64,000 nucleotides of DNA. It comes from Planctomycetes bacterium UBA1146 (GTDB lineage: Bacteria; Planctomycetota; UBA8108). A program made the translations under genes and the position numbers. Of the stretch, positions 1-64,000 are shown piece by piece (within the stretch, counting starts at the first letter, position 1; every line of letters begins with the position of its first letter). The notes under the pieces are model-generated. The model made no database searches, had not been told where the DNA came from, and worked only from the letters and a program-made list of their open reading frames with translations. The DNA lies in NCBI GenBank assembly GCA_963579555.1, contig CAUZHA010000005.1, positions 9,938 to 73,937 on the forward strand. The letters are read 5' to 3'.

Positions 1-531
1 GTACTCAGGGGGACGACCGACGAGCATCACGACGCGGTCTTCGGTGTGCACACCACCCGGGGAATCATCAACGGGTCTCCCTGCTATCCCGTTCGATCTG
101 TCAGGACGGCGACCCATAAATATATCTGGAACCCGAAGTATACCGAACCCTTCAGGAACATTCTGATCGGGGGACGAGACAAGGGCGGGTACTGGAACTC
201 ATGGGTGGAACTGGCGAAGACGGATGATAAGGCGCGAAAGATCGTCGAAGGCTACCAGCGCAGGCCGGAGGTCGAGCTCTACGACCTGCGGACCGATCCA
301 TTTGAGCAGAAAAACCTGGCGGGGGACCCGCTGCTGGAGGATCTCGAGCGTTCACTCCGAGGCCGGCTGGACGCCTGGATGCTTCAGCAGGGAGACAAGG
401 GCATCGAGACGGAGCTGCGGGTCAAGGCGCACAAGAGCGTGAGTGGGCAGGAGCAGAAGCCTGAGAAAGAGCGGAAGAAGAAGGCCGGGGGCAGGAAGAA
501 GGCCTCCTCTACCGTTCTCAAGGCTTCGTAA
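1..531 (+). CDS. Sulfatase, C-terminal part (5' truncated by window edge)
   Basis: Frame 1 open from base 1; YPVRSVRT..KYIWN and RPEVELYDLRTDPFE..NLA are typical sulfatase C-terminal motifs. Confidence 0.85.
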   Translation, partial: VLRGTTDEHHDAVFGVHTTRGIINGSPCYPVRSVRTATHKYIWNPKYTEPFRNILIGGRDKGGYWNSWVELAKTDDKARKIVEGYQRRPEVELYDLRTDPFEQKNLAGDPLLEDLERSLRGRLDAWMLQQGDKGIETELRVKAHKSVSGQEQKPEKERKKKAGGRKKASSTVLKAS

Positions 532-1900
532 GGTAGGGGCCCTTGCGCGCTTCGCTGTAGAGACGCTCCCACTTTTTTGAGCCGTCATCTTTGACAAGCC
601 GGGTGTCAACCCCGGGTTCGTACCAGGGGAGCTCTCCCTTCTGCCCGGGGCGAAGCATGAAGTTCACCTGGCCATTGTTGGCGATGTACATTCGCCTGCC
701 ATCCGGCCAGGAGGTCTCGATGAGCCGGGGAGGATCAGGTCTGCGCGCCGGCTTCTCCACGCGGAATTTTTCGATGGCGTCCTCATCGAGCTCGTAGCCC
801 AGCCCGGGTCCTTCGGGGATCCCGGCGAAGCCGTCCTTTACCTCGATATCGCTTGAGAGCATCGAGTGAGTGTAGAGCTGGTGGCAATTGACGGCCGGCC
901 ATCTGGCTTGCCCCAGCACCGCCCCGAAGTGCAGCGAATAGGCGGCCGTGACGCCGGTTCCGACCAGCTGGAGCCAGAAGGGCAGGCCGGCCTCGGTGGC
1001 GAAGCCGCCCTGGTGCATGACTCTCGACGCACCGCCTCCGATGACGAATCCATCGCAGACTCCTTCGCGAACCGCCACCTCCGGAGCGGGATTCCCGTAG
1101 TGCATGGCGATGTGAACGCGGGTCGCTTCGCGGATCTTCCTGTTGCCCTCGATGTCGCCCTGTGGGATCGGCGTTTCGTAGATGTCTACCTGCGGGTATT
1201 TCTCCAGGTCCTTGATGATCTTCATGCCGTGCTCGGCGGTGAGCAGGGTGTCGTTGAAGTCCATGTCGATCTTGAAGGCATCGGGAACCACCCTGGCGGC
1301 GGTGTCGACCTGCTTCCAGATGTCAAACCAGGGCCGCCCCTTGGTTTTGTAGGAGAGGTAGCCCTTGTCGAGGGCTTCCTTGCATTCAGCGGCCATGTCT
1401 TCTGTCGACATATCGATGTTCCACCAGGAGAGGGGTGTCGTGTCGTGCACCTTTCTGCCAAGCAGGCGGTAGAGGGGCACCTCAAGGGTCTGCGAGACGG
1501 CATCGAAGAGGGCGGCCTGGAGGCCCGCGCCGAGGCCATCGTCCCACATATGGTTGGCCGCGTTTTTTCCCAGCACGCGCTTGATATGGTCGGCGTTGCT
1601 GACTCCCCAGGTGTAGTAGAGGAGGGTCTCTCCGATCCCCACCTTTCCTGACCTGAGGAAGACCCTGAAGATCTCGACATAGCGCCAGTGGGGAAGCTCA
1701 CGGCTCATCGCCCTGTTCGGTGCGGGGCGGTAGGGAATCTTAACGGTGACGGTCTCGACCTTTTCAACATCCAGGTTGCGTGCTGCGGTACCGGTTCCGA
1801 CACGTGTCAGCGGGCCGGTACAGGCGGTTCCAAGACCCAGCCCGGCTATGCCCGCAAGGCCCGCGCCGAGGAAATGGCGTCGCGTATTGATGGTGTTCAT
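518..1900 (-). CDS. Mandelate racemase/muconate lactonizing (enolase superfamily) enzyme with Tat signal, possibly a lipoprotein
   Basis: Start reassigned to ATG 1900 (MNTINTRRHFLG..LGTAC, twin-Arg); KxK (YKTK), metal ligands DFND and YETP, C-terminal PEGPGLG. Confidence 0.85.
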   Translation of the reverse strand: MNTINTRRHFLGAGLAGIAGLGLGTACTGPLTRVGTGTAARNLDVEKVETVTVKIPYRPAPNRAMSRELPHWRYVEIFRVFLRSGKVGIGETLLYYTWGVSNADHIKRVLGKNAANHMWDDGLGAGLQAALFDAVSQTLEVPLYRLLGRKVHDTTPLSWWNIDMSTEDMAAECKEALDKGYLSYKTKGRPWFDIWKQVDTAARVVPDAFKIDMDFNDTLLTAEHGMKIIKDLEKYPQVDIYETPIPQGDIEGNRKIREATRVHIAMHYGNPAPEVAVREGVCDGFVIGGGASRVMHQGGFATEAGLPFWLQLVGTGVTAAYSLHFGAVLGQARWPAVNCHQLYTHSMLSSDIEVKDGFAGIPEGPGLGYELDEDAIEKFRVEKPARRPDPPRLIETSWPDGRRMYIANNGQVNFMLRPGQKGELPWYEPGVDTRLVKDDGSKKWERLYSEARKGPYLTKP

Positions 1901-2045
1901 CCTGTGTCCTTCTCCGTACGGTTCCGGGTGATGTGAATATGGATTCAGATAATGACCCTCGGGTCTTGTGGAAGTCCCTGCAGGTTGTGACAATATAAGC
2001 AAGACGAGCCCCCTGCGGGCAGAGAAAAACGGAGTCCAAGTCGCC

Positions 2046-5000
2046 ATGCGGATCGCCATGCGGATCACTGTAACCGAGCTTCTCCTGCTATCCCTGGCAG
2101 CTGCATCTGCCCTTCCGCTCCGTGCAGCAGACAAGGAAGGGGTGGTGAACTTTGACCGGGACATCAGGCCTCTGTTTTCCGATTCCTGCTTCGCCTGTCA
2201 CGGGCCGGATCGAGATGCGCGCAAGGCCCGGCTGCGTCTTGACGACTCGAAGACGGCCCTGAAGAAGGTCATCGTTCCCTATCAACCGGAGAAGAGTCCT
2301 CTTATCGAGAGACTCGTCACAGCGGATGAAGATGATCGCATGCCGCCGGCGGACTCGAACCGGCCGAGGTTGAGCGCTGCGGAGGTGGAGCTTGTACGAA
2401 GGTGGATTCGGCAGGGAGCGAAATTTGATGAGCACTGGTCCTACCGGGCTCCGACTCGCTCCGGGCTGGAATCACTTCCCGGCTCCGGCCGGGACCATCC
2501 CATTGATCGCTTTGTTCTCGCGAGGTTGATGGAAAAGGGGATGGAACCCGCCGGGCGGGCTGGTCCCAGGGATCTGGTCAGGAGGCTGTATTTCGACCTG
2601 CTGGGGTTGCCCCCGCCTCCAGCCGAGGTTCAGCGGTTCAGCTCCGATCCCAGCGACGAGGCCTTTGCCGCCCTGGTCGACAGGCTCCTTGAGTCTCCAC
2701 GCTATGGTGAGAGGATGGCGGTGCACTGGCTGGACCTGGTCCGGTACGCCGACACCTGTGGGATCCACAGTGACAATCCGATCAGCATGTCGCCGTTTCG
2801 CGATTACGTTATCTCCTCGTTCAATTCCAACAAGCCCTTTGACCGTTTTACCCTGGAGCAGCTTGCGGGGGACCTTCTTCCTGGAGCCGATGAGGATCTC
2901 TCTCTGCGGGTCGCCTCCGGGTACAACCGGCTCAATATGATGACCACAGAGGGCGGAGCTCAGGACAAGGAATACCTGGCGAAGTACGCGGCTGACCGCG
3001 TAAGGACAACCTCTGCCGTCTGGCTTGGAGCCACCCTGGGCTGCGCCGAGTGCCACGATCATAAATTTGACCCCTACACCACACGGGACTTTTACAGCTT
3101 TGCGGCCTATTTTTCCGACCTGAAGGAAAAAGGGTATTATCCCGGAGCTGAGAGTAGCGGGGATTGGGGGCCGCGGGTGACGGTGCCAGTTCCGGGTATG
3201 GCCGCCAGGCTGGAGGCCATTGCCGCCAGGAGTGCGGAGCTGCAGGGTGTCCTGGAGAAGGGGACTCCCCGTAGCCGCGCCGCCAGGCCGGAATGGGAGC
3301 GCTCGGTCCGCGAGACCGCGGACCGTTGGGCGCCGCTGGAGGTGGGCGGAGTCAGCGCGATGAAAGGTACCGAGCTGGAGGTCCGCGAGGATGGAAGCTT
3401 TTTAGCCAAGGGTGCCAACCCGGGTACGGACACCTACGTTGTCACCATCGATTCCGGTTTCGATCAGCTCACCGGGGTGAGGCTCGAGGTTCTTCCCCAT
3501 CCGTCTCTTCCTGGCAACGGGCCCGGGCGGGCCGGAAATGGAAATTTCGTTCTCAGCGAAATCACCGCCCGTCTCGAGACTGCGGGGGCGGAGCCCGAGC
3601 TGCTGCGGTTCTCAGGGGCGCGAGCCAGCTGGGAGCAGACCTCGCATGGACAGCTCACGCCCTACGGAAAATGGAACGCGCTCTCAGCCATCGATCTCGA
3701 TGCCAAGGGCGCCGACCCGGGCTGGGCGATCCTGCCCCAGGCTGGTAAATCCAACAGCGCCTTCTTCAAGCTGAAGAAACCCCTTGGAAAGGCCGTTCCG
3801 GGCCAGAGGCTGGTGATCGAGCTTCAGCAGAGACATAAGAACAAGGGGCATACCCTGGGGCACTTTCGGCTCTTGGGGACGACCGGAAAGGATCCTCTTG
3901 GCGATCCGGGCTCCGTACCCGGTGAGATACTCGAGCTGGTTCGAGTCGAGCCGGACAGCAGGTCGGCGGAGCAGTCCGCCAGGCTCGATGCCTATTACTC
4001 GTCGATCGCAGCGGAGCTTGCCGAGCCGCGCAAGGAGCTCAAGGCCCTGGGGGAAGAGAAGAAATCCATCGAGGGCGGGGCTCCGACCTCCCTGGTCTCG
4101 GTTTCAGTCAAACCCCGTGAAATGAGGGTCTTGCCCAGGGGGAACTGGCTGGATGATTCCGGCGAGGTGGTTCACCCGGGGACCCCCGGGTTTCTTGGCG
4201 ATTCGGCCAGTGAAAAGACAGGGCGTACCCGTGAGGACCTCGCTCGTTGGCTGATTCGAAAAGACAACCCACTGGTCTCGAGGGTGTTCGTCAACCGGGC
4301 CTGGCGGCAGCTCATGGGAGGGGGAATCGTCAAGACTCTCGATGACTTCGGCTCCCAGGGAGGCGTTCCAAGCCATCCGGAACTGCTGGACTGGCTGGCG
4401 CTCGAATTTGTTGAGAAAGGTTGGGACGTAAAGAAGCTCCTGCGGACGATCCTTGTCAGCGAGACCTACAAGCGCTCCTCGATGGTTCGAGCCGACTACC
4501 AGGAGGCCGATCCCGGGAATCGCCTGCTCTGGAGGCAGGGACGTCGGCGGCTGGAGGCTGAGTTCGTTCGTGATAACGCCTTGTCGGTGGCCGGGCTGCT
4601 TACGTTGCGAACAGGAGGAGTCAGCGTCCGGCCCTATCAGCCCGAAGGATACTGGGCACACCTCAACTTCCCCAAGCGCCGCTACAAGCCTGACAAGGGT
4701 GAGAACCTCTATCGCAGAGGAGTCTACATGCATTGGCAGCGCACCTTTCTGCATCCGAGCCTGCTGGCCTTCGATGCTCCGACTCGCGAGGAGTGTACTG
4801 CTGAACGGGTGGTGTCGAATACGCCCCAGCAGGCTCTTGTCCTTCTCAATGACCCGATCTTCGTTGAGGCTGCTCGGGTCTTCAGCGAGCGGATCCAGCG
4901 GCAGGGCGGAAAAGACTTCAACTCCAGGCTGCGTTTCGCCTTCAGGCTGGCTCTTCAAAGGGAGCCAGCGGCGGCCGAGACGAAGATCTTCGCGAGTCTC

Positions 5001-5168
5001 TTCGATCGTCATCTCGGACTCTACAGGGCTGACCCGGGTGCGGCGCGCGCCCTGGTAGCGACTGGGGACTGGCCCGTTGCGGATAAGCTGCCGGCGGCGG
5101 AGCACGCGGCCTGGACCTCAGTGACCAGGGTGATCCTGAACCTTCACGAGGCCCTGGTGCGCTATTGA
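2046..5168 (+). CDS. Planctomycete cytochrome c (PSCyt1) + DUF1549 + DUF1553 protein
   Basis: FDRDIRPLFSDSCFACHGPD, HWLDLVRYADT, CAECHDHKFDP, PSHPELLDWLA, SNTPQQALVLLNDP; signal peptide; start 2046 or 2058. Confidence 0.92.
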   Translation: MRIAMRITVTELLLLSLAAASALPLRAADKEGVVNFDRDIRPLFSDSCFACHGPDRDARKARLRLDDSKTALKKVIVPYQPEKSPLIERLVTADEDDRMPPADSNRPRLSAAEVELVRRWIRQGAKFDEHWSYRAPTRSGLESLPGSGRDHPIDRFVLARLMEKGMEPAGRAGPRDLVRRLYFDLLGLPPPPAEVQRFSSDPSDEAFAALVDRLLESPRYGERMAVHWLDLVRYADTCGIHSDNPISMSPFRDYVISSFNSNKPFDRFTLEQLAGDLLPGADEDLSLRVASGYNRLNMMTTEGGAQDKEYLAKYAADRVRTTSAVWLGATLGCAECHDHKFDPYTTRDFYSFAAYFSDLKEKGYYPGAESSGDWGPRVTVPVPGMAARLEAIAARSAELQGVLEKGTPRSRAARPEWERSVRETADRWAPLEVGGVSAMKGTELEVREDGSFLAKGANPGTDTYVVTIDSGFDQLTGVRLEVLPHPSLPGNGPGRAGNGNFVLSEITARLETAGAEPELLRFSGARASWEQTSHGQLTPYGKWNALSAIDLDAKGADPGWAILPQAGKSNSAFFKLKKPLGKAVPGQRLVIELQQRHKNKGHTLGHFRLLGTTGKDPLGDPGSVPGEILELVRVEPDSRSAEQSARLDAYYSSIAAELAEPRKELKALGEEKKSIEGGAPTSLVSVSVKPREMRVLPRGNWLDDSGEVVHPGTPGFLGDSASEKTGRTREDLARWLIRKDNPLVSRVFVNRAWRQLMGGGIVKTLDDFGSQGGVPSHPELLDWLALEFVEKGWDVKKLLRTILVSETYKRSSMVRADYQEADPGNRLLWRQGRRRLEAEFVRDNALSVAGLLTLRTGGVSVRPYQPEGYWAHLNFPKRRYKPDKGENLYRRGVYMHWQRTFLHPSLLAFDAPTREECTAERVVSNTPQQALVLLNDPIFVEAARVFSERIQRQGGKDFNSRLRFAFRLALQREPAAAETKIFASLFDRHLGLYRADPGAARALVATGDWPVADKLPAAEHAAWTSVTRVILNLHEALVRY

Positions 5169-5245
5169 CGAAGAGCCACTCCCCCCGGAGGCTGCCTGTG
5201 CTGCGTGGACGGCAGGCTGAAGGTGAAAGGCGGCCTGCGGGGAGG

Positions 5246-6553
5246 TTACAGGCGCTTGCGGCGAGGGCTGGATTCTTCGACCTTCTGTCGTTCAGCTCGA
5301 GCCTTTTCCAGGTTTTCGATTTCTTTTCGAAGGGTCTCAATCTTCCGGGTGCTTTCCTGGACCGTCTTTTCGTTGGAATGGAGCTTTCCTGAGAGGTCGG
5401 CCAGCTTCCTGTTGATCTCGGAAAGACTGAGCCTGCTGAGATAGTCTGGCGACGGACCGAGGTTGCCGGCGCGAAGCTGAAGAAAGATCTCGAAGGTCTC
5501 GGCGGCCGGCATGGCGTAGCAGTCGACCCGCCCGCCGCGGGCGATATTGATGCCGACGACCTTGCCGTCCAGGCTGACCAGCGGTCCGCCGCATTCGTTC
5601 GGGAACAGGTAGGTGTCATGCTGGAAGACAGCGGGGAAGTTGGATCTTCTTGTGCTCAGGGGGCCGGCGAGCAGGTTCATCCTGTCGAGCCGATTTTTCC
5701 GGTCGGGCTCGATGTCGCTCCCCATGGTGGCCCCGATATCGAGGTCCTTGCCTTCCCGCTTGATCTTCAATCGAACCTTGTCGCCCGGTATTTTTTTCCC
5801 GAGGAGCTCAGCCACCTTGCGGCCGCTGTCGACAGCCTGGCCATCAATCTCGAGGATTTCATCGCCGACCTTTAACCCGGCCCTCTCGGCTCCCGTGCCG
5901 GGGAAGACCTGCCCTAGTTTGGCGCTCTCCTCACGCTGGGAGAAGGAGATGCCGAGGATCCCTCTCTGCTTGAGCTGGCGCGGAAGAACGCTCACCACGC
6001 CCAGGGCTATTACACCGCCAGTGGGGCTGACGGTCGCCAGGAAGCTGCCTACAGGGGGTGTCTCCTCCATGGACAGCAGGACAGGTTTGAGCTCTCTGAT
6101 GAGGCCGCCTTCAAGCTGGAGCAGGGCCAGGTCATGTTGTTCGCTGACTCCCGCGACCCGGGCCGGAAGCGAGCTGCCATCGGCGAGGCGGCACTCGATC
6201 TTTCCCTTGAGCTCACTGGCCTTGGTCAACACCTCGCCCCTCTTGCTGACGACCGTTCCCAGGGCTACCCTCTGCCCGTCGCAGAAGACCCGGACGGTGC
6301 AGTTTCCCATGCTGGAGACGAAGTCTTTGAGGGGGCCGCGTATGTTGGCATGGTCTCGCTCGTAGGGCCGGGCTTCGCGTTTACGCTCCTTTTCCTGCAA
6401 CAGCTGGAATTGTCGGCGAATCTCTTCCGGCGAGGGGTTGCTGCCACGGCGATTCTGTCCAATCGCGTCGGCCGATGGAGCGAGGAACGCGAGCAAAAGA
6501 ATCATCCAGGCGAGCCCGCGTCTTTTCCTGCAGGATTTTTCAGAGAAACTCAT
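5246..6553 (-). CDS. Trypsin-like (S1C/HtrA-type) fold protein with inserted PDZ, degenerate catalytic residues and C-terminal coiled coil
   Basis: Signal peptide; VLTKASEL replaces LTAGHV; NECGGPL replaces GDSGGPL; PDZ (GILGI..AERAGLKVGDEI) sits between the two protease halves. Confidence 0.8.
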   Translation of the reverse strand: MSFSEKSCRKRRGLAWMILLLAFLAPSADAIGQNRRGSNPSPEEIRRQFQLLQEKERKREARPYERDHANIRGPLKDFVSSMGNCTVRVFCDGQRVALGTVVSKRGEVLTKASELKGKIECRLADGSSLPARVAGVSEQHDLALLQLEGGLIRELKPVLLSMEETPPVGSFLATVSPTGGVIALGVVSVLPRQLKQRGILGISFSQREESAKLGQVFPGTGAERAGLKVGDEILEIDGQAVDSGRKVAELLGKKIPGDKVRLKIKREGKDLDIGATMGSDIEPDRKNRLDRMNLLAGPLSTRRSNFPAVFQHDTYLFPNECGGPLVSLDGKVVGINIARGGRVDCYAMPAAETFEIFLQLRAGNLGPSPDYLSRLSLSEINRKLADLSGKLHSNEKTVQESTRKIETLRKEIENLEKARAERQKVEESSPRRKRL

Positions 6554-7578
6554 TAATTGTTCCCCTCGTATTTCTCTAATTTCAGCTTCAGCTTCAGCGT
6601 CTGGTCTTCGCGCAGGACGGCGACCTCTACCTCGTCCCCTGGTTTCTTCTGTTTCACCAGGCGGGAGAGGTCCTGGAAGCTGTTGATGTCCTTTCCATCG
6701 AAGCGAGTGATGATGTCACCGGCCTTGATGCCGGCCTTCGCCGCCGGAGAGTTTTCGCTTACCTTGCCGATCTTCGCATTGTCGGCGTTCGGGTCAGAGG
6801 TGACACCGAGCCAGGGGTCTCCGCGGGCTGGGCCGCTTGACTGCTGGTTTCTACCCCAGGTTTCGCCCTTGACCATTCGGTCCCATCCCTTGGTGAAGGC
6901 ATCGATGGGGGCATGGAGATTTGAGCGGGCCGAGGTCCCGATCCTGCTGTTGATCCCGATGATCTTTCCCCGGGTGTCGAAGAGGGGGCCGCCTGAGTCA
7001 CCGCCAACGAGCATGCAGTCGGTGCGAATTCCATTGGCGCGGTTGTCGAGGATTCTGCCGACCCTGACCGGCGCGCTTCTTTCCGGCCTGTAGCCGCCGG
7101 GATGCCCGATGCAGACGCACCACTGGCCGCGGCCGAGATCTTTTGATTTGCCCATCTCCGCGTAGGGCCACTCACCTTTGTCCTCGATCTTGATGAGCCC
7201 TGCATCCAGCTCGAAGTCTCCGCCGAGGGTTTTCCCCTTGAGCTGCTTGCCGTTGTGGAGAATGACGGTGACTGTCCGGCCCGCCTGGCCGGAGACGTGG
7301 CCGGCGGTGAGGACATAGCCGTCTTCAGAGATGATCACTCCGCTTCCCTGGGCTCCGCCAACTCGCAGGCCGACGGTGCAGCGAACGAGCTTCCTCGCCA
7401 GGGACCGAAAGCGCTCCTGCATGGCCTTGAGATCCTGGATCGTTTCGGGCGGCTCTCCGGAGAGCAGCTTCTCGAGCCGGGTAGACTCTTCAGCCTTCGC
7501 CTCCTGCGCGGCGAGTACTCCAGTGCCGATGCTCAAGCTCAGCATGCAGGCAACCAGCAGGGCGAGAGGTGTCCTCAT
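6553..7578 (-). CDS. HtrA/DegP-like serine protease with PDZ
   Basis: GSGVIIS, LTAGHV, DAGL, GGDSGGPL; C-terminal PDZ; signal peptide; stop overlaps the next start (TAATG). Confidence 0.9.
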   Translation of the reverse strand: MRTPLALLVACMLSLSIGTGVLAAQEAKAEESTRLEKLLSGEPPETIQDLKAMQERFRSLARKLVRCTVGLRVGGAQGSGVIISEDGYVLTAGHVSGQAGRTVTVILHNGKQLKGKTLGGDFELDAGLIKIEDKGEWPYAEMGKSKDLGRGQWCVCIGHPGGYRPERSAPVRVGRILDNRANGIRTDCMLVGGDSGGPLFDTRGKIIGINSRIGTSARSNLHAPIDAFTKGWDRMVKGETWGRNQQSSGPARGDPWLGVTSDPNADNAKIGKVSENSPAAKAGIKAGDIITRFDGKDINSFQDLSRLVKQKKPGDEVEVAVLREDQTLKLKLKLEKYEGNN

Positions 7579-7736
7579 TCTTCTTCTCCATCCAGACCAA
7601 TGTGCTAACAGGGGATGCCGATCGAGCTTTCTTCGCGACGACGTGTTCCACCCCTTACATCTTACTGCACCCGGGACCGCACCTTAAGCGTTCTTCGCCG
7701 CTTCCGGTGAATAATGACCAACGTCTCTTCCCGTTC

Positions 7737-8780
7737 TCAGTCCTGCGGCCTGACGACCACCTTCAATCCCTGGCGTGATTCGTGGAAGGCGAAGGCGTCG
7801 TTGATCTCATCGAGCGGAAAGGATTTTGTGATGTATTTTCGCGCATCGATCTTCCCACCGGCCAGCAAGGTGACAGCCTTCTCGACATCAGGGAGGTTGC
7901 AGCCATGGGTGCCCATGACGAAGGCTTCCCGGTAGTGGATGAGGTTCGAGTCGATGGTGAGCGGCGGCTCGTTCTTCAGGCCGGCGAAGAGGTTGACGTA
8001 GCCCCGCTTGCGGACGATCTGGATGGCATCGGCCTGGGCCTGGACCGTTCCGGCGGTGGTGATGACGAAGTCGACGCCCTCCCCGTCAGTTTCGGCCATG
8101 ATGGTGTCGACCAGGTTCTCCTCCTCGGTGCAGATGAAACGCGCGTCGGGCAGGAAGTCCTTTGCCATCTCCAGGCGTCCCCTCGATCTCTGCGCTGCGA
8201 AGACCTTGCCGGCGCCGTAGTATTTAGACAATTCCAGCACCATACAGCCGATCGGTCCCAGGCCGATGACGCACATGCTCTTGCCGAGGCCCATCTGCCC
8301 CAGCTCGAGGCCGTGGATCGCGCAGGCGAGGGGCTCGGCAATGCAGGCCTGGTCGTATTCCAGGTTTTCCGGGATCTTGACAACCGCGCCGAGCTTGACC
8401 GTGAGGTCGTTGAGGACCATCTTCTGCTGGAAGGCTCCGTCGAACTGGTAGCCGATGGCGTAGTTCTTTTCGCTCAGGTTGCCTTGTCCGACGAGCGACC
8501 ACTGGCAATTCTCGGAGGGGACGTCGGCGCCCATGACGAGCCGGTCACCTTCCTTGAAACGGGAGACGTTCCTGCCGACCTCTATCACCTCGCCGGCGAC
8601 CTCGTGGCCGATGACGGTTGGGGTCTCCACCCGGTCGTTGCCGTAGTGGAAGATGCGTACATCCGAGCCGCAGACGGAGACCGCCTGGGGTGCGAGGATG
8701 ACCTCGTCATCTCCACAGACGGGGTCAGGCTTCTCGACGATCTTCAGCTGCTCGAGCTCTTCAAGGACTGCTGCTTTCAA
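7737..8780 (-). CDS. Zn-dependent alcohol/polyol dehydrogenase (MDR family)
   Basis: CGSD, GHEVAG, EPLAC, GLGPIG; TTG start with GGAG RBS. Confidence 0.9.
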   Translation of the reverse strand: MKAAVLEELEQLKIVEKPDPVCGDDEVILAPQAVSVCGSDVRIFHYGNDRVETPTVIGHEVAGEVIEVGRNVSRFKEGDRLVMGADVPSENCQWSLVGQGNLSEKNYAIGYQFDGAFQQKMVLNDLTVKLGAVVKIPENLEYDQACIAEPLACAIHGLELGQMGLGKSMCVIGLGPIGCMVLELSKYYGAGKVFAAQRSRGRLEMAKDFLPDARFICTEEENLVDTIMAETDGEGVDFVITTAGTVQAQADAIQIVRKRGYVNLFAGLKNEPPLTIDSNLIHYREAFVMGTHGCNLPDVEKAVTLLAGGKIDARKYITKSFPLDEINDAFAFHESRQGLKVVVRPQD

Positions 8781-9046
8781 TGGGGATCTCCGGCTGTGTT
8801 TGTTTTCTTCCGTCTGAAAGCAGAAGCATACATGGCGGGGGCGTCCCGCTCAAGGACCGCTTAGGGGCCTTCGCAAGGGGGCCCAGCGCTGCTTGCATCC
8901 TCTGCCGGACAGGTTTCTTCGCCTCACAGGGTTTTCTCTCATCTCCCGCGCCCCGGTTCCTGTTAATATTGCTCCTCCGGCGGCCCGTGGAGGGACCAGC
9001 CGTTTAACCGGAACACCTGCAAGAGCTCTGGCGAGAGGAAGAAACC

Positions 9047-9814
9047 ATGGCAACCAGGAACTACATTACCCGCAAGGAATACGATGCCTGGATTTCGGAA
9101 TGCACCGCGCTGGCGATTGCCTGCGGCTATCCGGTCCAGGATGACATGGTCAACGACAACACCGGGCTGGTCTTCGGCGAGGATCAGTACGAGGCCTTCG
9201 TCAACGGTCTCTGGTCCGGCGAGCCCTACGAGGCCTTCGCGATCTTCCAGGCGCTCAACGAGCCGGCGGTCCAGGGTCTTCCCGAGGGCGGGATGGAATG
9301 GGCCCAGTTCGGCGGTCTCTGCGACAAGCTCATGATTGTCCATCCGGGCAAGTTCTGCAGCCCACACCTGCACTGGCGAAAGACCGAGTTCTATGAGGTC
9401 GTCCTCGGCGAGATGGATCTCTTCTACGCTTCCGACATCATCGACGATGAGCGCCTGAACGTGAAGAAAGAGGGCCTGGTCGACGGGCATCCGATGCCGA
9501 AGGGCGAGGCGCGGCCGGATCGAGTGGCGCTTCCCGCCGGGCGAGAACATACCTACGAACAGCTGACCGAGTACAGACGCCTCCGTCCCGGCGATGCGAA
9601 TTTCGTCATGCACCGAAAGCATCTCCACGCCTTCGGCTGTCCCGCCGACGCGAAGACCCCGGTTGTGATCCGCGAGGGCTCCGCCTACAGCCACGAGCCG
9701 ACCGCTGCCGGCAAGGACACCCTGCTGTCGGACTGGAGGGAGATCCACGACAACGGCTTCCTGCTCGAGGGTCTCGACGAGGGCCGCCTGAAGAATAACA
9801 TCGTCGAGGAGTGA
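9047..9814 (+). CDS. D-lyxose/D-mannose isomerase-like cupin
   Basis: CDKLMIV..SPHLHWRKTE..GEM and LRPG...HAF..VIREGS cupin motifs; GAGG RBS. Confidence 0.65.
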   Translation: MATRNYITRKEYDAWISECTALAIACGYPVQDDMVNDNTGLVFGEDQYEAFVNGLWSGEPYEAFAIFQALNEPAVQGLPEGGMEWAQFGGLCDKLMIVHPGKFCSPHLHWRKTEFYEVVLGEMDLFYASDIIDDERLNVKKEGLVDGHPMPKGEARPDRVALPAGREHTYEQLTEYRRLRPGDANFVMHRKHLHAFGCPADAKTPVVIREGSAYSHEPTAAGKDTLLSDWREIHDNGFLLEGLDEGRLKNNIVEE

Positions 9815-9941
9815 GATGCGCGTCCGCGAGGCCGCATTTGTTTCGTAAGTTATTTATTGCCTGTGGTCTATCTCGCCCTCGTGTTATCGTGAATCGGCTG
9901 GATTTTTTCGAGGCCTGAGAGGTCTGCTCTGATGGCGAATA

Positions 9942-11402
9942 GTGACTATACCAGTCCTGGTTGTCGACGAAGATGAGCTCAACCGCGACATGCTGTCGCG
10001 CCGGCTCAAAAGGAAAGAGTACAGGGTGCTTGTCGCCAGCGATGGCTCGGAGGCCTTAGAGTCGGCCGGGCGCGAGCTGCTCGACCTGGTGATCCTCGAC
10101 ATCATGATGCCGGGAATGAGCGGACTCGAGGTTCTCAAGATCCTGAGGCAGACTCGCAGTGCCACCGAGTTGCCCGTCATCATGGCCTCGGCGAAGGGCG
10201 AGAGCCAGGACGTGGTCAACGCTCTCGAGCTTGGCGCCAACGACTACGCTACCAAGCCGCTTGATTTCCCCGTCCTGCTCGCCAGGCGCGAGGCGCAGCT
10301 TCGTCTGAAGGTTCCTTTCGGGTCTGAGAAGACCGCCGATTCCACTGGCGCTGACATGGGGACAATTCTGCTCCAGCCCGGGGCGGAGAAGCCGGATGAG
10401 GATGCGGCGCAGAAGCCCGGGTTGAACCTGGATAAGGCGCGCACCTCCAGCGAGGTGGGCGGTCCTGTGGCCGGTACGATTCTTGCCGAGAAATATCGCC
10501 TCGAGGAAGAAATCGGTTCCGGAAATTTCGGGACAGTCTACAAGGCGACCCACCTTGGGCTGAATCTGCATGTAGCCGTCAAGGTCCTGCAGACAAGTCT
10601 CGGGACAACGATGGAGGATCTCGCGCGCTTCCAGCGCGAGGGAATGTCGGCCTGCAGGGTCAAACATCCCAACGCCGTGTCGGTTCTTGATTTCGGTGTT
10701 ACGGCGACGGGGGTTTCCTATCTTGTGATGGAGCTGCTGGAGGGGCGCTCTCTCGCCGATGAGATCGAGGAGTCCGGCAAGCTATCGCCGCATCGGTGCA
10801 TGGATATCATCGAGCCGGTGTGCGCCGCCCTGGAGGAGGCTCACAGCGTTGGCCTGCTCCATCGCGATCTCAAGCCGGCCAATATCTTCCTGCACCATGA
10901 ACGGGGCAAGGAGGTCATCAAGGTGGTAGATTTCGGTACGGCGAAGTTCCGTGACGATGCCTCGGCCAATAACCTGACCCTGCAGGGGACGGTGATCGGC
11001 ACACCGGCCTACCTCGCCCCGGAGCGTCTTGCCAACCGGCCCTACGATGGCCGCTCGGATGTTTACAGCCTGGGGGTCATGCTGTACCAGATGCTCTGCG
11101 GGAAGGTTCCCTTTGAGGCTACGGATGGAAATCCGATGACGGTGGCCATGATGCACATGAACGATGCCGCGAAGAGTCTCGCTGGTGAGATCCCGGATGT
11201 CACCGAGGCGGTCGACGAGGTGGTCGCCATGGCGCTCGAGAAAGACCCCGGCAAGCGTCTTCTGCCCGGGGAGCTGGTGGAGCGGCTGAGGGCGGCCGTC
11301 GGTCCTGATCTCCGCCGGGAGAAGAAGAACCCAACCATGGATACCATGGTGCTCACGGATCTGCCCTTTCACGATGAGACCCAGGGGGGCACGGAAGCCT
11401 GA
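9942..11402 (+). CDS. Response-regulator receiver fused to a Hanks-type Ser/Thr kinase
   Basis: VLVVDED, LDIMMP, YATKP; GSGNFG, VAVK, HRDLKPAN, DFG, GTPAYLAPE. Confidence 0.92.
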   Translation: MTIPVLVVDEDELNRDMLSRRLKRKEYRVLVASDGSEALESAGRELLDLVILDIMMPGMSGLEVLKILRQTRSATELPVIMASAKGESQDVVNALELGANDYATKPLDFPVLLARREAQLRLKVPFGSEKTADSTGADMGTILLQPGAEKPDEDAAQKPGLNLDKARTSSEVGGPVAGTILAEKYRLEEEIGSGNFGTVYKATHLGLNLHVAVKVLQTSLGTTMEDLARFQREGMSACRVKHPNAVSVLDFGVTATGVSYLVMELLEGRSLADEIEESGKLSPHRCMDIIEPVCAALEEAHSVGLLHRDLKPANIFLHHERGKEVIKVVDFGTAKFRDDASANNLTLQGTVIGTPAYLAPERLANRPYDGRSDVYSLGVMLYQMLCGKVPFEATDGNPMTVAMMHMNDAAKSLAGEIPDVTEAVDEVVAMALEKDPGKRLLPGELVERLRAAVGPDLRREKKNPTMDTMVLTDLPFHDETQGGTEA

Positions 11403-11408
11403 GCCCGT

Positions 11409-14400
11409 TCAGGGCTGCTGGCGGGGGTGGGGGACGACCTCGGTGGAGAGTGCCCGCTGGCGGAGCTCGACCGGTACGGGACCGGTTTCCGGATGGGGGA
11501 ATTCTCCGATCAACTCGCCAGCCTCGTTGAGGAAGGCGGAGAGGTCGTGTACGACACCCTCGCCATCTTCGCTCAGGAACCTGCCATTGCCGAAGCCATA
11601 GGTCTCGCTGAGCCGGGACTGGTTGTCGGGACCGGCCCCGGGCTTGACCGGGTGGCAGGTGTCACAGTTCTGGGGAACCCTGCTGACAGTGTGATGGTGG
11701 AAGGGATTCCAGCCGAAGCCGGTCCTCCCGTCGGAGCTGGTTCTCACCCTGTCGCGGTATTGTTCCTGGCCCGCCGGGTTGATATAGCTCATGAAGATGC
11801 TCATCGAGCTGCAAAGAGGAGAGACCTTGCCTCGCTCGTTCATGCCGATGGCGAAGAAATCGAGGGAGTAATCATCTCTTGAGACGGCGATGGCTCCCTG
11901 GGAGTCCAGGCCAGTGGTCAGGTTGCGGGCGGTCCTGGAATCATCAACCGTAACGTGGCAGCCGAAGCAGGTCTGCCGCCAGGAGGTATGACAGGTATAG
12001 CACTCGAGACGATCGGTATGGGAGAATCCGTTCTCGTCCACGCCCATCGCCTCGTGCATGGCATCGTTGACCCCGCTCTGGAGAATGGTGTAGATCTGTG
12101 GGACGTTGAGCTCCTGGTCGCTGTTGGCAAGGCCCAGGCGCATGCGCCCGTCGGCATCACGTCGCAGGCGTCTGAGCCTGGAGCCGGCCGAGTTGACGAA
12201 GTGGCCTTCGGCTGTTTCGGTGACGGCCTCCCTCACCGTGCCGTGGCAATCTTCACAACGGATTCCGACCTGGTAGCGTTCCGAGCCGTAGATGTTTCCA
12301 TCTCCGTGAACATCGGAGCCGACATGGCAGTCGATGCAGGCCATGCCGGCGGTCGCATGGAGATCAGGCGGAGTTTCGTCGTGGTCATTCGTGCTGTCCT
12401 CGTCGGTGAAATAATAGTCGATGCCATGGGCGTGCATTTCCCGGCCGAGGGTTACCCCGTTGGGCGGAGTCTTGTCTTCGGAGAAGCCCCCTTCGCGAAT
12501 GCCCTGGTAGGCCAGGCCGATTCTTCCTCCCTGGAAATGGCAGCGGGAGCATTGCTCGGTGGTGATCTTGCTGGTCAGGGTGTGGCGGCGCGGATGGGGT
12601 GGGAAATCCTTGGAGATGACCGGGTCCGTCGAGGCCGAGATGCCATCGTCTGAATAGAGCATATGGCAGGCTGTACAGCCCGAAGAACGGTAGTTGCCCG
12701 CCGCGTCATTGGGGCCGAAATCGTTCAGGTGGCAGGTTGGGCATGATTTCGGCAGGTAGACGTCGATGCAGGCCCCGATCGAGCCTCGCTCGATCGCCGG
12801 ATCCGGCTCCCTGAGAGCGAGGAGCTGTCCAACGGCTCCAGGGGGGGCGGTGGCTGGGTTGAAGCTCTCGTTCACGACATCGACCGCGGCATGGGTGTGG
12901 GCCCTGTCCTGGGTGCCGGCGAGGAAGCGCGGCAGCGTGTAGTGGCCGGCGTAGGTCGCCATGACAGAAAACTTGACCTTTTCGACGGTCTCCTGGTGGC
13001 AGCCGCTGCCGTTGCTGGCGGGGCTGCTTCCGCCGCAGCCCTGGTGAGCGACACGGAGGTCGCCGGGGTTGATGAAGCGAAGGTAGCCTTTGTCTGCAAG
13101 GTCCAGGGCATCGGTGGAGAGACGGCGCAGGAGGGAGGGGCCGCCGGCCGGGGCTACGTGCGCATCCTGGCGGGTAAAGGCCGTAGGGTCGCCTCCATGG
13201 CAGTCCGTGCAGGTGAGTGCGGCCCAGGGGTGTGCGTCTTCGATCCCGTGGCGGACTCCGGTCTGGTCGAGGGGGAGATGGCAGCCTACGCAGCCGATCT
13301 CTCCGGCAGGGATGTCCACGGTGTCGGGCTCGGGGAGATCGTCAGGGGCTCCGATGGTCAGCACCAGCCGCAGCGTGCGCTCGAGGACCAGCCCGCTCCC
13401 GTCCGTCAACTGGGCCCAGAGCTCGGCCTGTGTTCCATCGAGGACGAAGAGGTCCTGGGCATTGGAGACATCGAAAACGAGCCCGAGCTTGTGGGCGAAA
13501 CCATCAGAGCGCTCGGTCATCTCAAACACCCTGGCTAGATCGAAGAGGGTCTCAGTGGCTGTCTTCAGCTGGAACCGGACCCTGACGGTTTCCTCGCTGT
13601 TGATGCATCTCGCCTCGACATTGAGCCGGATGTTGGCTCCTCCCTGGCCGAAGAGAACGACCGGGAGAAGGTCGCAGTGACTCATTCGGCCAAAGCCCTG
13701 CAGGTTCCGGCCGAGATAGAGCACTCGTCCCTCGGGGCAATCCGCTACCGGTTCCGCCACGCGGTTTTCCGGCGGACCCTCGCAGCAATCCACCTCGATC
13801 GGCAGCGGGTTCATCGAGCAGCCGGTCGCCGGGTCGCAGTCATTGAGGGCGCAGGGAGAGTCCGGGCAGACCTGGAAGATGAGCAGGCTCTCCGTTGTCA
13901 GCGGCGGCAGGCTGTCGTCCGTGACGCTGAAGGGTATGTAGGTCGGGCCGGCCTGTTCCGGCGCAGGGGTCCATTCAAACAGCCCGGTGGCGGAGGCGAA
14001 TGTCGCTCCTGCGGGAAGCTTGGATGCGGAATACTCGAGGCCATGGCCATCCGGGTCGGTCGCGCCGATGAGAAAGCTGATGGGTCGGCCCGTGTAGGTT
14101 CTGTAGACCGACCGGGTCGGTATGCTCGGGGGTTGGTTGACGGGGGAGCCAGCCTCGAGGCAGATGATGAGTCCCTCAGCCCGGGTGCTTGCGGCAGGTT
14201 TTCCATCATCGCTTACCTCGATGATCAAGGGGTGCTCCCCCGCCTGTCCCTGGGCCGGGGTCCACTCGAAGCTTCCCGATGCGGGGTCGATGGATGCTCC
14301 CGCCGGCGCCTCGATGAGCTCGAAGGCGATGTTGTCGTTCTCCGCGTCTGTCGCCGCGAGCTCGAACGCCAGCCTGACACCTTCACGCGAATAGATGGTC

Positions 14401-15350
14401 CCCGGCTCTTCCACGTTCGGAGGCAGGTTTCCCTGGAGAACCCGGATAAGTCCGTTGGAGATGGTCGAAAGCGGCGGCTGGCCGTTGTCGCTGGCTCGGA
14501 GCTCGATCCGGTGGTCACCTTCCTGGCCGAAGGAAGGGGTCCAGGAGACACTGCCGCTTGCCGGGTCGATGGTGAGACCTTTCGGTCCAGTTTCAACTGA
14601 GTAGGTGATGTCGTCGTTGTCCGGGTCCGCCGCGCTGAGCTGGAAGCTGACCTCGGCGCCTTCCCGGGCGATAATGGTTCCGATCGGCTCGATGGCCGGG
14701 GGACGGTTGATCCCCGCGCATTTTTCCAACTCGGCAGGGCTCAGCGGGGGAGGGGGAGGGCCCCCGAGGAAAAGGAAGTCCAGCAGGTAGATGGCATCGG
14801 TGATGTCCAGGCCGTCTCTTGAGTTGACGTCGGCTACCGGTTCACAGAAAGAATCGGCTCCCCCGAGGAAGAGAAAACGGAGGATGATGATCGCGTCGGT
14901 CAGGGCGATTCCTCCATCCCGGTCGAGGTCGCCGCGCAGGTCGTTGGCGATGGATTCCACCGCTCCTTCATCGATCCAGCGGGCGATCAAATCAATATCT
15001 TCCGGGCTGAGCGGATCCGCCAGCCTTGGCATTCGGGCGCCGAATTCAGGTTCCTCCTGCGCTATCTTGAGCCACAGGGGGCTGGCCTGGGAGTCTCCAG
15101 GAACGATGGTTGCCCCATCGTACTGGAAACCGAAGCTGGCCAGGGCGGCATCGTAGCTGGAGAGATCGATGCCGCTGCTGTCCATCCCTATATGACAGAA
15201 GCCGCCCTCGCAGGAGCGGGTGAAGATCGGCTGGATCTGGCTGCTGTAGTCTACCTGTGCCCGGGCGATGGAGCAGACGCAGAGGTGCAACATCACGGCC
15301 GTGATGAGCGGAATCTTGCAGCGGATATTATCAATCAGCAGGTTGTACAT
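11409..15350 (-). CDS. Secreted multiheme cytochrome c: PSCyt1-like heme domain, dockerin, 3 Ig (He_PIG-like) repeats, C-terminal multiheme domain
   Basis: 10 CxxCH plus CX4CH and CX11CH; RGDLDRDG..DVNSRDGLDITD dockerin; three N.PP...A.D.....F/V.WTP repeats. Confidence 0.85.
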   Translation of the reverse strand: MYNLLIDNIRCKIPLITAVMLHLCVCSIARAQVDYSSQIQPIFTRSCEGGFCHIGMDSSGIDLSSYDAALASFGFQYDGATIVPGDSQASPLWLKIAQEEPEFGARMPRLADPLSPEDIDLIARWIDEGAVESIANDLRGDLDRDGGIALTDAIIILRFLFLGGADSFCEPVADVNSRDGLDITDAIYLLDFLFLGGPPPPPLSPAELEKCAGINRPPAIEPIGTIIAREGAEVSFQLSAADPDNDDITYSVETGPKGLTIDPASGSVSWTPSFGQEGDHRIELRASDNGQPPLSTISNGLIRVLQGNLPPNVEEPGTIYSREGVRLAFELAATDAENDNIAFELIEAPAGASIDPASGSFEWTPAQGQAGEHPLIIEVSDDGKPAASTRAEGLIICLEAGSPVNQPPSIPTRSVYRTYTGRPISFLIGATDPDGHGLEYSASKLPAGATFASATGLFEWTPAPEQAGPTYIPFSVTDDSLPPLTTESLLIFQVCPDSPCALNDCDPATGCSMNPLPIEVDCCEGPPENRVAEPVADCPEGRVLYLGRNLQGFGRMSHCDLLPVVLFGQGGANIRLNVEARCINSEETVRVRFQLKTATETLFDLARVFEMTERSDGFAHKLGLVFDVSNAQDLFVLDGTQAELWAQLTDGSGLVLERTLRLVLTIGAPDDLPEPDTVDIPAGEIGCVGCHLPLDQTGVRHGIEDAHPWAALTCTDCHGGDPTAFTRQDAHVAPAGGPSLLRRLSTDALDLADKGYLRFINPGDLRVAHQGCGGSSPASNGSGCHQETVEKVKFSVMATYAGHYTLPRFLAGTQDRAHTHAAVDVVNESFNPATAPPGAVGQLLALREPDPAIERGSIGACIDVYLPKSCPTCHLNDFGPNDAAGNYRSSGCTACHMLYSDDGISASTDPVISKDFPPHPRRHTLTSKITTEQCSRCHFQGGRIGLAYQGIREGGFSEDKTPPNGVTLGREMHAHGIDYYFTDEDSTNDHDETPPDLHATAGMACIDCHVGSDVHGDGNIYGSERYQVGIRCEDCHGTVREAVTETAEGHFVNSAGSRLRRLRRDADGRMRLGLANSDQELNVPQIYTILQSGVNDAMHEAMGVDENGFSHTDRLECYTCHTSWRQTCFGCHVTVDDSRTARNLTTGLDSQGAIAVSRDDYSLDFFAIGMNERGKVSPLCSSMSIFMSYINPAGQEQYRDRVRTSSDGRTGFGWNPFHHHTVSRVPQNCDTCHPVKPGAGPDNQSRLSETYGFGNGRFLSEDGEGVVHDLSAFLNEAGELIGEFPHPETGPVPVELRQRALSTEVVPHPRQQP

Positions 15351-15689
15351 AACTGTCGGGGGCCCACAACCTAGTAGATGGAAGTTAAGAGAAGGACTGT
15401 CAATTGTAAAGCCCAGAGATCGAGTGGCATAGCCGGCCTGGGAACTTCTTCTTCCGGTTTGCGTGAGTCATTAATATATATAGGTTTACAACAACTCTTC
15501 TAGAGCTTTTTGTGGACTAATCAGGGGCCGGCGGGATTGAAAAAAGAGGCCTGTTTTCAGGTCGCTTTCAGACGGGGAAAGACACAGGTTGTATCGGGTT
15601 GTTCAGCTTCTCACGGACATTAGGGTACAATCGCTGGTTGACAGCCGCGGAGGTTGAATTTTTTGTGGCCGAGTTTTTTGAGATGTGAA

Positions 15690-16577
15690 ATGGGACCCCT
15701 GAAGCTGAGAATTCTGGCCCTGGCCTCGATCGTCTGGATGGGGGGCCCACTTCCAGGCCAGGAGGAGGATTGCCGCGCTTCGGGAATTCTGAGCCTCGAT
15801 GCTTCGCCGCCACCGCTACCCGGGCGCGAGTATCACATCGAGTCGGGAGAGATTTTTCACTTTACCCTGGAGGCCCGCCTGGAAACGCATTTTGAGGGGG
15901 ACTGGGGTGTCCAGGGGTTCTCCCTGTCTGTGGCTCACGATGCCGATGTGCTGGAGATTACAGGCGCCACCCAGGAGGGAACGGATGCCGATGAGGTGTT
16001 TCTCCCCTTCGGTTTTGAGCGTATCGAAACAGTGGATAATGAGACCGGTGAAGGTTTCGTCTGCGCCGTCGTGCTCAGCCTGGTGCAGCCGGTTACGCTT
16101 CCTCCCGAGGGGTTTTTTTCCCTGGCCCGGGCCAGCTACCGGGCGCTGGTGCTGCCGGAAGATTCGGCGGGGGTCTCGACCACGGTCGAATACAGGGATG
16201 GCCTGCGAGGTTCGGCCCAGCCGGTGAGGAACAGGGTGACCTGGAATGGCAGGTCGATTACGCCCTGTGTCGTGCCCTTTTCCATCCGGTTGACATTTCC
16301 GCCGCCGGGGGTTTTTCTTCGTGGAGATTTCGATGGGGGCGGCTCTGTCGACCTGTCTGATGCCGTCGCCGTCATCGGCCATCTCTTCCTCGCCGGGCGT
16401 CCTCCCGGTTGCTTTGATGCCGCGGATGCGAATGACGATGGACGGCTCGATATCGCCGATCCGATCTTCGGTCTCGATTTTCTTTTCAGGGGAGGGACTC
16501 CACCTCCGCCGCCATTTCCTCGGCCCGGCCCTGATCCGACCGAAGATGGACACTCCTGCGCTTCCCGTCCCGGCTGA
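15690..16577 (+). CDS. Secreted cohesin-like domain + dockerin protein (adaptor)
   Basis: VQGFSLSVAHD..GFE..AVVLS..PVTL..DGLRGSAQPV.N shared with the 37808 repeats; FLRGDFD..DANDDG dockerin. Confidence 0.75.
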   Translation: MGPLKLRILALASIVWMGGPLPGQEEDCRASGILSLDASPPPLPGREYHIESGEIFHFTLEARLETHFEGDWGVQGFSLSVAHDADVLEITGATQEGTDADEVFLPFGFERIETVDNETGEGFVCAVVLSLVQPVTLPPEGFFSLARASYRALVLPEDSAGVSTTVEYRDGLRGSAQPVRNRVTWNGRSITPCVVPFSIRLTFPPPGVFLRGDFDGGGSVDLSDAVAVIGHLFLAGRPPGCFDAADANDDGRLDIADPIFGLDFLFRGGTPPPPPFPRPGPDPTEDGHSCASRPG

Positions 16578-16586
16578 AGATTTCAG

Positions 16587-17423
16587 CTATAGCAGGGCCA
16601 GGATCCGTGAGTGGCCTCCTGTGGCGCCCTCGATTTTCGGGGCTCCGCAAACGAGGGTGGCTCCCGTTGGGGGCAGGTCGGCCAGGTTGGCCAGATTCTC
16701 GATTCCCCAGCGACCGGCGCCCAACCAGGCTGTATGGACCGGAAAGTTCTTCGTCGGACCGTAGTCGAGGCTGGCGGTGTCGACCGCCATCGAGAGCACC
16801 CTGCGTTCCTCGAGCATGAAAATAGCTGCGTCGGTATGGAAACCCGGGAAGTGGCGGACACCCTTGTCGTCAAAATTGATGAAGCCGGGCTTCTCGACCC
16901 TGGTGTCCCAGCCGCTGAGCATCGCCACGCAGCAGCGCTCAGGGAGCGGGCCGTGCGTCTCTTCCCATGCCTTGAGATCCTCGATGGTCACCTGGGCATC
17001 TTCATTCTCCTCGGCTTTTTCCCTGATGTCGATGATGGCGAGGGGCAGCACAAGGTCCCGGGCGGGAATCCTGTCGGCGGTCAGGCCGTTCGGGTTGCGG
17101 TGGAAGGGGGAGTCAATGTGGGTTCCGGCATGCTCGTCGAGGGTCCAGCGGGTTACATTCCAGCCATCTCCATTCGCTGTAGAGGAGACGGTCTCGAGCT
17201 CGACCTTGGCGGTGCCTCCGGCCCAATGAGTAAAGCGGTTAGAGTAGGTATGGGTCAGGTCAACGACTCGGCTGAAGGCAGCGAATCCGGGCTTCGCCGG
17301 CGTTCCGCCCTCTCCCCTGCGCACGGGCTCCAGGGGACTGCAGGAGCTCAGGGAAAGGGTCGCTCCACCGAGTCCTGTACGCAAAAAGTTACGCCGGCCG
17401 AGATTGCCGACCACTATATCCAT
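16587..17423 (-). CDS. Cyclase family (kynurenine formamidase-like) metal hydrolase, Tat-exported
   Basis: GRRNFL twin-Arg; DLTH, EHAGTHIDSPFH, VDTASLD, IENLANL. Confidence 0.88.
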   Translation of the reverse strand: MDIVVGNLGRRNFLRTGLGGATLSLSSCSPLEPVRRGEGGTPAKPGFAAFSRVVDLTHTYSNRFTHWAGGTAKVELETVSSTANGDGWNVTRWTLDEHAGTHIDSPFHRNPNGLTADRIPARDLVLPLAIIDIREKAEENEDAQVTIEDLKAWEETHGPLPERCCVAMLSGWDTRVEKPGFINFDDKGVRHFPGFHTDAAIFMLEERRVLSMAVDTASLDYGPTKNFPVHTAWLGAGRWGIENLANLADLPPTGATLVCGAPKIEGATGGHSRILALL

Positions 17424-17637
17424 ACATCCTGCTATGCACATCCTGTCACCTCACAGCTTGTTTCGGGAGACTTTCTACGTTTCCTGCCGGAGCTACAGGA
17501 TGCTGCATTCCGCCCGTGGCCTTTGCAAGGATGCTTTTTGTCCGCTGGCGAGCCGGGTCTTCCTGCTTGCCAGCGGCGGCGGGTGGTTGTTCAATCAGGA
17601 ACAGCCAGGGATAGTCCCGGTGCGATGGGAGACGGTG

Positions 17638-19083
17638 ATGCCAGACGACCTGCACATGGACTCTGAACAATTTCGTGAGTTCGGGCGGAAGCTCCTCGAT
17701 TTCATCGCCGACTACAGGGAGAAGATCGAGACTTTTCCCGTCCTTTCGCAGGTCAAGCCCGGCGAGATCGCTGCCGGCCTTCCCCTGGAACCTCCTGTGG
17801 AGGGCGATTCACTAGACAGCATCCTCCAGGATATCGACCGCCTTGTGATGCCGGGCCTTACCCACTGGCAGTCTCCCGGTTTCTTCGGCTATTACCCAGC
17901 CAACAGCTCACTGCCGTCTGTGCTCGCGGAGCTGCTCTGCGCGGGGCTGGGTGTGCAGGGCATGTCCTGGGTGACGAGTCCTGCCTGTACGGAGCTGGAG
18001 ACTCGAGTTCTCGACTGGCTGGCAGGTATTCTCGGCCTTCCAGGGTCTTTTTCCTCTTCCTCCTCCGGTGGTGGAGGGGTGATCCATGGTACGGCGAGCG
18101 AAGCCGTCCTGGCCGTAATGGTCGCCGGGCGGGAACGCACCAGGTTTACGGGCGAGACGGATGGCAAGGAGCTCAGAGCCTATTGTTCCAACCAGGCGCA
18201 TTCATCCGTTCTCAAGGCCGCCTCCATCTGTGGTATCGGTTCACAGAACCTGGTCCAGGTCGGTGTGCGGGATGATCTCTCGATTGATTCGGCAATGCTC
18301 GAGGCTGCGATCGAGAGCGATCTTGCCGCCGGCCGGGTTCCGTTCTTTATCTGCGCCACGGTAGGTACGACCTCGACCTGCGCCATGGATTCGGTGGCTG
18401 AGTTGGGCAGGATCGCGAGAAAGTACGAGCTCTGGCTGCATGTTGACGCAGCCTACGCGGGCAATGCCTGCATCTGCCCCGAGTTTCGCACGATGATTGA
18501 AGGGGTCGAGCTAGCGGATTCCTTCAATTGCAATCCTCACAAGTGGCTGCTGACGACATTCGACTGCTCGACTCTCTGGGTCCGTGACAGGGAGAGCTTC
18601 ACGCGGGCCTTGTCGGTTACCCCTGAATATCTGCGTACCAGCCAGGGTGATTCCGGAGCAGTGATAGACTACCGTGACTGGCAGATTCCCCTCGGGAGGA
18701 GGTTCCGTTCACTGAAGCTCTGGTTTGTCCTGCGTTGGTACGGAGTGGAGGGCCTGCGCACCTTTATCCGTGAGCAGGTACGGCTGGCCGAGCTCTTCGA
18801 GGAGCTGGTCTGCGGGGATCAGAATTTTGAGATCTGCGCTCCCAGGCGTCTCGGGCTGGTGTGTTTTCGCTTTCGCGGGAGCGATGATGAAAATCGCGAA
18901 TTGCTGGATGCGATCAACTCCGGCGGCGAGATTTTTCTCACGCATGCCGTGATACCGGCGGCGGGGGCTGGACGCTATGTCCTGCGCTTCGCCACCGGAA
19001 CGATCTCGACGAAAGAGAAGCACGTTCTGCGGGCCTGGGCGATCATTCAGTCCCTGGCCCCTCCCGCGACGAGCCCCGGGTGA
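17638..19083 (+). CDS. PLP-dependent aromatic L-amino-acid decarboxylase (group II)
   Basis: PGLTHWQSP, SPACTELE, HVDAAYAG, NPHKW (PLP Lys), DWQIPLGRRFRSLKLW. Confidence 0.92.
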   Translation: MPDDLHMDSEQFREFGRKLLDFIADYREKIETFPVLSQVKPGEIAAGLPLEPPVEGDSLDSILQDIDRLVMPGLTHWQSPGFFGYYPANSSLPSVLAELLCAGLGVQGMSWVTSPACTELETRVLDWLAGILGLPGSFSSSSSGGGGVIHGTASEAVLAVMVAGRERTRFTGETDGKELRAYCSNQAHSSVLKAASICGIGSQNLVQVGVRDDLSIDSAMLEAAIESDLAAGRVPFFICATVGTTSTCAMDSVAELGRIARKYELWLHVDAAYAGNACICPEFRTMIEGVELADSFNCNPHKWLLTTFDCSTLWVRDRESFTRALSVTPEYLRTSQGDSGAVIDYRDWQIPLGRRFRSLKLWFVLRWYGVEGLRTFIREQVRLAELFEELVCGDQNFEICAPRRLGLVCFRFRGSDDENRELLDAINSGGEIFLTHAVIPAAGAGRYVLRFATGTISTKEKHVLRAWAIIQSLAPPATSPG

Positions 19084-19530
19084 ATTTGAAACTGAACTTG
19101 CCGTTCTGAAATACTACCCGTAGCATCGATTTCAGCAGGTTGGCCCGGGTCGATGGGGAATCACGGGTGACCTTGCAGTCGGTGGGGGATCCCTGGGGGT
19201 CTTTCACCGAGGGGCGGGGGCAGCTTCAGGTCTCTCGCCGTTTATGGTCTCGTTGGCAGATTGGGGCATTGGGGATTAGTGAGAGCTGAAGAGTATCTCG
19301 AGCATGCGATGATGGCTCCGAGGTTCGTTTCCAGCCAGCCCCGGTCTTTACCGCAGCTTGAGCAGGAGGAGGTCATCGTTTCCGGGGGGGGATGGGGTTT
19401 TCCTCCCGGGTGAGTAGCGGGAGCGATGTGGCTTCCGTTGTTTTGGTACGCGGCCACCTGACGGTGGTCGGGGCCGCGGATCGAGAAGGTATCGGACCAC
19501 CATTTCGAGAATGATGGGGAGTTCTGGAAC

Positions 19531-21861
19531 ATGGCTTTGATAACGACGAATACCAGGGTTCTGGCAAAGCGTTTTGTGGGGAATGGCAGGCGGGGGCCTG
19601 CCGCTCCAGGTCGAGTTGGCGTCGCGGGGGCATGGTTGCCTAACGCTCTGGCGATAGCCCTGTTTGTTTTATTCAGCGGCGGCTTCGTGTCTGCCGGCGG
19701 CGGTGATGAGGAGTGCCGCGATCCCGCTGCCCCCGCCGGGCCCTCTCCATCTGATGGGCAGACCGGCAGGCGAACTCGCACGAGCCTCCAGTGGGGAGAG
19801 AGGCAGACGATTCAGCGCAAGGTCGTCTATGGGGATGATGACCGCCAGGATGTTTACCAGGTAAACAACGAGGCCCTCCTGAGAATGTCCCAGGGGACCT
19901 GCGCCCTTGTCTCGCCCTTCAACATCGATCGACAGGCCGATGGCCGCTACCGGCTCTCGGGGACAGCCCTGGGAGCGGCTCGTGATCTCTGCGCATCGGA
20001 GCCGTTCCGGGAGCAACCCACGGCGGCTTTCTGTTCCGGTTTCCTGGTCAGCCAGGATGTGGTAGCCACGGCCGGCCATTGTGTTCCGGCAGGCGGCTGC
20101 GATGGGACAGCCTTCGTTTTTGATTACAAGATGATCGATTCAACCACCGCGAAAATGGTCATAGAGGAGGAGAACGTCTATTTTTGCGAAGAGGTCGTTG
20201 GCCATCGTCTTTCCGGAGGTGTGGATTACGCCCTGGTCAGGCTTGACAGGCCGGTTACCGGCAGGCAGCCAGTGGAGATCAGGAGATCGGGCAGGGTTCC
20301 AGACCGGACACCGCTGGTTATGGTGGGGCATCCTTCCGGCCTGCCGCAGAAGATCGCCGGCGGGGCCCGGGTGAGAGACAACTCAGCTTCAAGTCATTTC
20401 GTAGCCAATACGGACTCCTACGGGGGCAATTCAGGCTCGCCGATCTTCAATGAACTCACCAGCGAGGTGGAGGGCATCCTGGTCCGGGGAGTCGCTGATT
20501 ATGTTCCCGAGGGCAATTGCTACGTATCCAATCATTGCTCCGACGAAGGTTGCGATGGCGAGGATGCGACCCGCACGACTCATTTTTCCGACCTGCTTCC
20601 TCCTGCGGGCGGACCGGTTGTTTACGCGGTCTATCTGGGGCGCTGCGGCAACCTGGAGTCTCTTGGCGAGACCGGCGAGCGCAGCTGGATCGTATCAGGG
20701 CTGGAGATCAATACCGAGTATTGCTGGCAGGTGAGGGCGAGCAACGATTGCGGTTCGGTCGTCGGGGCTGTCTGGAGCTTTACCACCGGCGAGGAGGTCG
20801 GGCCGGATCCGAATCTGCCGAATGACAGCGTCGATAATGCCTGGCCCATCGAGGGACTCGGCGGCTCCTTCGATGATGCCAGCGACTCTGCGAGCCCGAT
20901 CCTGTGGTGGGCCTGGGAGGCTCCTCGCTCGGGGCGCGTGGTCTTTGATACCCGCGGCAGTGGTTTTGACACGATCCTTTCCGCCTACGATTCCGCCCGC
21001 GGGATCCTGGCGGAAAACGATGATGCCTATCACCTGCAGAGCGAGGTCAGCTTCGAGGTCGATGGCGGGGAGACCTACTACATTTCCGTTTCAGGCTACT
21101 CCGGGGCTACAGGCGACATCTCTTTGAACTGGTCTCTCGGAGGAGAGGCGCCCGCTCCCGGCCCGGCTCCAGGCGGAGGTCCGGTCAACGATGACCTCGC
21201 CGACCATCTCGAGTTCGACTCGAGTGAGGGGCGGGCGACCGGCAACAGCGATACCGCAGGTGACGAGGGCTGGGAAGGCGATCTCTTCGGAGGCGCCTCG
21301 GTCTGGTGGGAATGGACGCCTCCGACCGGAGGGCTTCTGCGGGTTGACACCATCGGCAGTGATTACGATACGACCCTGACAGTTCTCCGCGGCGATTCGC
21401 CCGGTGAGCTCTCGGTTCTTGGAATGAACGATGATTCCAGCGGGCTCCAGAGCCGGGTCGAGTTCACCGCAGAGGCTGGTCAAAGCTACCTGATCAGGGT
21501 CGCCGGGTATAGCGGCGCCACCGGCGACATCGTCCTCAACTGGCAGGTGCTGGAACCTTCTGAGCCTGTCGATGGTCCTGTCTGGTTCATGCGCTCAGAT
21601 GCGAACCAGGATGGCCTGTCGGATATGAGCGACGCGGTCGAGATCCTCGCCGAGCTCTTTCTCGGCGAGGGCCCCGGAAGGGGCTGCCCCCAGAGTCTCG
21701 ATGTCGATGACAATGGGGCTGTCGAGCTTACCGACAGCGTCTATCTGCTCACGTTTCTCTTCAATGGGGGAGATGCTCCGCCAGCGCCCTTCGGCTTCTG
21801 CGGAGTGGATTTCAGTGATGGTGGCCTCGTATGCGAGACCTACGCGCCCTGCGGCGAGTAG
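19531..21861 (+). CDS. Secreted trypsin-like serine protease with FN3-like domain, two PPC-like beta domains and dockerin
   Basis: TAGHC, DYAL, GNSGSP triad; two DT.GS.[FY]DT.L...NDD repeats; C-terminal dockerin; exact start uncertain. Confidence 0.85.
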   Translation: MALITTNTRVLAKRFVGNGRRGPAAPGRVGVAGAWLPNALAIALFVLFSGGFVSAGGGDEECRDPAAPAGPSPSDGQTGRRTRTSLQWGERQTIQRKVVYGDDDRQDVYQVNNEALLRMSQGTCALVSPFNIDRQADGRYRLSGTALGAARDLCASEPFREQPTAAFCSGFLVSQDVVATAGHCVPAGGCDGTAFVFDYKMIDSTTAKMVIEEENVYFCEEVVGHRLSGGVDYALVRLDRPVTGRQPVEIRRSGRVPDRTPLVMVGHPSGLPQKIAGGARVRDNSASSHFVANTDSYGGNSGSPIFNELTSEVEGILVRGVADYVPEGNCYVSNHCSDEGCDGEDATRTTHFSDLLPPAGGPVVYAVYLGRCGNLESLGETGERSWIVSGLEINTEYCWQVRASNDCGSVVGAVWSFTTGEEVGPDPNLPNDSVDNAWPIEGLGGSFDDASDSASPILWWAWEAPRSGRVVFDTRGSGFDTILSAYDSARGILAENDDAYHLQSEVSFEVDGGETYYISVSGYSGATGDISLNWSLGGEAPAPGPAPGGGPVNDDLADHLEFDSSEGRATGNSDTAGDEGWEGDLFGGASVWWEWTPPTGGLLRVDTIGSDYDTTLTVLRGDSPGELSVLGMNDDSSGLQSRVEFTAEAGQSYLIRVAGYSGATGDIVLNWQVLEPSEPVDGPVWFMRSDANQDGLSDMSDAVEILAELFLGEGPGRGCPQSLDVDDNGAVELTDSVYLLTFLFNGGDAPPAPFGFCGVDFSDGGLVCETYAPCGE

Positions 21862-21880
21862 CGTTCCAGGCTGAATAGAA

Positions 21881-21920
21881 AAAGGCCGGTCGGCAGAGTC
21901 CTGCCGGCCGGCCTTTGTTT
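21881..21920. terminator. Bidirectional intrinsic terminator between convergent genes
   Basis: aaaggccggtcggcag-agtc-ctgccggccggccttt 16-bp stem flanked by A and T tracts. Confidence 0.85.
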
Positions 21921-21940
21921 TATCCGGGAATGCCTTCGGC

Positions 21941-23248
21941 TTATTTCAGGGCCTTGATGCGGACATTCCTGTACTGAACGGGCGAGCCGTGTCCGGCGAA
22001 GCCGAAGTGGCCCTCCTTGCGATCCTTCCCCCCGACTTTTCTTCCCATGAACTTGGTTACCTGGCCGAGGTCTGTATCGAGGATGGTGGTGCCGTTGAGC
22101 TCGACGCGTATCTTTGAGCCCTGGACCGTCACCTGCTGGTAGTTCCATTCGCCCAAGGGGCGCTGGTAGCCGCGGTGGGCGGCGGCCATGCCGTAGGCCG
22201 AGCCGTGGTACTGACGCGGGTCGAGCTTGGCGTAGCCCTTGGCGCTGTTGTCGAGAACCTGGAGCTCGCACATCCCGACATAGGCCGTGTCACCCTTTCC
22301 AGGGTAGCGGATGGCGAGGCCATTGTTACCTCCCGGGGGCATCTTGAACTCAAACCGTACGGCGAAATCCGAGTAGATCTTCTTGGTGTAGATCGTTCCT
22401 CCGCCGCGCTTTGGGCAGGTGAGAACGCCGTCCTTGATCTGGTAGGCTGCGGTCGGGCCGGCCCAGCCGGAGAGATCTTTGCCATTGAAGATCGGGGTGA
22501 ATTCGTCTTCGCCTGCTTTCGAGAGGAGCTTGTTGGCCTCCTCCGCTCCGATTTCCCTGATGGTGATATTTCGCCAGCGGATCTCGCCGCCGTGGGTCTG
22601 GAGCTGGATCGGTCCGTTTCTGCGCAGCGGCAGCTTCCTGTTCCAGTAGTTTTCCATCGGAGCCATATCGATGACCTGCTTGCCGTTGAGCCAGACCGAG
22701 GTCCTGTCGCCAACCTGCAGGATCCGGAAGCTGTTCCACTGCCCGAAGGGCTTGTCTGCGAGTACGGATGGATCCTTGCCGGCGGCGCCCTTGGAATTGT
22801 TCCACAGGCCTCCGGAGCCCTTGTCGGCCCCGATACCCCACTTGCCGCCGGCCTTGGTGTAGTCCCAGATCTGCACCTGGGGACTCGCCCTGAGATAGAT
22901 GCCGCTGTCGGCCTTGGCGACGGTCTTGTAGTCGATCAGGAACTCGATGTCGCCGTAGCTCTTGTCGGTGGTCAGGTAGACTCCATGGCCATCGTTGACG
23001 AGCTCTCCGTTATCAACGGTCCAGTGCTTCCTGGCATCTTCAAGGTCGGCCGCGCGCTTCTTCGCCTGGTCCTCCTCGCTCATCTTACTCAACTTGTTGG
23101 GGTTGAAATGTCCCATTCCGTGCCAGCCGGTTAGATCCTTGCCATTGAAGATGGAGGTGAAGCCTTTCGGGGGATCCGCCGCCTCGGCGAGGGGAAACAG
23201 GGCGGACAAGCTGCAGAGAAGAAACAGGGGCACGGTGACTTTTCGCAT
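21941..23248 (-). CDS. Tandem DUF1080 (3-keto-disaccharide hydrolase family) protein
   Basis: Two IFNGKDL.GW repeats; DSGIYLR, GPIQLQTHG, GFAGHG..YRN; signal peptide from ATG 23248. Confidence 0.9.
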   Translation of the reverse strand: MRKVTVPLFLLCSLSALFPLAEAADPPKGFTSIFNGKDLTGWHGMGHFNPNKLSKMSEEDQAKKRAADLEDARKHWTVDNGELVNDGHGVYLTTDKSYGDIEFLIDYKTVAKADSGIYLRASPQVQIWDYTKAGGKWGIGADKGSGGLWNNSKGAAGKDPSVLADKPFGQWNSFRILQVGDRTSVWLNGKQVIDMAPMENYWNRKLPLRRNGPIQLQTHGGEIRWRNITIREIGAEEANKLLSKAGEDEFTPIFNGKDLSGWAGPTAAYQIKDGVLTCPKRGGGTIYTKKIYSDFAVRFEFKMPPGGNNGLAIRYPGKGDTAYVGMCELQVLDNSAKGYAKLDPRQYHGSAYGMAAAHRGYQRPLGEWNYQQVTVQGSKIRVELNGTTILDTDLGQVTKFMGRKVGGKDRKEGHFGFAGHGSPVQYRNVRIKALK

Positions 23249-23448
23249 GGGTGTGTTCCTTGGGGGAAAAAGAAACGACCGGCAAGGCATGCTCGATGGT
23301 CGAAAACACGGGATGCTGGAACGGCGTCCCAGTCTTACTCTTCCAGACGGCTTCCAAGCTAACCATAATAGTCGCGAGTGTAAAGACTCTCGCTGGCTTG
23401 TTCGCTGGAGAATCAAGCCGTGGCGGGGTAGCTGAGAGAGAAGACGTG

Positions 23449-25458
23449 TCAGTTCTGCCGGGAAGCTTCGCGGCGCAGTCGCTGGAGACTTTGCTGCATG
23501 CGCGAACGAGCGGCCTCATCTCTCTCCTGGCTGACGATGTTCTCGAGCTGGGGGAGAGATCCGACATTGTTGCGCCGCGCGAGAATTTCAGCCGCCTGGG
23601 ATCTCATATGCGGAGATGGATCACTTCCGGCGATTTGAAGGAAGAAATTGCTCGCTGTCTGGTTCTGTGAACTGGAGCCTGAGTGGATACCCCAGAGGAT
23701 GCTGTGACGGTTTTCACCATCTTTATGCACGTTGGGGTTGGAGAGGATCTCCCTGGCTTGCCGTATTCCATCATCGTTTCTCCCGAGCATTCGAGCCATC
23801 TCGTGGGCGGCTTCGCGGTCCGTTTCACGCCAGAGCTGCTCAGCGATATTGGATAGTCCCGCGCCATCTCTCTGGCGACTGAGCAGCCGCGCGTAGGCTA
23901 CCCTCTCAGCGGCGCTCTCGGCATTCTGAAAGAGGCTTCCGGCCTGTTCGGCGACAAGATCCGGATAGAGCCTCTCAAGCGACCGGCCCAGGTTCCTGGC
24001 GATATCGCTGTCGTTTTCCTTGGAGATGAGGTCCAGGAGCCTTTCGGGGGGCAGACCATTGCGGTTGCCCTCCTCGATGGCGCGTGCGATGGCGCGTCTC
24101 TGCTCGGGGTGAGAGCTCGATTCGAGAATATCTAGCATCGCTCCCATGGTCGCCCTGTCGGCGTTACGGCTCAGCCCGCGAGCCAGGGTCTCTACAATGT
24201 CTTCCCGGTCGCTGTTGGCGAGGAGGTCCATCATCGCGGCGGTTGCCTCCTGTCCTGAGGCCTCTCTGAGAGCGCGGGCCAGGGCTCGATCGTTCAATTC
24301 AAACTCAGGGTCGGCGGCGGCCTCGAGCAGCAGCTCGAGTCCTTCCTTGCCGCCGTTGCGGGCCATAGCGCGAGCTATGGATTCCTGCGCGCGCGGGTCG
24401 TCGGGAACCTCCCTGAGCGCATCGGCGAGGAAGTCCGTGTCGAGATCGTGAGAGAGGTTTTCGATTCCTTCCGCGACCAGTCTTTGCGACATGCCGGGCG
24501 GCTGTTCTTTCAGAAGTTTCATGAGTGTGTCAGGATTGCCATCCTCGAGGGACGCTCTGCCAATGCTTTCCATTAGTGAGCGCTTCTGCTCCCGGCTCCA
24601 GTCGTTGTCCATCAGATCGATCATGGCCCCCAGCTCCTCCGTTCCGGCCATGGAGCCCATGGCCTCAAAGAGGACTTGTGGCTTGATGTCAGGGCGGTCT
24701 TCGAGCAGGCCGATGAGAGAATCGACTCCCTCGTCTCCGTGCATCTGTCCGTAGGCGCGCGCGGCCTTCGATTGGAGCTCCCGGTGCGGGTCCGAGGCGA
24801 TGAAATCGGCAAGTTCCGGGGCGACCTCCTTGGCCCGTTCAGGCGGCAGCCTCTCGAGCGAGTCAAGGATCTCACGGCGATTGGCCAGGCTGTTTTCACT
24901 GTCGTCGAGAAAGCCCATGACAATCTCGACGCCGCGCTGGTCCCCGGCCATGATGAGCGCCTGGGTTAACGCCTGGAGATGTTGAGAATTTTCCTCGGTG
25001 AGGAGTCCCTGCAGCAGGAGGAGCTCTTCTTCGCTCAGGGGTTCGCCGCTGGATTCGGCCAGCTCTTCGAGCATTTCCCCGATGCTGTCATTCTCGCCGT
25101 TGGCAAGGGCTGTCTTGAGGTCGGAGAGAATTTCACTTCGGGGAGCTTCTTTTTCAGCCGGCTCCGAGTTTTCTTTCTCATCTGATGAGCTGGCGCTATT
25201 GCGCGAGGGAGCTTTGCGCTTGCGGGCTATTTTCCGATTCCCGGTGGGATCACCTGGACTCTTTGAGGTTGCCGACACACCGGCCTGGGCCGATATGATC
25301 TTCGACCGGGACTGGTTCTCAATATCTTCGAGGGAATCCTTGAGGATATAGCCGGAAAGAAATCCCATGCTGAAAAGGAAGAGGGCAGACAGAAGCAGGC
25401 CCAGGTACATTCTTTTAGCTATCATTAGCATCAAACCAGTTTCGATTCTTGTCGTCAC
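23449..25458 (-). CDS. Membrane-anchored HEAT/ARM-like repeat protein
   Basis: N-terminal TM, low-complexity linker, repeated R..AA..L helical units; start uncertain (25458-25424). Confidence 0.7.
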   Translation of the reverse strand: MTTRIETGLMLMIAKRMYLGLLLSALFLFSMGFLSGYILKDSLEDIENQSRSKIISAQAGVSATSKSPGDPTGNRKIARKRKAPSRNSASSSDEKENSEPAEKEAPRSEILSDLKTALANGENDSIGEMLEELAESSGEPLSEEELLLLQGLLTEENSQHLQALTQALIMAGDQRGVEIVMGFLDDSENSLANRREILDSLERLPPERAKEVAPELADFIASDPHRELQSKAARAYGQMHGDEGVDSLIGLLEDRPDIKPQVLFEAMGSMAGTEELGAMIDLMDNDWSREQKRSLMESIGRASLEDGNPDTLMKLLKEQPPGMSQRLVAEGIENLSHDLDTDFLADALREVPDDPRAQESIARAMARNGGKEGLELLLEAAADPEFELNDRALARALREASGQEATAAMMDLLANSDREDIVETLARGLSRNADRATMGAMLDILESSSHPEQRRAIARAIEEGNRNGLPPERLLDLISKENDSDIARNLGRSLERLYPDLVAEQAGSLFQNAESAAERVAYARLLSRQRDGAGLSNIAEQLWRETDREAAHEMARMLGRNDDGIRQAREILSNPNVHKDGENRHSILWGIHSGSSSQNQTASNFFLQIAGSDPSPHMRSQAAEILARRNNVGSLPQLENIVSQERDEAARSRMQQSLQRLRREASRQN

Positions 25459-25605
25459 AGGGTCAAGCCATTTACCTGATAGTCGTTCAGTCCGTTCCGT
25501 AATTGGACAAGTATCTTTCGAATTTATCCCTGGAACCGAGCGAACTTGCGGGCATCGGCTAGGATTTCCCGATGCGGCCGGTTTCCCCTGGCGCAGGGCT
25601 CTTGT

Positions 25606-25634
25606 TTGCGAATAACGCGGCCCGGGGTTATAAT
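25606..25634 (+). promoter_or_regulatory. Sigma70-type promoter, probably giving a leaderless mRNA
   Basis: TTGCGA(25606-11)-N17-TATAAT(25629-34); ATG at 25641 is 6 nt after the -10 box, no SD. Confidence 0.65.
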
Positions 25635-25640
25635 TCCGCC

Positions 25641-26150
25641 ATGAAGTTGAAGCTTGCCAAGGGTATTTCCTTTACCATCGACCATCGACTGGTCGTTGTT
25701 TGCCTGGTCCTGGCCCACATGATTTCACATCCCGTTCCCGCACGGGATTTGCATTATTGTTCTCTCAAAGGAGAACTCATCCAGAAGGGGAGTGGTTATC
25801 GCGGCTCATCCTCTTCCGGGCTCTGTTGCGCCGGGCAATCGGCCCCAGGGCCTGCCTCCTGCTGTTCGGGAGCGGAAGAAAAGAAAGAAATCCCGGCTGA
25901 CGGAGCCTCCATCTCCTGGCCTCCCTGCGCTGGATGCTGCCGCGAATACAGCCTGGCTGGCATCGATCCTCTCGTTGCAGCGTCCGTCTCTCCAGCCGCC
26001 GGTCTTGAGATGCTCCGGCGCGATATCGCCTCCGGGGCTGTCGAAAGTTGGGCTTTCCTGCCCCGGCCGGCCGTCTCGTGGCTCACCGAGCCGTCCGATC
26101 TTCCAGGCGTGCTTCCCATCTTTCTGCTCACCTGCCGCTTCCTGATCTGA
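25641..26150 (+). CDS. Cys-rich HYC_CC_PP-like protein (type found upstream of metal transport genes)
   Basis: Hydrophobic N-terminus, LHYC, three CC pairs, C-terminal PIFLLTCRFLI. Confidence 0.6.
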   Translation: MKLKLAKGISFTIDHRLVVVCLVLAHMISHPVPARDLHYCSLKGELIQKGSGYRGSSSSGLCCAGQSAPGPASCCSGAEEKKEIPADGASISWPPCAGCCREYSLAGIDPLVAASVSPAAGLEMLRRDIASGAVESWAFLPRPAVSWLTEPSDLPGVLPIFLLTCRFLI

Positions 26151-26262
26151 TCCCGGGATCTGTTTTCGATTCGAGGTCCGAGGAGGAATCCCCGGGCTTG
26201 CAGGTCGGAGATAAGCTGTCGGTTAGATGACTGAAGATCAGGGATTTGTAGAGGCGTATGCC

Positions 26263-27210
26263 ATGCGTATTTTAAAACGATTGAGAATCCATCAGGCGGC
26301 CATGCTCGCGGCGCTTGTCTTGCCGGCCGGCATTTCGGCCCAGGATGGAGGAATCGAGGTCTTGTCCGGCCACACAATTTTTGAATCGGGCAGCCGGATT
26401 TCTCTGAGCCACATTTATTCCAGTCGAGGCCGCTTGTTCAGCGGTTCCGACGAGATTCCGAATTCCTCCGACAGCTCCATGGAGGAGAATCGCGCTGTCC
26501 TCGGCTTCAATTATGGCCTGCTGCCGGATTTGTCGTTGAGTCTCCTGCTTCCGGTTCTCCAGAAGGAATCCAGCAGCGAGACCCCGCTGGGAGTGAGAGA
26601 GCGAAATCGCAGCGAAGGACTCGGAGATATGGCCCTGCTTGGCAAGTACCGGTTTTTCAGCGAGTACTGGGAGCAGAGCGCCTTTCATGTTTCCGCGATC
26701 GGTGGACTGGAGCTGCCGACAGGTTCAACGGAGGAACGTGATGGGACGGAATTCCTGCCCTTCTCCATGCAGCCCGGTTCCGGGTCGCTGGATCCGATCG
26801 CCGGCCTTGCGCTGACGCTGAGCACCGGAAGGTTTCGCTTTGACACGCATGCGATCTATAAGGCCAACAACGAGGGGAGCCGTGAATTTTCCGAGGGGGA
26901 CTTCTTTGCCATCAGCGGCAGCTTCGCCTATCGCTTTTATCATGCCCAATACCCCGGTCCATCGGCGAGCGCGAAGATCAGCTTGAGCTGGCGACATGAA
27001 GACCCTGATGAACTCAGCGGGATTGATCGGGACAATACCGGCCTGCGGGAATTGAGGCTTCGAGCCGGGTTGACCTACCATCCTTATCCTGAAATTGACC
27101 TGGTCGCCCTGGTCGAGGTGCCCGTTTATGGAAATTACAAGGCCGACGCGGGGGCGGGGCAGCTTGCCCTTGATGTGCGAACCTTTTTTGGTTTCGGAAT
27201 CCGTTTTTAA
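26263..27210 (+). CDS. Outer-membrane beta-barrel 'transporter' (MetA-pathway/phenol-degradation-like family)
   Basis: Signal peptide; GLGD..L.GKYRF, GLELPTG, QPGSGS.D; C-terminal FGIRF barrel signal; start 26227-26323. Confidence 0.75.
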   Translation: MRILKRLRIHQAAMLAALVLPAGISAQDGGIEVLSGHTIFESGSRISLSHIYSSRGRLFSGSDEIPNSSDSSMEENRAVLGFNYGLLPDLSLSLLLPVLQKESSSETPLGVRERNRSEGLGDMALLGKYRFFSEYWEQSAFHVSAIGGLELPTGSTEERDGTEFLPFSMQPGSGSLDPIAGLALTLSTGRFRFDTHAIYKANNEGSREFSEGDFFAISGSFAYRFYHAQYPGPSASAKISLSWRHEDPDELSGIDRDNTGLRELRLRAGLTYHPYPEIDLVALVEVPVYGNYKADAGAGQLALDVRTFFGFGIRF

Positions 27211-27224
27211 TCAGAAAGAAAACC

Positions 27225-27731
27225 ATGAATAAAGTGATGACTGTCGTTTCCGGATTTTTCCTCGCCGGCCTCTTCGGGTGCGCGAGCGAGCCCGAGATTC
27301 TTAACCCGGATGGCAAGGCCTACGCGATTCTCCATCTCGCCTTTGATTCGTGAATATGAAACGATTTGGCCTTCGGATTGGTGAAGGCCTTGAAGCGCCA
27401 GGTCGGCGCTCACGCGGTCGCGCTCGATACGATTGATGGAATTGCCAGTTACAGTCTCCTGGAGCCGAGGAAGATCGATTTCAAGGAGCTCGATAAAGCC
27501 TGTAAAAGCGCCAGCTACCAGCTCGTCGAAATAAAGCTCGAGGCCTGGGGCGATGTCGTTTCCGTTGCGGGCAAGGATGGCAGGTATCTGAAGATACGAG
27601 GGACCGGACAGTTGTTCGGGATATCCGGGAACCTTCCCGAAGGTAAGGTCGATGCCCTGGTTGGCGAGATTACCGGCTGGGATGGAGACAGTCCCATGTT
27701 CAATCCGGTAAAGCCGGCATCTGGCGGGTAG
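27225..27731 (+). CDS. Putative selenoprotein: HMA-like lipoprotein with two in-frame UGA codons (U43-I-U45)
   Basis: ATG 27225 and lipobox LFGC are in frame with ORF 27366-27731 through TGA 27351 and TGA 27357; the following AFGLVKALKRQVG..V.LD...G.A..L.KA...A.Y resembles the HMA fold. Confidence 0.65.
27368..27389 (+). promoter_or_regulatory. Candidate bacterial SECIS hairpin
   Basis: GGCCTTC-ggattggt-GAAGGCC; loop starts with G, 21 and 15 nt after the two UGAs. Confidence 0.55.
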
Positions 27732-27807
27732 TGAAGGCGACGGTCTTTTCATGAGAGAAAGACCTGAGGTGCCGGGTAGGCGCTACTGTTCAATCCGGTA
27801 AGGCCGG
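27697..27807 (+). repeat. 21-bp direct repeat, 90 bp apart
   Basis: tgttcaatccggtaaagccgg (27697-27717) vs tgttcaatccggtaaggccgg (27787-27807), 1 mismatch. Confidence 0.8.
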
Positions 27808-27853
27808 AGTCGCCGGGGAAGTTCAAGTTGGAGCGGTTGTCGTGTACCGTTGG

Positions 27854-29341
27854 TCAGGGCAGCCTGGAGGCCAGGTCCGATTCGATACGGGAGTGTTCCG
27901 TCTGGCCCGCAAGGTTCTTCCATTCGTTCGGATCCTTCGACAGGTCGTAGAGCTCCCGGGTTCCATCCTCGTAGCGAATCAGCCGCCAGGAACGCGAGCG
28001 GACGGCGTGCCGGCCTTTCCCGAAGGTGGTGACCACCGCGCGTCCGGTGGCGGCCCCTGGATTGTCGAGGACTGGCCTGAGCGAGCGTCCATCCAGGCCC
28101 TTGCGTCCGGGCAACCCCGCCAGGTCGATGAGGGTGGGGTAGAGATCAAGCAGGCTGACGGGCTCGGGGCTTCGCTGTCCCACCCATTTTTTTACGCCTG
28201 GCTGACTGGCGGGCGGGACGATCACCAGGGGGACGCGTGTCGACCGTTCCCATCCGGTCCATTTTCCCCAATGCTGTTTTTCTCCGAGGTGCCACCCGTG
28301 GTCACTCCACAGAACGATCAGCGTATTCCCGGCGTGGGGCCCTTTTTCTAAAGCTTCAAGAAGCCGTCCGATCTGCGCATCGACAAAGGTGACACAGGCG
28401 AGGTAGGAGCGTACGGCCGCCTTCCACTGGGCATGTCTCAGGACGGTGGCGTGGGCGCCGGCCGTCACCGCCTCGAGGGCTGTCTTCCTGCCGGCATCCT
28501 CGAGGTCGTCAAGGTCTTTCTCTGCCGTCTGGGGCAGCGCGATAGAGTTCTCATGATAGCCTTCGAAATACTTTCGGGGGGCGAAGAGCGGTATGTGGGG
28601 GCGGTAGTAACCGACAGCGAGGAAGAAGGGTTTGTCTTTTTTCTTCCGAAGCCTTTCGCAGGCCCAGGCCGTTATTTTTCCATCTCCCATCTCATCGTCT
28701 GCGATATCAAAGGGGCCCCAGTCGAAGGATTCTCCCTTGGTCTCTTTCGGGGCGCGGTCGCTCGGCATGCGGTTGAGCGGCAGGACGATGGTCTTGCCGC
28801 CGAACTCGATGACGTGGCGCGGCTCTTTGCCTTTGCCTGGCAGCTCTTTTTTCGTATAGGTAACCTGTTTTTTGCTGAGGGGACTCCAGCGTTGCTCTGT
28901 GGAGAAGAACTTTTCAAACAGGCCGGAGCTGGCCTTGTGGAGCAGCTTTCCGGTGCCGAAGGTCGAATATCCATTCTTTGCGAAGTGCTGGGGCAGGTAG
29001 ACCAGCCCCGGTTTCTTTTTCTGTATGTTCTCTCCATTTCCATAGATGCCGGTGGTGGTCGGCAGGAGTCCGCTGAAGAGCGCCGCTCGAGACGGACCGC
29101 AGAGAGGCGCGGCGCAGTGGGCGTTGGTGAAGACGGTGCCGCGGGCGGCCAGGCGGTCCATGTTAGGCGTTCTGACCTGGGGATGTCCCCCGAGGAAGCC
29201 TACCCAGTCATTCAGGTCATCGATGGCGATGAAAAGGACGTTCGGCTGGCTGGCCGTCGCATCGCCTGAGGCCTGCGAGCTGAAGCCGCACGCCAACAAC
29301 GCGCTGGCCAGAAGGGCTGATCCGATCAGGTCCCTGGTCAT
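27854..29341 (-). CDS. Sulfatase (iduronate-2-sulfatase/choline-sulfatase-like S1)
   Basis: PNVLFIAIDDL, CGPSR formylglycine motif, GKLLH, RPH.P, SDHGWHLGEK; signal peptide. Confidence 0.93.
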   Translation of the reverse strand: MTRDLIGSALLASALLACGFSSQASGDATASQPNVLFIAIDDLNDWVGFLGGHPQVRTPNMDRLAARGTVFTNAHCAAPLCGPSRAALFSGLLPTTTGIYGNGENIQKKKPGLVYLPQHFAKNGYSTFGTGKLLHKASSGLFEKFFSTEQRWSPLSKKQVTYTKKELPGKGKEPRHVIEFGGKTIVLPLNRMPSDRAPKETKGESFDWGPFDIADDEMGDGKITAWACERLRKKKDKPFFLAVGYYRPHIPLFAPRKYFEGYHENSIALPQTAEKDLDDLEDAGRKTALEAVTAGAHATVLRHAQWKAAVRSYLACVTFVDAQIGRLLEALEKGPHAGNTLIVLWSDHGWHLGEKQHWGKWTGWERSTRVPLVIVPPASQPGVKKWVGQRSPEPVSLLDLYPTLIDLAGLPGRKGLDGRSLRPVLDNPGAATGRAVVTTFGKGRHAVRSRSWRLIRYEDGTRELYDLSKDPNEWKNLAGQTEHSRIESDLASRLP

Positions 29342-29609
29342 TATTATTCTCCCGACGGTTAGATGAAGGTCCAGAAGGACAGTTTCCATACACCGGGGCT
29401 CGTTCTCCAGTTAATAAAAAGGGTGCTATCCTGAGAGTACAAATTACCGGAGATGGGATTTATACTCAGGCTCTGGGCCTGCTGGATTGTCAGTCAGGGC
29501 AATTATTCAGAACCAAAGTCGGCTGCCGGGGTTCAAGTCCCCGCGTCATTTCGGCGCAACCGTACGCTGGCACTTTTAGGAGGCCGGATTTTTTCCCCGG
29601 ACCAGATCC

Positions 29610-31331
29610 ATGATCACCAGTTCTTCAGCTTGCAGCTTTCGTGCCGCGCACCGCGGCGCCTCTCCTTCCCGGGGCCTGGCCGTCCTGAGGTTACTGGTCG
29701 TCCTGGGGTTACTGGCCGCCGTGGCCTGGTTGCCGAGGCGTTTGCAGGCGCAGGAGAGCTTTGTCAGGGGAGATGCCAATGTCGATGCTTCCGTGGACCT
29801 CAGCGATGGGGTGCTCATCCTGCAGTATCTTTTCCAGGGAGGGCGGCAGCTTGACTGTCTCGACTCAGGCGATGCCGATGACAGCGGTAACCTTGACCTG
29901 AGCGATGCCGTCTACGATTTCAACTACCTGTTCCTCGGGGGAAGACCGCCGCCGGCTCCCTTCGCCGGCTGCGGTGAAGATCCGACGGCGGACGGCCTGG
30001 GTTGCGAGAGCTACGACCTCTGTGATGACAAGCCGCCGCCTCCTGTAAAGGGCGGGCGGAATATACTGGTCATCATCTCCGACGATCTGGGGGCGGACTC
30101 CGCCGCCTGCTACGGAGATGCGGGAGCTTTCGCTGCGACTCCGAATATCGAATCGCTGTGTCAGAGCGGCGTGGTTTTTCGAAACGTCTGGGCGAATCCT
30201 CTCTGTTCGCCTACCAGGGCCTCGATGTTGACCGGCCGCTATGGTTTCAGGACCGGCGTCGGCAACCTGGTGAACAACAACGGCGGAGGCCTGCCGAATT
30301 CGGAATTCACGATTCCCGAGGCGCTGGATGCCAATCCCGACCTGGGCTACGCCCATGCCTGCATCGGGAAATGGCATCTCAACGACAACTCCAATGGAGG
30401 CAACCGCCATCCGAACCTGGCCGGGTTTTCCCATTATTCCGGCGGTCTGCGCGGAGCGATCAGTGACTACAACTCCTGGCCGAAGGTGGTAAATGGCCAG
30501 CGGCGTAACGTGACCAATTATGCCACCACCGAGAACGTAGATGACGCGATCGATTGGCTCAACGCCCGGGATGGCCCCTGGTTCCTGTGGCTGGCCTTCA
30601 ATGCTCCCCATACTCCTCTGCATCTGCCACCTGAAGGACTTCACAGTCATGACAACCTGACAGGTACGGCCGCGGATATCGCCAACAGACCTCGGGAGTA
30701 CTTCGGGGCCATGATCGAGGCGATGGACAGCGAGATCGGCAGGCTGTGGGCTGCAATCGGCCCCGAGATGATGGCCAATACCGATGTCATCTATCTTGGC
30801 GACAACGGCACGGGCAGGACGAACGCTCCTGCGGGGATCTCAACCAGGTCCGGCAAGGGAAGCCTCTACGAGGGCGGGATCCATGTCCCCCTTGTCATCG
30901 CAGGGCCGAGCGTGGCCGATGGGGGCCGCGAGGTCGAAGGCCTGGTCGACCTGACCGATATTTACGCGACGGTCGTCGAGCTTGCCGGCGGCGATATGGA
31001 CAGCACCCTGCCGGCCGGGGTGGAGGTGGACTCCGTCAGCCTCCTGCCATACCTCGTTGACCCGCAGGCGGAGGATCTGCGCCCCTGGGCCTTTACCCAG
31101 CTCCTCGGCGAGGGAGGCCGGCCCGGCAACATGAACACCAGGGGGAATACGATCCGCGATGAGCGCTACAAGCTGATACGGTTCCTCAATGACACCGAGG
31201 AATTCTACGATCTGCAGGCTGACCCTCGGGAACGCAGCAATCTGGCCGCGGGAGCGCTCGTGGGCGATGAGCTGGCGCGATATGAGAACCTTGCCGCGAT
31301 CATGACTGACCTGCTCTCATCTGAAGAGTAA
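29610..31331 (+). CDS. Dockerin + sulfatase fusion
   Basis: FVRGDAN..DADDSG dockerin after signal peptide; NILVIISDD, CSPTR, GKWHL, GDNG. Confidence 0.9.
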   Translation: MITSSSACSFRAAHRGASPSRGLAVLRLLVVLGLLAAVAWLPRRLQAQESFVRGDANVDASVDLSDGVLILQYLFQGGRQLDCLDSGDADDSGNLDLSDAVYDFNYLFLGGRPPPAPFAGCGEDPTADGLGCESYDLCDDKPPPPVKGGRNILVIISDDLGADSAACYGDAGAFAATPNIESLCQSGVVFRNVWANPLCSPTRASMLTGRYGFRTGVGNLVNNNGGGLPNSEFTIPEALDANPDLGYAHACIGKWHLNDNSNGGNRHPNLAGFSHYSGGLRGAISDYNSWPKVVNGQRRNVTNYATTENVDDAIDWLNARDGPWFLWLAFNAPHTPLHLPPEGLHSHDNLTGTAADIANRPREYFGAMIEAMDSEIGRLWAAIGPEMMANTDVIYLGDNGTGRTNAPAGISTRSGKGSLYEGGIHVPLVIAGPSVADGGREVEGLVDLTDIYATVVELAGGDMDSTLPAGVEVDSVSLLPYLVDPQAEDLRPWAFTQLLGEGGRPGNMNTRGNTIRDERYKLIRFLNDTEEFYDLQADPRERSNLAAGALVGDELARYENLAAIMTDLLSSEE

Positions 31332-31444
31332 AGCAGGCTCTCGTTTCCAGAGGTGGAGAGGATTCGCGCTGTCCAAGCGTCCTTGTCTTGGGCAGAATGA
31401 CGCTCTGCGCGGCTCCACCATCAAACGCAACTGGTCATTGAACA

Positions 31445-32464
31445 ATGTCGTCCCTCCCTGACAAACAGATCCTGACAACCACCGTCGGTTCCTACCCCCT
31501 GCCTTCCTGGCTGCTTGCCGCACCATCGCAGGAGGCTGTGGCGGATGCCACGCGGGTCGTTTTCGATACCCAGCGCCAGGCTGGTATCGAGCTGCCGACC
31601 GATGGGGAGCTCTATCGCTTCGACCCCGGTCATCCGGACACCAACGGAATGATCGAGTACTTTGTCGCCCCCATGGCGGGAACCCGGACCGAGTTCGGCC
31701 GCAGCGAAACCGAGGAGTTTGCCGCACGGCAATCGATGGGCTTTCGGGTCCAACCTGCAGCTGTGGTTGACGGGGAATTAGGCGAAGGGAGCCTCGACCT
31801 GCTGGGAGACTGTGCGCGGGCGGCCGAGGTAGCCGGCGGAGCCTTCAAGTTCACTGTTACGAGTCCCTATATGCTTGCCCGCACCTTGCTGGATCGGCAC
31901 TACGGCGATTTTGAGAGCTTGCTGCTGGCGCTGGCCGGCGTGCTTTCACGGCAGGTTTCAGGCCTCTCCTGCTCCTGCCTGCAGATAGATGAAGCGAATA
32001 TCCCCGGCAACCCCGAGGACGGACCCCTCGCCGCCGCGGCAATCAACAAGGTCTTTGAGGGTGTCGACGAAGGAGTGGAGAAGGCGGTGCACTTCTGCTT
32101 TGGAAATTATGGAGGGCAGGTTATTCAGGATGGCACCTGGGGGAGCCTGGTCAGCTTCCTGAATGGACTGCAGGCGGACCATCTCGTTCTTGAGCTGGCT
32201 CATCGCCCTGAAGAAGACCTGGCCGCGCTCCGCGAGATCGATGAACGGCTCAAGATCGGTATCGGTGTGATTGACATCAAGGTCAACCATGTTGAGACAG
32301 CCGAAGAGGTCGCGGCCCGGATCGAGAAGGCCGCCGAGGTGCTGGGGGGCGACCGGATTCGGTTTGTTCACCCGGACTGCGGCTTCTGGATGCTCAAGCG
32401 GAGCGTCAGCGATAGAAAGATCGCGGCCCTGGCTAAGGGCCGCGATCTATTCCTCGGTATCTGA
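31445..32464 (+). CDS. Cobalamin-independent methionine synthase II family (core/catalytic-domain-only) protein
   Basis: TTVGSYP, PTDGE, QIDE, HFCFGNY, HPDCG Zn ligands. Confidence 0.85.
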   Translation: MSSLPDKQILTTTVGSYPLPSWLLAAPSQEAVADATRVVFDTQRQAGIELPTDGELYRFDPGHPDTNGMIEYFVAPMAGTRTEFGRSETEEFAARQSMGFRVQPAAVVDGELGEGSLDLLGDCARAAEVAGGAFKFTVTSPYMLARTLLDRHYGDFESLLLALAGVLSRQVSGLSCSCLQIDEANIPGNPEDGPLAAAAINKVFEGVDEGVEKAVHFCFGNYGGQVIQDGTWGSLVSFLNGLQADHLVLELAHRPEEDLAALREIDERLKIGIGVIDIKVNHVETAEEVAARIEKAAEVLGGDRIRFVHPDCGFWMLKRSVSDRKIAALAKGRDLFLGI

Positions 32465-32475
32465 TATCCCCCGGG

Positions 32476-33198
32476 TCAGGCTTCGCAGCCAGCCGCTGAT
32501 TCGCAGGGGAGGTCATCCGCCCCCATCTCCGTTGTTCCGCATTCCGGGAATGGGGCTGGAGGGACATCCCCTCCGTTGAAGAGGTAGTTGAGCAGGAAGA
32601 CCGAATCTGAAAGGTCCAGGGTCCGATTGCCTGTTGAGTCCGCCGCGGCCAGGCAGGCTGGAGCAGCTTCTCCCATGAAAAGATGAGAAAGAATGAAGAC
32701 CGCGTCGGTCAGGTTGACCTGCGTATCGTCGTTGGCATCTCCGCGGACGAAGCGGGTCTCCTCCCGTTGGAGGGAGACGCATTCCCCTTCGAGTACGTCG
32801 AGGGGTTGTCCGCCGGGGCCGGCGAGAATCACGTTTTCCAGGCACCCCTCGCTGCCGGTGAGCTCCGCGAAGGTGATCACCAGGAGGACTCCATCCGTAT
32901 GGGGGACGCTATCGCCGGCCATGGAAAAACCGAGCACCCGATTGTCGCTGAAGAATACGTCGAAGCCGGCTTCCTCGGAAAGTCCGCCGGAGATCTCGGC
33001 AATCGTGAACCCGGTAACGTCAAACTGGAAGCCTCGAACGGGCTGGGATGACTCGAGGATGATCTCGACGGTATACGCCTCGAAGTCCACCTCGCCTACG
33101 CAGAGACTGACGGTGGCCTTCGCCGTGGCCGGAAAGGCGGCCGCAAAAAGAGAAAAACAGAACAACAGCGCTTTGGTCCTGGCTGTCATGATGAGCAT
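32476..33198 (-). CDS. Secreted cohesin-like domain + dockerin protein
   Basis: Signal peptide; VRGFQFDV..VLGFS..GVLLVITF cohesin-like pattern; FVRGDAN dockerin; start 33198 or 33189. Confidence 0.75.
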   Translation of the reverse strand: MLIMTARTKALLFCFSLFAAAFPATAKATVSLCVGEVDFEAYTVEIILESSQPVRGFQFDVTGFTIAEISGGLSEEAGFDVFFSDNRVLGFSMAGDSVPHTDGVLLVITFAELTGSEGCLENVILAGPGGQPLDVLEGECVSLQREETRFVRGDANDDTQVNLTDAVFILSHLFMGEAAPACLAAADSTGNRTLDLSDSVFLLNYLFNGGDVPPAPFPECGTTEMGADDLPCESAAGCEA

Positions 33199-33527
33199 GC
33201 TCCTATTATCCGCGGAACTCGCTCCCCAGAATGCGAGTTCCTGTTGCGGTACTGAACTAAGCCCGGCGACCGGCTTTGCTGCCAACAACCCCGGTCCACC
33301 GAATTGTACTGCCGCAGCGGTGTTTGCATCAATTAAATGGTCAGATTCGTTTTTTTTCGCGTTTCCATAGGGTTTTGTGCTCTGGGGGAGCGGTCGGTAG
33401 AATGGTAAGCTGATTTTACGATAGGCCGGTTTACCAGCAGGCCGGGCGGAATCCAGATTTTCCGGACCGAGCTGAGGTTTTTTCCGCATCCTTATTTTTC
33501 TTTCGCGGTCGCAAGACCCCTTGATTC

Positions 33528-36500
33528 ATGGCACATCCTGAAGACCAACTCGTGGGCAGGGTTCTGGGGGGCTACAGGATTGATGAGCTCCTGTCTAGTG
33601 GCCCCATGGGCAAGATCTACAAGGCCTTTCAGCTCAGCGTTGAGCGCTATGTCGCCCTGAAATTCCTGGCCTCGGCCCTGCGTGGGAAGAAGGCGGTGGC
33701 CGAGGCGTTTGTCGAGGGCGCCAGGGTTGCGGCGAGCCTGAATCATCGAAACATCGTCAGGGTCCATGATGTCTGTACTGAGGAGGGCTATCTCTTCTAC
33801 AGCATGGAATACGTGGCTGGCGGGAGTTTTCGCGACAGGATCAGCCAGAAACGCCTGCCGGTCTCGGCCTGGTCCGAGGTTCTCTGGGGAGTCAGCTCAG
33901 GGCTTCTCCATGCAGAGCAGAATGGAGTTTTTCACCCCCAGCTGATTCCAGAACATTTCCTGTTCAGCGAGACCGGAGAGGTCAAGATCCTCAACCTGGG
34001 ACTGTCGGCCTCGATGGCGCCGATCAGGAGGAAGCTTGGGGTTCGCTTCGCCGACTGGGTTTTTTATTCGGACCCGGCCGATCTCGACGGGGCCCCCGGG
34101 AACAGGCGGGGAGAAGTCTTTACCGCCGGTTGCAGTCTCTATCATGTCATGACGGGTGAGCCGCCTTTTCCGGGGAATTCAGTGGAGCAGGTCACAGCCC
34201 GCAAGGCCGGCAGGGACGTGGTTCCGCTTGTTGAGAGGTCGGCTTCGACCCCCCAGGAGATCTCTGCCATCGTGGGGAGAATGCTGGATCGAGACCCGGC
34301 CGCCCGCTTCGGAAACTTCACCGAATTAAACGCTGAGGTGGGGGAGCACTTCGGTCCCGAATCGGACGAGACGTCTTCCAGCAGGAAACTTCTCGTCGCG
34401 AAAGGCATCTTTCTGACCCTGGCCTTGTCTGGCTATCTTTTCTATAGAGGAGACGAGGATGTTGAGTCCGTTCCGCCACCTGAGTCGGAATCAGTCGCGA
34501 GGGTTTCTCCCGCGGATCCCGCGCCTGCGAATAAAGAGCTCCAGGCGGATTCTCCAGGGAGCAAACGTCTTCCCCCGGTTGCCAGGGAAATTCCGGAGAT
34601 CAAGACGGTCTCTTCTCCGGCCGAGAAGCCTTCCGGAGTTGCTGGGCCTTCGCCTCCACCTTCTGGACCGGACACGGTTCCTGCTGGGGCCTCCTCCATG
34701 AAGGCGGCCCTGGATTTTACAGGGCTGATCAAGAGAGGCGAAGACTGGAGGATCTTCCCGGGCAGGTCGCAGCCACCGGAGGGCTGGAACCAGGCTGATT
34801 TCGATGATTCCGGATGGGAGCTGAGCCCCTCGGGTTTCGGCTACAGCTCATCGGAGTCCGAGCTGACGACGGTGAATACTCGGCTCGAGAGCATGCGTAA
34901 GGAGAAGTATCTTACCCTCTATATTCGAAAATCCTTCGAGGTGAAGGAGCTTGATAAGGTCAAGAAGCTCAGGCTGAAGTTGCTCATCGATGATGGTTTT
35001 GTAGCCTATCTCAACGGTGTGGAGGTGCTGAGGCATCACATCAAGGCGAGTGCTCCCGCGTTTGACTATCCGGCTGACTATATTGAGCAGCCGGAGGGAG
35101 ATGAGAGGTTGTACGACCTGGGTAAACACCTTCGCCTGCTGCGCCCCGGGCGAAACGTATTTGCGATCCAGGGACACAACCAGAGCATCACCAGCACCGA
35201 TTTCGTCCTGTCGCCCGCTCTCGAGGTTCTCTCGCTGCGTCCACAGCTTTCCGCCGGGGAACGCGACGAGCTGGAGCTTGAGCTCGCGCTGAAGGCGGAG
35301 GAGCAGATCGGGGGCAATCTGAAGCTGCGGGAATATCGCAGAGCTCTATCGAGCATCCGTGATCTTGAGTTCCGTTTTAAAGGGAACTCCAGGCTGGAAG
35401 ACTGGAGAAAAAAAGTCCTGGCTGGTCTCGAGAGCGATCTCGAGGTCACCATCATGCGGGCTGAAAATCTTCTTGAGCTGGGTGAGTTTGCGCCGGCGCG
35501 AAAGCTTGTCGAGGAGCTGAACAGCAGGACTCCGCGCAGCTACAGGAAAAGAACCCAGCCGATCCTTGACGCTGTCTCTGTGAGCGAGGGGATCATCGAG
35601 GGCGCGGAGGAGACCATCGCGAAGGCTGAGGTGGCGGCCCTGGTCGCCATTGAGAAGGGCGACTATGTGGGCGGCGAAAAAATCCTCGATGGAATCCCGG
35701 AGGTCCCGGTCAAAACTTTGCGGGAGGGTATCGACAGGGTGAGGAAGGCTCTCGACCTGAGCCGCTGGGCCTGGGAAAAGATGTTGCTTGGCCTGCGAAC
35801 GTTCAGGGGCAAGAGGGATCTCCTGGTCGGATTTGAGCCGGCCGGGGAGGATGGAGTCGTTCCGTCCTGGTGGCTGCAGAGCTACAAGAAATCTGATTCC
35901 CACGAGGTCTCCGTAATTCTTCATAGCAAAGGGGGCTCTCCTCACCAGGGCGACCTTCTCGAGCTGCCACTGCCTGTGCTGCTGAGTTTTTTGCAGGCCG
36001 GCATGGACAGGCTCCCGCCTGGCGAGGTCGATGAGGTGGCTGCGCGTTATGGGGAGACCGCTGGAATGGTTGGTGTCCAGGTCCTGATTCTGTGCAGGAA
36101 GGGGCCCCGGGCGGCCTGGGACGCGCTGGGGAGAATCCCGGAGAAGGATCGGGCTGCTTTCCAGGATGGAATCAGCTACCTTGGGGGCAGATTGCTCCAG
36201 AGCAGCATTCTGCAGGCGGAGGCCTTCGTCCGGTTCGCCTCCCAGGATGATGGGGGACCGGACACTGCAGAGAATACAGACTGGGTGATCTATCTCCGGA
36301 GCATCGAGGATATTGTCCGGCGTCATCGAGGCCTTCCTTATTTCAAGGATTCCAGGGAGAAGCTGGCGGGTCTCTACTCCCTTGCCGCTGAAAAGAGCCT
36401 TGAAGCGCCCGGCTTGCAGGGGCTTGTCTCGGCGCAGGTGAAGGAGAAATACCTTGGAAAGAAGAAAGGTGTCGTACAGCTGAGCTATGATTTTTCGTCG

Positions 36501-37253
36501 GCCTCTCAGCTCGCGGATTTCATCACGTTGGACGGCTCCGCCAGCGTCGAGCAGGGGCACCTGGTGCTGAGCGGCGAATGTCGACTTCTTCACGGCAGTC
36601 CGTTCAGGAACGTGATTGAGGTCAAGCTGATTGCGACGGACTATGCGCCAACATCGCCGAGCATCAACATTGCCTTGTGGACCCGTGAGGGCGAGAAGAT
36701 CTCGGCCCAGGAGCCCATGGCGAATGAGAAGACCGAGGAGAACGCCAGGTACGGCATCAGCGCCGATGGGGCGGATATGCCAAATGACTACCTGGCCTTT
36801 TGTCTCGGGTATGACATGGGTAATGATTCTTTCATGGAGGTGGGCAATGCGAAGGCCGCATCGACCGCGCCGGCCTTCGCAATCGTCTCAGGCGCGCGAG
36901 GGGTGACTCTTCATATGGCCCATGGCGAAGGCACCTACTACACCTACTGGACCGAGTCTGTGGGTAACAGGCTGAAGGGGCGCCAGAATGTGACCCTCGC
37001 CCTCGGGCCCAAGGGGCTGGTCTGGACAAGCAACTCGCTCAAGCTGCATCGCATGGCTCTTCGAAAGAAGCCTGAGGCTCACAGCTGGCTCCTGCGAACC
37101 GAGGCTTCCGGCTCAGTCTCTCTTTTTACCAATGGCCGAGAAAACCGTTACGATTTTCTCAGCATCGAAGCCGAGCTTGATCCCGGGTGGCTGAAGACGG
37201 AGATCCAGCGAAAGATCGCTGCAGATTTTGCCGCGCTGTTGACGGGTAATTGA
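33528..37253 (+). CDS. Membrane-spanning Ser/Thr pseudokinase with large C-terminal region
   Basis: Kinase fold (VALK, NHRNIV, MEY, TGEPPF) but HPQLIPEH for HRDxKxxN and NLG for DFG; TM; DDSGW..GFGY..DDGFVAYLNG beta-sandwich. Confidence 0.8.
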   Translation: MAHPEDQLVGRVLGGYRIDELLSSGPMGKIYKAFQLSVERYVALKFLASALRGKKAVAEAFVEGARVAASLNHRNIVRVHDVCTEEGYLFYSMEYVAGGSFRDRISQKRLPVSAWSEVLWGVSSGLLHAEQNGVFHPQLIPEHFLFSETGEVKILNLGLSASMAPIRRKLGVRFADWVFYSDPADLDGAPGNRRGEVFTAGCSLYHVMTGEPPFPGNSVEQVTARKAGRDVVPLVERSASTPQEISAIVGRMLDRDPAARFGNFTELNAEVGEHFGPESDETSSSRKLLVAKGIFLTLALSGYLFYRGDEDVESVPPPESESVARVSPADPAPANKELQADSPGSKRLPPVAREIPEIKTVSSPAEKPSGVAGPSPPPSGPDTVPAGASSMKAALDFTGLIKRGEDWRIFPGRSQPPEGWNQADFDDSGWELSPSGFGYSSSESELTTVNTRLESMRKEKYLTLYIRKSFEVKELDKVKKLRLKLLIDDGFVAYLNGVEVLRHHIKASAPAFDYPADYIEQPEGDERLYDLGKHLRLLRPGRNVFAIQGHNQSITSTDFVLSPALEVLSLRPQLSAGERDELELELALKAEEQIGGNLKLREYRRALSSIRDLEFRFKGNSRLEDWRKKVLAGLESDLEVTIMRAENLLELGEFAPARKLVEELNSRTPRSYRKRTQPILDAVSVSEGIIEGAEETIAKAEVAALVAIEKGDYVGGEKILDGIPEVPVKTLREGIDRVRKALDLSRWAWEKMLLGLRTFRGKRDLLVGFEPAGEDGVVPSWWLQSYKKSDSHEVSVILHSKGGSPHQGDLLELPLPVLLSFLQAGMDRLPPGEVDEVAARYGETAGMVGVQVLILCRKGPRAAWDALGRIPEKDRAAFQDGISYLGGRLLQSSILQAEAFVRFASQDDGGPDTAENTDWVIYLRSIEDIVRRHRGLPYFKDSREKLAGLYSLAAEKSLEAPGLQGLVSAQVKEKYLGKKKGVVQLSYDFSSASQLADFITLDGSASVEQGHLVLSGECRLLHGSPFRNVIEVKLIATDYAPTSPSINIALWTREGEKISAQEPMANEKTEENARYGISADGADMPNDYLAFCLGYDMGNDSFMEVGNAKAASTAPAFAIVSGARGVTLHMAHGEGTYYTYWTESVGNRLKGRQNVTLALGPKGLVWTSNSLKLHRMALRKKPEAHSWLLRTEASGSVSLFTNGRENRYDFLSIEAELDPGWLKTEIQRKIAADFAALLTGN

Positions 37254-37807
37254 GCTTCTGCCGGGTTCGGTTGGGGATGAAAAATGACCGTGAGAAATAG
37301 AGTGCGTCGCGGTTTTTTGATCTTTAATCTTGGTATTAGTTTTAAAGAGAGACGGGGCGTCTCTCCGGCAGTGATGGGCTTGTTGACGCAGTCGGTTTTA
37401 TGGTCCGGTTCAGTTGGCCGGGCTGTGAGCGTAGAGTCAATCGATGAAATTGTGGCCTATTGCGCCCATTTTCATTGGAACTTGATGAGCCCGGGCTGGT
37501 TTACTTTGCCTTCCAGCAAGTTTTTAGAGCAGGGAGGGGGATGATCATTCGGATACTGAATCCGGTATGGAGTCGCTTCTGGGGTGCGTACGTTCGTACT
37601 CCGGAGTGATCGGCTTGAGCTGGCGAGAGAGCCAGGGCCAAACCGGGGTTCCGATAAGACTGATTGTTTTTTCTGCTTGTCCCAGTAGTCGGGCTTGCAG
37701 GCATTTGCCCGAAAACTTAGTATCTTGGTCTTGTAAACAACAGGATAGAGTTCGTTGGGTGTCTACAGAGGGTTTTCTCTGTCAATAAATGGAAGGAGAT
37801 TTCAGTA

Positions 37808-39865
37808 ATGAAATCCAGAAGTCTATGTGGATTGGTGGCAGCTTTGTGTATTGCAATCGCGGGGCAAAGCTCTGCGCAGGATGTTGCGCTCTCGTTTGGT
37901 GGCCCCTGCGGCGACGAGATTGTCGGAGCTGCCGGCTCAGCTCAGGAGATGACGCTTGATTGCGTTCTTACCACTTCGAATAATCCCGGAGATGCTGGAG
38001 CCCAGGGTTGGTCGATCAGTGTCGCCGCAGAAGGCGGTACGATCACCGGCATTACTACAGATGGCACTGTGGGCGCGGATGTGGCACAGGGTGGTCTTCG
38101 AAGCGTCGGTTTCGAAAAAACCGAAACAACGGAGCGTTCGGGAGTAACCCCCGGCGGTGCTAACGACTGTGATGGTCTCAGGGGTGCGGTGAGCGCCGTT
38201 GTTCTGTCCTTTGTCAATCCCGTGACTCTTGATGCTGAGGGTTCCGCAGTTATCGCAAAGGTCGATGTGGCGGCCGAGATCCCCAGCGTGCCTGGCGATT
38301 GCAGCGAGGTGACTGTTTTCTTCGGGGATGGTTGCCGCGGTGCTGGCCAGCCTGTAAGGAACGCTATCACCATGAACGCCTCGACCTTTATTCCCGAGCT
38401 TGGACGATGCGTCAAGACGCTCTGCGCTCCTCGACCGGAGGATTGCAGCCGGGCTGGTGACGAGGATGGCAACGGCCTCGCTGACTGTGATGACCCGGCC
38501 TGTTCCGACCTTCCGGCATGTCTCAATGTCGATGTAGCCCTTGGCTTCGGTGGCATTGAAGATGTTTCAGGTGACACCGGCGGAAGCTACAGCCAGACCG
38601 TCGACTGTACACTGACATCGTCGAATAATGATTTTGGTGTCGGAGCCCAGGGCTGGTCGATCAGTGTCGCGGCCGACGGTACCAGTATCTCTTCGATCAC
38701 GACGGATGGGACCGTGGGCGCGGATGTTGCGCAGGGTGGTCTTCGAAGCGTTGGGTTTGAAAAGAGCCAGACGACCCGTGAGGCCGGCAATGGCAGTGAT
38801 TGTGAAGGATTCAATGGAGCGGTGAGCGCCGTTGTTCTGTCCTTTGTCAATCCCGTGACTCTTGATGCTGAGGGTTCCAGTGTTATTGCCAAGATCGACA
38901 TAGAAGGCGAGCTGACTGCAGAGACGGGAAGCTGTGTTGGCGGACGACTTTTCTACGCCAATGGATGCCAGGGTGCCGGTCAGCCGGTTACCAACGCGAT
39001 CACCATTAATGCCCAGACAAGAGTCCCAGAGCTTGGCGCGGGTTCATTTCAAGCCTGCTCCGAAGAATCAGGTGATTCTCAGGCGGACTTCGATCTCGCC
39101 TTTAGCGGTGAGAACAGTGAAACGATCACAGGCGTTTTTGGCCTGACCTTCAACCAGACTGTTGATTGTACGCTGACAATTTCTGAGAACAGGACAGAGG
39201 TCGGAGCCCAGGGCTGGTCGATCAGTCTGGCGCCCGATGCGGGTGTCAGTGTCGTAGCTATCAGCGTTGATGGAACCGCCGCGGCTGACGAAGATGACGG
39301 TGGCCGTCGTCGAGGCGGGTTCGAGAAGAGTGAGCTCACTGTAGGGGCGGGAAACATGGGCGCGATCAGCGCGATTGTTCTCTCCTTTACCGAGCTTGTG
39401 ACCCTGCCTGCTTCCGGGACCGAGGTTATTGCCAAGATTGATATCCAGGCTCCTTATCCCGCTGTTGACGTAACTGAAACGAAAGTCATTCGTTATGTCG
39501 ATGGGCTTCGTGGCTCCGGCCAGCCGGTTGATAACGTAATTACTCATGATAACTTCGGTGTTCTCCCCAGGAAGGCGCCCTACGAGGTGACTCTTCTCGG
39601 TATTGATGAGAATGCGATCACTTACGACTGTAACACCGATGGGCGGGTGAACATTGCTGACGCGCAGTGTCTGCTGAATTGGTTGTTCCTCGGTGGTGCG
39701 GCGCCCGGCTGTCAGGACGCCATGGACTTTAACGGGGATGTCCGGCTGAATATCGCCGATGGTATTTCGGGACTCAACTTCCTCTTCCTTGGAGGACCGC
39801 CGCCTGCGGCTGGTGTCGGATGTCAGCCCTACCCCGATTGCGATCTTCAGGATGCCTGCTCCTGA
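37808..39865 (+). CDS. Scaffoldin-like protein: 3 cohesin-like repeats + C-terminal dockerin
   Basis: Strong RBS (GAAGGAG), signal peptide; three GAQGWSIS..GFEK..SAxVLSF..TL...IAK.D..G.GQPV.N repeats; DEDGNGLADCDDP linker; dockerin. Confidence 0.8.
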   Translation: MKSRSLCGLVAALCIAIAGQSSAQDVALSFGGPCGDEIVGAAGSAQEMTLDCVLTTSNNPGDAGAQGWSISVAAEGGTITGITTDGTVGADVAQGGLRSVGFEKTETTERSGVTPGGANDCDGLRGAVSAVVLSFVNPVTLDAEGSAVIAKVDVAAEIPSVPGDCSEVTVFFGDGCRGAGQPVRNAITMNASTFIPELGRCVKTLCAPRPEDCSRAGDEDGNGLADCDDPACSDLPACLNVDVALGFGGIEDVSGDTGGSYSQTVDCTLTSSNNDFGVGAQGWSISVAADGTSISSITTDGTVGADVAQGGLRSVGFEKSQTTREAGNGSDCEGFNGAVSAVVLSFVNPVTLDAEGSSVIAKIDIEGELTAETGSCVGGRLFYANGCQGAGQPVTNAITINAQTRVPELGAGSFQACSEESGDSQADFDLAFSGENSETITGVFGLTFNQTVDCTLTISENRTEVGAQGWSISLAPDAGVSVVAISVDGTAAADEDDGGRRRGGFEKSELTVGAGNMGAISAIVLSFTELVTLPASGTEVIAKIDIQAPYPAVDVTETKVIRYVDGLRGSGQPVDNVITHDNFGVLPRKAPYEVTLLGIDENAITYDCNTDGRVNIADAQCLLNWLFLGGAAPGCQDAMDFNGDVRLNIADGISGLNFLFLGGPPPAAGVGCQPYPDCDLQDACS
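38186..38878 (+). repeat. Identical 60-bp intragenic repeat between cohesin repeats 1 and 2
   Basis: 38186-38245 = 38819-38878 (gcggtgagcgcc...gagggttcc). Confidence 0.9.
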
Positions 39866-39885
39866 GGCTGATCTGAAAGGTTGAC

Positions 39886-39926
39886 AAAAACCCCGGATGT
39901 CCGTTTTTGGGCTTCCGGGGTTTTTT
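39886..39926 (+). terminator. Intrinsic terminator
   Basis: aaaaaccccgga...tccggggtttttt hairpin with T tract. Confidence 0.88.
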
Positions 39927-40265
39927 GTTGGTGTTTTTTGTGAGGCAGATTTGTAGCAGCGGTAAATGTACAGGGTGATTGAAAAGTCCTAATCCTTTAA
40001 ACTGCCTGTAATTAAAAGGTGTGGCGGGGGGGTTTCGCCTTTACTATTGATGTTAGGTCAATTTCAGAGGGCCAGGGGAGTTTCTCATTCAGCCACAGTG
40101 CTGTTGATATAAACCGTTTTTATTGTTAACTTTGGACCTTCGGACTGGGTTCGGATCTACAAGCAAGGTGGGGTTCGTTTTTACCTGGGTTTTAATGGTA
40201 GCTGAAAAATTAGAAGGCGAAATTTCCAGTCGAATCCTGCTCGTTTGCCAGCAGGGAGGGTAGTC

Positions 40266-41135
40266 ATGAAATATAGTTATTTTTACGCTTTGGTTGCGGT
40301 TTTAGGGGTTGCTCTTGGGGGGACTTGCTACAGCCAGGAGCTTAGTCCGGCTCAGTTTGAGCTCGGATTTTCAGGCAACAACAACGGAACGCTCAGGGGG
40401 CTTGCCGGGCAGACATTTACGCAGACAATTAACTGTACGCTAGCTACGTCCGCGAACGAGACCCCGCTTGGCGCTCAGGGTTGGTCCATCAGCATGGCGC
40501 CCGATGAGGGAATTAATATTGTCGGCATTACAGTTACAGGCACAGTTTCCGCCGAACAGGATGAGGGTGGGTTGCGGGCTGGTGAGGGATTCGAGAAGAG
40601 CGAGCTGACCGAAGGTGAAGGGAACGTTGGCGCGGTGAGCGCCGTGGTTCTCGGTTTTTCCGAGCTGGTGATGCTGCCTCTCACGGGCATCTCGGTGATC
40701 GCGCGACTTGATATCGAGTGTCCCTACCCTGCGGTGGATGTGAGTGAGACCAAGGTTATACGGTATATCGACGGGCTCAGCGGCTCCGGGCGTCCTGTAG
40801 AAAACGTCATTGCCCAGGCGGATTTCGGAATCCAGCCGGATTTGACCTCTTACGAGGTTACTCTTTTGGGAATCGACGAAAACGCCGTTACCTATGATTG
40901 CAATTCCGATGGCCGGGTCAACATCGCGGATGCTCAGTGCATGCTGAATTGGCTGTTCCTGGGTGGACCTGAGCCCGGTTGCCGTGACGCTATGGATTTT
41001 AACGCGGATAGCCGTCTCAATATTGCAGACGGCATCTCCGGGCTGAACTATCTCTTCCTTGGAGGACCTCCTCCTCCGGCAGGAGTCGGCTGTAAGTCCT
41101 ATCCCGATTGCGAAAGCGAGGCGGCCTGCCTCTAA
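40266..41135 (+). CDS. Single cohesin + dockerin, paralog of the C-terminal part of 37808
   Basis: GGGAGG RBS, signal peptide; near-identical PYPAVDV.ETKVIRY and YEVTLLGIDENA.TYDCN.DGRVNIADAQC. Confidence 0.85.
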   Translation: MKYSYFYALVAVLGVALGGTCYSQELSPAQFELGFSGNNNGTLRGLAGQTFTQTINCTLATSANETPLGAQGWSISMAPDEGINIVGITVTGTVSAEQDEGGLRAGEGFEKSELTEGEGNVGAVSAVVLGFSELVMLPLTGISVIARLDIECPYPAVDVSETKVIRYIDGLSGSGRPVENVIAQADFGIQPDLTSYEVTLLGIDENAVTYDCNSDGRVNIADAQCMLNWLFLGGPEPGCRDAMDFNADSRLNIADGISGLNYLFLGGPPPPAGVGCKSYPDCESEAACL

Positions 41136-41268
41136 TCGTCTTTCGTTTCCCGGCCCGTTCGATAGGATATAAATCAGAATAAAACCGATACGGGTTCACT
41201 CTTGAGGTGTTTACCGTTCTGTAGTCGGCGCGGTCGGGCTTGTCAGCTAAATATTTGGAGTGCAGATT

Positions 41269-42321
41269 ATGCGACGTTTATTACGGATGTTGAGCTTGGG
41301 AGTTTTCCTGGGATTGCCGATGGCCTCTTTTGCGCAGGAACGGCCTGGAGTTGACGCGGCTCCCAGCCGCCAGGCCGGCATAGCCTGGTTTGGAACGCTC
41401 AAGAGCGTGCTTACCGAGGCTCAACGCACCGGCAAGCCGATTCTCCTGGTTTCCGCCGCGCCTCACTGTCACTACATTTCCGGCATCTGGTGACCCGGCA
41501 AGCAGCGCATGGACAGGAGTTTCCTGTCTGACAAAGGAATCATTCGCGCTTCGCGTAACTTCGTCTGCGGCAGGCTCGCAACCTACGAGGACAAGGAAGA
41601 GGGTGAATATCTGAGCGGGCTCTTCCGCGGAAGAAGCGGCCAACTGGAGAATACGGTTTTTTGCATCATGAGTCCTGACGGCAAGGACAGGCTTGTGAGG
41701 TCCGGGCGGTCTCCCGGCTGGGCTTTCCCAGGTTCGGAAGACCAGGCGGTCAGAGACATGGAAACGAAAATGGATGAGATCGCTTCACGCTACACCGTGA
41801 AGAAGGAGTCCAGGTCCTCTCTTCCGGGGTTGCCCGTTCTGCCTAACTTCCGCCTGGCATTGAACGTTGCGGCTTGTGACAACCTGCCGCTGGTGGCGGC
41901 CGTAGCGCGGTCAAAGGATTCCAGGGAGAAGCTCCAGAAACAGGTCAATGAACTGGCCTGGAGCAAAGATTTCATCGGTCGTTTTATTTACGTTTTTGCC
42001 GGGGAGGCCTCGGAACTCAAGAAGGTCAAAGGTATCGAGAACAAAGAGGGTTTGTTTGTTATCGCTCCGGACACCTTTGGCCAGGAAGGGAAGGTGCTGA
42101 CCCAGGTAAGGCTCGGTGGCGGCCGCAAAGAACTTGCGGAGAGCCTCGCCCGGGCGGTGGCGCTCCACCAACCTGAGCGAAAAGAGATGCGCAGCCACAA
42201 TGCCCTCGGCAAGATCCTCGACGTCAACTGGAAGACCCAGGTCCCGGTTACCGATGCAGGAGCGCCCCGTCGGCGGGAAAGTCGAAGCGGGCGGAGAGGC
42301 TCGTCCGGCGGCAGGCCCTGA
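41269..42321 (+). CDS. Putative selenoprotein: secreted thioredoxin-fold protein (C-x7-U; WUPG)
   Basis: ORFs 41260-41493 and 41509-42321 are in one frame, separated only by TGA 41491 and 5 sense codons; IAW..TL...L.EA.RTGKPILLV thioredoxin-like N-terminus; UGA falls at the WCxxC position. Confidence 0.78.
41511..41529 (+). promoter_or_regulatory. Candidate bacterial SECIS hairpin
   Basis: gGACAGGA-gtt-TCCTGTCt; loop starts with G, 25 nt after the UGA. Confidence 0.6.
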
Positions 42322-42345
42322 GGGCGTCCTCCGATGGGGCGAACT

Positions 42346-43962
42346 TCAGCAGCTCTCATAGGCCGCGCAGCCGAGCGAATCCCCGCCAGCCGCCGGGTCG
42401 TTGTCGCATTCGTTGCCTGGCGGTCCGGGAGCCGGTGGCCGGGCTGCCCCGTTGAACAGGTACCTCAGCAGGAAAACTCCATCCGTGATATCGATGCCGC
42501 CGTCATCGTTCGCATCGGCTGAATCAAGGCAGGCGGGGACCGCGCCGCCAAGGAACAGGTAGCTGAAAATCCGCGATGGATCCGATATGTCTACCGATCC
42601 GTCGGCGTTGGCATCTCCACGGTGAAAGGGCCGATCCGGAACGCATTCGCCGCCGAGCTCGTCGCCGTTGCCGTCGATCGCCGGACTGCCGGGTAAAACT
42701 CTCACGAGGTCCCTGATCGTCCGTGAGCTCTCGCCGCAATCACCCGAGATCGTCAGGGTGACGATGTAGGTGCCGGGCTCGGTATAGAGATGCGTCGGGT
42801 TTTGAGCGTCGCTTCTGGATCCATCTCCAAAATCCCATCTCCAGTTGCCGATGGCATCTCCAGCTGAGCGATCAAGGAAGCTGACAAGGAGAGGCGCGCA
42901 TCGAGGCCCCGTTCTCTCTATCGTAAAGTCAGCCGTTGGCGGAGGGCAGACGGTGTCAGCGAAGGTCTGCAGCAGTCCCGCGCTATAGCTGATCGCGATC
43001 GGGTACAGCTCCTCGGAATAGAGTCGCAGCAGTGTCCGGCTGTTTGCCGCGCCTCTCCAGCGCGCCGGGGTCAGCCGGTTGTTGTCGCCGCCGGTATTTT
43101 CGACATAAAAATTTCCGGTGATCCGCCTGGCACCCCCGGGTCCGCCTTCGTCTTCTGAGAAGTCGTCGGTGCTGGGCCACCACTCGTCGCAGGCGCTGGG
43201 CGAGCCAATGCAGGGGGGGAAGACGCCGGCCTCATCAAACTCTCCGATGTTGTCGATGACCCAATAATCGTCGCCGAGGAAGCCTCCATCGTGGAAGGTC
43301 AGGGTAGGGAACATGCGCTTGAACTGGGTGTCGGGCTGGGGGTTGGCCTCCTGGATGATCCCAGGCCAGGTCGTCGCGCTGTAGACGAGCAGGGCCGCGG
43401 TGTGGACGAAGGATTCCGGCGAACCATCGGCGGGGAAGACCGGCGCGAGATCGAGCAGGGGCAGGAAGTTTCCGCCTCCCCATCCCTCAAAATCATCGCC
43501 ATCGATGTGGGTGTCTGAGTGCGTATGGGCGGGGGAGGTCATGTCCTGGATGAGATGGATGCAGCGGCCTAACTTATGGAAGGCGCCGTTGGGGCCACCG
43601 AGATTCCCCGCATCGTAGGCGGAGATGGCCTGAGCCCAGAGGATCGGCATCGCGTCCCTGGCGTTGGAGGCGATGATGTTGGCCCAGTCGACCACCCCTG
43701 GGCAGGGCAGGTCAAAGCCGCGGCCGTTGTGGGGGTTGTAGGCGTGGTAGCAGTACTGGGGGAAGGTGTCTTCATCTATCGAGCCCTGGCCGATGTCCGC
43801 TCGGAAGCGGTTCAGCAGGCCGACATCGAGGATGTCGACCGCGTTGAGGCTGATGCCGCGATGGACCTCTACCTCGTGGGCGCTGGCTGGCCCAACCAGG
43901 CAGCAAAAGAGCAGGACCGCGGTACAGACTGAACGAAAGACTGGAAGGTCACTTTTTGGCAT
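42346..43962 (-). CDS. Zn-dependent phospholipase C / S1-P1 nuclease-like domain + PKD + dockerin
   Basis: Mature N-terminus HEVEVH; HAYNP; LG..IHLIQDMTSPAH..D.FE; WDFGDG..NPTH.Y..PGTY PKD; RGDAN dockerin. Confidence 0.75.
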   Translation of the reverse strand: MPKSDLPVFRSVCTAVLLFCCLVGPASAHEVEVHRGISLNAVDILDVGLLNRFRADIGQGSIDEDTFPQYCYHAYNPHNGRGFDLPCPGVVDWANIIASNARDAMPILWAQAISAYDAGNLGGPNGAFHKLGRCIHLIQDMTSPAHTHSDTHIDGDDFEGWGGGNFLPLLDLAPVFPADGSPESFVHTAALLVYSATTWPGIIQEANPQPDTQFKRMFPTLTFHDGGFLGDDYWVIDNIGEFDEAGVFPPCIGSPSACDEWWPSTDDFSEDEGGPGGARRITGNFYVENTGGDNNRLTPARWRGAANSRTLLRLYSEELYPIAISYSAGLLQTFADTVCPPPTADFTIERTGPRCAPLLVSFLDRSAGDAIGNWRWDFGDGSRSDAQNPTHLYTEPGTYIVTLTISGDCGESSRTIRDLVRVLPGSPAIDGNGDELGGECVPDRPFHRGDANADGSVDISDPSRIFSYLFLGGAVPACLDSADANDDGGIDITDGVFLLRYLFNGAARPPAPGPPGNECDNDPAAGGDSLGCAAYESC

Positions 43963-44911
43963 GAGAGCCCTCGCCTTTCATCAGCAACTGGAGGCCAGCG
44001 AATCTTCCTAACGGATCATTCAGCGCGGCTCTCTGTTTCAGCCAGGCCGCGGCGTCCTTCCCGCCCATCCTTGCGATCGCCTGGATGGACCAGGCCTGAA
44101 CCCGCGGTTGGCGGAGCGTCGAAGCGTTCGAGAGAAGCTCGAGTTTTTCGGCAGAGGCTGCCAGCTCGAGGCGGAGGAGAGAGATCCCCGCCTCCGCCTT
44201 CCAGGTGCCGGCGGGATTGTCGATGATGGCCTGGGCCGCTGCCTGGGCTTTTTGTCGTTTCCCGCTGAAGAAACCCAGTCCGTAGGCTGCTTCGCGGCGG
44301 GCCTGCATGTCGACGCCTTGGAGAGCCTCCAGGACCGTTCCGAGAGCCTCCATGCTTCCCAGCCTTGCCAGGGCGATCGCGGTGTTGACCCTGACGCTCT
44401 GGTTCGCATCGCGGAGATAGGGACGAATTGCATCAGCCGTGGCGGCGTGACCGCTCGACCCGGCGGCAGCGATGAGAGACTTCAGGGCACCGGAATCTCT
44501 CTCGACTGGCAGCCTGGCGAGGACCTTCGCGACCTGGGTGTCGTCTTCAAGGAGCATCAGGACACTGCCGGCCCTGCGGCGAATCGCCACTTCTTTGGAG
44601 GCGAGGCTCTCGCCGGCGATCCTGGCAGCCTCCGGGTCCTTCATCTCCGCCAGCAGGCGCAGGGCCATGAGCCGTGTTTCCCGGTCACCATCGCGAGCGG
44701 CCTTTCGCACCCCAGGGAGATTGGCTTCCCTGTTCTGCAGCAACCTCTCGAGCAACTCTCGCTTGGGGACAGACCTGCCTCTGCTGGCCAGCAGCTTGAT
44801 GAGAGCTTCCGCCTGGTCACCGGGTGTTTCTCTCCCGGAGGTGTCCTGGCCCAGGGCCAGTCCCGGTCCGGTAAGCAGGCAGAAAATTAATGGTTTCAGA
44901 GCCAGCCTCAT
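43949..44911 (-). CDS. Secreted HEAT-repeat protein
   Basis: Signal peptide from ATG 44911; VRVNTAIALARLG, ARREAAYGLG repeats; overlaps the next gene by 14 bp. Confidence 0.75.
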   Translation of the reverse strand: MRLALKPLIFCLLTGPGLALGQDTSGRETPGDQAEALIKLLASRGRSVPKRELLERLLQNREANLPGVRKAARDGDRETRLMALRLLAEMKDPEAARIAGESLASKEVAIRRRAGSVLMLLEDDTQVAKVLARLPVERDSGALKSLIAAAGSSGHAATADAIRPYLRDANQSVRVNTAIALARLGSMEALGTVLEALQGVDMQARREAAYGLGFFSGKRQKAQAAAQAIIDNPAGTWKAEAGISLLRLELAASAEKLELLSNASTLRQPRVQAWSIQAIARMGGKDAAAWLKQRAALNDPLGRFAGLQLLMKGEGSHAKK

Positions 44912-44945
44912 TGGTTGGCCCCGTTTTCTTTCACCGCGCAATGGT

Positions 44946-45680
44946 TCACTCGCCAAGCAGCTCCTTGAGCTTGCCCTCGATGGAGGCCGCCCAGATCTCG
45001 TAGCCCCGAGTCGACAGATGCAGGAAGTCCGGCATGATCTTTTTGTCCAGGCTTCCATCTGTCTCGAGGAAGTGATGGCCGATAGCCAGGTAGTGGACAT
45101 GTACTCCGTCGTCGAGCTTGCGGGCGGTCTGGTTGACCTGCGCAATGTCTCCGCGCTGGGTGTTGAAGCGCTGCCCCCTGGGGAAGATGTCGAGCAGGAG
45201 GATCTTCATTTCGGGCAGCTTCTTCCTGAGCTTTTTGATGATAGCGGTGATCCCGTCGACGATCTCCGCAGGCGAGTTGCGGTTTCTTCCGGAGTTGTTG
45301 GTCCCGATCATGATGACTGCGACCTTCGGTGCGATCCCCTTGATGTTTCCATTGTCGAGTCGCCAGAGAACGTGTTCCGTGCGGTCGCCGCCGATGCCGA
45401 GGTTGACAGTGTTTCTCTTGCCGTAGTATTTCTTCCAGACTCCGCGGCCGCTTCCTTCCCAGCCCTGGGTGATGGAGTCGCCGATGAAGATAAGGTCCAC
45501 CGAGCCTTTGGCGACCCTGGAGTTGAAGCTATTGTGCCGAGTCATCCAGCCTCCGCCTCGGGGGGCGGGAGTGATCGCGGAGTGGGGCTTGGTTTCCTGC
45601 GCGTCGAGTGTTGCGCCTGGGTCGATAAGCAGGGTCGAAGAGAATAGAAACAGGCAGGAAATACTCGCAAGGCGTTTCAT
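44946..45680 (-). CDS. SGNH/GDSL esterase (PAF-acetylhydrolase-like)
   Basis: FIGDSIT, GIGGDRT, GTNN, DFLHL; signal peptide. Confidence 0.92.
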   Translation of the reverse strand: MKRLASISCLFLFSSTLLIDPGATLDAQETKPHSAITPAPRGGGWMTRHNSFNSRVAKGSVDLIFIGDSITQGWEGSGRGVWKKYYGKRNTVNLGIGGDRTEHVLWRLDNGNIKGIAPKVAVIMIGTNNSGRNRNSPAEIVDGITAIIKKLRKKLPEMKILLLDIFPRGQRFNTQRGDIAQVNQTARKLDDGVHVHYLAIGHHFLETDGSLDKKIMPDFLHLSTRGYEIWAASIEGKLKELLGE

Positions 45681-45827
45681 CTGGCAGGCTCCAATTATGA
45701 AGGGCTCGTGTTTTCAGCCCCTGGCAGCGGACAGGAGGACAGATGGCCATTCCAGCCCAGGGTCCAGGACACCAGCGTATGATGTAGGAGTCTTGGTGTG
45801 TAAACAAGAACGGTCTTGTTCTGGGTC

Positions 45828-45855
45828 TTGTCGTTGGCCCATCGCGATCTATAAT
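45828..45855 (+). promoter_or_regulatory. Sigma70-type promoter candidate
   Basis: TTGTCG-N16-TATAAT upstream of the GGAGGA RBS of 45894. Confidence 0.45.
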
Positions 45856-45893
45856 CAGGTGTCCAATCGTTCAAAGGGTTCCGGAGGATAGGC

Positions 45894-48260
45894 ATGAGAG
45901 CGAGTATTCACTGCGGGTTTTCGATTCGACCACTGTTGTTGGGGGCTCTCCTCGCCGTCTCCCTGCTTAGCCTCCCTGGAGAAGGGGCGGCCCTGCTCGC
46001 CCGTGAATATTCACGGGGTGTGCTGGCCGAGGGCACCAGGTGGGAGAATTCCTATTACGTGATCGATTCCGGCGTGGAGGGTCCTGTGGTGCTCATCACC
46101 GGCGGGATGCATGGCAATGAACCAGCCGGATCGAGGGCGGCGGAACAGCTCGTTCACTGGAATGTCGTGCGGGGGCGGGTTGTGATTGTTCCGCGAACGA
46201 ACACTCCCGGACTGAAGGCTAACACCCGCTTGATGCCAGGCGTGGACAAGCCAGCCAACAACCTGAACAGGAATTTTCCCGGCACCGGCGCTCCGGACGC
46301 TGCGCGCTCTGTCCCAGGGAAGGCTCTCTGGGAACTGGCGCGAAAGATCAGGCCTCAGTGGGTATTTGATCTGCACGAAGGTTTTGATTTTCATATCGCC
46401 AACAAGGGCTCGGTCGGCTCCAGCGTGATCTATCTCGATTCTCCAGAGACGCGGAAGGTCGCCACGCTGCTGATCGATGAGGTGAATCCTACGATCACTG
46501 ATCCGAAACGCAAATTCGTTCACATCAGCGGAGGGCCGGTGAATACGGGCCTCGCGAGGGCCTGCATTGACCGCTTCGGGAGCAAGGGTTTCATTCTCGA
46601 GACCACCTTCCATCGCCAGCCCCTGTCACTCCGGGTCCGCCAGCACAGGCTCATGGTCTACAGGGCCTTGAGCCATCTCGGCATGGTAGAGGGAGGGCCC
46701 CATGTTCTTGCCGGGAGAAAAGCCGCCGCGGCGGCCCGGGGGGTTCCGGCCGATGAGCTCGTCCTGGTGGCTCTCTATGATGGCGGCGGTACCGGCGGTG
46801 ACGGGGTCCGGAACGTTACCCGGCAGCTTCATCCTCTCGATAAGGTGGTCCTGTGCAGCGTTGGCCCCGCCGACATAGCCTCAGGCGTCCTGCCGCAGTT
46901 TGACGTGGCGATCTTTCCCGGCGGCAGCGGCAGCGGAATCGCCCGGGCGATCGGCAAGGAGGGACGCGAGCAGGTGCGGGACTTCGTGCGGGAGGGAGGC
47001 GGCTATATCGGGATCTGCGCCGGCGGCTACCTGGCGGCCTCCAATTATGACTGGAGCCTGGGGCTTGTCGATGCGAAGACCATCACCGGCAAACACTGGC
47101 TGCGTGGCAAGGGCAAGGTGAAGATCGAGTTGACCGATGATGGACGCAGGGTCTTCGGGGATTTTAAGGGGCCTCTCGATGTCATCTTCGCCAATGGGCC
47201 GATTGTTTCTCCCGCAGGCCTCGACCGGCTGCCGGATTTCAAGTCGCTCGCCATCTACCGCACCGAGCACGCCGAGAACGGCAGCCCGGCCGGGCTGCAG
47301 GTAGGGACTCCGGCGATCCTGGCCGGAAAGTGCGAGGGGGGACGGGTCATCAGTATCAGCCCCCATCCTGAAGCGACCAGGGGGTTGGAGTTCTTTATTC
47401 CCCGGGCGGTAGAGTGGGTCGCGGATCGTTCACCGGAGAGCCTGGTCGCCACCCCTTCTCCAGGGAAGCAGCCTCCTGCTCAAAGTGTTGAACGCCTTGG
47501 GGTGATGCCTGATCTTACGGCGACCGATGCCGAGGCGGCCCTGCCTCTCGGGGGCAAACATTACGGAGGGCCGGTGGCCGCTTCAAACGCCCTGGCCTGG
47601 CTCGCCCGGGAAAGGAAGTACGAGCGCCTGCTGCCTGAGGGCAAGCTCGACTCCCGGCTCCAGGGCCGCCTGGCCAGACGACTCGGCGGCCGAGGCTACA
47701 TGGACACCGAGACTCAGCGGCAGACTGGAACCCCGGCTGCCCTGAAGGGCATCGGCAGGTTGCTGGAGGAGAAAGGGTATTCAGCTGATTTCGCCTACCA
47801 GGGGTGGCGTAAGGTTGAAAAGAAATTCAGGGCGGGCTGGCCCTGGCCGGATCTTGACTGGGTGAAGGGTTCTTTGCAGGGTGATTCCATGGTGTTGCTC
47901 ATTGTCGGCTGGTATCGACACGATGCCGACAAGGATGTCTACCAGCGCTCCGGCGGCCACTGGGTGACCCTGGCCGGGTATGGAGTCGATGAAAAGGGCC
48001 GGGCCGATGAGGGGATCCTGTTGATTCATGACCCGTCGCCACGGGCTGGGATGGAGCCGGCTGTGGAGTACGTCCGGATTGAGCCGATAGCGAGCGGCCG
48101 CCTGGTTGGCAACTCGGGCATGCCCAAGGGGGCCAATAGCGCTGTGGGCTTCTATCGCCTGGGCGGTGGAATGCACATCAACGCCGAGCGCGGTGATGTC
48201 TGCATCCTGGACGGAGCGGTTGTTGCCATCCTGGAAAAACCAGGGCCTGGGAGGAAGTAG
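45894..48260 (+). CDS. AstE/AspA (M14) deacylase + BPL_N (GATase-like) + degenerate C39-like domain
   Basis: GGMHGNE, NLNRNFP, DLHE; PGG, GICAG, HPE; GHWVTLAGY..IHDP. Confidence 0.8.
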   Translation: MRASIHCGFSIRPLLLGALLAVSLLSLPGEGAALLAREYSRGVLAEGTRWENSYYVIDSGVEGPVVLITGGMHGNEPAGSRAAEQLVHWNVVRGRVVIVPRTNTPGLKANTRLMPGVDKPANNLNRNFPGTGAPDAARSVPGKALWELARKIRPQWVFDLHEGFDFHIANKGSVGSSVIYLDSPETRKVATLLIDEVNPTITDPKRKFVHISGGPVNTGLARACIDRFGSKGFILETTFHRQPLSLRVRQHRLMVYRALSHLGMVEGGPHVLAGRKAAAAARGVPADELVLVALYDGGGTGGDGVRNVTRQLHPLDKVVLCSVGPADIASGVLPQFDVAIFPGGSGSGIARAIGKEGREQVRDFVREGGGYIGICAGGYLAASNYDWSLGLVDAKTITGKHWLRGKGKVKIELTDDGRRVFGDFKGPLDVIFANGPIVSPAGLDRLPDFKSLAIYRTEHAENGSPAGLQVGTPAILAGKCEGGRVISISPHPEATRGLEFFIPRAVEWVADRSPESLVATPSPGKQPPAQSVERLGVMPDLTATDAEAALPLGGKHYGGPVAASNALAWLARERKYERLLPEGKLDSRLQGRLARRLGGRGYMDTETQRQTGTPAALKGIGRLLEEKGYSADFAYQGWRKVEKKFRAGWPWPDLDWVKGSLQGDSMVLLIVGWYRHDADKDVYQRSGGHWVTLAGYGVDEKGRADEGILLIHDPSPRAGMEPAVEYVRIEPIASGRLVGNSGMPKGANSAVGFYRLGGGMHINAERGDVCILDGAVVAILEKPGPGRK

Positions 48261-48435
48261 ACGGCTGGGTTTTCGGAAGAGGGTTCTTCCTACATCTTTA
48301 GACAAACGCCGTATCTTTGTAGGTTAGAATGATCCTGTGGGTATCGGATCGGTCCGTCCCGCCGACATGCCGATTTCCCGGCAGGTGAAAGTGAAGAGAA
48401 CTTTTTGAAGACCATAGAAATTGAAGGTGACCTGG

Positions 48436-50106
48436 ATGAATATCCGCCGAGTTTTCGTTTCCCCCGCGTGTCTTTCTCTCTTGTTTTGCGGCTTTCTTTC
48501 ACCGCTGGCCGCGGAAGATGCAGCGGTTTTAAAAAAGGAGCTTGCGGCAGTCACGGCTGAAGCCCGGAAACCCCTGCCGGAGAAGGTCACCTTCAGCGAA
48601 CACATCGCGCCCATCATTTTCAATAATTGTTCGAGCTGTCACCGGGACGGGGAGGTCGCTCCCTTTGACCTGCTGAATTACCGCGATGTAAAGAAACGCG
48701 GACGCATGATTGCCCGTGTCACCGGGAGCCGCTACATGCCCCCCTGGCATCCGGTTCCCGGCCATGGAGATTTCAGTGATTCAAGGCGCCTGCAGGACCG
48801 TGATGTCGAGCTGATCTCCAGGTGGGTGAAGACCGGCATGGAGGAGGGGAAGGCCGCGAGCCTGCCGAAGGTGCCTGATTTTCCAGCGGGTTGGCAACTT
48901 GGCGAGCCGGATCTCGTGGTCAGCATGGAGAAGGCCTACCAGGTTCGCGCGGGCGGGGGAGACATCTACCGGAACTTCGTAGTCAAGGTGGCGCTTCCGG
49001 AGGACAAGTGGGTGACTGCTATCGAGATCCGGCCTTCGGCTCGAGCGGTATTGCATCACAGCCTCTTTTTCGTCGACACCACTGGTGAGGCGCGGCGTTC
49101 CGATGGGCGAGACGGGACGGTCGGCTTTCGCGGGATGGGATTCCGCAGGAGCGGCAGCCTCGGAGGCTGGGCCGTGGGAGGAAGCGCCCGCAAGCTGCCC
49201 CAGAACCTGTCCCTGCCGTTGCCCAAGGGGGCCGACATCGTGCTGGCCTCTCATTTCCATCCTTCCGGGAAGGTTGAAATGGAGAAGACTACCCTCGGTC
49301 TTTATTTTTCCGAGAAACCGCCGCATCGGAAGCTCCTGGCTTTCCAGATTCCGCCGGTATACGGCAGCCTCTCGGGAATAGACATCCCCGCTGGTGATGC
49401 GAATTACCAGGTCCGCGGCAGCTTTACGGTTCCGGTGGATATTGATCTGATCGGCGCCGGAGCGCACGCCCATTACATCGGCAAGTTCATGCAGGCCAGC
49501 GCCACCCTGCCCGATGGAACGAAGAAGCCGCTCTTCTATATCGATAAGTGGGATTTCAACTGGCAGGGGCGCTACCATTACGCGGAGCCTGTGAGGCTGC
49601 CCAAGGGTACCGTCATTAACGGGGTGGTGAGTTTTGACAACTCAGCCGACAATCCCTTTAACCAATTTGATCCCCCTCGCCGGGTTCGCTGGGGGCTCGA
49701 GTCAACAGATGAAATGGGGAGCATTATCTTCAAGGTCATCTGCGCCAACCAGGGAGATGAGGGGCGCTTCGAGCGCGGGGTTCGTCAGCAGATGATCGAT
49801 ACAGGTAGCCGTCTCGGCGGCAGGTTTGCGGGCCGCGGTAGATTTGGAAGGGGCGGCTCTCGCGGTGGCTCGAGCGTCGGCGGTCTGCTGGGCCGGCTGC
49901 GTGACCGGGTCAGGAATCTTGATCGAGATGGCGATGGGAAGATCGATGAGAGCGAGATGACGGGGCGGTATAAGGACTATCTCAAGCGTCTTGATACGAA
50001 TGGAGATGGTGTTGTCGACTCCGACGAGGTCGAGGGCCTGGGAGGGACCGGGTCTCCCAGCCGGCCTGCGCCGAAAAAGCCGGAGTCCGAAAAGAAGGAC
50101 GACTGA
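48436..50106 (+). CDS. Mono-heme cytochrome c + PHM-like copper monooxygenase domains + EF-hand pair
   Basis: CSSCH, MPPW, LHH, H.H, AHAH, WDFNWQ, DEM; DRDGDGKID and DTNGDGVVD. Confidence 0.8.
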   Translation: MNIRRVFVSPACLSLLFCGFLSPLAAEDAAVLKKELAAVTAEARKPLPEKVTFSEHIAPIIFNNCSSCHRDGEVAPFDLLNYRDVKKRGRMIARVTGSRYMPPWHPVPGHGDFSDSRRLQDRDVELISRWVKTGMEEGKAASLPKVPDFPAGWQLGEPDLVVSMEKAYQVRAGGGDIYRNFVVKVALPEDKWVTAIEIRPSARAVLHHSLFFVDTTGEARRSDGRDGTVGFRGMGFRRSGSLGGWAVGGSARKLPQNLSLPLPKGADIVLASHFHPSGKVEMEKTTLGLYFSEKPPHRKLLAFQIPPVYGSLSGIDIPAGDANYQVRGSFTVPVDIDLIGAGAHAHYIGKFMQASATLPDGTKKPLFYIDKWDFNWQGRYHYAEPVRLPKGTVINGVVSFDNSADNPFNQFDPPRRVRWGLESTDEMGSIIFKVICANQGDEGRFERGVRQQMIDTGSRLGGRFAGRGRFGRGGSRGGSSVGGLLGRLRDRVRNLDRDGDGKIDESEMTGRYKDYLKRLDTNGDGVVDSDEVEGLGGTGSPSRPAPKKPESEKKDD

Positions 50107-50107
50107 G

Positions 50108-50710
50108 ATGCCTGGACCCAGGAGCTCGAGGCCAAACAGCCTGGGGCTGTTCTCATCGGCCGTTTGCCTCACGATATTTTTTTCCCTGGCCGCCTGTGTT
50201 CCTTCCGCCCCTGCTGACCTGTCGCTGCTGGATCTCGATGGGCGGCCGCAGAAGCCGCTGGGCCTCTCCGGAGTGAAGGTCAATGTGGTGATCTTCATCA
50301 CCAATGATTGTCCTATTGCCAACAGCTACGCGCCCGAGATCAAGTCCATCATTGGCGAGTATTCTCCGCGCGGGGCGGGCTTCTTCCTGGTTCATGTGGA
50401 TCCGGATCTGGGCCTTGAGAAGGCGAAGAAACATGCCGCGGACTTTGGCTACGAAAATGCCATCCTGAGAGATCCCCGCCATGCCCTGGTCTCCGAGCTC
50501 GAGGCGGATGTCACCCCGGAGGCGTTTGTCATCGGCAAGTCAGGGGTCCTCTATCGCGGAAGGATCGATGACCTTTACGCTGACCTTGGAAAAAAGCGGC
50601 GGCAGGCCCGAACCAGGGACCTGAGAGACGCGCTCGATGCCGTCCTCTCCGGGAAGGCTGTTAAAAATCCAACGACAAGGGCGGTTGGCTGCTATATTCC
50701 CGAGCTCTGA
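50108..50710 (+). CDS. Redoxin (AhpC/TSA-like) domain protein, possibly a lipoprotein
   Basis: LAAC; DCPIAN.Y, TPEAFV, YRGRIDD, AVGC.I. Confidence 0.88.
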   Translation: MPGPRSSRPNSLGLFSSAVCLTIFFSLAACVPSAPADLSLLDLDGRPQKPLGLSGVKVNVVIFITNDCPIANSYAPEIKSIIGEYSPRGAGFFLVHVDPDLGLEKAKKHAADFGYENAILRDPRHALVSELEADVTPEAFVIGKSGVLYRGRIDDLYADLGKKRRQARTRDLRDALDAVLSGKAVKNPTTRAVGCYIPEL

Positions 50711-50929
50711 GCCATTCCAGGTGAGCCGGGAGCTTCCTTTCTCCCTGGTTTCGCATTAGTGGGCCACTTTGTGACATCCGGGGTGTTGAACTGCGCTCAG
50801 ACTCGGGTTGCCCAGCCTGGGTACCGCAGGGGGGGGCAAGGTTCCACGGTGTATTCTTTCGATTCTGTCGTTACAATTGGTGCAGGGCCAATGTTCGTGG
50901 GGTTCTTTTCTCAGGAGGTTTTGTAAGAG

Positions 50930-53461
50930 ATGAAGCGTTCTTTTTTTGAAAGCTGTGCCGGATTCTTTCGAATGAGGATCCTGGCGTTTCTCGTGTCCCT
51001 CTTCCCGGTCTTCGGCGCTGCTGTTGCCGGCGATGAGGATTTCTATGATGGCGAAGTTCTTCGCACCATCGAGCTGACCTTTCCCGGAAACAATTTCTGG
51101 AGCCAGCTTGCAGAGGTCTCCAGCGTAGATGACCAATACCTTGCCGGTGACATGACGGTAGACGGCATTGTCTATGAAGGAGTCGGGGTTCGCTGGCGGG
51201 GCAATACCTCCCAGAGAAATGCCGGTGAGAAGCGTTCTTTCAAGATCGCCGTAGACCACACCGATTCAGGTCTCGATCTTTACGGGTACCAGACGGTCAA
51301 GCTGAACAACGCCGCTGGCGATCCATCTTTTCTCAGGGAGGCGCTCTACTCGCAGACCTGCAGGAAATACTTCCCCGCGCCTACTGCGAACCACGTCAAG
51401 CTGGTTCTCAATGGGCAGAACTGGGGCATCTATGTGAATGTTCAGCAGTTCAACAAGGACTTTCTTGATGAGTGGTATGACAGCACCAAGGGAAACCGCT
51501 GGAAGGCCAATTCCGGAGGCGGAACGGGTGGTAATGGAAACCCGGGCGGCGGCGGTCGTCCTCCGCGTCCTCCGCGCCCCCCGCGTCCCGGGCAGAATGT
51601 TCAGCCGGTTGCCGTTCCCCAGGGGGGAGTCGTCCAGCCGAATGGCGCCGGCGCGGGGCAGGCCCTGCCTCCCCTCGGTAACTGCGGCGGCGGAAATTTT
51701 CTCACCAGGGGCCAGGGCGCTCTGACCTGGCTCGGAGCGAACCAGAGCCAATACCAGGCCGCCTACGAGCTCAAGTCCGATGACCAGGATGATCCATGGG
51801 CGGCACTGGTCGAATTCTGTGACGTCTTCAACAACACCCCGGACGCCGAGTTCGAGGACCTTGTTCATGACATTCTGGATGTCGACGCGACACTCTGGAT
51901 GATCGCCCTCGAGAACGCCTTCGCCGATGACGATGGCTACATTCACAAGGGGCTCGACTACACGATCTACCAGGACCTCAGCTTCGGACGTTTCCACACG
52001 ATCCAGCACGATGGCAACGAGACCTTTCGCTGCATCGACGGCTGGCGGGTTCTTCCCGAGAGCGACAATCCAAACCGGCCGGTGCTGGTACGGCTGATGG
52101 AAATCCCACGCCTGCGGGCTCGCTACCTGGCCCACCTGCGGACCCTGGTCGAAGAATCGTTCAACTGGGACGCGATGGGGCCGATGGCCACCGATATGCA
52201 CAACCTGATCGCAGAGGAGGTGGAGCTTGACCCGAAGAAGCTCTTCTCCACCAGCGCCTTCTATGACAATCTCGAGAGCGCTTCGGGGAATGTCCCGGGG
52301 ATCCGGCAGTTTGTCGAGGAGCGGCGCGAATTTCTCCTGGCCCATCCCGAGCTCCAGGAGCCCGCTCCGAATATTCTCTCGGCTGAGCTCCAGCTCGCGC
52401 CCGATGGCGCGGGCGGCTTCTATCCCCCGGTCTCCGGGGAAGAGGTAGGCATTCGAGTAGAGGTTGGGGTTGGTCCCTCCGTTGATTCGGTGGTCGTCTA
52501 CCATGCCGGCGTGCCTGACGCTCCCTTTGAGGAGGTCTACCTCCGAGACGATGGAAAGAGTGATGACGGCGCTCCCGGAGATGGGGTCTATGGAGGCGCG
52601 GTGCCTTCCTATCCCGCGGGCACCGAGGTTCGCTATTACGTGGAGGTTTACGCTGACGGCGTCACGTCCTTCGAGCCGCCGCGCGCCGAGCTTGGAGCCG
52701 ACTCCTATATTGTTGACATGGATGTTGCCCAGTTCACCCCGGTGGTGATCAACGAGGTCATGCCCCTGAACGAGGTCACGCTGGCCGATCCCCAGGGAGA
52801 GCTTGATGACTGGGTAGAGCTGCACAATATTACAGCCGAGACCGTCGATCTCTCGGGCATGTATCTCAGCGACAAGGAGGGTAACCCCAGGAAGTGGGAG
52901 CTGCCCGAGGGCACGACGATCGAGGCCGGCGGATATCTGATTGTCTGGCTTGATGAGGACGGCGGCGATGAGCCGGGCCTTCACGCCAACTTCAAGCTCA
53001 CGAGTGAAGGTGAGATGCTCATGCTGGTCGACAGAGATGAGGGCGATAACCATCTGCTCAACAAGGTCATCTTTCCCGCCATGGAGCAGGACAGGAGCTG
53101 GGGTCGCTATCCCAATGCCACGGGCAATTTCGAGGCTCTCCAGGGAACCCCGGGAGAGTCCAATGGCAGTGGCGGCGGCGGGCCTGTCTTCCGTCGAGGA
53201 GATGTGAACGATGACGTCAATGTCGACATCTCCGATGCGGTTCGCGTGCTCGCCTATCTCTTTGGCGGAGTCGAGGCGCCGCCCTGTGTCGATTCCGGGG
53301 ATACCAACGACGATGGAGAGGTCAACATCACCGATGCGATCTTCCTGCTGAACTACCTCTTTGTAGGAAACCTGGAGCTGCCCGCTCCAGCGGGCGGCGC
53401 TTGCGGTGAAGACCCGAGCGAGGACCCGCTCGGCTGCGCCGTCTCCACGGCATGTAATTAG
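50930..53461 (+). CDS. CotH kinase family + lamin-tail domain + dockerin
   Basis: VGVRWRGNTS, KRSFKI, DPSFLRE, G.Y.NVQQ; VINEVM..DWVELHN LTD; RRGDVN dockerin. Confidence 0.88.
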   Translation: MKRSFFESCAGFFRMRILAFLVSLFPVFGAAVAGDEDFYDGEVLRTIELTFPGNNFWSQLAEVSSVDDQYLAGDMTVDGIVYEGVGVRWRGNTSQRNAGEKRSFKIAVDHTDSGLDLYGYQTVKLNNAAGDPSFLREALYSQTCRKYFPAPTANHVKLVLNGQNWGIYVNVQQFNKDFLDEWYDSTKGNRWKANSGGGTGGNGNPGGGGRPPRPPRPPRPGQNVQPVAVPQGGVVQPNGAGAGQALPPLGNCGGGNFLTRGQGALTWLGANQSQYQAAYELKSDDQDDPWAALVEFCDVFNNTPDAEFEDLVHDILDVDATLWMIALENAFADDDGYIHKGLDYTIYQDLSFGRFHTIQHDGNETFRCIDGWRVLPESDNPNRPVLVRLMEIPRLRARYLAHLRTLVEESFNWDAMGPMATDMHNLIAEEVELDPKKLFSTSAFYDNLESASGNVPGIRQFVEERREFLLAHPELQEPAPNILSAELQLAPDGAGGFYPPVSGEEVGIRVEVGVGPSVDSVVVYHAGVPDAPFEEVYLRDDGKSDDGAPGDGVYGGAVPSYPAGTEVRYYVEVYADGVTSFEPPRAELGADSYIVDMDVAQFTPVVINEVMPLNEVTLADPQGELDDWVELHNITAETVDLSGMYLSDKEGNPRKWELPEGTTIEAGGYLIVWLDEDGGDEPGLHANFKLTSEGEMLMLVDRDEGDNHLLNKVIFPAMEQDRSWGRYPNATGNFEALQGTPGESNGSGGGGPVFRRGDVNDDVNVDISDAVRVLAYLFGGVEAPPCVDSGDTNDDGEVNITDAIFLLNYLFVGNLELPAPAGGACGEDPSEDPLGCAVSTACN

Positions 53462-53486
53462 TCCTGAGGGCTCACCCGAGAGCTGC

Positions 53487-53533
53487 AGGGCCGGGCGCCA
53501 GCGCCTTCGAGGCGGGGCGCCTGGCCCTTTTTT
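53487..53533 (+). terminator. Intrinsic terminator
   Basis: agggccgggcgcc...ggcgcctggccct followed by a T tract. Confidence 0.8.
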
Positions 53534-53634
53534 ATTTCCGCTATCTCCATCGGGAAATGGCGGCGGCTATCGGGTTACAATTCCTTTTTGTAATCCTTGC
53601 TGATCCCGAAGAATAAAAATGGAGACATCGAGAT

Positions 53635-54822
53635 ATGCTGCTGAGGCACATTTATGAGCTCGCTCGCAGAGCAGCCCGGGTTGTGGTGTTGTTGATGGTC
53701 GCCCTCCTGCCTGCGGAGCTCGCGGCGGGCGCGGAGGAAGCCTCGGCGCGGCAGCTGGTCTACCTGGGGACCTATACCAGGAGCGGAAAAAGCGAGGGAA
53801 TCTATGTCTGTGAGCTCGATCTCCTCAAGGGCACCCTTGGCAATCTCCGGCTGGCAGCGAAGTCGAAGAACCCATCTTTCCTCGCGCTCCATCCCTCCGG
53901 CCGGTTTCTCTACAGCGTCAGCGAGATCGCTGATTTTGAGGGCAAGAAGACCGGGGCTGTCAGCTCGTTTGCACTCGAGCCGAAGAGCGGGGCGCTCAAA
54001 TTCCTGAACAAGAAACCCTCAGGCGGCGGAGGTCCCTGCCACCTGGTGGTAGACCATGGAGGCAAGAATGTGCTGGTTGCCAACTATGGTGGCGGCAGTG
54101 TGAATGTGCTGGGCGTCGGCGCTGATGGCCTGCTGGCCGACCCTACCGGGTTTGTTCAGCACAAGGGATCGAGCGTCAACCCCAGGCGGCAGAAGGGGCC
54201 GCATGCTCACTCGATCAACCTGGATGGAAAGGGGGCCTATGCCTTCGCCGCAGACCTCGGTCTCGACAAGGTTCTCGTTTATCGTTTCGATCCCGTTGCC
54301 GGGACCCTGGCGCCCAATAAGGCGTCGAGTGCTTCCGTGTCCCCCGGGGGCGGACCCCGTCACTTCGCATTTCATCCTGGCGGAAAGTTCGCCTATGTCA
54401 TCAATGAGATGGCCTCGACCGTTACGGCTTTTTCCTATGAAGCGAAGGCGGGAAAGCTCTCGAATATCCAGACTGTCACCACTCTTCCCAGTGGATTCTC
54501 AGGTAATAGCAGTACGGCGGAGGTCCAGGTGTCGCCCGATGGGAAGCTTCTCTTCGGTTCCAACCGAGGTCATGACAGCATCGCGATCTTCTCGATCGAC
54601 AGCGCCTCGGGCCGCCTTACAGCTCGCGGGCACCAGGCCACCGGGGGCAGGACTCCCAGGAATTTCGGGGTCGACCCGACCGGACGGTTTCTGCTGGCGG
54701 CCAACCAGAACTCAGACACGGTCGTTGTCTTCCGTATTGGCCCTGCGGGACTTGCTCCCACCGGGAACGTACTCGAGGTGCCGAATCCGGTCTGCGTCAA
54801 GTTCCTGCCGGTTGCTGAATAG
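53635..54822 (+). CDS. Lactonase family (6-phosphogluconolactonase/cycloisomerase) beta-propeller
   Basis: YLGTYT, NPSFL, GPCH, VANY, PHAH, DLGLD, GPRH, SNRGHDS, PRNF. Confidence 0.92.
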   Translation: MLLRHIYELARRAARVVVLLMVALLPAELAAGAEEASARQLVYLGTYTRSGKSEGIYVCELDLLKGTLGNLRLAAKSKNPSFLALHPSGRFLYSVSEIADFEGKKTGAVSSFALEPKSGALKFLNKKPSGGGGPCHLVVDHGGKNVLVANYGGGSVNVLGVGADGLLADPTGFVQHKGSSVNPRRQKGPHAHSINLDGKGAYAFAADLGLDKVLVYRFDPVAGTLAPNKASSASVSPGGGPRHFAFHPGGKFAYVINEMASTVTAFSYEAKAGKLSNIQTVTTLPSGFSGNSSTAEVQVSPDGKLLFGSNRGHDSIAIFSIDSASGRLTARGHQATGGRTPRNFGVDPTGRFLLAANQNSDTVVVFRIGPAGLAPTGNVLEVPNPVCVKFLPVAE

Positions 54823-54907
54823 CTTGCGAGAATGCCGGGGTGTCGGTAGCTTGCGCAGGCGCAACTGGCTAAACTGAAACGGCTGGTTCATTCGTAAGGG
54901 AGAGCTT

Positions 54908-57900
54908 ATGAAAAGACAGGTTGTCACGCTGGTGGCGACTTCTATGCTGTCGGTCCTTTCGGCTCATGTCCTTTTGGCTGCTGAAGCCCATCGCTATGCG
55001 GCTGTTTTTTCTGATGGGGCCATGGTCGAGGGGAACCACCTCCACCGCTGGAATGATCGACAGAGCGTTCCCACCCTCGAGGGGGTGAGCCTCATCGACC
55101 CCGGAAACCCGGTTCGTTGGCTTCGCGACCGGCGTCTTCGGGAGAAGGCGTATAAGGATTTCGCCGCCAGCTTTGTGGAATTTGTCGGAGGGGACAGGTT
55201 GCCGGGCAAGGTGGTTGGGGCGGGCTTTGAGACCGCCGGAGGTGCGGCCTCCTGCCTGTTGGTTGATACAGAGGGAGCCTTTGCGCATCCTGGCGGGACA
55301 GGGAAGAAATATTTTCGCGTACTGCCTTCAAAGGTCCAGCGGATCGTCTGGCGCCGGGCAAAGATCCAGGTGCTGACTCCCGGCTTCGCCTATCTCCGCA
55401 GTGGCCGCCTGGTCGAGTTTCGCCGCCTGCGCTGGGGGCGGGGATCCATCTCTCTCCTGCTCAAAGATGGCGTCAAGGAGTTTTCCTTCGGAGAGCTGGA
55501 CGAGATTCACCCCTTTACCGATGATCCCTGGGAGATTTACTACAACGATCTCGCTGTTTTGAGTCCCGGTCTTGATGGGGTTCTGTTTCGTATTGAGACG
55601 GTGGATGGGCTTGTCGCGACCGCCAGCAGGCCCCGCTTCCATGCCGCCTCTTTCCAGTCCTTACAGGAGCGCGAGCGCTACAGCAGGATCAGCGCATCGC
55701 TCGAGGGCCAGCTGAAAAATTTTGACCGGCAGAATATGGTTTCGCTTGCGAAGATCGATGAGCTGGAGAAGAAGGTCGCGGAGGAGCTCAAGAGCCGGGC
55801 TGGAAAGCCCGGGGGCACTGAAAAGGTCAGGGCGCCGAACAAAGCTGGGAGTGTGCCTTCGTCCCTCGGCAGGCGGCATCAGCGACGACTCGAAACGCAC
55901 GATCGGTTGACCGCGAACCTTGAGAAGAGCCGGCTTCTGCAGCTGGAAAAGTTGTCGGAGGAGGAGAGGAAAGTCCAGCTGGATGCTTTCAGGAAGGACC
56001 GCCTTGCCCAGCGGAAGCAGATCGTAAAGCAGCAGGGCGAGGAGGCGGGCCGTGCTAGAGAGAGACGTCTTCAGCAGGAGAAGCGCAGGATCTACTCCAG
56101 GAGGGTTCTCAGCAGTGAGCAGATCAACAGGTTCTCTCAGGCAGCAAGCGGCGCGCGGCTGATTGCCGCGGTCGACGGATACAATAACTGGCTGGGCGCC
56201 ATGGAGGGGGCGCGGGAGAGAGCTGAGATGCTCCGCGAGGAGCGGGGCACACCTGACACCTGGCAGCATATGGTCCAGCCTGCCTGGTCCCTTGATCCGA
56301 TCTGGACCCCCTTCAACAGGATTCACAGCTGCAGCTTCTTCAGACCGGAGGAGCTACAGCTCTCGCGGTTGTACCCTGCTGCCTTCAAGGAACGGCACTA
56401 CCTGGCCAAGTCAGCGGGTTGGCGCGTGGATCGAAACAGCAGGAACGCTTTTCTTTCGAGTGCCAATAGGGGTTATGGCTGGGGTTATTCGGTACATGCC
56501 TACAATGAGCTGCACTTCGAGCTGGGGCCGCTGGTTACAAGCTTCAGGTCGCGCCTGGGACTCGACAGCCAGGTGGGGGATGGAGGCTGCGTCGTGGGTA
56601 GGGTCTTCCTCGGTTCAATGGAGGGGGAGCCTCTCTACCAGAGTCCTTTTCTCGTCGGCAGCTATCAGGCTGTGGATACAGGGCTGCTGCTCCTTCCTCT
56701 CCAGCCTGCAGGCAGCAGGCGCCTGATCCTGCAGGCTGATACCGCTCACGCTGAAGATATCTCCGCTGTCGATCCTTTCGATATCAGGGACATGGTCGAT
56801 TGGCTTGAGCCGATGCTCGAGCTGGATCGCAATCGCCTGGAGGAGGTGGTGAGGGATCGGGTCCATCTGAATGTTCCTGCCTGGCGAGACTGGAATCCGA
56901 TGTTCAGTCCTGGGGCGACGCGTGAATGGAAGGTCGTATTGGAGAGCAGGGGAGAAGAGAGTTTTTTTTCGGCCCTCGAACTGCGGGGAGCCCCGCTTCT
57001 CCTGAGCCGCAAGCTCCAGTCGCTGCCGGGGCGTAAATGGCTGGAGGTAGACATGGGCGAGGTCGATGCTTTGCTTCCGGACCCTTCCCTTCTGACGGTG
57101 AGGATCGATGGGAAGGAGCTCGAACCGGCTGAGCTGCCGCGGCGGCAACCCTGGCAGGCAGGCTCGATTCCCTTGCTCTACGATCTCGGGATCAACAACG
57201 AGTCTCCGGCTACGGTAGAGGTCAGTCAAAAACCCGGCAGGCAGCTGGTCTGCTGGAGGAGGCTCGCGATCACCAACAGGCCATCGGCGGTTTACGAGCT
57301 CTCAACGCTCCTGGAGGCCTCCGGCGGACGTGATCTCAAGCTGACCCAGGCCATCGCCCAGGTGGTAAGGTCGAGTCGGCTCGGCTTTGAGGAAAAGAAG
57401 GCCGCCCTTCAGCTCTACCAGAGGGGGGCTGAAATCAATTACCGCGTAGCGACTTCTCCTGGTAAGTCAAAGCTCGTTGGGCGTAAGGATCTCTGGAAGG
57501 CGGTCGCAAGTCACAATAACACCGACCCCTCCAGCGGCCCCCCGCTCGCTTTCGATAAAAATCCGAGCAGCCGCTGGACCTCAACATTCAGCCAGCAGCC
57601 CGGCATGTGGTTTACCATCGAGTTCCCCGGGCCGACCTTCCTTGGCGGGATCCGGTTGATGACGCCTGGCACAAACGACCATCCGGACGGGTACGAGATC
57701 TATGCTTCCATGGATGGGGTGAGGTGGTCCGGTGTGCTGGCCAGGGGGGTCGGGACCTCGCCGCTGACGGCCGCCCGTTTTGCGCCGATCGAAGGGAGGT
57801 TTCTCCGTATTGTCCAGACGGGTAAAAAGAGCCTCTGGTGGTCGATCCACGAAATCGAGGTTCTCCAGCCGGCGACCGTTGACGTGGTCAGTTCGATCCT

Positions 57901-58306
57901 GCTGGGTGAAAATTGGCGTGGGACGGATGACGATCTCAGCCTGCTCAAAAAACTATCCACCCTTCAATCCGTGTACTTTTCAGGGCAGAGCCCCAATAGC
58001 ACGGATGCGAGGCTCGCGCTGCGACAGGGCCTGGGAGCTGTAGCCTTCAAGGAGCACAAGCGCCTTCCTTCAATCACGGGGCCGGTGTGCGAATTCAAGG
58101 TTACCAATAAGACGAAGAAGACCATCCAGCTCATCTGGGTCGGTATGAATGCCGACGATGTGCCTCGCCCCGACCTGGTTCCCGGGCAGTCCTGGGTATG
58201 TCGGTCTTACGTCGGTCACAGATGGGAAGCGCGGGTCGATGGACGCAGAGTGGGTTTTTACGTGGTGGAGCCGGGTTTTGACTGGGATGTTCAGAATGAA
58301 CAATGA
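54908..58306 (+). CDS. Large secreted protein: coiled coil, NPCBM, F5/8 discoidin, VHL-beta-like domain (paralog A)
   Basis: Signal peptide; GYSVHAYNEL.F.L..F...GLD NPCBM-like; AFD.NPSSRWTS..WWSI.EI F5/8; N.T...I..IW...SYVGHRW VHL-like. Confidence 0.7.
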   Translation: MKRQVVTLVATSMLSVLSAHVLLAAEAHRYAAVFSDGAMVEGNHLHRWNDRQSVPTLEGVSLIDPGNPVRWLRDRRLREKAYKDFAASFVEFVGGDRLPGKVVGAGFETAGGAASCLLVDTEGAFAHPGGTGKKYFRVLPSKVQRIVWRRAKIQVLTPGFAYLRSGRLVEFRRLRWGRGSISLLLKDGVKEFSFGELDEIHPFTDDPWEIYYNDLAVLSPGLDGVLFRIETVDGLVATASRPRFHAASFQSLQERERYSRISASLEGQLKNFDRQNMVSLAKIDELEKKVAEELKSRAGKPGGTEKVRAPNKAGSVPSSLGRRHQRRLETHDRLTANLEKSRLLQLEKLSEEERKVQLDAFRKDRLAQRKQIVKQQGEEAGRARERRLQQEKRRIYSRRVLSSEQINRFSQAASGARLIAAVDGYNNWLGAMEGARERAEMLREERGTPDTWQHMVQPAWSLDPIWTPFNRIHSCSFFRPEELQLSRLYPAAFKERHYLAKSAGWRVDRNSRNAFLSSANRGYGWGYSVHAYNELHFELGPLVTSFRSRLGLDSQVGDGGCVVGRVFLGSMEGEPLYQSPFLVGSYQAVDTGLLLLPLQPAGSRRLILQADTAHAEDISAVDPFDIRDMVDWLEPMLELDRNRLEEVVRDRVHLNVPAWRDWNPMFSPGATREWKVVLESRGEESFFSALELRGAPLLLSRKLQSLPGRKWLEVDMGEVDALLPDPSLLTVRIDGKELEPAELPRRQPWQAGSIPLLYDLGINNESPATVEVSQKPGRQLVCWRRLAITNRPSAVYELSTLLEASGGRDLKLTQAIAQVVRSSRLGFEEKKAALQLYQRGAEINYRVATSPGKSKLVGRKDLWKAVASHNNTDPSSGPPLAFDKNPSSRWTSTFSQQPGMWFTIEFPGPTFLGGIRLMTPGTNDHPDGYEIYASMDGVRWSGVLARGVGTSPLTAARFAPIEGRFLRIVQTGKKSLWWSIHEIEVLQPATVDVVSSILLGENWRGTDDDLSLLKKLSTLQSVYFSGQSPNSTDARLALRQGLGAVAFKEHKRLPSITGPVCEFKVTNKTKKTIQLIWVGMNADDVPRPDLVPGQSWVCRSYVGHRWEARVDGRRVGFYVVEPGFDWDVQNEQ

Positions 58307-58497
58307 GCGCTTCAGCCGACAGGGCCCTGGGGCTTGGTCCTGGGGAATTCGCCTCACCCGTGGGATCGGCCGCGTAATTTCCGCATCCCTCCCGGCTGAA
58401 CAGCCTGGGGCTTTACGGGGAGGCTGTAGCCTTGTGGCGGTGTTCTTGTGTAGAATGATTCAGCTACTTGCTTTTTAAGGAAGGTAAGGAAGGTTTG

Positions 58498-61400
58498 ATG
58501 AGACGCTCGCCTGTTACCTCTCTATCGATGGTTCTACTTTTGGTCCTGTCGGTGGAGTTTCTGTCGGCGGCCGAATCCAATCCTTATGTCGTCGTGTTTT
58601 CTGATGGCGCGGTTCTCGAGGGAGAGCTGCTCCGTTTCTGGAACGATCCACAGAGCAAGCCCGAGCTCGAGGGCGTCAGCCTTTTCGATTCAAGCAATCC
58701 GGCCAGGTGGATCAGGGATCGCCGGTTGCGGGAGAAGGCCTACAAGTATTCCCCCGAGTGCTTCGTCGAATTTATCGGCGGGGACAGGTTGCCGGGGAAG
58801 GTTGTGAGTGCCAGCTTTGAGGCCCAGGGAACCAGTCCTTCCTCTCTACGTGTTGACACAGATGGAGCCTTTGCCCGCCCCGGCACGGTGGCGAGAAAGT
58901 ATTTCAGGGTCTTTCCTTCCAAGGTGCAGAGGATCGTCTGGCGCAGGATTGACAGGCAGGTTCTTACCCCCGGGGTTGCCTATCTGCGAGACGGGCAGGC
59001 AATCGAGTTTCGCCGTCTGCGCTGGGGAGAGGCGTCCGTTTTTCTTCTGCTGAGCGATGGAGTCAAGGAATTCGCCTTCGGCGAACTGGCCGAGATCCAT
59101 CCCCGGTCCGGGGACCCCTGGGAATCTTATTACGATGATCTCGCCGTTCTCAGCCCGAATCTGAGGGAGTCGCTGTCTCAATTTGAATCGGTCGATGGGC
59201 TCATTGTCACTTTCTCCAGTGGGCGCTTCCAGGCGATGGGTTACAGCTCGCTTGAAGAGCAGGAACAGTTGGGGAGGGACAGGGAGTCCCTCAAGGGGCA
59301 ACTCAAGAACTTTGAACAGCACAACAAGACCGCCCTGGAGAAGATCAAGGCTCTTGAGCGGAAGCTGGATGAGGAGCTAAAAAAACAGGCTGCGGTGAAC
59401 ACACCTGACAAAAGGCAAGAGGACAAGCTGCGTGAGGGCACGGTTCGTCACCTGTCCCAGATGGAGAAGCGTCACAAACGTCGGTTGGAGTCGTACGATC
59501 GGCTGACTGCGAGCCAGGAGAAGACCAGGCTCAAGCAGCTCAAGAAGCTGCCCGAGGACAAGAGGAAGGCTCAAGTGGAAGCCTTCAGGCTGGACCGTCT
59601 TCGTCAGCGCGAGCGGCTCGAGCGGCAGAATGCCGATGAGACCCGGAGGACGAAGGCTCAACGCCAGCAGCAGGATCAGCGCCGGATCGAAAAAATCAGG
59701 GTTCTCAAGCGGGATCAGCTCAAACGGGCTAAGAAATCCAGGACGGCGGAGAAATTGTTCTCCCAGGTTGACGAATACAACGACTGGCTGGCTGCCATGG
59801 AGAAGGTGAAGGTTCGGATTGAGATGCTCCGGGGTGACCAGGGAGGGCCGGAGACCTGGCAGCATATGGCGCATCCGGCCTGGTCTCTGGATCCGGTCTG
59901 GACTCCTTTCAATAGGATCCACACCTACAGCTTCTTCAAGCCGGAGGAGATACCCCTCTCACGTTTATATCCCGCGGTGTTCAGGGAACGACACTTCCTG
60001 GCCAAGGATGCCGGCTGGCGGCTGAACCGAAACAGCAGGAACGCCTTTCTTGCCAGCGCCAGCAGGACGTATGGCTGGGGCTACGCAGTGCACGCTTACA
60101 ACGAGCTGCATTTTGACCTTCATCCCTTGGTGATGGCGTTCAGGTCCCATCTCGGCTTGGACCGGAGAGTCGGGGATGGAGGCTGCGCCATCGGCCGGGT
60201 CTTCCTGGATTCCATGGATGGGAAGCCTCTCTACGAGAGCCCCTTCCTGGTCGGCAGCTACCAGACAGTCGATACCGGGCGACTGGAGCTCGCCGCCGCG
60301 GCGGAAGGCCGCAAGAGGCGGTTGATCCTGCAGGCTGATACGGCCCACGATGAAGGGATCTCCTCCGTCGACCCGTTCGATATTCGTGACATGGTCGATT
60401 GGCTGGAGCCGATGCTTCAGCTTGACCGCAAACGTCTCGCGGTGCTCGTGAGCAACCGGGTTCATCTCAATGTTCCCGCCTGGAAAAGCTGGACCCCGAC
60501 AATCGCCGCTGCAGCTGTTTGCGATTGGCGGGTTGTATTCGAGAACAGGGGAGAAGGATATTTCTTTCCGGCTCTTTCTCTGCAGGGCGCCCCCGTTATT
60601 CTTAGCCGAACGGTTCAGCCCTCCGAGACGAGGAAATGGTTGCAGGTCGATATGAGCCAGGTCAATGTTCTACGGCCGGATTCTTCGCGGCTCGTGGTTC
60701 GGCTCGATGGAAAGGCGCTCGATCCGGCTGAGCTGCCCCGGCGGCAGCCCTGGCAGGTGGGCTCCATTCCTTTGCTCTATGACCTGGGGGTTAACAGGGA
60801 CGCTCCGGCTACGATCGAGGTGACCCAGAATCCGGGTAAGGAATTGATCTGCTGGAGAAAGCTCGAGATCGTCAATGGGCCATCGGCGGTATACGAGCTG
60901 TCGACTCTCCTGGAGGAGGCTGGCGGAAAAGATCTGCAACTGACCCAGGCTATTGCGAGGGTGCTCAAATCAGCGCGGCTCGACTTTGAAGAAAAGAAGG
61001 CCGCTCTTCAGCTCTACCAGAAGGGCGCTGAGATCAACTACCGCAGAAAGGCTCCTGTCGCGTCAATTAAGATTCTCGGCAGCAAGGACCTCTGGAGGGT
61101 CGCCGCGAGCCATTCCTCCACGGATGAATTTAAACCCCGGAACGCCATCGATGGGAATCCCGACACCCGCTGGACCTCGCACGCAAGCCAGCAGCCGGGC
61201 ATGTGGTTCTCCGTCGAATTCCCCGGTCCGACCCTCATCGGAGGCGTCCGCCTGAAGGGGCAGGGAAGGAACGATTACCCGGTGGGCTACCAGATCTACA
61301 GCTCACTGGATGGGGTTAAGTGGTCGGGTATACTGGCCCAGGGGGTGGGGTCCTCGCCGGTGACAGAATCCATTTTTCAGTCGGTCGAAGCGAAATTCCT

Positions 61401-61905
61401 GCGAATCGTCCAGACAGGAAAAACTACCCTGTGGTGGTCGATCAACGAGATCCAGGTTCTTGAGCCGGCGACCGTCGACGTGGTTTCATCTGTTCTGCTG
61501 GGTGAGAAATGGCATGGAGACGATGAGGACCTGGCCGTGCTGAAAAAGGTTCCGACTCTGGGCGCGGTTCACCTCTCCGGGCAGCTCCAGAACAGTCCCG
61601 AAGCCCTCACAGAGCTGCGGCAGAGCCTGGGGTTTGTTGCCTTTGAGGAGCATGAGCGCATTCCTTCTCATTCAGGTACCCCGGCCTGTGATTTCAAGGT
61701 CATCAACAAGACGGATAAGCTGCTGAAGATCGTCTGGATCGGATTTGATTCCGTCTACACCCCGTATCCGGACCTGGGGTCCCGGGAGACCTCGATCAGG
61801 AAATCTTACGTGGGGCACAGATGGGAAGCGCAGCTCGATGGGCGCAGGCTCGGTTTCTATGTCGTGGAGCCGGGCCTTGAGTGGGTCATCTCCGATGAGA
61901 AATAA
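58498..61905 (+). CDS. Tandem paralog B of 54908 with the same architecture
   Basis: Collinear similarity over the whole length (e.g. VDPFDIRDMVDWLEPML identical). Confidence 0.75.
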   Translation: MRRSPVTSLSMVLLLVLSVEFLSAAESNPYVVVFSDGAVLEGELLRFWNDPQSKPELEGVSLFDSSNPARWIRDRRLREKAYKYSPECFVEFIGGDRLPGKVVSASFEAQGTSPSSLRVDTDGAFARPGTVARKYFRVFPSKVQRIVWRRIDRQVLTPGVAYLRDGQAIEFRRLRWGEASVFLLLSDGVKEFAFGELAEIHPRSGDPWESYYDDLAVLSPNLRESLSQFESVDGLIVTFSSGRFQAMGYSSLEEQEQLGRDRESLKGQLKNFEQHNKTALEKIKALERKLDEELKKQAAVNTPDKRQEDKLREGTVRHLSQMEKRHKRRLESYDRLTASQEKTRLKQLKKLPEDKRKAQVEAFRLDRLRQRERLERQNADETRRTKAQRQQQDQRRIEKIRVLKRDQLKRAKKSRTAEKLFSQVDEYNDWLAAMEKVKVRIEMLRGDQGGPETWQHMAHPAWSLDPVWTPFNRIHTYSFFKPEEIPLSRLYPAVFRERHFLAKDAGWRLNRNSRNAFLASASRTYGWGYAVHAYNELHFDLHPLVMAFRSHLGLDRRVGDGGCAIGRVFLDSMDGKPLYESPFLVGSYQTVDTGRLELAAAAEGRKRRLILQADTAHDEGISSVDPFDIRDMVDWLEPMLQLDRKRLAVLVSNRVHLNVPAWKSWTPTIAAAAVCDWRVVFENRGEGYFFPALSLQGAPVILSRTVQPSETRKWLQVDMSQVNVLRPDSSRLVVRLDGKALDPAELPRRQPWQVGSIPLLYDLGVNRDAPATIEVTQNPGKELICWRKLEIVNGPSAVYELSTLLEEAGGKDLQLTQAIARVLKSARLDFEEKKAALQLYQKGAEINYRRKAPVASIKILGSKDLWRVAASHSSTDEFKPRNAIDGNPDTRWTSHASQQPGMWFSVEFPGPTLIGGVRLKGQGRNDYPVGYQIYSSLDGVKWSGILAQGVGSSPVTESIFQSVEAKFLRIVQTGKTTLWWSINEIQVLEPATVDVVSSVLLGEKWHGDDEDLAVLKKVPTLGAVHLSGQLQNSPEALTELRQSLGFVAFEEHERIPSHSGTPACDFKVINKTDKLLKIVWIGFDSVYTPYPDLGSRETSIRKSYVGHRWEAQLDGRRLGFYVVEPGLEWVISDEK

Positions 61906-61936
61906 AGCTTACGGCTGCGGGCTGGTTCGGTCGCGT

Positions 61937-62425
61937 ATGGACTGTGCAAGGCAGGCCTGGCCGGCTGTTCGGCTTTCGATGGAGCTGGAGGCGCCGGTGT
62001 CAAAGGAACGGCTCTGGGAATTCGTATCTGATCTTCGATTGTTTCTCACCATTGATCCCTATCATCGACGTGTGCTTCCGATGCGCAGGCCTATCGGGGA
62101 GGGTACCCACCTGGCGATTGAGCATGGCCTGCTGGGGGTCACTTTTTTTCGTTTTGGCCGGGTCCTGGGCTGGAATGAGGGTAGCGGCTATTCCTTCAGC
62201 GACCTGTCATCCCGCGGCCCGCGTCACGGTTTTCCCCATATCTTTGAGGTCACCCTCGAGTCCCATCGGGACTCGGGGCGGGAGTTCAGCACGCTCAGGA
62301 TCGAGGTGAAGGGACGTTGGACAGCCCGGCCTGTTCCTGCCGTGCTGAGGTCCTGGTGGCTCAGGTTCACCTGCGGCCTGCATCTGAGGATGCTCAGGCG
62401 AAAGCTCGAGGATCTCATCGAGTGA
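61937..62425 (+). CDS. SRPBCC/START-like small protein
   Basis: LEAPVSKERLWEFVSD..RVLGWNEG; start uncertain (61937 or 61979). Confidence 0.5.
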   Translation: MDCARQAWPAVRLSMELEAPVSKERLWEFVSDLRLFLTIDPYHRRVLPMRRPIGEGTHLAIEHGLLGVTFFRFGRVLGWNEGSGYSFSDLSSRGPRHGFPHIFEVTLESHRDSGREFSTLRIEVKGRWTARPVPAVLRSWWLRFTCGLHLRMLRRKLEDLIE

Positions 62426-63561
62426 CCCATTATTGTCTTCGCTGTTACAGAGAGCTGAGGCCGGCGCCTTCCCACCCGGACGGGACCAGCGACGGCAAGG
62501 CGGAGGTCGATGCCGCCTGCCCCCATTGCAGTCTCCAATACGACCCGCTGGATGAACAGACCTTTGTCTCTTTCGATATCCTGTCGCCCTGGGCAGCTTA
62601 CCTGCTGGCTTTCCTTGTCTTGTTGTTTGGCGGCGGGTGCTTCCTGGTCTCGACGAATTATAACGAGGGGGTGGGCTGGGCGATTGTCCTGGGGCTTCCG
62701 GTCTGCGCGGGAGCTGTCCTGGGCTATTCATCGAGCCCAGGGCGTTTTCGGGCCTGGCAGAAGGTGATCCTAGGCATCATGCTTTTCTGCGGATTCGTGA
62801 TGGTTGCGGGTCTCCTTGGAGGTGTCGGCGCTGGCGCATTCTGTCTTGTGACGTTGGGCATAGTTTTCATCCTGCCCTTCTTTTTTGGCGACTGGATTGG
62901 GTACGTGATCCGACGCTGGGATGAGCGGAAACAGCGCGGCTGGCCCCGGAGATGGATGAAGATCGTGATCTTCCTGCTTCTGCCCTTCGGGCTGGATGCT
63001 ATCGAACGCCTGGTCCCCCGCGATGAGGACCTGGCCCTTGTCGAGACCCAGGCCGTCTTCTCCGCCTCGCTGGAGCGGTCCTGGAATTCAATTGTCTTCT
63101 ATGAGCAGATCGAGCACGAACCTCCTTTCCTGCTGCGCCTGGCGCTTCCCCGCCCGGTCGGGACCACCGGCGGCAAGGCGGAGGTCGGTGACATCAGCCG
63201 CTGTGTGTATGAGAACGGCTATCTTGTCAAGAAGGTCACCAATCGTGAGGAGGGACACCTGCTTGGCTTCCGGGTCATCGAGCAGAAGCTTCACTTTGAG
63301 CATGACCTGGAGCTCAGAGAGGGGAGCTTCCGTGTCGAATCGGGTCCTGGGCCGGGAACCACGCTGGTTACGCTGACGACGACCTACAGGCGCCTGACCT
63401 ACCCTGCCTTCATCTGGCAGCCGGCGGAAACGCTGGTTTTCCATACCCTTCATGGCCATGTGCTCGAGGGCATGCGCGCTAACGCCGAAAGAGAGCTGGC
63501 TGTTGATTCGGCAGCGACTGCTCCAGAGGCAATCGGGCGCGCGCGATCTCTGGAGCGATAG
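62422..63561 (+). CDS. Membrane protein: N-terminal Zn ribbon, about 5 TMs, C-terminal SRPBCC-like domain
   Basis: GTG overlaps the upstream TGA; CLRC..CPHC; hydrophobic helices; LRLALPRP...LTTTY..H..HVLE. Confidence 0.7.
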   Translation: MTHYCLRCYRELRPAPSHPDGTSDGKAEVDAACPHCSLQYDPLDEQTFVSFDILSPWAAYLLAFLVLLFGGGCFLVSTNYNEGVGWAIVLGLPVCAGAVLGYSSSPGRFRAWQKVILGIMLFCGFVMVAGLLGGVGAGAFCLVTLGIVFILPFFFGDWIGYVIRRWDERKQRGWPRRWMKIVIFLLLPFGLDAIERLVPRDEDLALVETQAVFSASLERSWNSIVFYEQIEHEPPFLLRLALPRPVGTTGGKAEVGDISRCVYENGYLVKKVTNREEGHLLGFRVIEQKLHFEHDLELREGSFRVESGPGPGTTLVTLTTTYRRLTYPAFIWQPAETLVFHTLHGHVLEGMRANAERELAVDSAATAPEAIGRARSLER

Positions 63562-63662
63562 TCTCCGGCATGTCTCCTTGACGGAGATCCTATCGTCCCC
63601 GAGAATACATCCCTGTCCCGCAGGTATTTATTGTTCACCCGTTCACTGAGAGTGATCCACTC

Positions 63663-64000
63663 ATGCTTATTCAAATGAAGCTCGCGGTAATTTCCCCTGT
63701 GTTATTGTCCGTCTGCGTATTTCTTTTTGCCGAAGATGATGGGCTCAAACCCATCTTTGATGGAAAGACGCTTGAAGGTTGGGTGCAGGCGGGAGGTAAG
63801 GCTACCTATAGAGTTGAAGACGGAGCGGTTGTTGGGACAGCCGTTCCAAAGACGCCAAACAGTTTTCTCTGTACCCGTAAGCAATACGGTGATTTCGTGC
63901 TGGAACTGGAATTCAAGGTTGATCCCTCTCTGAATTCCGGCGTGCAGATTCGCAGCCATGTCTATGAAAAGGATACGATGGTTGAGATTCGAGGGAAGAA
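63663..64000 (+). CDS. DUF1080 protein, N-terminal part (3' truncated)
   Basis: Translated by hand: signal peptide, IFDGKTLEGW, PNSFLCT..YGDFVLELEFKVD..NSGVQIRS. Confidence 0.88.
   Translation, partial: MLIQMKLAVISPVLLSVCVFLFAEDDGLKPIFDGKTLEGWVQAGGKATYRVEDGAVVGTAVPKTPNSFLCTRKQYGDFVLELEFKVDPSLNSGVQIRSHVYEKDTMVEIRGK

What the first reader, a model, noticed from the sequence alone, without database searches (positions are those of the whole stretch)
11409..53461. Dense non-cellulosomal cohesin-dockerin surface system (nine dockerin proteins in 42 kb)
Seen: Cys-containing dockerins on the genes at 11409, 15690, 19531, 29610, 32476, 37808, 40266, 42346 and 50930. Cohesin-like domains occur in four of them. 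The cargo is a multiheme cytochrome, a protease, a sulfatase, a PLC/nuclease-like enzyme and a CotH kinase, with no glycoside hydrolase. Established: cohesin-dockerin pairs build cellulosomes, and a 'planctosome' has been proposed for some planctomycetes. Inference: a modular extracellular assembly that co-displays redox, hydrolytic and kinase activities, and can polymerise because every cohesin protein also carries a dockerin.
Basis: partly seen in the sequence, partly recalled or inferred. Interest (0 to 1): 0.8.

Follow-up and report, generated by a model that had tools for sequence, protein, structure and literature searches.

The report
Planctomycete dockerin proteins with hidden cohesins
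Nine secreted proteins in this stretch carry a calcium-binding "plug" (dockerin) and three also carry a very diverged "socket" (cohesin), but they are a local peak of about 180 such proteins across this marine planctomycete's genome, not a separate 42-kb machine, and whether plug and socket bind is untested.

Summary
Observation largely confirmed. All nine genes carry a ~90-aa dockerin-like module with an invariant cysteine. Pfam and solved type I dockerins recognise it.

The GAQGWS domain occurs five times in three genes. It is invisible to Pfam, but its model matches solved cohesins (Z 10.2-13.4). The fourth "cohesin" (gene 32476) is a different repeat family of unresolved fold.

The cluster is not a discrete system. 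The module sits on 183 ORFs genome-wide, so nine in 42 kb is about 5-fold enrichment. The genes lie on both strands among unrelated genes. For seven of nine, the nearest dockerin relative is on another contig.

The module is hugely expanded throughout this planctomycete class and rare elsewhere in the phylum. Every sampled class genome has some cohesin-like domain. No glycoside hydrolase was found among 70 dockerin proteins scanned.

Best reading: a class-wide, non-cellulosomal cohesin-dockerin docking network (0.55). Main rival: a cohesin-independent retention tag (0.3). Binding could not be tested because complex prediction never accepted the job. The scan has noted this theme before, on this genome and on other planctomycete genomes.

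The parts
11409..15350 (-). 1313-aa secreted multiheme cytochrome: PSCyt1-like N-terminus, internal dockerin module, three He_PIG/Big_9 Ig domains, 10 CxxCH
   Evidence: Pfam and NCBIfam (ExtM-like, E 4.6e-52, far below cut-off). CxxCH count and hydrophobic N-terminus.
14706..14951 (-). dockerin module of gene 11409 (aa ~134-215), internal; tail shortened
   Evidence: HMM hit C5_21349_25404
15690..16577 (+). 295-aa secreted adaptor: one diverged cohesin-like module plus a C-terminal dockerin
15762..16301 (+). cohesin-like (GVQGFS variant of the GAQGWS domain)
   Evidence: 30% identical to the module of gene 40266; family HMM E 5e-71 (the HMM was built with this module); whole-genome profile match
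16305..16574 (+). dockerin module, common (enzyme-type) form
19531..21861 (+). 776-aa trypsin-like serine protease + PPC domain + C-terminal dockerin (21592-21858)
   Evidence: Pfam Trypsin_2 2.7e-14, PPC 2.4e-9; module
29610..31331 (+). 573-aa sulfatase with an N-terminal dockerin (29751-30029) directly after the signal peptide
   Evidence: Pfam Sulfatase 3.8e-46; module
32476..33189 (-). 237-aa secreted protein (true start Met101): GFQF-motif domain of unresolved fold (32752-33120) + C-terminal dockerin (32479-32760)
   Evidence: homologues are 237 aa; family of 1468 representatives; cohesin tests inconclusive
37808..39865 (+). 685-aa scaffoldin-like protein: signal peptide, three cohesin-like modules, scaffoldin-type dockerin
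   Evidence: Orthologues of 685-689 aa have the same Coh3-Doc build. Held in seawater metatranscriptome contigs.
37877..38422 (+). cohesin-like module 1
   Evidence: E 1e-78
38522..39061 (+). cohesin-like module 2
   Evidence: E 1e-74
39080..39601 (+). cohesin-like module 3 (61% identical to the module of gene 40266)
39599..39862 (+). dockerin, rare scaffoldin type (YDCN...NIADAQC; extra Cys; no CG-D-L-C tail)
40266..41135 (+). 289-aa adaptor: signal peptide, one cohesin-like module (40341-40868), scaffoldin-type dockerin (40869-41132)
   Evidence: AF2 pLDDT 82; cohesin fold matches; 147 homologues
42346..43962 (-). 538-aa protein: weak PLC-like N-domain, PKD domain, C-terminal dockerin (42349-42636)
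   Evidence: Pfam PKD_4 4e-17, Dockerin_1 4.7e-6, Zn_dep_PLPC 1.2e-3 below cut-off; PDB 8cqm_A E 0.75
50930..53461 (+). 843-aa CotH kinase-like + lamin-tail domain + C-terminal dockerin (53180-53458)
   Evidence: Pfam CotH 1e-39, LTD 8.4e-13, Dockerin_1 6.2e-7

Best explanation
The nine genes belong to a genome-wide and class-wide set of Sec-exported proteins in an uncultured marine planctomycete. Each carries a type-I-like dockerin.

The dockerin has two near-symmetrical EF-hand-like Ca loops, each followed by a helix ending in LF-GG. It is extended by a Pro-rich stretch and a Cys-bearing tail. With the invariant inter-repeat Cys, that tail probably forms one or two disulfides that staple the module (inferred).

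A small subset of proteins are scaffoldins or adaptors. There are 15 in this genome and three in the window. They carry 1-3 copies of a very diverged cohesin-fold module, and up to 8 copies in relatives.

Most likely mechanism (inferred, not shown): after export, the Ca-loaded dockerins of enzymes, lectin-like binders, CotH/LTD proteins and a decahaem cytochrome plug non-covalently into these cohesins. The scaffoldins' own dockerins form separate clades. One has IA instead of [IL][ST] at loop positions 10-11. These would dock to a different socket, giving a hierarchical extracellular assembly unrelated to cellulose breakdown.

The 42-kb stretch is a local concentration of such genes, not an operon or a self-contained machine.
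For: Module identity:
- Nine-way alignment with invariant Ca-ligand positions and Cys.
- Pfam Dockerin_1 gives 97 matches at E<=0.01 in the genome; 69 are flagged over the cut-off by my count of the rows.
- The module profile hits solved type I dockerins at E ~3e-5 across both repeats.
- 142 of 183 modules keep D/N at loop positions 1, 3, 5 and D/E at 12 in both loops. The two repeats have near-identical consensus.

Cohesin fold:
- AF2 pLDDT 82.
- Foldseek top hits are cohesins, E 9e-6 to 7e-4.
- VIA-align top 48 entries are all cohesins of types I, II, III and non-cellulosomal, Z 10.2-13.4.

Scaffoldin architecture:
- 15 of 15 GAQGWS ORFs carry a dockerin.
- 27 of 27 longer relatives are Coh(1-8)+Doc.

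Placement: 24 modules are N-terminal or internal and 6 are otherwise placed, out of 184. This fits a binding module and not a C-terminal sorting signal.

Co-occurrence:
- The dockerin module saturates all 10 class genomes in the phylum sample, against 1-2 matches in 7 of 191 other genomes.
- The GAQGWS domain is in 33 of 41 class genomes. All 8 without it have Pfam Cohesin matches.

Specificity classes: scaffoldin dockerins form two supported clades (0.965, 0.968). For 8 of 15, the nearest dockerin is also on a cohesin protein, against ~1.15 by chance.

Secretion: all nine have an N-terminal hydrophobic segment.

Contigs from four seawater metatranscriptome libraries hold genes 37808 and 40266, 35 of 39 laid pieces at >=99% identity and 4 at 95-99%. 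This is consistent with expression but does not prove it.
Against: No test of binding was possible, because complex prediction never accepted the job.

Dockerins far outnumber detectable sockets:
- This genome: 183 ORFs against 22 GAQGWS modules.
- G056: 126 dockerin matches against 0 GAQGWS and 2 Pfam Cohesin matches.
- G023 and G081: at least 150 dockerin matches against 2 cohesin-like matches each.

No cohesin protein has a recognisable cell anchor; all end in a dockerin.

The GAQGWS domain does not match Pfam Cohesin, so homology rests on a predicted fold at 4-14% identity.

154 of 184 modules lie within 25 aa of the stop, as sorting domains do. The conserved Pro/Cys tail has no counterpart in the dockerin matches seen here: their alignments end by profile position 62 of 93.

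Clade structure and nearest-neighbour enrichment may partly reflect whole-gene duplication.
Confidence: 0.55

Rival explanations
1. The dockerin-like module is mainly a cohesin-independent tag. It would be a Ca-stabilised, disulfide-stapled domain that holds exported proteins on the cell envelope by binding a glycan or an envelope protein, or that an export or maturation machinery recognises. The few cohesin-like proteins would be just one more cargo class.
For: Large excess of dockerins over detectable cohesins: 183 ORFs against 22 modules here. The ratio is at least 60:1 in G056 and at least 75:1 in G023 and G081.

154 of 184 modules sit at the extreme C-terminus.

The conserved PPxP + Cys tail lies beyond the dockerin core.

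No anchored cohesin protein was found.

The module tags about 5.5% of long ORFs: 183 of a rough count of 3307. That is typical of sorting or anchoring tags.
Against: 30 of 184 modules are not C-terminal. One lies directly after a signal peptide and one is internal. A C-terminal sorting signal would not tolerate this.

There is no TM helix and no known sorting-motif family on the nine.

Cohesin-fold modules co-occur in 41 of 41 sampled class genomes and are always fused to dockerins.

Pfam misses both local cohesin-like families, so the socket counts are lower bounds.

The cellulosome precedent has ~70 dockerins for 9 CipA cohesins (abstract of bioRxiv 10.64898/2026.01.19.700288, seen in the listing).
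Confidence: 0.3
2. One reading: the 42 kb encode one dedicated, co-regulated surface machine. It would co-display redox, hydrolytic and kinase activities and polymerise through its own cohesin-dockerin proteins.
For: This is the densest stretch of dockerin genes in the assembly (9 against 1.65 expected). It contains a three-cohesin scaffoldin and an adaptor side by side. The order kinase - scaffoldin - adaptor - orf - PKD/dockerin protein is kept in a related MAG (L013).
Against: The genes lie on both strands, separated by unrelated genes: PLP decarboxylase, cyclase, 3-keto-disaccharide hydrolase, HEAT proteins, Met synthase-like and others.

For 7 of 9, the nearest dockerin relative is on another contig.

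Other contigs have similar clusters: C17 has 8, and C44, C9, C20 and C26 have 5 each.

Synteny was shown only in MAGs that are 90% identical for gene 40266's protein. Scaffoldin dockerins differ from enzyme dockerins.
Confidence: 0.1
3. Chance or artefact: low-complexity EF-hand-like matches and a generic beta-sandwich that are over-read as dockerin and cohesin.
For: Pfam Dockerin_1 scores on the nine are low (17.8-30 bits; 3 of 9 give no hit at E<=0.01). There is no Pfam Cohesin hit. Middling Z-scores are common for beta-sandwiches (note).
Against: Family HMM E-values are 1e-12 to 1e-40 for 183 ORFs. Ten columns are invariant across the nine. All top 48 structural matches are cohesins and cover almost whole chains at Z>10. 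The first non-cohesin appears only at rank 49. The EF-hand protein at 48421-50106 is not picked up by the module HMM.
Confidence: 0.03

Closest known systems
Type I dockerins of cellulosomal enzymes (Pfam PF00404; solved examples 2y3n_B, 1daq_A, 2mte_A, 3ul4_B)
   Same: Two tandem ~22-residue segments, each a DxNxDGxxxxxD Ca loop followed by a helix. The repeats are near-symmetrical with Ser/Thr at loop position 11. They are mostly C-terminal on secreted proteins. Profile match E ~3e-5.
   Different: There is an invariant Cys between the repeats, an LF-GG motif after each helix, and a Pro-rich plus 2-3-Cys tail; 95 of 183 modules have four Cys. The cargo is not carbohydrate-active. The host is an uncultured marine planctomycete (Gram-negative by what is known of the phylum, not tested here). 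There are about 180 copies per genome.
Cohesin modules of scaffoldins (Pfam PF00963; e.g. 4dh2_A, 4uyp_A, 1g1k_A, and the non-cellulosomal 2xdh)
   Same: Predicted beta-sandwich superposes on whole cohesin chains (Z 12.5-13.4, rmsd 2.7-3.3 A for these four). Copies are arranged in tandem on non-catalytic proteins that end in a dockerin, like adaptor scaffoldins.
   Different: Pfam Cohesin does not detect it, and identity is 4-14%. The module is ~175 aa, against ~140 for classical cohesins, judged from the target lengths. Scaffoldins here have no CBM, SLH or sortase signal.
The 'planctosome' proposed for freshwater Nemodlikiaceae (Andrei et al. 2019, ISME J, PMC6461901; passages read)
   Same: Non-cellulosomal cohesin/dockerin modules in Planctomycetes. 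Peptidases carry dockerins. LTD domains occur in the same protein set. An adaptor protein carries both cohesin and dockerin.
   Different: That model is a small peptide-degrading complex with Pfam-recognisable cohesins and an LTD-bearing anchor that carries the cohesin. Here there are ~180 dockerin proteins of very mixed cargo, LTD proteins carry dockerins and not cohesins, the cohesins are Pfam-invisible, and the dockerins are Cys-bearing. Its supplementary figures were not seen.
Adaptor scaffoldins with cohesin(s) plus their own dockerin (e.g. Ruminococcus flavefaciens ScaC, cohesin structure 5lxv; the role of ScaC is recalled)
   Same: Small secreted non-catalytic proteins with 1-3 cohesins and one dockerin of a distinct type. 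5lxv is among the best structural matches.
   Different: No cellulolytic context. No anchoring scaffoldin was identified to receive the adaptor.
C-terminal sorting/anchoring domains (T9SS Por_Secre_tail, PEP-CTERM)
   Same: A tag of similar abundance on diverse secreted proteins, mostly at the extreme C-terminus.
   Different: No sequence match on the nine. No TM helix. 30 of 184 modules are not C-terminal. The fold family is dockerin.

Membership tests
Dockerin type I (PF00404) | Tandem duplicated segments, each with an EF-hand-like Ca-binding loop (D/N at positions 1, 3, 5; D at 12) and a following helix | tested here: met
   Positions 1 and 12 of both loops are invariant in 9 of 9. Both loops are intact in 142 of 183 genome copies, and one loop only in 38. 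The AF2 model shows helices at 220-232, 240-243 and 253-265.
Dockerin type I (PF00404) | Match to the family model over the curated cut-off | tested here: inconclusive
   2 of 9 over the cut-off, 4 more at E<=0.01, 3 with no hit. 97 genome matches at E<=0.01, 69 flagged over the cut-off. The profile of the nine hits solved dockerins at E ~3e-5.
Dockerin type I (PF00404) | Ca-dependent binding to a cohesin | not tested
   Complex prediction never accepted the job. Needs a biochemical assay.
Cohesin (PF00963) | Nine-stranded beta-sandwich (jelly-roll) fold of cohesins | tested here: met
   Predicted model only. pLDDT is 80-98 in each 10-residue block across residues 31-200. Top 48 PDB entries are all cohesins, Z 10.2-13.4. 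Foldseek E down to 9e-6.
Cohesin (PF00963) | Match to the family model | tested here: not met
   0 of 6 segments match at E<=10. The own genome has only two sub-threshold Pfam Cohesin matches, on other ORFs.
Cohesin (PF00963) | Binds a dockerin | not tested
   Same reason as above.
Cohesin (PF00963), for the N-domain of gene 32476 | Cohesin fold or sequence relation | tested here: inconclusive
   AF2 pLDDT 34. hhalign against the GAQGWS family gives probability 0.1% and 0.5%. PDB profile: 0 hits. Pfam Cohesin: 0 of 26 and 0 of 15 relatives. Only a language-model lead: nearest named clusters have PF00963 on 13-31% of members, scores 0.84-0.90.
Cellulosome | Dockerin-borne glycoside hydrolases or other plant-cell-wall CAZymes | tested here: not met
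   0 of 9 window proteins and 0 of 61 further dockerin ORFs have a GH catalytic family. Those 61 are of the 174 outside the window and were chosen for clustering, not at random. Only accessory modules appear (CHB_HEX_C_1, RGI_lyase beta-sheet domain, Malectin).
Cellulosome | Non-catalytic scaffoldin with several cohesins | tested here: met
   Gene 37808 has 3 modules. Relatives have up to 8.
Cellulosome | Cell-surface anchoring module (SLH, sortase signal) or a CBM on a scaffoldin | tested here: not met
   No such Pfam family on the cohesin proteins of the window or on the 12 others scanned.
Planctosome (Andrei et al. 2019) | Planctomycete cohesin/dockerin proteins with peptidase cargo and no cellulose-degrading role | tested here: met
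   Trypsin-like protease (gene 19531) and an S8 subtilase carry the dockerin. No GH found.
Planctosome (Andrei et al. 2019) | LTD-bearing anchoring protein that carries the cohesin | tested here: not met
   LTD occurs with CotH and a dockerin, not with a cohesin: gene 50930 and 5 of 61 others.
C-terminal sorting domain (T9SS CTD / PEP-CTERM type) | Strictly C-terminal position and a match to a known sorting-domain model | tested here: not met
   30 of 184 modules are not within 25 aa of the stop. No Por_Secre_tail or PEP-CTERM model hit on the nine.

The most novel reading that the evidence does not exclude
A whole class of marine Planctomycetota tags about 5% of its proteins with a disulfide-stapled dockerin, over 100 per genome. 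It assembles them on Pfam-invisible cohesin scaffoldins into a general-purpose extracellular docking network. That network would bring a decahaem cytochrome, CotH kinases, sulfatases, proteases, phosphoesterases and many lectin-like binders together on one surface. It would be far broader in cargo than any cellulosome and could be among the largest cohesin-dockerin systems known.
Probability: 0.35. Interest if true: 0.75.

Novelty: new variant of a known kind. Interest (0 to 1): 0.55.

Why it matters
Cohesin-dockerin pairing is the textbook way that bacteria build cellulosomes. Non-cellulosomal uses are known mostly from domain counts and from one planctomycete proposal.

Here the same two folds appear in a non-cellulolytic marine lineage on an unusual scale and with unrelated cargo. 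The sockets are so diverged that standard annotation misses them, so surveys based on Pfam Cohesin will undercount such systems.

If binding is real, this lineage offers a large natural set of Cys-stapled, possibly orthogonal cohesin-dockerin pairs. It would also suggest how planctomycetes organise extracellular degradation, and possibly extracellular electron transfer, on their surface.

If binding is not real, the module is an abundant undescribed surface-retention tag. That would also be worth knowing.

Tried and rejected
1. Complex prediction (cohesin of gene 40266, alignment A1 residues 24-203, with the dockerin of gene 50930, alignment A2, plus 2 Ca). It met a full queue. It got no usable answer. 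There is no result, so binding stays untested.

2. Gene 32476 as a cohesin. All of these led nowhere:
- The AF2 model was useless, pLDDT 34.
- hhalign against the GAQGWS family gave probability 0.1%, and 0.5% with deeper alignments of 447 and 70 domains.
- PDB profile searches hit only the dockerin part or nothing.
- Pfam Cohesin matched 0 of 26 and 0 of 15 relatives.
- The Atlas gave only sub-0.9 or minority-family leads.

3. Pfam Cohesin on the GAQGWS segments: no hit.

4. Looking for an anchored or dockerin-free cohesin protein. None was found among 15 own ORFs, 27 longer relatives or the cohesin-positive ORFs of relatives that I checked. One same-genus ORF with Pfam Cohesin (L011) is cut by its contig end and has no counterpart in this assembly.

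5. The PLC/nuclease call for gene 42346: only a sub-threshold Pfam hit and PDB E 0.75.

6. The RNA-library contigs leave most of the intergenic stretch ~39950-40160 uncovered. By the tool's own caution, this is not used as evidence of separate transcripts or of transcription.

7. Peer et al. 2009 (PMC3035643) is not held. What I say of it is recalled and comes from its citation in PMC6461901.

8. Literature searches. The first three were 'planctosome'; dockerin + planctomycet + cohesin; and UBA8108 or dockerin. The other two were dockerin + Planctomycetota + secreted; and four or more of dockerin, serine protease, calcium, crystal structure and non-cellulosomal, from 2022 on. None listed a paper describing Cys-bearing dockerins or a GAQGWS-type cohesin in marine Planctomycetota. 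Only titles and abstracts in the listings were seen, plus passages of PMC6461901, PMC11557425 and bioRxiv 10.1101/2023.11.21.568195.
Full report
WHAT IS THERE

The window is G000:C5:9938-73937 of a 4.65-Mb, 234-contig assembly that is 92.6% complete. Its gene content is typically planctomycete: PSCyt1/PSCyt2/PSD1, sulfatases and 3-keto-disaccharide hydrolase. The closest public records are titled Planctomycetota MAGs. Near-identical DNA occurs in seawater metagenomes.

Each carries one ~90-aa module that aligns across all nine. Ten columns are invariant: D at positions 1 and 12 of two EF-hand-like loops, L-F after each helix, a G, and a Cys between the repeats.

Evidence that the module is a dockerin:
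- Pfam Dockerin_1 matches 6 of 9 at E<=0.01, 2 of 9 over the gathering score, and gives no hit for 3 of 9.
- The whole-genome Pfam scan flags 5 of the nine places as over the cut-off.
- A profile of the nine matches solved type I dockerins over both repeats (2y3n_B, 1daq_A, 2mte_A, 3ul4_B; E 3e-5 to 5e-5).

Seven modules are C-terminal. One follows the signal peptide of the sulfatase (gene 29610). One is internal in the cytochrome (gene 11409, aa ~134-215).

THE COHESIN-LIKE DOMAIN

The GAQGWS domain (~175 aa) occurs three times in gene 37808, once in gene 40266, and once in diverged form in gene 15690. Pfam sees nothing in any of six segments, even at E<=10.

An AF2 model of gene 40266, built on 27 sequences, has mean pLDDT 82; each 10-residue block across residues 31-200 averages 80-98, most above 90. 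Foldseek's best PDB matches are cohesins, with E down to 9e-6 and target TM 0.55-0.68 among the best four. In the VIA-align second look, the 48 best entries are all cohesins of types I, II, III and two non-cellulosomal ones. Z is 10.2-13.4, rmsd 2.6-3.9 A apart from one row at 5.2 A, and 131-153 residues are aligned, covering nearly whole chains. The first non-cohesin appears at rank 49.

THE FOURTH 'COHESIN' (GENE 32476)

The gene really starts at Met101, since its homologues are 237 aa. Its ~120-aa N-domain, with a GFQF motif, is a different family.
- It has 1468 representatives at E<=1e-3, often in tandem arrays of up to 13 copies.
- Among 26 relatives scanned, 3 end in Dockerin_1 and 2 in a T9SS tail; none matches Pfam Cohesin.
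- There is one copy in this genome.

I could not show that it is a cohesin:
- The model failed, pLDDT 34.
- Profile-profile comparison gave probability 0.1-0.5%.
- PDB profile searches hit only the dockerin part or nothing at all.
- Pfam gave no Cohesin match.
- The only hint is a language-model lead to clusters where 13-31% of members carry PF00963.

Its scaffoldin-like arrays make a cohesin relationship plausible but unproven.

HOW SPECIAL IS THE WINDOW?

An HMM of the nine modules finds 183 ORFs in the genome (i-E<1e-5), about one per 25 kb. That is roughly 5.5% of a crude count of 3307 long ORFs.

Of 184 modules, 154 end within 25 aa of the stop, 24 are N-terminal or internal, and 6 are otherwise placed.

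Nine in 42 kb is the densest stretch. Expectation is 1.65 and Poisson P is 5.8e-5 before correcting for ~110 windows. Other contigs also cluster: C17 has 8, and four contigs have 5 each.

The nine genes lie on both strands among unrelated genes. Apart from the pair 37808/40266, each dockerin's nearest relative is on another contig, at 51-60% identity. The stretch is therefore a local concentration of an old, dispersed family. It is not an operon and not a recent tandem expansion.

THE FAMILY AT LARGE

Typical modules have four Cys (95 of 183). The inter-repeat Cys is present in 96%, and the two best-kept tail Cys in 69% and 74%. Both Ca loops look intact in 142 of 183. The two repeats have near-identical consensus, with [IL][ST] at loop positions 10-11. 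In classical dockerins these positions contact the cohesin (recalled).

A rare variant has IA at those positions, extra Cys, and a different tail. It occurs on only four ORFs, all cohesin proteins, and two of them are genes 37808 and 40266.

In a tree of the 183 modules, dockerins of cohesin proteins form two supported clades (5 of 6 tips, support 0.965; 4 of 4 tips, 0.968). For 8 of 15, the nearest dockerin is also on a cohesin protein, against ~1.15 by chance. Whole-gene duplication may explain part of this.

The GAQGWS HMM finds 15 ORFs, or 22 modules by the profile search, and all 15 carry a dockerin. All 27 longer environmental relatives are Coh(1-8) followed by a dockerin.

I ran a Pfam census of 61 further dockerin ORFs. 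These came from 20 loci picked greedily for clusters and for cohesin ORFs, so they are not a random sample of the other 174. It shows:
- LTD+CotH on 5.
- Many lectin-like or adhesive modules: Laminin_G_3, F5/8 type C, Malectin, PKD, TSP_3, legume lectin.
- One sulfatase, two metallophosphoesterases, one endo/exonuclease-phosphatase, one glucose/sorbosone dehydrogenase and one S8 protease.
- 25 with no family at E<=1e-5.
- No glycoside hydrolase catalytic domain.

DISTRIBUTION

In a 201-genome sample of the phylum, the dockerin module saturated the scoring limit (25 of 25) in all 10 genomes of the window's class. It gave 1-2 matches in 7 of the other 191.

With more candidates scored, G056 (2.9 Mb) has 126 matches of 141 candidates. 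G023, G081, G166 and G183 each have at least 150, with 150 of 150 scored matching.

The GAQGWS domain is in 5 of 201 phylum genomes and 33 of 41 class genomes, including 18 of 18 relatives sampled in the window's own order. Pfam Cohesin is found in 35 of 41 class genomes at E<=1e-3, and in 29 of 41 over the cut-off. That includes all 8 genomes that lack GAQGWS. So every sampled class genome has some cohesin-like domain.

The numbers are very unequal, however. G056 has 126 dockerins against 2 cohesin matches. G023 and G081 have at least 150 against 2.

EXPRESSION HINT

Six seawater metatranscriptome runs from six studies hold 40-83% of the sampled words of the 37808/40266 stretch. Contigs from four of them cover both genes; 35 of the 39 laid pieces are at >=99% identity and 4 at 95-99%. 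RNA libraries can contain DNA, so this is consistent with expression and no more.

INTERPRETATION

Shown:
- The nine modules are dockerin relatives.
- Five modules in three genes are predicted to fold as cohesins.
- The proteins are probably exported.
- The cargo is non-cellulosomal.
- The set is genome-wide and class-wide.
- Cohesin proteins always carry a dockerin.

Inferred:
- The dockerins bind Ca and are disulfide-stapled.
- They plug into the cohesin-like modules.
- Scaffoldin dockerins have a separate specificity.

I rate the docking-network reading at 0.55.

The main rival (0.3) is that the module mostly works without cohesins, as a surface-retention or export tag. In its favour: the large excess of dockerins over detectable sockets, the mostly extreme C-terminal position, the extra conserved tail, and the lack of any anchored cohesin protein. 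Against it: the 30 non-C-terminal modules, the universal co-occurrence with cohesin-like domains, and the fact that two local socket-like families escape Pfam, so the socket counts are lower bounds. For comparison, one abstract gives ~70 dockerin enzymes for the nine cohesins of CipA in C. thermocellum (listing).

COMPARISON WITH WHAT IS KNOWN

Non-cellulosomal cohesins and dockerins are known across the three domains. I rely here on Peer et al. 2009, which is recalled; I saw only its citation in PMC6461901, and the paper itself is not held.

Andrei et al. 2019 proposed a 'planctosome' for freshwater Nemodlikiaceae. It is a small peptide-degrading complex with an LTD-bearing, cohesin-carrying anchor and a cohesin+dockerin adaptor (passages read). 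A 2024 genomic survey mentions one PVC-superphylum species with a two-cohesin scaffoldin (passage). Dockerin-rich giant proteins are described in Omnitrophota (passages).

The present case shares the principle but differs in several ways:
- Scale: about 180 dockerin proteins.
- The Cys-bearing dockerin variant.
- A cohesin family that Pfam misses.
- LTD sitting on dockerin proteins and not on cohesin proteins.
- A cargo that includes a decahaem cytochrome and CotH kinases.

My searches listed no paper on this variant. Supplements of PMC6461901 were not seen and could hold related domain tables.

Earlier notes of this scan describe the same modules on two other contigs of this genome (e1-1378140, e1-1378139) and similar proteins in other planctomycete genomes. 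My genome-wide HMMs recover those contigs' clusters independently.

VERDICT

This is a new variant of a known kind. It is of moderate interest, mainly at the level of the lineage and not of this window. The decisive binding test is still open.

Noticed in passing
window 32752-33120 (-) and proteins P0146-P0294: The N-domain of gene 32476 (GFQF motif, ~120 aa) belongs to a large family without a Pfam model. It has 1468 representatives at E<=1e-3. It forms tandem arrays of up to 13 copies in proteins of up to ~5000 aa, some ending in Dockerin_1 or a T9SS sorting tail. It looks like a second, undescribed scaffoldin-type repeat.
   Followed up: partly
window 33528-37253 (+): A 1241-aa Ser/Thr protein kinase sits directly upstream of the scaffoldin pair. 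The order kinase - scaffoldin - adaptor is kept in a related MAG (L013 3-2990, 3546-5603, 5965-6876).
   Followed up: no
window 54908-58306 and 58468-61905 (+): Two tandem paralogous ~1130-aa proteins, each with NPCBM and F5/8 type C (discoidin) domains and without the dockerin module.
   Followed up: no
window 48421-50106 (+): A 561-aa protein with an N-terminal CSSCH haem-binding motif and a C-terminal pair of EF-hands in a Gly/Arg-rich tail. The dockerin HMM does not pick it up, so it served as an internal negative control.
   Followed up: partly
window 9942-11402 (+): A response-regulator receiver domain fused to a Ser/Thr protein kinase domain.
   Followed up: no
G000:C5:2-787 and C5:4641-8369 (just upstream of the window): Two further dockerin-module ORFs lie on the same contig outside the window, making 11 on this 74-kb contig.
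   Followed up: no
G000:C44:8695-9315 (+): A 207-aa ORF with two dockerin modules in tandem and the best score of the whole genome (E 1.2e-40). It may be a double-plug connector.
   Followed up: no
window 38185-38819 and other joints, runs X9, X11, X18: RNA-library contigs show joints that skip 633, 1396 and 1488 bases, the first two between matching parts of the repeated cohesin modules. The likely cause is assembly collapse across the repeats and not real deletions.
   Followed up: no
L033, L040, L043, L054, L058, L059, L070, L072, L074, L078, L083, L084, L085: Dockerin modules with the same LF-GG-PPP signature also occur in MAGs titled Zixiibacteriota, GN15, Thermoanaerobaculia, Ignavibacteriales and Deferrimicrobium. 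The variant is therefore not confined to Planctomycetota.
   Followed up: no

Follow-up and report, generated by a model that had tools for sequence, protein, structure and literature searches.

A widespread Planctomycetota gene family with two conserved, closely spaced in-frame UGA codons, predicted to encode HMA-like lipoproteins with a U-x-U site

The described systems closest to the gene reported here are metal-binding proteins of the HMA type and a few proteins with closely spaced selenocysteines (Sec, U). NF041115, 'UxxU_metal_bind', is a metal-binding (seleno)protein listed in reviews as a 'putative mercuric reductase' with the motif UxxU and 2 Sec. CopZ, Atx1 and MerP (PF00403) are canonical HMA proteins with the metal motif GMxCxxC, and MerP is also extracytoplasmic. 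The only U-x-U motif that we found in print belongs to a form of a rhodanese-related sulfurtransferase from the Olavius symbiont metagenome (PMC1976440), which is unrelated to our protein in fold and chemistry and whose family has one Sec, the second having been described as a variant. The UXXU Group 4 [NiFeSe] hydrogenases (PMC13582414) likewise have two UGAs separated by only a few codons, but these are cytoplasmic Ni-Fe enzymes with a spacing of 3 residues. A single SECIS-like stem-loop was described for them, as opposed to the two adjacent conserved hairpins of the family described below, and the authors raised the possibility of one SECIS serving both codons. The decoding in bacteria of two UGAs so close together is a question raised in print in 2026 (PMC13582414). 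For Planctomycetota, the literature we searched contained no paper on a selenoprotein of the HMA or U-x-U type; table S9 of PMC4807772, which gives selenoprotein candidates from two planctomycetes and lay outside that search, could include a member.

Within the window, by which we mean the whole 64,000-nucleotide stretch of DNA that was analysed, a single 168-codon frame runs on the + strand from the ATG at 27225 to the TAG at 27729-27731, passing through TGA-ATA-TGA (27351-27359). Across the motif it reads FDS-U-I-U-NDLAFGLVKALKR, placing the two UGAs at positions 43 and 45 (U43 and U45). Translation table 11 breaks the gene into two ORFs, 27225-27353 and 27366-27731. The ATG at 27225 begins the sequence MNKVMTVVSGFFLAGLFGC, in which Cys19 lies within a lipobox-like LFGC. 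The elements of the gene referred to below are:

27225..27731, + strand: complete putative selenoprotein gene, 168 codons, TGA read as Sec (inferred) at 43 and 45, TAG stop
27351..27353, + strand: first in-frame UGA (putative Sec43), aligned with the Met of HMA GMxCxxC, invariant in 56 distinct aligned sequences
27357..27359, + strand: second in-frame UGA (putative Sec45), aligned with the first Cys of HMA CxxC, invariant in 56 distinct aligned sequences
27225..27281, + strand: lipoprotein-type signal peptide ending in the lipobox-like LFGC, with Cys19 the predicted lipidated residue

The lipobox was called as a pattern judged by eye, without a signal-peptide predictor. Cys19 is invariant across the 17 U-x-U sequences of alignment A4, equivalent signal ends of the form [..][GAS]C are found at the metagenome loci, and other loci have similar ends. 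By pattern, the criterion for a bacterial lipoprotein (a signal peptide plus a lipobox with an invariant Cys) is met; lipidation itself is inferred. Contigs from an independent DNA run (X5, covering 27156-27652) contained both TGAs with 0 differences, as did contigs spanning both TGAs from two RNA-library runs (X7, 27275-27514; X9, 27246-27396). Because they carry the TGAs unchanged, these contigs are evidence against an assembly error, although those from RNA libraries do not prove transcription. Run X4 gave no contig bridging the TGAs and parts of X9 lacked cover; no conclusion is drawn from either gap.

A search of 401 Planctomycetota genomes, checked by translation, found two in-frame TGAs in 19 of 22 homologous places. 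In this loop 17 of the 19 have U-x-U and the other 2 have U-x-x-U; neither U-x-C nor C-x-U was seen among the 22 genome matches. Relatives of the gene keep its frame, its length and both TGAs. The genomes that carry the module include nearly closed ones such as G338, G119, G183 and G389. The motif S-U-I-U-N-D with both TGAs was also present in 61 metagenome contigs (61 of the 66 that matched the DNA motif, the other 5 being chance matches); since this search demanded both TGAs, it gauges abundance and not conservation. In the 56 distinct sequences the codon preceding the first UGA varies freely while both TGAs are invariant, and in every locus that reaches far enough upstream the signal peptide, the invariant lipobox Cys and strand 1 are in frame. 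Many genera share the double TGA, and the protein is conserved on either side of it, so that one criterion for a selenoprotein, an in-frame UGA with coding conservation on both flanks, is fulfilled. The conserved double UGA and the single coding frame show that 27225-27731 is a real, unannotated gene and that the feature is not due to chance.

Current resources represent this family poorly. At E <= 1 neither Pfam nor NCBIfam has a model that matches the protein encoded by 27225-27731. Of its 150 best representatives in the database, 102 start after the motif. The 'starts' called in database homologs differ in codon and position, with no conserved start codon among them, and we regard those that lie past the motif as gene-caller truncations. 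A search of genome contigs with the downstream ORF found one locus only (L002). When the metagenomes were searched with A4 and the motif back-translated to Cys codons, 51 stretches were returned, 0 of them relatives; this null covers at most relatives with exactly C-I-C-N-D-[KAL]-A-F. The family is widespread in marine Planctomycetota and is found in public databases only as truncated fragments. It would add to the prokaryotic selenoproteome a widespread double-Sec family that current gene callers and family libraries miss.

The genome encodes SelA, SelB, SelD and a single tRNA-Sec, and thus the full selA/selB/selC/selD set. It also holds six other single-TGA candidates with typical motifs, e.g. 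CxxU, UGPC and a GPx-type U. SelA was found in 18 of the 18 genomes with a double-TGA gene and in 298 of the 401 in the sample; this co-occurrence is consistent with Sec insertion but carries little weight, SelA being present in 74% of the genomes sampled. A global reassignment of TGA was considered and rejected: TGA is the commonest stop codon, closing 735 of 1174 long open frames of the genome, the family genes themselves stop at TGA in 11 of 22 cases, and the only tRNA with anticodon UCA in the genome is tRNA-Sec. The presence of the machinery is shown; insertion of Sec at both codons is inferred, as no experiment has shown selenium in the protein.

A preliminary description of the locus, made from sequence alone, had proposed a lipoprotein signal at ATG 27225 and a frame read through TGA-ATA-TGA into ORF 27366-27731, and these coordinates and features held. 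It had argued that two chance nonsense mutations at this site were unlikely, which the conservation in 19 of 22 places and the 61 metagenome contigs bear out, and its suggestion of an unannotated selenoprotein is supported, with selenium incorporation inferred. Of the outcomes that it said would refute it, a start of the homologs at 27366 is not borne out, since they keep both TGAs and the in-frame signal peptide and the database entries that begin past the motif are gene-caller truncations; a lack of Sec machinery is ruled out by the presence of SelA, SelB, SelD and tRNA-Sec; and the independent contigs show TGA rather than TGC or TGG.

Two hairpins follow the UGAs:

27368..27389, + strand: hairpin 1, 7-bp stem with 8-nt loop GGAUUGGU, 14 nt past the first UGA and 8 nt past the second, a SECIS candidate by position
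27394..27410, + strand: hairpin 2, 6-bp G+C-rich stem (27394-27399/27405-27410) with loop AGGUC, directly 3' of hairpin 1

A bacterial SECIS is expected as a stem-loop close 3' of the UGA, with G at one of the first two positions of its loop. Hairpin 1 has the sequence GGCCTTC/GGATTGGT/GAAGGCC. Its loop begins with GG, 24 nt and 18 nt from the U of the first and second UGA, respectively, which is the right distance for a SECIS; the loop G of three other selenoprotein candidates in the same genome lies 20-28 nt away (counted by hand from folds). Over 56 sequences 83% of cells are paired, and at six loci (L010, L011, L015, L024, L019 and L020) a hairpin is formed at the same place from different sequences. 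The invariant loop GG may reflect coding constraint, since it is also the codon of invariant Gly51, a Gly found in the Cys-type family too. RNAfold gave -29.7 kcal/mol for 27345-27420 (z -2.15), with 4 of 200 shuffles folding equally well or better; taken alone, this fold energy is modest support.

Hairpin 2 is the better conserved of the two. All 56 sequences form its six inner pairs. Compensatory changes are seen at 5 of these (at 6 of the 7 pairs of the whole helix), and some of the pairs join a non-synonymous to a synonymous change. The second base of the loop, G60, is invariant though its codon varies (CAG, CGG, CTG), and the loop resembles that of the hairpin of the genome's SelW-like gene. 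At 44-50 nt from the UGAs, hairpin 2 lies further off, beyond the 20-28 nt of the three other candidates. Overall, 87% of cells were paired over the 56 sequences, compared with 31-48% in slid controls. Of 500 shuffles, none equalled the observed data in pairing, in how many pairs or cells had changed on both sides, or in covariation score; for further pair types, 4 of the 500 matched the observed count. At two Cys-type loci, L023 and the more distant L021, the two hairpins are not formed. Rfam, searched over 27300-27460, gave no match at E <= 1, and up to E 10 it gave two unrelated sRNA matches and no SECIS family. The covarying hairpins are shown, while their role as SECIS elements and their assignment to the UGAs are inferred, without SelB-binding data. 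With both hairpins covarying and at constant distances in 56 distinct sequences, the family offers a natural system for studying the decoding of nearby UGAs.

We next consider the protein, for which AF2 on the joined sequence gave a mean pLDDT of 88.4 and a pTM of 0.80, with strand 1, encoded upstream of the UGAs, belonging to the sheet. The alignment supplied to AF2 contained canonical HMA-type relatives. Two domains were predicted:

27321..27524, + strand: HMA-like ferredoxin-fold domain, beta-alpha-beta-beta-alpha-beta by AF2 secondary structure, residues about 33-100, with U43/U45 in the beta1-alpha1 loop
27522..27713, + strand: C-terminal five-stranded beta domain, OB-fold-like, with invariant Gln129 (TGQ motif)

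The top Foldseek matches for the model were CopZ, MerP, Atx1 and CCS. With the HMA-like domain, CopZ (6ff2/2qif) matched with TMt 0.78-0.80 and rmsd 2.1-2.3 A over 67 columns, and MerP (1osd) with 0.73. The model therefore predicts what defines the HMA fold, beta-alpha-beta-beta-alpha-beta with a ligand loop that joins strand 1 to helix 1. In an hhalign comparison the U-x-U-only profile A4 matched the Cys-type relatives (A6) with 99.3% probability and E 1e-20 over 128 columns spanning both domains, which establishes homology to bona fide HMA proteins. Among these relatives P0137 (47 bits) and P0142 (43.5 bits) exceed the 24.8-bit cut-off of Pfam HMA (PF00403), and P0038 (22 bits) falls just short; the protein encoded by 27225-27731 does not reach the PF00403 gathering score. 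A mixed profile (A3) matches ATP7B, CopA and MerP in the PDB, and A4 alone gave no match among PDB sequences (best E 0.34). Because neither the Pfam HMA model nor the A4 search of the PDB gives a match, the link to HMA depends on the profile-profile comparison and the predicted fold.

The putative Sec pair does not occupy the two classical ligand positions. In GMxCxxC, U43 corresponds to the Met and U45 to the first Cys; in place of the second Cys there is Leu here, and in the relatives seen there is Lys, Ala, Met, Thr or Ser. The motif S-U-I-U-N-D-[K/A/L/M/T/S] thus lacks the two Cys ligands that define GMxCxxC: of the two positions it retains the first alone, with Sec there. Cys-type relatives have Cys at the U45 position within a canonical G[ML]xCPFC, P0095 (C-N-C-K-D-C) has Cys at both U positions, P0128 and P0155 (C-T-S) have Cys at the U43 position, and the U-x-x-U branch has a C-S-I-C relative, P0096. 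The occurrence of Cys homologs at the Sec position, another criterion for selenoproteins, is therefore established. Relatives with neither Cys nor Sec at these positions also exist (P0044, with G-I-S, P0088 and P0118), so the fold family can do without the site.

Modelled by itself, the C-terminal domain gave an AF2 pLDDT of 87.4, and Q129 is invariant in alignments A3 and A4. Foldseek matched it to OB folds (IF1, RPA, the LysRS N-domain and the NlpE C-domain), all weakly (E >= 0.16), and for that reason we call it OB-like and nothing more. E. coli NlpE, an outer-membrane lipoprotein, has a C-terminal OB-fold domain, and our C-terminal model aligned to 2z4h/2z4i with TMq 0.56-0.60. However, this match is not significant (E 0.26-0.56), NlpE has a different N-terminal domain and there is no sequence relationship, so we take it as resemblance only.

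Compared with the systems introduced above, the protein shares with CopZ, Atx1 and MerP the fold (TMt 0.73-0.80) and the place of the ligand loop. It differs from them in having S-U-I-U-N-D for GMxCxxC, Sec for Cys (inferred), a predicted lipid anchor and a second domain. Nor is it a MerP as defined by TIGR02052 (cut-off 92.55 bits, mer operon context): it gave no match, the U-x-x-U side branch L019 reached 24.1 bits, and no mer genes are conserved near the loci. With NF041115 it has in common an HMA-type domain, two close Sec in the metal-binding loop and predicted metal binding, and L019 matches that model weakly (32.9 bits, E 5e-8), well under the 95-bit cut-off. The protein itself, in contrast, has no match to it at E <= 1, its U-x-U motif is shifted by two residues with loss of the second classical ligand, and it has a lipoprotein signal, an OB-like domain, 168 aa against a 74-position model, and a barrel-linked gene. 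Membership of NF041115 (95-bit cut-off, UxxU, a single domain of ~74 aa) is thus not met. The Cys-type 'HMA + C-terminal beta domain' proteins (A6; P0137 and P0142, with G[ML]xCPFCA[YF]G) are homologous over both domains, and at the Cys or non-Sec loci L022 and L023 the barrel gene is likewise upstream; they differ in their canonical CxxC, in lacking an in-frame TGA and, in several, in having an ordinary signal peptide and not a lipobox.

These results also bear on the remaining proposals of the preliminary description. A perfect 7-bp hairpin with a G-initiated loop at 27368-27389 held and lies at SECIS distance, and the alignment of the two U with Met and the first Cys, with Leu at the second Cys, was correct. 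The label 'HMA-like' is supported by fold and profile-profile homology, the protein itself scoring below the Pfam HMA model. Homologs with non-Cys residues at the two codons would have counted against it; Cys-type relatives have Cys at U45 and P0095 has it at both positions, with few non-Cys exceptions. For the suggested Se-x-Se metal-binding or redox site, metal binding is inferred and there are no experimental data. The idea that one SECIS serves both UGAs is neither upheld nor excluded, because two conserved hairpins follow. That description had overlooked the better-conserved hairpin at 27394-27410 and the conserved barrel gene upstream:

26227..27210, + strand: outer-membrane beta-barrel gene of the Phenol_MetA_deg family (Pfam PF13557, E 1.1e-10), stopping 14 nt before the start of the putative selenoprotein gene

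The barrel gene is immediately upstream in 18 of 18 U-x-U genome loci, as well as at L019, L022 and L023. Among the 61 metagenome loci, 53 have it upstream, and every one of the 48 whose sequence extends more than 600 nt upstream is among them. This linkage is shown; contact between the two proteins is inferred. A search for conserved neighbours over the loci found nothing shared except the barrel and selenoprotein genes: no other metal-homeostasis gene (P-type ATPase, mer, cus) and no reductase or thioredoxin-like partner is conserved nearby. To our knowledge no substrate has been established for the barrel family, and its strict pairing with the selenoprotein gene provides the first functional lead.

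We consider it likely that the gene encodes a secreted two-Sec lipoprotein whose UGAs are decoded by SelB via the downstream hairpins and whose bis-selenolate site for a soft metal works with the barrel; Sec insertion, lipidation and metal binding are inferred. SelB with Sec-tRNA(Sec) would decode UGA 43 and UGA 45 as Sec, steered by the hairpins just downstream, and Cys19 would anchor the mature protein, which consists of a diverged HMA domain and, after it, the OB-like beta domain. The classical ligands of the loop joining strand 1 to helix 1, Cys(0) and Cys(+3), would have given way to Sec(-2) and Sec(0) within S-U-I-U-N-D. The two selenolates may make a bidentate site for a soft metal ion such as Cu(I), Hg(II), Cd(II) or similar, and the lipoprotein may cooperate with the barrel by capturing metal that crosses the outer membrane or by handing metal over; the identity of the metal and the direction of its movement are inferred. 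An HMA metal site rebuilt from CxxC to U-x-U would be a natural test of what paired selenolates bring to metal affinity or redox chemistry in an oxidising envelope. A stronger version appears unlikely to us: that the two adjacent hairpins, each covarying separately, hairpin 1 at the canonical distance and hairpin 2 with a SECIS-type loop, form a tandem SECIS made for UGAs six bases apart, and that the product is a bis-selenolate outer-membrane metal trap used with a dedicated barrel by Planctomycetota of the oligotrophic ocean. In this version a second SelB/Sec-tRNA complex would be kept waiting at hairpin 2, and decoding of the second UGA, two codons on, would not be delayed by reloading. If true, it would be the first natural two-SECIS answer to adjacent Sec codons in bacteria.

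Among the alternatives to the metal-site reading, the one closest to it accepts a true double selenoprotein but takes U-x-U as a redox diselenide/selenol pair, making the lipoprotein an envelope oxidoreductase that might reduce a substrate or metal(loid) passing the barrel or carry out selenol-disulfide exchange. Most prokaryotic selenoproteins are thought to be redox-active, many with UxxC or CxxU (PMC9312934, PMC2398784), and the sole U-x-U found in print is in a sulfur/redox enzyme, the rhodanese-related sulfurtransferase (PMC1976440). CxC motifs can be redox-active. Furthermore, the second classical HMA CxxC ligand is gone, so the site is unlike that of a standard metallochaperone. However, the fold and the homologous family are HMA metallochaperone-like and not thioredoxin-like, the Sec pair is placed in the loop with which CopZ and MerP bind metal, NF041115, the nearest double-Sec relative known, has metal binding in its name, and the absence of a conserved reductase or thioredoxin-like partner nearby also speaks against it. 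We therefore judge the redox reading improbable.

Less probable still is that the UGAs are recoded but not both as Sec, either as Cys through a tRNA-ReC-like tRNA plus SECIS or by near-cognate Trp/Cys insertion, giving a mixed C/U site. tRNA-ReC-like tRNAs are reported to be enriched in genomes with UXXU motifs, with the warning that either UGA may be read as Cys (PMC13582414, 2026), and we know of no demonstration of two Sec insertions two codons apart from one SECIS. Against this, the assembly (92.6% complete) has one selC-like tRNA, the next Rfam tRNA-Sec matches being ordinary tRNA-Ser, and both TGAs are invariant with no U-x-C or C-x-U among the 22 genome matches, which would be odd were Cys equivalent. 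The absence of any functional read-through, whether as a pseudogene, an assembly error, or a 42-codon leader plus an ORF from TTG 27366, can be all but excluded. Every gene caller split the gene, table 11 gives two ORFs and 102 of 150 best representatives begin past the motif; yet the same TGAs occur in many genera with protein conservation on either side, the called starts are inconsistent, the TGAs are preceded by the coding sequence of strand 1 and the independent contigs agree. Pseudogene and assembly error were rejected on the TGA conservation and these contigs.

Finally, we looked further upstream. Recurring antisense ORFs within the G+C-rich barrel gene were taken as artefacts. Beyond the barrel lies one more small ORF:

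25641..26150, + strand: small Cys-rich reading frame preceding the barrel gene (called as an ORF at 25572-26150, with its start probably at MKLKL, 25641)

It had no Pfam or NCBIfam match, and whether it is part of the module is uncertain. It was found at same-genus loci only, with 40-53% identity and about 9 conserved Cys (CC..CC..CxxCC).

Retranslation upheld the coordinates, the frame and the read-through of TGA-ATA-TGA that the preliminary description had given for the lipoprotein gene. The frame from ATG 27225 encodes MNKVMTVVSGFFLAGLFGC at its N-terminus, passes through TGA (27351-27353), ATA and TGA (27357-27359), and ends at TAG 27729-27731. With TGA read as selenocysteine (Sec, U), the product has 168 residues and carries U43 and U45 in ...LAFDS-U-I-U-NDLAFGLVKALKR...; under table 11 the same stretch is two ORFs, 27225-27353 and 27366-27731. 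Sequencing error had been raised as a possible cause. Both TGAs are spanned with 0 differences by independently sequenced contigs, in a further DNA run (X5) and in two metatranscriptome libraries (X7 and X9). Because an RNA library may contain DNA, the latter suggest transcription without proving it.

A protein search found 28 relatives, all of 115-124 aa, all confined to the part after the TGAs, with different first residues and start codons, a scatter expected of gene callers that halt at TGA. A six-frame search that read through stops in 401 Planctomycetota genomes gave 22 matches in 21 genomes. In-frame TGAs numbered exactly two in 18 matches, three in one (the third being its stop) and none in three, which settles that the double TGA exceeds chance. 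On translation, 16 of the double-TGA loci plus locus L002 read F[DE]S-U-I-U-ND[KA]AFGL, L024 reads G-U-T-U-NE, and L019 and L020 read G[IV]T-U-P[MV]-U. Every translated double-TGA genome locus has an in-frame signal peptide with a lipobox-like Cys end upstream, so both features whose conservation the preliminary description had questioned are kept. A DNA motif derived from the genome loci, with both TGAs obligatory, retrieved 66 metagenome contigs (61 family members and 5 chance matches); since it demanded both TGAs, this count gauges abundance, not conservation. When 1.84 billion representatives were searched with a profile, 3260 matched at E ≤ 1e-3, of which 289 reached E ≤ 1e-10, ordinary HMA proteins included. 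The best 150 comprise 102 that start just past the U-x-U position, 31 that span the motif and are mostly of the Cys type, 16 long multi-HMA proteins and 1 other. The family is thus systematically mis-annotated: 28/28 close relatives and 102/150 best representative clusters are N-terminally truncated, with arbitrary starts.

The Sec machinery that the reading presupposes was found in the assembly (92.6% complete): SelA (468 bits), a SelB winged-helix domain, SelD (301 bits) and one tRNA-Sec with anticodon UCA. The runner-up tRNA-Sec matches were ordinary tRNA-Ser, so no tRNA-ReC-like gene was seen at this completeness. SelA occurs in 18/18 genomes with the double-TGA gene versus 298/401 in the whole sample, which agrees with the Sec reading but is weak evidence. 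A genome-wide reassignment of TGA was considered and rejected, since TGA terminates 735 of 1174 open frames of at least 500 codons, closes 11 of the 22 genes in this family, and is therefore in use as a stop. Six further selenoprotein candidates with textbook motifs, each with a single TGA, lie in this genome, and the organism is likely selenoprotein-rich:

C113:11857-12048 (-), SelW-like, CVQU
C57:17100-17501 (+), Prx with FVU
C1:2561-2914 (-), UGPC
C28:19795-20058 (+), UGPC
C28:33119-33574 (+), UPPF
C2:52698-53021 (-), GPx with RUGLT

Several of these have a small G+C-rich hairpin 3' of the TGA, with loop AGUCU, AGGCU or GUC.

Two adjoining hairpins lie 3' of the UGAs in the family gene. The 7-bp hairpin already described, GGCCTTC/GGATTGGT/GAAGGCC, was confirmed at 27368-27389 (hairpin 1); hairpin 2 (27394-27399 with 27405-27410, loop AGGUC) had been missed, and is the stronger structure. 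Taken alone, the fold of 27345-27420 is unremarkable (-29.7 kcal/mol, z -2.15). In a gap-free alignment of 56 distinct 78-nt sequences, where the TGAA..TGAAACGA stretch is invariant, 87% of cells were paired in the two-hairpin structure versus 31-48% with the 3' partners slid. None of 500 shuffles matched the observed pairing, the both-side-changed pairs and cells, or the covariation score, and 4/500 matched the count of further pair types; an earlier 18-sequence test had a similar outcome. Hairpin 1 is 83% paired, and L010, L011, L015, L024, L019 and L020, which have different amino acids, form other hairpins at its site. The loop of hairpin 1 opens with an invariant GG, but this GG also belongs to the invariant Gly51 codon. 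The six inner pairs of hairpin 2 form in 56/56 sequences, with compensatory changes at 5 of these six and at six of the helix's seven pairs; some pair a non-synonymous with a synonymous change (e.g. CGA...GTC vs CGG...GCC). Position 2 of its loop is always G, in a codon that varies (CAG, CGG, CTG). The GG of hairpin 1 lies 24 nt from the first UGA and 18 nt from the second, and the G of hairpin 2 lies 50 and 44 nt away; by hand count, the loop G of three of the other candidates (loops AGUCU, AGGCU, GUC) and the U of their UGA are 20-28 nt apart. Hairpin 1 therefore holds the SECIS position, and hairpin 2 has the covariation and a loop like that of a SECIS; these data do not assign either hairpin to a particular UGA. 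SECIS sharing is also raised in a 2026 paper on UXXU hydrogenases, where one SECIS is suggested (PMC13582414). Neither hairpin formed in the two Cys-type loci L021 and L023, and an Rfam search of the region gave no family at E ≤ 1.

The selenoprotein matched nothing in Pfam or NCBIfam at E ≤ 1. In an AF2 model built from a 22-sequence alignment (pLDDT 88.4, pTM 0.80), residues 34-100 form a beta-alpha-beta-beta-alpha-beta domain, with U43 and U45 predicted in the strand 1-helix 1 loop, and a beta domain comes after it. Its top Foldseek matches in the PDB were CCS, CopZ, MerP, Atx1 and ZntA (CopZ 6ff2 and 2qif, TMt 0.78-0.80, rmsd 2.1-2.3 A; MerP TMt 0.73); E-values were only 5e-3 to 0.1 because just half of the model aligns. 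The 22-sequence profile found HMA domains in the PDB (ATP7B 2.6e-16, MerP 4e-5), and a profile restricted to the 17 U-x-U members had no hits there. The link of these members to HMA rests on profile-profile comparison as a bridge: they match 13 Cys-type two-domain relatives at 99.3% (E 1e-20, 128 columns over both domains), and two of three scanned members of the latter set pass Pfam HMA. This alignment places S-U-I-U-N-D-K-A-F-G-L over G-M-a-C-P-F-C-A-y-G-v, so that U43 falls on Met and U45 on the first Cys, with another residue in place of the second Cys (Leu in the window), as the preliminary description had proposed. The U-x-x-U branch (L019) resembles CopZ and NF041115 'UxxU_metal_bind' only weakly, below the cut-off. 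Modelled alone, the C-terminal domain has five strands (pLDDT 87.4) and resembles OB folds (IF1, RPA, NlpE C-domain) only at E ≥ 0.16. In many family members (L008, L009, L011, L014, L015, L016) a hairpin of this domain carries CxxC (e.g. CDSC, CAAC, CEDC, CAEC), possibly a second metal or structural site; this motif is lost in the window's clade, which has SVAGKDGRY instead.

Relatives carry Cys where the family has Sec: a large Cys-type group reads G[ML]xCPFCA[YF]G, P0095 reads C-N-C-K-D-C, and in P0096 the U-x-x-U branch has its Cys counterpart, C-S-I-C. P0128 and P0155 have C-T-S at the U-x-U position, and P0044 (G-I-S), P0088 and P0118 have neither Cys nor Sec. Across these five (G-I-S, P-M-Y, P-A-S or C-T-S), one or both ligands were lost or never present and both domains are kept.

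The selenoprotein gene starts 14 nt past the end of an ORF of 327 codons that matches the outer-membrane barrel family Phenol_MetA_deg (PF13557, E 1.1e-10). The surrounding genes are:

23449-25458 (-), HEAT-repeat protein
25572-26150 (+), Cys-rich small ORF just upstream of the barrel gene, likely start 25641
26227-27210 (+), barrel gene
27854-29389 (-), sulfatase (PF00884)
29610-31331 (+), sulfatase (PF00884)

The barrel gene is directly upstream in 18/18 U-x-U genome loci, in L019, L022 and L023, and in 53/61 metagenome loci (48/48 of those with >600 nt upstream). L021 has no barrel match upstream, and the L020 contig stops 69 nt upstream of the gene, so the barrel position falls outside it. 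Nothing besides the barrel gene was kept in a conserved-neighbour comparison across loci; the sulfatases and the HEAT-repeat protein are conserved only within the genus and are likely unrelated to the module. Apart from the weak Phenol_MetA_deg match, no curated family covers the partner barrels, which share about 40 invariant residues and a strongly conserved mature N-terminus, AQ[DE]GGIE[VI]F[AS]GETLF, directly past the signal peptide. The Cys-rich ORF, conserved only in same-genus loci (40-53% identity), has a signal/TM-like N-terminus, about nine conserved Cys (HYCS, CC, CC, CxxCC) and a C-terminus, ...SCRFLI, that is conserved as well. This ORF had no hit in Pfam or NCBIfam and could be a genus-specific metal-binding partner.

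We propose that the protein is an HMA-derived lipoprotein metallochaperone. Its ligand pair would now be two selenolates, at i and i+2 within the metal loop, and it would act with the co-encoded barrel on a soft metal ion. A metal role is favoured by the family to which the fold belongs, by where the loop lies, by the UxxU relatives named as metal-binding and by the Cys-rich neighbour specific to the genus. Against it, there is no conserved metal-transport neighbour and the barrel has no known substrate; contact between lipoprotein and barrel is inferred from gene order alone. The main rival is that U-x-U forms a redox-active diselenide.

Reviews list UxxU double selenoproteins among Prx-like, NF041115 and FmdB-family proteins and hydrogenases (PMC9312934, PMC13188914), and in the literature searched U-x-U appeared once, in a rhodanese form (PMC1976440); 'UxU' is absent from the two reviews and the GOS paper. 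No paper on this family came to light there, though the search did not extend to supplements, and a member may be included in S9 of PMC4807772. We therefore regard it as a new form within the known double-Sec selenoproteins. The family is widespread and unmodelled; its ligand pair is shifted, its proteins have a predicted lipid anchor and an additional domain, and its genes carry twin hairpins and keep a barrel gene as fixed partner.

The C-terminus of the selenoprotein varies in length among relatives. In the window, a 36-nt direct repeat (27697-27732 and 27787-27822, 78% identity, spacing 90 nt, a multiple of three) copies the last codons (MFNPVKPASGG and stop) into the downstream spacer, possibly a remnant of a 3'-end duplication or of a shifted stop.

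Follow-up and report, generated by a model that had tools for sequence, protein, structure and literature searches.

A planctomycete gene split by annotation probably encodes an exported thioredoxin-fold selenoprotein with a C-x7-U-x-x-K motif

The DNA analyzed here, a stretch of 64,000 nucleotides from Planctomycetes bacterium UBA1146 that we refer to as the window, holds at positions 41269-42321 of the forward strand a single frame of 350 codons with one internal stop, a TGA at 41491-41493. Our analysis indicates that this TGA almost certainly encodes selenocysteine and that the product is probably an exported redox enzyme. As a whole, we consider it very likely, judging from the sequence and a structural model, that a single gene lies here, whose product is an exported selenoprotein of some 350 residues that works by the mechanism proposed below. 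An earlier note on this DNA had suggested a family of thioredoxin-fold selenoproteins whose genes are cut in two by annotation, and the proposal came through each of the checks that the note had suggested (Cys/UGA alternation, covariation of a hairpin, comparison with selenoprotein catalogues, and structure prediction).

The gene starts with the ATG at 41269, with an alternative in-frame GTG start at 41260. The two open reading frames called under table 11 (41260..41493 and 41509..42321) fuse across the TGA into 350 residues, as had been described before, with the frame kept and no other internal stop. The residues around the stop read A-P-H-C-H-Y-I-S-G-I-W-U-P-G-K-Q-R-M-D-R-S-F-L, which agrees with the motif given in the earlier note (APHCHYISGIW-U) and with its Cys 8 positions upstream of U75, here Cys67. 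The parts of the gene and of the predicted protein are collected in Table 1. Residues 1-22 form a probable signal peptide, an assignment that draws on their sequence and on the low model confidence of residues 1-30. At the other end, the columns of residues 307-329 are nearly invariant in our family alignment (alignment A3), with pLDDT values of 92-98 up to about residue 330, and basic C-terminal tails like that of residues 330-350 are present in most family rows. Cys203 of the second domain is unconserved among the family rows listed from the same alignment.

Table 1. Coordinates of the gene and its predicted features in the window
Feature	Position	Strand	Basis or remark
Whole selenoprotein gene	41269..42321	+	350 codons and stop TGA 42319-42321; open frame if TGA 41491 is taken as a sense codon
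Probable signal peptide, residues 1-22	41269..41334	+	Basic start, hydrophobic run, S-F-A before Q23
Domain 1, predicted Thioredoxin_7-like fold, residues ~38-177	41380..41799	+	PF13899 match; holds C67, U75, K78, and C100
Cys67 codon (TGT), candidate resolving Cys of C-x7-U	41467..41469	+	Invariant, 83/83 rows of alignment A3
TGA, almost certainly selenocysteine U75	41491..41493	+	TGA in 82/82 distinct copies; Cys forms exist
SECIS-like hairpin	41511..41529	+	Arms 41511-41518/41522-41529, loop GUU 41519-41521; within the D-R-S-F-L-S codons
Domain 2, predicted second thioredoxin fold without redox motif, residues ~185-300	41821..42168	+	AlphaFold model, VIA
Conserved C-terminal segment, residues 307-329	42187..42255	+	H310, G314, W321, P-V-T-D 326-329
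Arg/Gly-rich basic tail, residues 330-350	42256..42318	+	Sequence; low model confidence

The reading of the TGA as selenocysteine is carried by its conservation. We compared 82 distinct gene copies, comprising that of the window and 81 from 80 public loci; all 82 have TGA at the W-U-P-G-K position with no further internal stop, and in all of them both halves are covered in one frame by homologues. The gene was found in 25 of the 201 genomes sampled from the phylum, and every match carried the in-frame TGA. Cys stands in place of U75 in eight database proteins (P0022, P0030, P0122-P0124, P0133, P0137, and P0266), and TGC or TGT occupies the position in 9 of the 11 metagenome loci found with P0122. 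The Cys forms are rare (3 of the 150 best cluster representatives), and one homologue, P0014, has Leu at this position. Alternation of Cys and UGA at codon 75, which the earlier note had suggested checking, is thus present.

The alternative view, in which the TGA truly ends translation or is an error and the stretch yields two separate products or is a pseudogene, has in its favor that gene callers split the gene everywhere and that a Met six codons past the TGA is common among homologues. However, this supposed downstream start is missing from several Sec forms (L062, L071, L079, L085, L096, and L050), and the upstream open reading frame would end past strand 1 but before helix 1 in a confidently modeled fold, in line with the earlier remark that it stops in the middle of the fold. 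The kept frame and TGA, the existence of Cys forms, and the covarying hairpin described below also argue against a true stop. The TGA is moreover identical in other data sets: three contigs, from seawater RNA libraries made in three studies, cover 41491-41493 and show 0 differences. In each run the contigs miss some of the gene, which counts neither for nor against the reading, and expression level and strand are not readable from them. We regard a true stop or an error as exceedingly improbable.

The hairpin past the TGA, noted earlier as lying 25 nt downstream, is borne out as an 8-bp stem with a GUU loop; that distance fits the loop, whose G is 26 nt past the TGA, but not the stem, which begins after 17 nt. 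Its spacing from the UGA is what a bacterial SECIS element would be expected to have. Across the alignment, 94.2% of cells pair, compared to 29-59% when the partner columns are slid as a control. Compensatory changes were seen in 7 of the 8 pairs, and the observed values were reached by 0 of 500 shuffles, a control in which relatedness is uncorrected; these pair counts back the covariation that the earlier note had suggested checking. The pair proposed for columns 32/46 does not form in 23 of 73 sequences, and RNAalifold independently recovers the same helix. Codon choice within the hairpin is skewed as well, with AGG encoding Arg at U+8 in 62 of 65 copies, compared to 6.6% of the Arg codons in the rest of these genes, and AGT encoding Ser at U+9 in 78 of 78, compared to 12.6% in the rest. 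The peptide that the hairpin encodes, M-D-R-S-F-L, is lost in the six Cys forms nearest to P0122 (P0122-P0124, P0133, P0137, and P0266), and the Cys form P0022 retains M-D-R. The conservation of the hairpin may be partly protein-level, given that its codons specify a conserved peptide. As the hairpin sets both this peptide and its codon choice, it offers a clean case of an RNA signal constraining a protein sequence.

By folding energy alone, the hairpin region in the window is unremarkable (z-score of 0.44; an equal or better energy in 128 of 200 shuffles), and the 63 nt past the codon fold no better or worse in Sec forms (median, -17.6 kcal/mol) than in Cys forms (-13.3 to -21.1). Given that energy does not separate the two forms, the evidence for the hairpin consists of its conserved position and its covariation. 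Searching the whole window with Rfam gave no matches at gathering level, and around the site at an E value of ≤10 there was just a chance match to ATPC (E = 5.8). In the SECIS elements of the E. coli fdhF type, a hairpin lies within the open reading frame shortly after the UGA and has an apical loop with G and U. The window hairpin is similar in its location inside the open reading frame soon after the UGA and in the G and U of its loop, but it has a spacer of 17 nt, a plain stem of 8 bp closed by the 3-nt loop GUU (alternatively, 7 bp closed by 5 nt), no evident conserved bulged U, and no match to an Rfam model.

The genome of the window encodes the means of decoding such a codon, with selA, selB, selD, and a tRNA-Sec (69 bits) all above curated cut-offs. 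Among the 25 genomes that carry the gene, 24 have selA, and the 25th (G148) has selB and tRNA-Sec. TGA also terminates the window gene and many of its relatives, so the internal TGA is not explained by a reassignment of this codon throughout the genome.

Structure prediction with AlphaFold2 gave a model of two thioredoxin folds with a pLDDT of 89.8 and a pTM of 0.85. In this model U75 comes directly ahead of the first helix (76-83), and Cys67 sits in a short beta-hairpin between strand 58-63 and that helix. The confident model thus places U75 at the predicted site of the thioredoxin nucleophile, as the earlier proposal would have it. Over model residues 33-178, domain 1 compared best by VIA to 3f9u_B (Z, 11.9; rmsd, 2.5; 124 aligned), followed by DsbH (Z, 11.4), DsbD-gamma (1vrs_D; Z, 10.6), and AGR3 (3ph9_B; Z, 10.6), and domain 2 (residues 187-300) compared to thioredoxins h with a Z of 9.2. 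In the model, then, domain 1 is a thioredoxin fold of the DsbD-gamma/AGR type. The sequence matches are consistent with this: the window protein matches Pfam PF13899 (Thioredoxin_7) at an E value of 0.003, with 18.1 bits being below the 27-bit cut-off, and 81 of 83 family members match it at an E value of ≤0.01 (best, 1.2e-7). A sequence profile search of the PDB found nothing below an E value of 0.18, and the sole alignment by sequence with a relative of known structure (3fk8; E = 0.3) puts C67, and not U75, at the canonical position of the first Cys.

The start of helix 1 lacks CxxC or CxxS and has U-P-G-K instead; across the 83 rows of the alignment, C67, C100, and K78 are invariant and U75 is nearly so. 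Cys67 is the most likely partner of U75, its nearness in the model being judged from secondary structure only. The predicted active-site motif, C-x7-U-x-x-K, is unlike the catalogued ones. The protein shares with domains of the Thioredoxin_7, DsbD-gamma, DsbH, and AGR type (PF13899 and PF03190; 3f9u, 1vrs_D, 2ju5, and 3ph9) its modeled fold (Z of 10.6-11.9), its probable export, and a reactive residue at the start of helix 1. In contrast to them, it carries U-P-G-K in place of CxxC, it has about 8 extra residues in the loop that leads from strand 1 to helix 1 and bears the invariant Cys67, and it adds a second thioredoxin fold and the conserved C-terminal segment. Searching with the whole model via Foldseek returned chains of the PDI family as the best matches (E values of 2.4e-5 to 1e-3). 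The likeness to the a-b tandem of that family (4el1, 2b5e, and ERp44 5hqp) is that the domain with the putative active site comes first, ahead of a thioredoxin fold lacking the motif. However, in the Foldseek comparison the two domains superpose poorly in their relative arrangement (TM of 0.24; rmsd of 15-21 Angstrom, 17.8 for the best E value), the CGHC motif is absent, and the proteins are bacterial, with 10-12% sequence identity.

The family is widespread in Planctomycetota and Verrucomicrobiota, and a profile search found 1097 cluster representatives at an E value of ≤0.001 and 776 at ≤1e-10. The suspicion that annotation splits the gene wrongly is supported: among the 150 best cluster representatives of public databases, 147 are only the piece after the TGA and lack everything before it. 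Nearly all public entries are truncated, called a "hypothetical" or "thioredoxin family" protein, and lack the active site. About one-eighth of the sampled genomes of the phylum carry the gene, and recognizing the family would put many annotations right and enlarge the known bacterial selenoproteome by one family. Among selenoproteins, those with a thioredoxin fold are the most common. The window family resembles the catalogued ones in having Sec for a redox Cys, a SECIS within the open reading frame, and a gene that is split in public annotation, but its Cys forms are rare. The unusual layout of the active site, together with the strong preference for Sec over Cys, makes the family a useful case for what selenium does and sulfur cannot.

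Comparison with the catalogues, another of the checks suggested earlier, brought up no matching family. With C substituted for U, NCBIfam release 20.0 gave 0 families at an E value of ≤1; thus none of its selenoprotein models, such as NF041199, NF045500, NF041374, and NF041383, was matched. A 2026 list of 119 selenoprotein families contains none with a thioredoxin-fold C-x7-U or U-x-x-K or with the two-domain build; the families of Haft and Tolstoy 2025 were covered indirectly, through NCBIfam and the review's table. The strings U-P-G-K and M-D-R-S-F-L are absent from two supplementary files of PMC2398784, and a row in Table 2 of that paper reads "Unknown, 15 sequences, 0 Cys homologues," for which, in these parts of the paper, no match to the window family is established. 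A full-text literature search for the motif strings returned no relevant paper. We did not find the family in any of the lists compared; S9 Table of PMC4807772, which gives selenoprotein candidates of two planctomycetes and lies outside this comparison, could list a member.

We propose the following mechanism. As the ribosome rests on the UGA, SelB with Sec-tRNA(Sec) would recognize the hairpin through the GU in its loop, and selenocysteine would then be inserted at position 75. The protein would consist of a catalytic Thioredoxin_7-like domain and a second fold without the motif, akin to the a-b domains of PDI, with U75 directly before helix 1 at the site of the nucleophilic Cys of thioredoxins. 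No Cys follows U75 in the helix (U-P-G-K); its partner would most likely be the invariant Cys67 in the inserted loop between strand 1 and helix 1. The selenolate may attack an oxidized sulfur (or a peroxide) on a substrate that is either periplasmic or secreted, Cys67 would resolve the adduct to leave an internal Se-S bond, and an external redox partner would reset the protein. This partner may be a fused c-type cytochrome domain in the four closest relatives whose N terminus is long.

A genuine selenoprotein might also use the same residues in other ways. The Sec-Cys site could bind or carry a metal, metalloid, or chalcogen (Cu, Hg, As, persulfide, or perselenide) and perform no disulfide exchange, with C67, U75, C100, and Lys78 making up the site. 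The conservation of these four residues fits such a role, as does the motif itself, which is U-x-x-K and not UxxC and is the same short motif that is listed for selenophosphate synthetase (Table 1 of PMC13188914). Invariant Asn128 and then Thr129 occupy what appears to be the usual cis-Pro position before strand 3, and one family member, L075, has a weak N-terminal match to Metal_resist/LTXXQ (E = 4.9e-5, below the cut-off). However, that match is confined to a single lineage, no metal-binding family was matched by the window protein (Pfam and NCBIfam) or by the 83 members (Pfam), many members have Gln in place of His66, and C100, at the start of strand 2, is probably far from U75 judging by the topology. 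A binding site is, to our mind, unlikely, though to be taken seriously. A selenium-dependent one-Sec peroxidase, in which peroxide would form a selenenic acid on U75 that is resolved by C67 and re-reduced, as in atypical peroxiredoxins or glutathione peroxidases but on another thioredoxin-fold scaffold, is decidedly unlikely. In Cys-GPx and atypical 2-Cys peroxiredoxins, a residue that begins helix 1 works together with a resolving Cys far from it, and by analogy the single Sec and Cys67 could serve in this manner; the invariant polar residues W74, N128, R147, Y106, and E107 around the site in the sequence and the overwhelming use of Sec over Cys in the family are consistent with it. Yet no GSHPx, AhpC-TSA, or Redoxin match of Pfam was found in the 83 members at an E value of ≤0.01, and the nearest folds are DsbD-gamma, DsbH, and AGR-type proteins, not peroxidases.

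The idea of the earlier note that the protein might target disulfides in the adjoining Cys-rich dockerin/scaffold proteins has fared poorly, and we now judge it very unlikely. The window gene does come after two dockerin-bearing genes, of which 40245-41135 has a weak Dockerin_1 match, and precedes a PKD-dockerin gene (42346-43962) on the opposite strand, and similar neighbors recur in its five closest relatives (L017-L021, 78-84% identical). Against this, the arrangement is common only to these six of the 81 loci compared; the other 75 have other neighbors, including a co-directional sulfatase in 17 Verrucomicrobiota loci, and a second copy lies elsewhere in the same genome, on contig C4. The real recurrent neighbors (sulfatase, EF-hand, DUF3500, PQQ-propeller, and GFO/IDH/MocA) occur for the most part only in Verrucomicrobiota loci that are related to one another, the five loci of Cys forms compared have no shared neighbor, and no consistent functional clue emerged from the neighborhoods of Sec or Cys loci. 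Clusters 1-5 of recurrent neighbors of the Sec forms turned out to be mostly overlapping spurious ORFs and were set aside.

Within the preferred reading of an exported selenium-dependent redox enzyme, a more specific and quite improbable suggestion is that C-x7-U-x-x-K is a new thioredoxin-fold center that moves electrons between periplasmic thiols and a c-type cytochrome. If so, selenium dependence would explain the rarity of Cys forms, and the protein would be a thiol oxidase or reductase that needs neither flavin nor quinone and is connected to the respiratory chain. The hint for such electron passing is the PSCyt1 cytochrome c domain that is fused N-terminally in the four closest relatives with a long N terminus (L017, L018, L020, and L021); the same domain is also present N-terminally in the fragments P0125 and P0126.

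The gene beginning at position 41269 of the window is almost certainly a real selenoprotein gene. It forms a single frame whose sole internal stop and terminal stop are both TGA, and translation under table 11 splits it into two ORFs. The earlier note had read it as one split gene for a thioredoxin-fold selenoprotein, and its reading across the stop, P-H-C-H-Y-I-S-G-I-W-U-P-G-K-Q-R-M-D-R-S-F-L, was borne out. The W-U-P codon was TGA in all 82 copies compared (the window's and 81 distinct copies from 80 loci), none of which contained a second internal stop. Given that the true terminal stops of these copies vary among TAA, TAG, and TGA, TGA is not reassigned genome-wide. In three studies (X1, X3, and X4), contigs from seawater RNA libraries span the internal TGA with 0 differences, which is sequence evidence and not proof of transcription or its level; this identity means that the TGA is not an assembly error. 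The window's genome encodes selB, tRNA-Sec (69 bits), selA, and selD, all above curated cut-offs. selA was present in 24 of the 25 sampled genomes that carry the gene, a weak discriminator, as selA occurs in 148 of the phylum's 201 sampled genomes in any case; in the 25th, G148 (340 contigs), selB and tRNA-Sec were found.

Coordinates of the selenoprotein gene, its parts, its neighbors, and features of related loci (window positions unless a locus, contig, or residue is named)
Feature	Location	Strand	Remark
Selenoprotein gene	41269-42321	+	350 codons
Table 11 ORFs	41260..41493; 41509..42321		
Internal TGA (U75)	41491-41493	+	
Terminal TGA	42319-42321	+	
Hairpin helix	41511-41518 with 41522-41529		8 bp, loop GUU
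Domain 1	residues about 38-177		matches 3f9u_B (Z 11.9, rmsd 2.5, 124 aligned), DsbH, DsbD-gamma, AGR3
Domain 2	residues about 185-300		matches plain thioredoxins, Z about 9
Arg/Gly-rich basic tail	42256-42318		
Secreted proteins with dockerin-like Cys-rich C-termini	37808-39865	+	
	40245-41135	+	
	42346-43962	-	also a PKD domain
HEAT-repeat protein	43949-45145	-	
GDSL-type lipase/acylhydrolase	44946-45680	-	
Protein with AstE/AspA-like and BPL_N-like parts	45894-48260	+	788 residues
Second paralogue, window's genome (G000)	contig C4:21024-21992 (= L110:325-1293)	-	one in-frame TGA
PSCyt1-bearing parts	L017:12-629; L018:3551-4168; L020:3551-4168; L021:3602-4168		between signal peptide and thioredoxin domain
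Sulfatase examples	L059:1099-2406; L034:5024-6325		
Tandem gene copies	L025:453-1493; L025:1578-2615		each with own TGA and hairpin
Early-ending copy	L044:3788-4213		142 codons
Gemmata-type subgroup	L075:3458-4117		

The hairpin begins 17 nt after the TGA. The folding energy of this region in the window is ordinary (z-score 0.44, equalled or bettered by 128 of 200 shuffles), so that the evidence for the hairpin is comparative and comes from relatives. In an ungapped alignment of 74 distinct stretches, each spanning the TGA with 9 nt upstream and 57 nt downstream of it, 94.2% of the cells of this helix were paired, and both sides had changed in seven of its eight pairs (15 cells). Pairing fell to 29 to 59% when the 3' partner was slid by 1 to 3 columns, and 0 of 500 shuffles, in a control that ignores relatedness, reached the observed value on any of five measures. 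RNAalifold returned the same helix with one pair fewer; in 23 of 73 sequences, chiefly those of the Verrucomicrobiota type, columns 32/46 did not pair. The helix sits within codons for a conserved peptide, where codon choice separates RNA constraint from protein constraint: AGG encodes the Arg at U+8 in 62 of 65 copies, compared to 6.6% of the Arg codons in the rest of these genes, and AGT encodes the Ser at U+9 in 78 of 78 copies, compared to 12.6% in the rest. Conservation of the loop letters G and U is 90% or higher, and a loop G and U are what SelB reads in the E. coli and Moorella elements. In the Cys forms nearest the database protein P0122, V-K-I-D-N-G-W or a similar stretch replaces M-D-R-S-F-L and the hairpin is absent; folding energy did not separate Cys from Sec forms.

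Nearly all public records split genes of this family incorrectly. A word-indexed search matched 378 proteins at E <= 0.001; among the 120 matches listed, 117 cover just 55 to 77% of the query, and P0014, P0022, and P0030 cover 88 to 92%. In our alignment with database proteins (A1), 10 of 13 begin at a Met six codons past the TGA, and P0022 and P0030 read through with Cys at its position. Searching with residues 30-110 yielded three further Cys forms (P0122 to P0124) and N-terminal fragments (P0125 to P0129) that terminate exactly at ...G-I-W. When 1.84 billion cluster representatives were searched with a profile, 1097 matched at E <= 0.001, of which 776 passed 1e-10 and 330 passed 1e-30. Everything before the TGA position was missing from 147 of the best 150 representatives, and the full-length ones among them (P0133, P0137, and P0266) all have Cys. 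The full-length homologue P0014, from a JGI metagenome, has Leu at the Sec/Cys position (G-I-W-L-P-G-K), which may reflect a single-base substitution in TGA, a copy that is inactive, or an error.

At the DNA level, scanning one genome per species turned up 196 relatives, and the best 80 loci were kept. By record title, 56 of these are Planctomycetota (various ranks) and 20 Verrucomicrobiota, with one each from Omnitrophota, Alcaligenaceae, Vulcanimicrobiota, and an "uncultured bacterium." In an even sample of the window's phylum, the gene was present in 25 of 201 genomes with an in-frame TGA in each match; extra stops listed for some of these matches were taken as gene end and flanks. Metagenome loci found with P0122 had TGC or TGT at the position in 9 of 11 cases, the other two being partial and lacking the motif. 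The second paralogue of the window's genome differs from the window copy in that its Cys lies an extra residue upstream of the Sec (C-x8-U) and its motif reads U-K-G-K instead of U-P-G-K. One locus, L025, carries tandem copies. The frame of the L044 copy ends at a TAG 34 codons past the Sec codon, and the L075 copy also terminates early; both are possibly decayed copies or assembly faults.

The N-terminus, with a basic stretch and a hydrophobic run followed by S-F-A, looks like a signal peptide, and the family is probably an exported thioredoxin-fold family of redox enzymes. AlphaFold2, run with an 83-row alignment, modeled two thioredoxin folds (pLDDT 89.8, pTM 0.85). The top Foldseek matches to the whole model were a-b chains of the PDI family (E 2.4e-5), but as a pair the domains fail to superpose (TM 0.24). 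In the model, U75 directly precedes helix 76-83, where the nucleophile sits in thioredoxins, and the loop past strand 58-63 is longer than usual, with a small hairpin that carries Cys67. Across the 83 rows, W40, A51, P57, C67, G72, W74, P76, K78, D82, C100, R102, Y106, E107, E111, N128, R147, P189, G237, and G271 are invariant, position 75 is Sec or Cys in all except P0014, and no Cys is conserved in domain 2. Of the 83 members, 81 match Pfam Thioredoxin_7 at E <= 0.01; at 18.1 bits, the window protein is under the 27-bit cut-off. The recoding signals and the place of Sec in the fold come directly from these data; for the remaining mechanism, we infer that U75 would be the attacking residue and that C67 would resolve the adduct, forming an Se-S bond within the protein. 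The site may be tuned by K78 and the invariant polar residues, and domain 2 with the conserved C-terminal segment may hold a substrate or partner. Such a site may act as a reductase, oxidase, or peroxidase. Most family members end in a basic tail rich in Arg and Gly, with runs of R, G, and P. In a Gemmata-type subgroup (P0014, P0022, P0030, P0127 to P0129, and the L075 copy), the N-terminus is extended by a long Pro/Gly/Lys-rich stretch that includes an L-T-x-x-Q-like helix; a Metal_resist/LTXXQ match was weak and seen in L075 only.

Thioredoxin-fold selenoproteins with a SECIS inside the ORF are the commonest bacterial selenoprotein kind. The kind of protein is already known, and its active-site layout, architecture, and near-exclusive Sec use are new variants. 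Among the 119 selenoprotein families or subfamilies in Table 1 of PMC13188914, none shows C-x7-U or U-x-x-K in a thioredoxin fold, or the two-domain build, and the only U-x-x-K entry in that table is selenophosphate synthetase. NCBIfam release 20.0, which includes the models cited in the table, gave no match to the window protein. The thioredoxin-like families in the available parts of the GOS paper (PMC2398784), Tables 2 and 4 included, are all UxxC, and our motif strings are absent from two of its supplementary files. Full-text literature searches returned nothing on this family. The family was thus not found in the catalogues checked, and it may have been described earlier in some other list.

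A cytochrome fusion and a sulfatase neighbor provide context clues, neither of which is general. A PSCyt1 c-type cytochrome domain lies at the N-terminus of the four closest long-N-terminus relatives (L017, L018, L020, and L021; 83 to 84% identical, domain match E about 1e-15) and also occurs in fragments P0125 and P0126; the window copy and L019 are without it. A co-directional sulfatase begins 0 to 80 nt past the selenoprotein stop in 17 of 20 Verrucomicrobiota loci, with a Pfam check on one cluster representative, and sulfatases near Planctomycetota copies lie on the other strand or far off. The earlier suggestion that the protein might act on the disulfides of neighboring Cys-rich scaffold proteins is unsupported beyond the window lineage, given that dockerin and PKD neighbors recur only in L017 to L021. 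The L021 counterpart of the PKD-bearing neighbor weakly matches zinc phospholipase C. Downstream of the selenoprotein gene, the HEAT-repeat and GDSL-type ORFs share about 200 nt in their listed coordinates, and the AstE/AspA-like protein lies beyond them.
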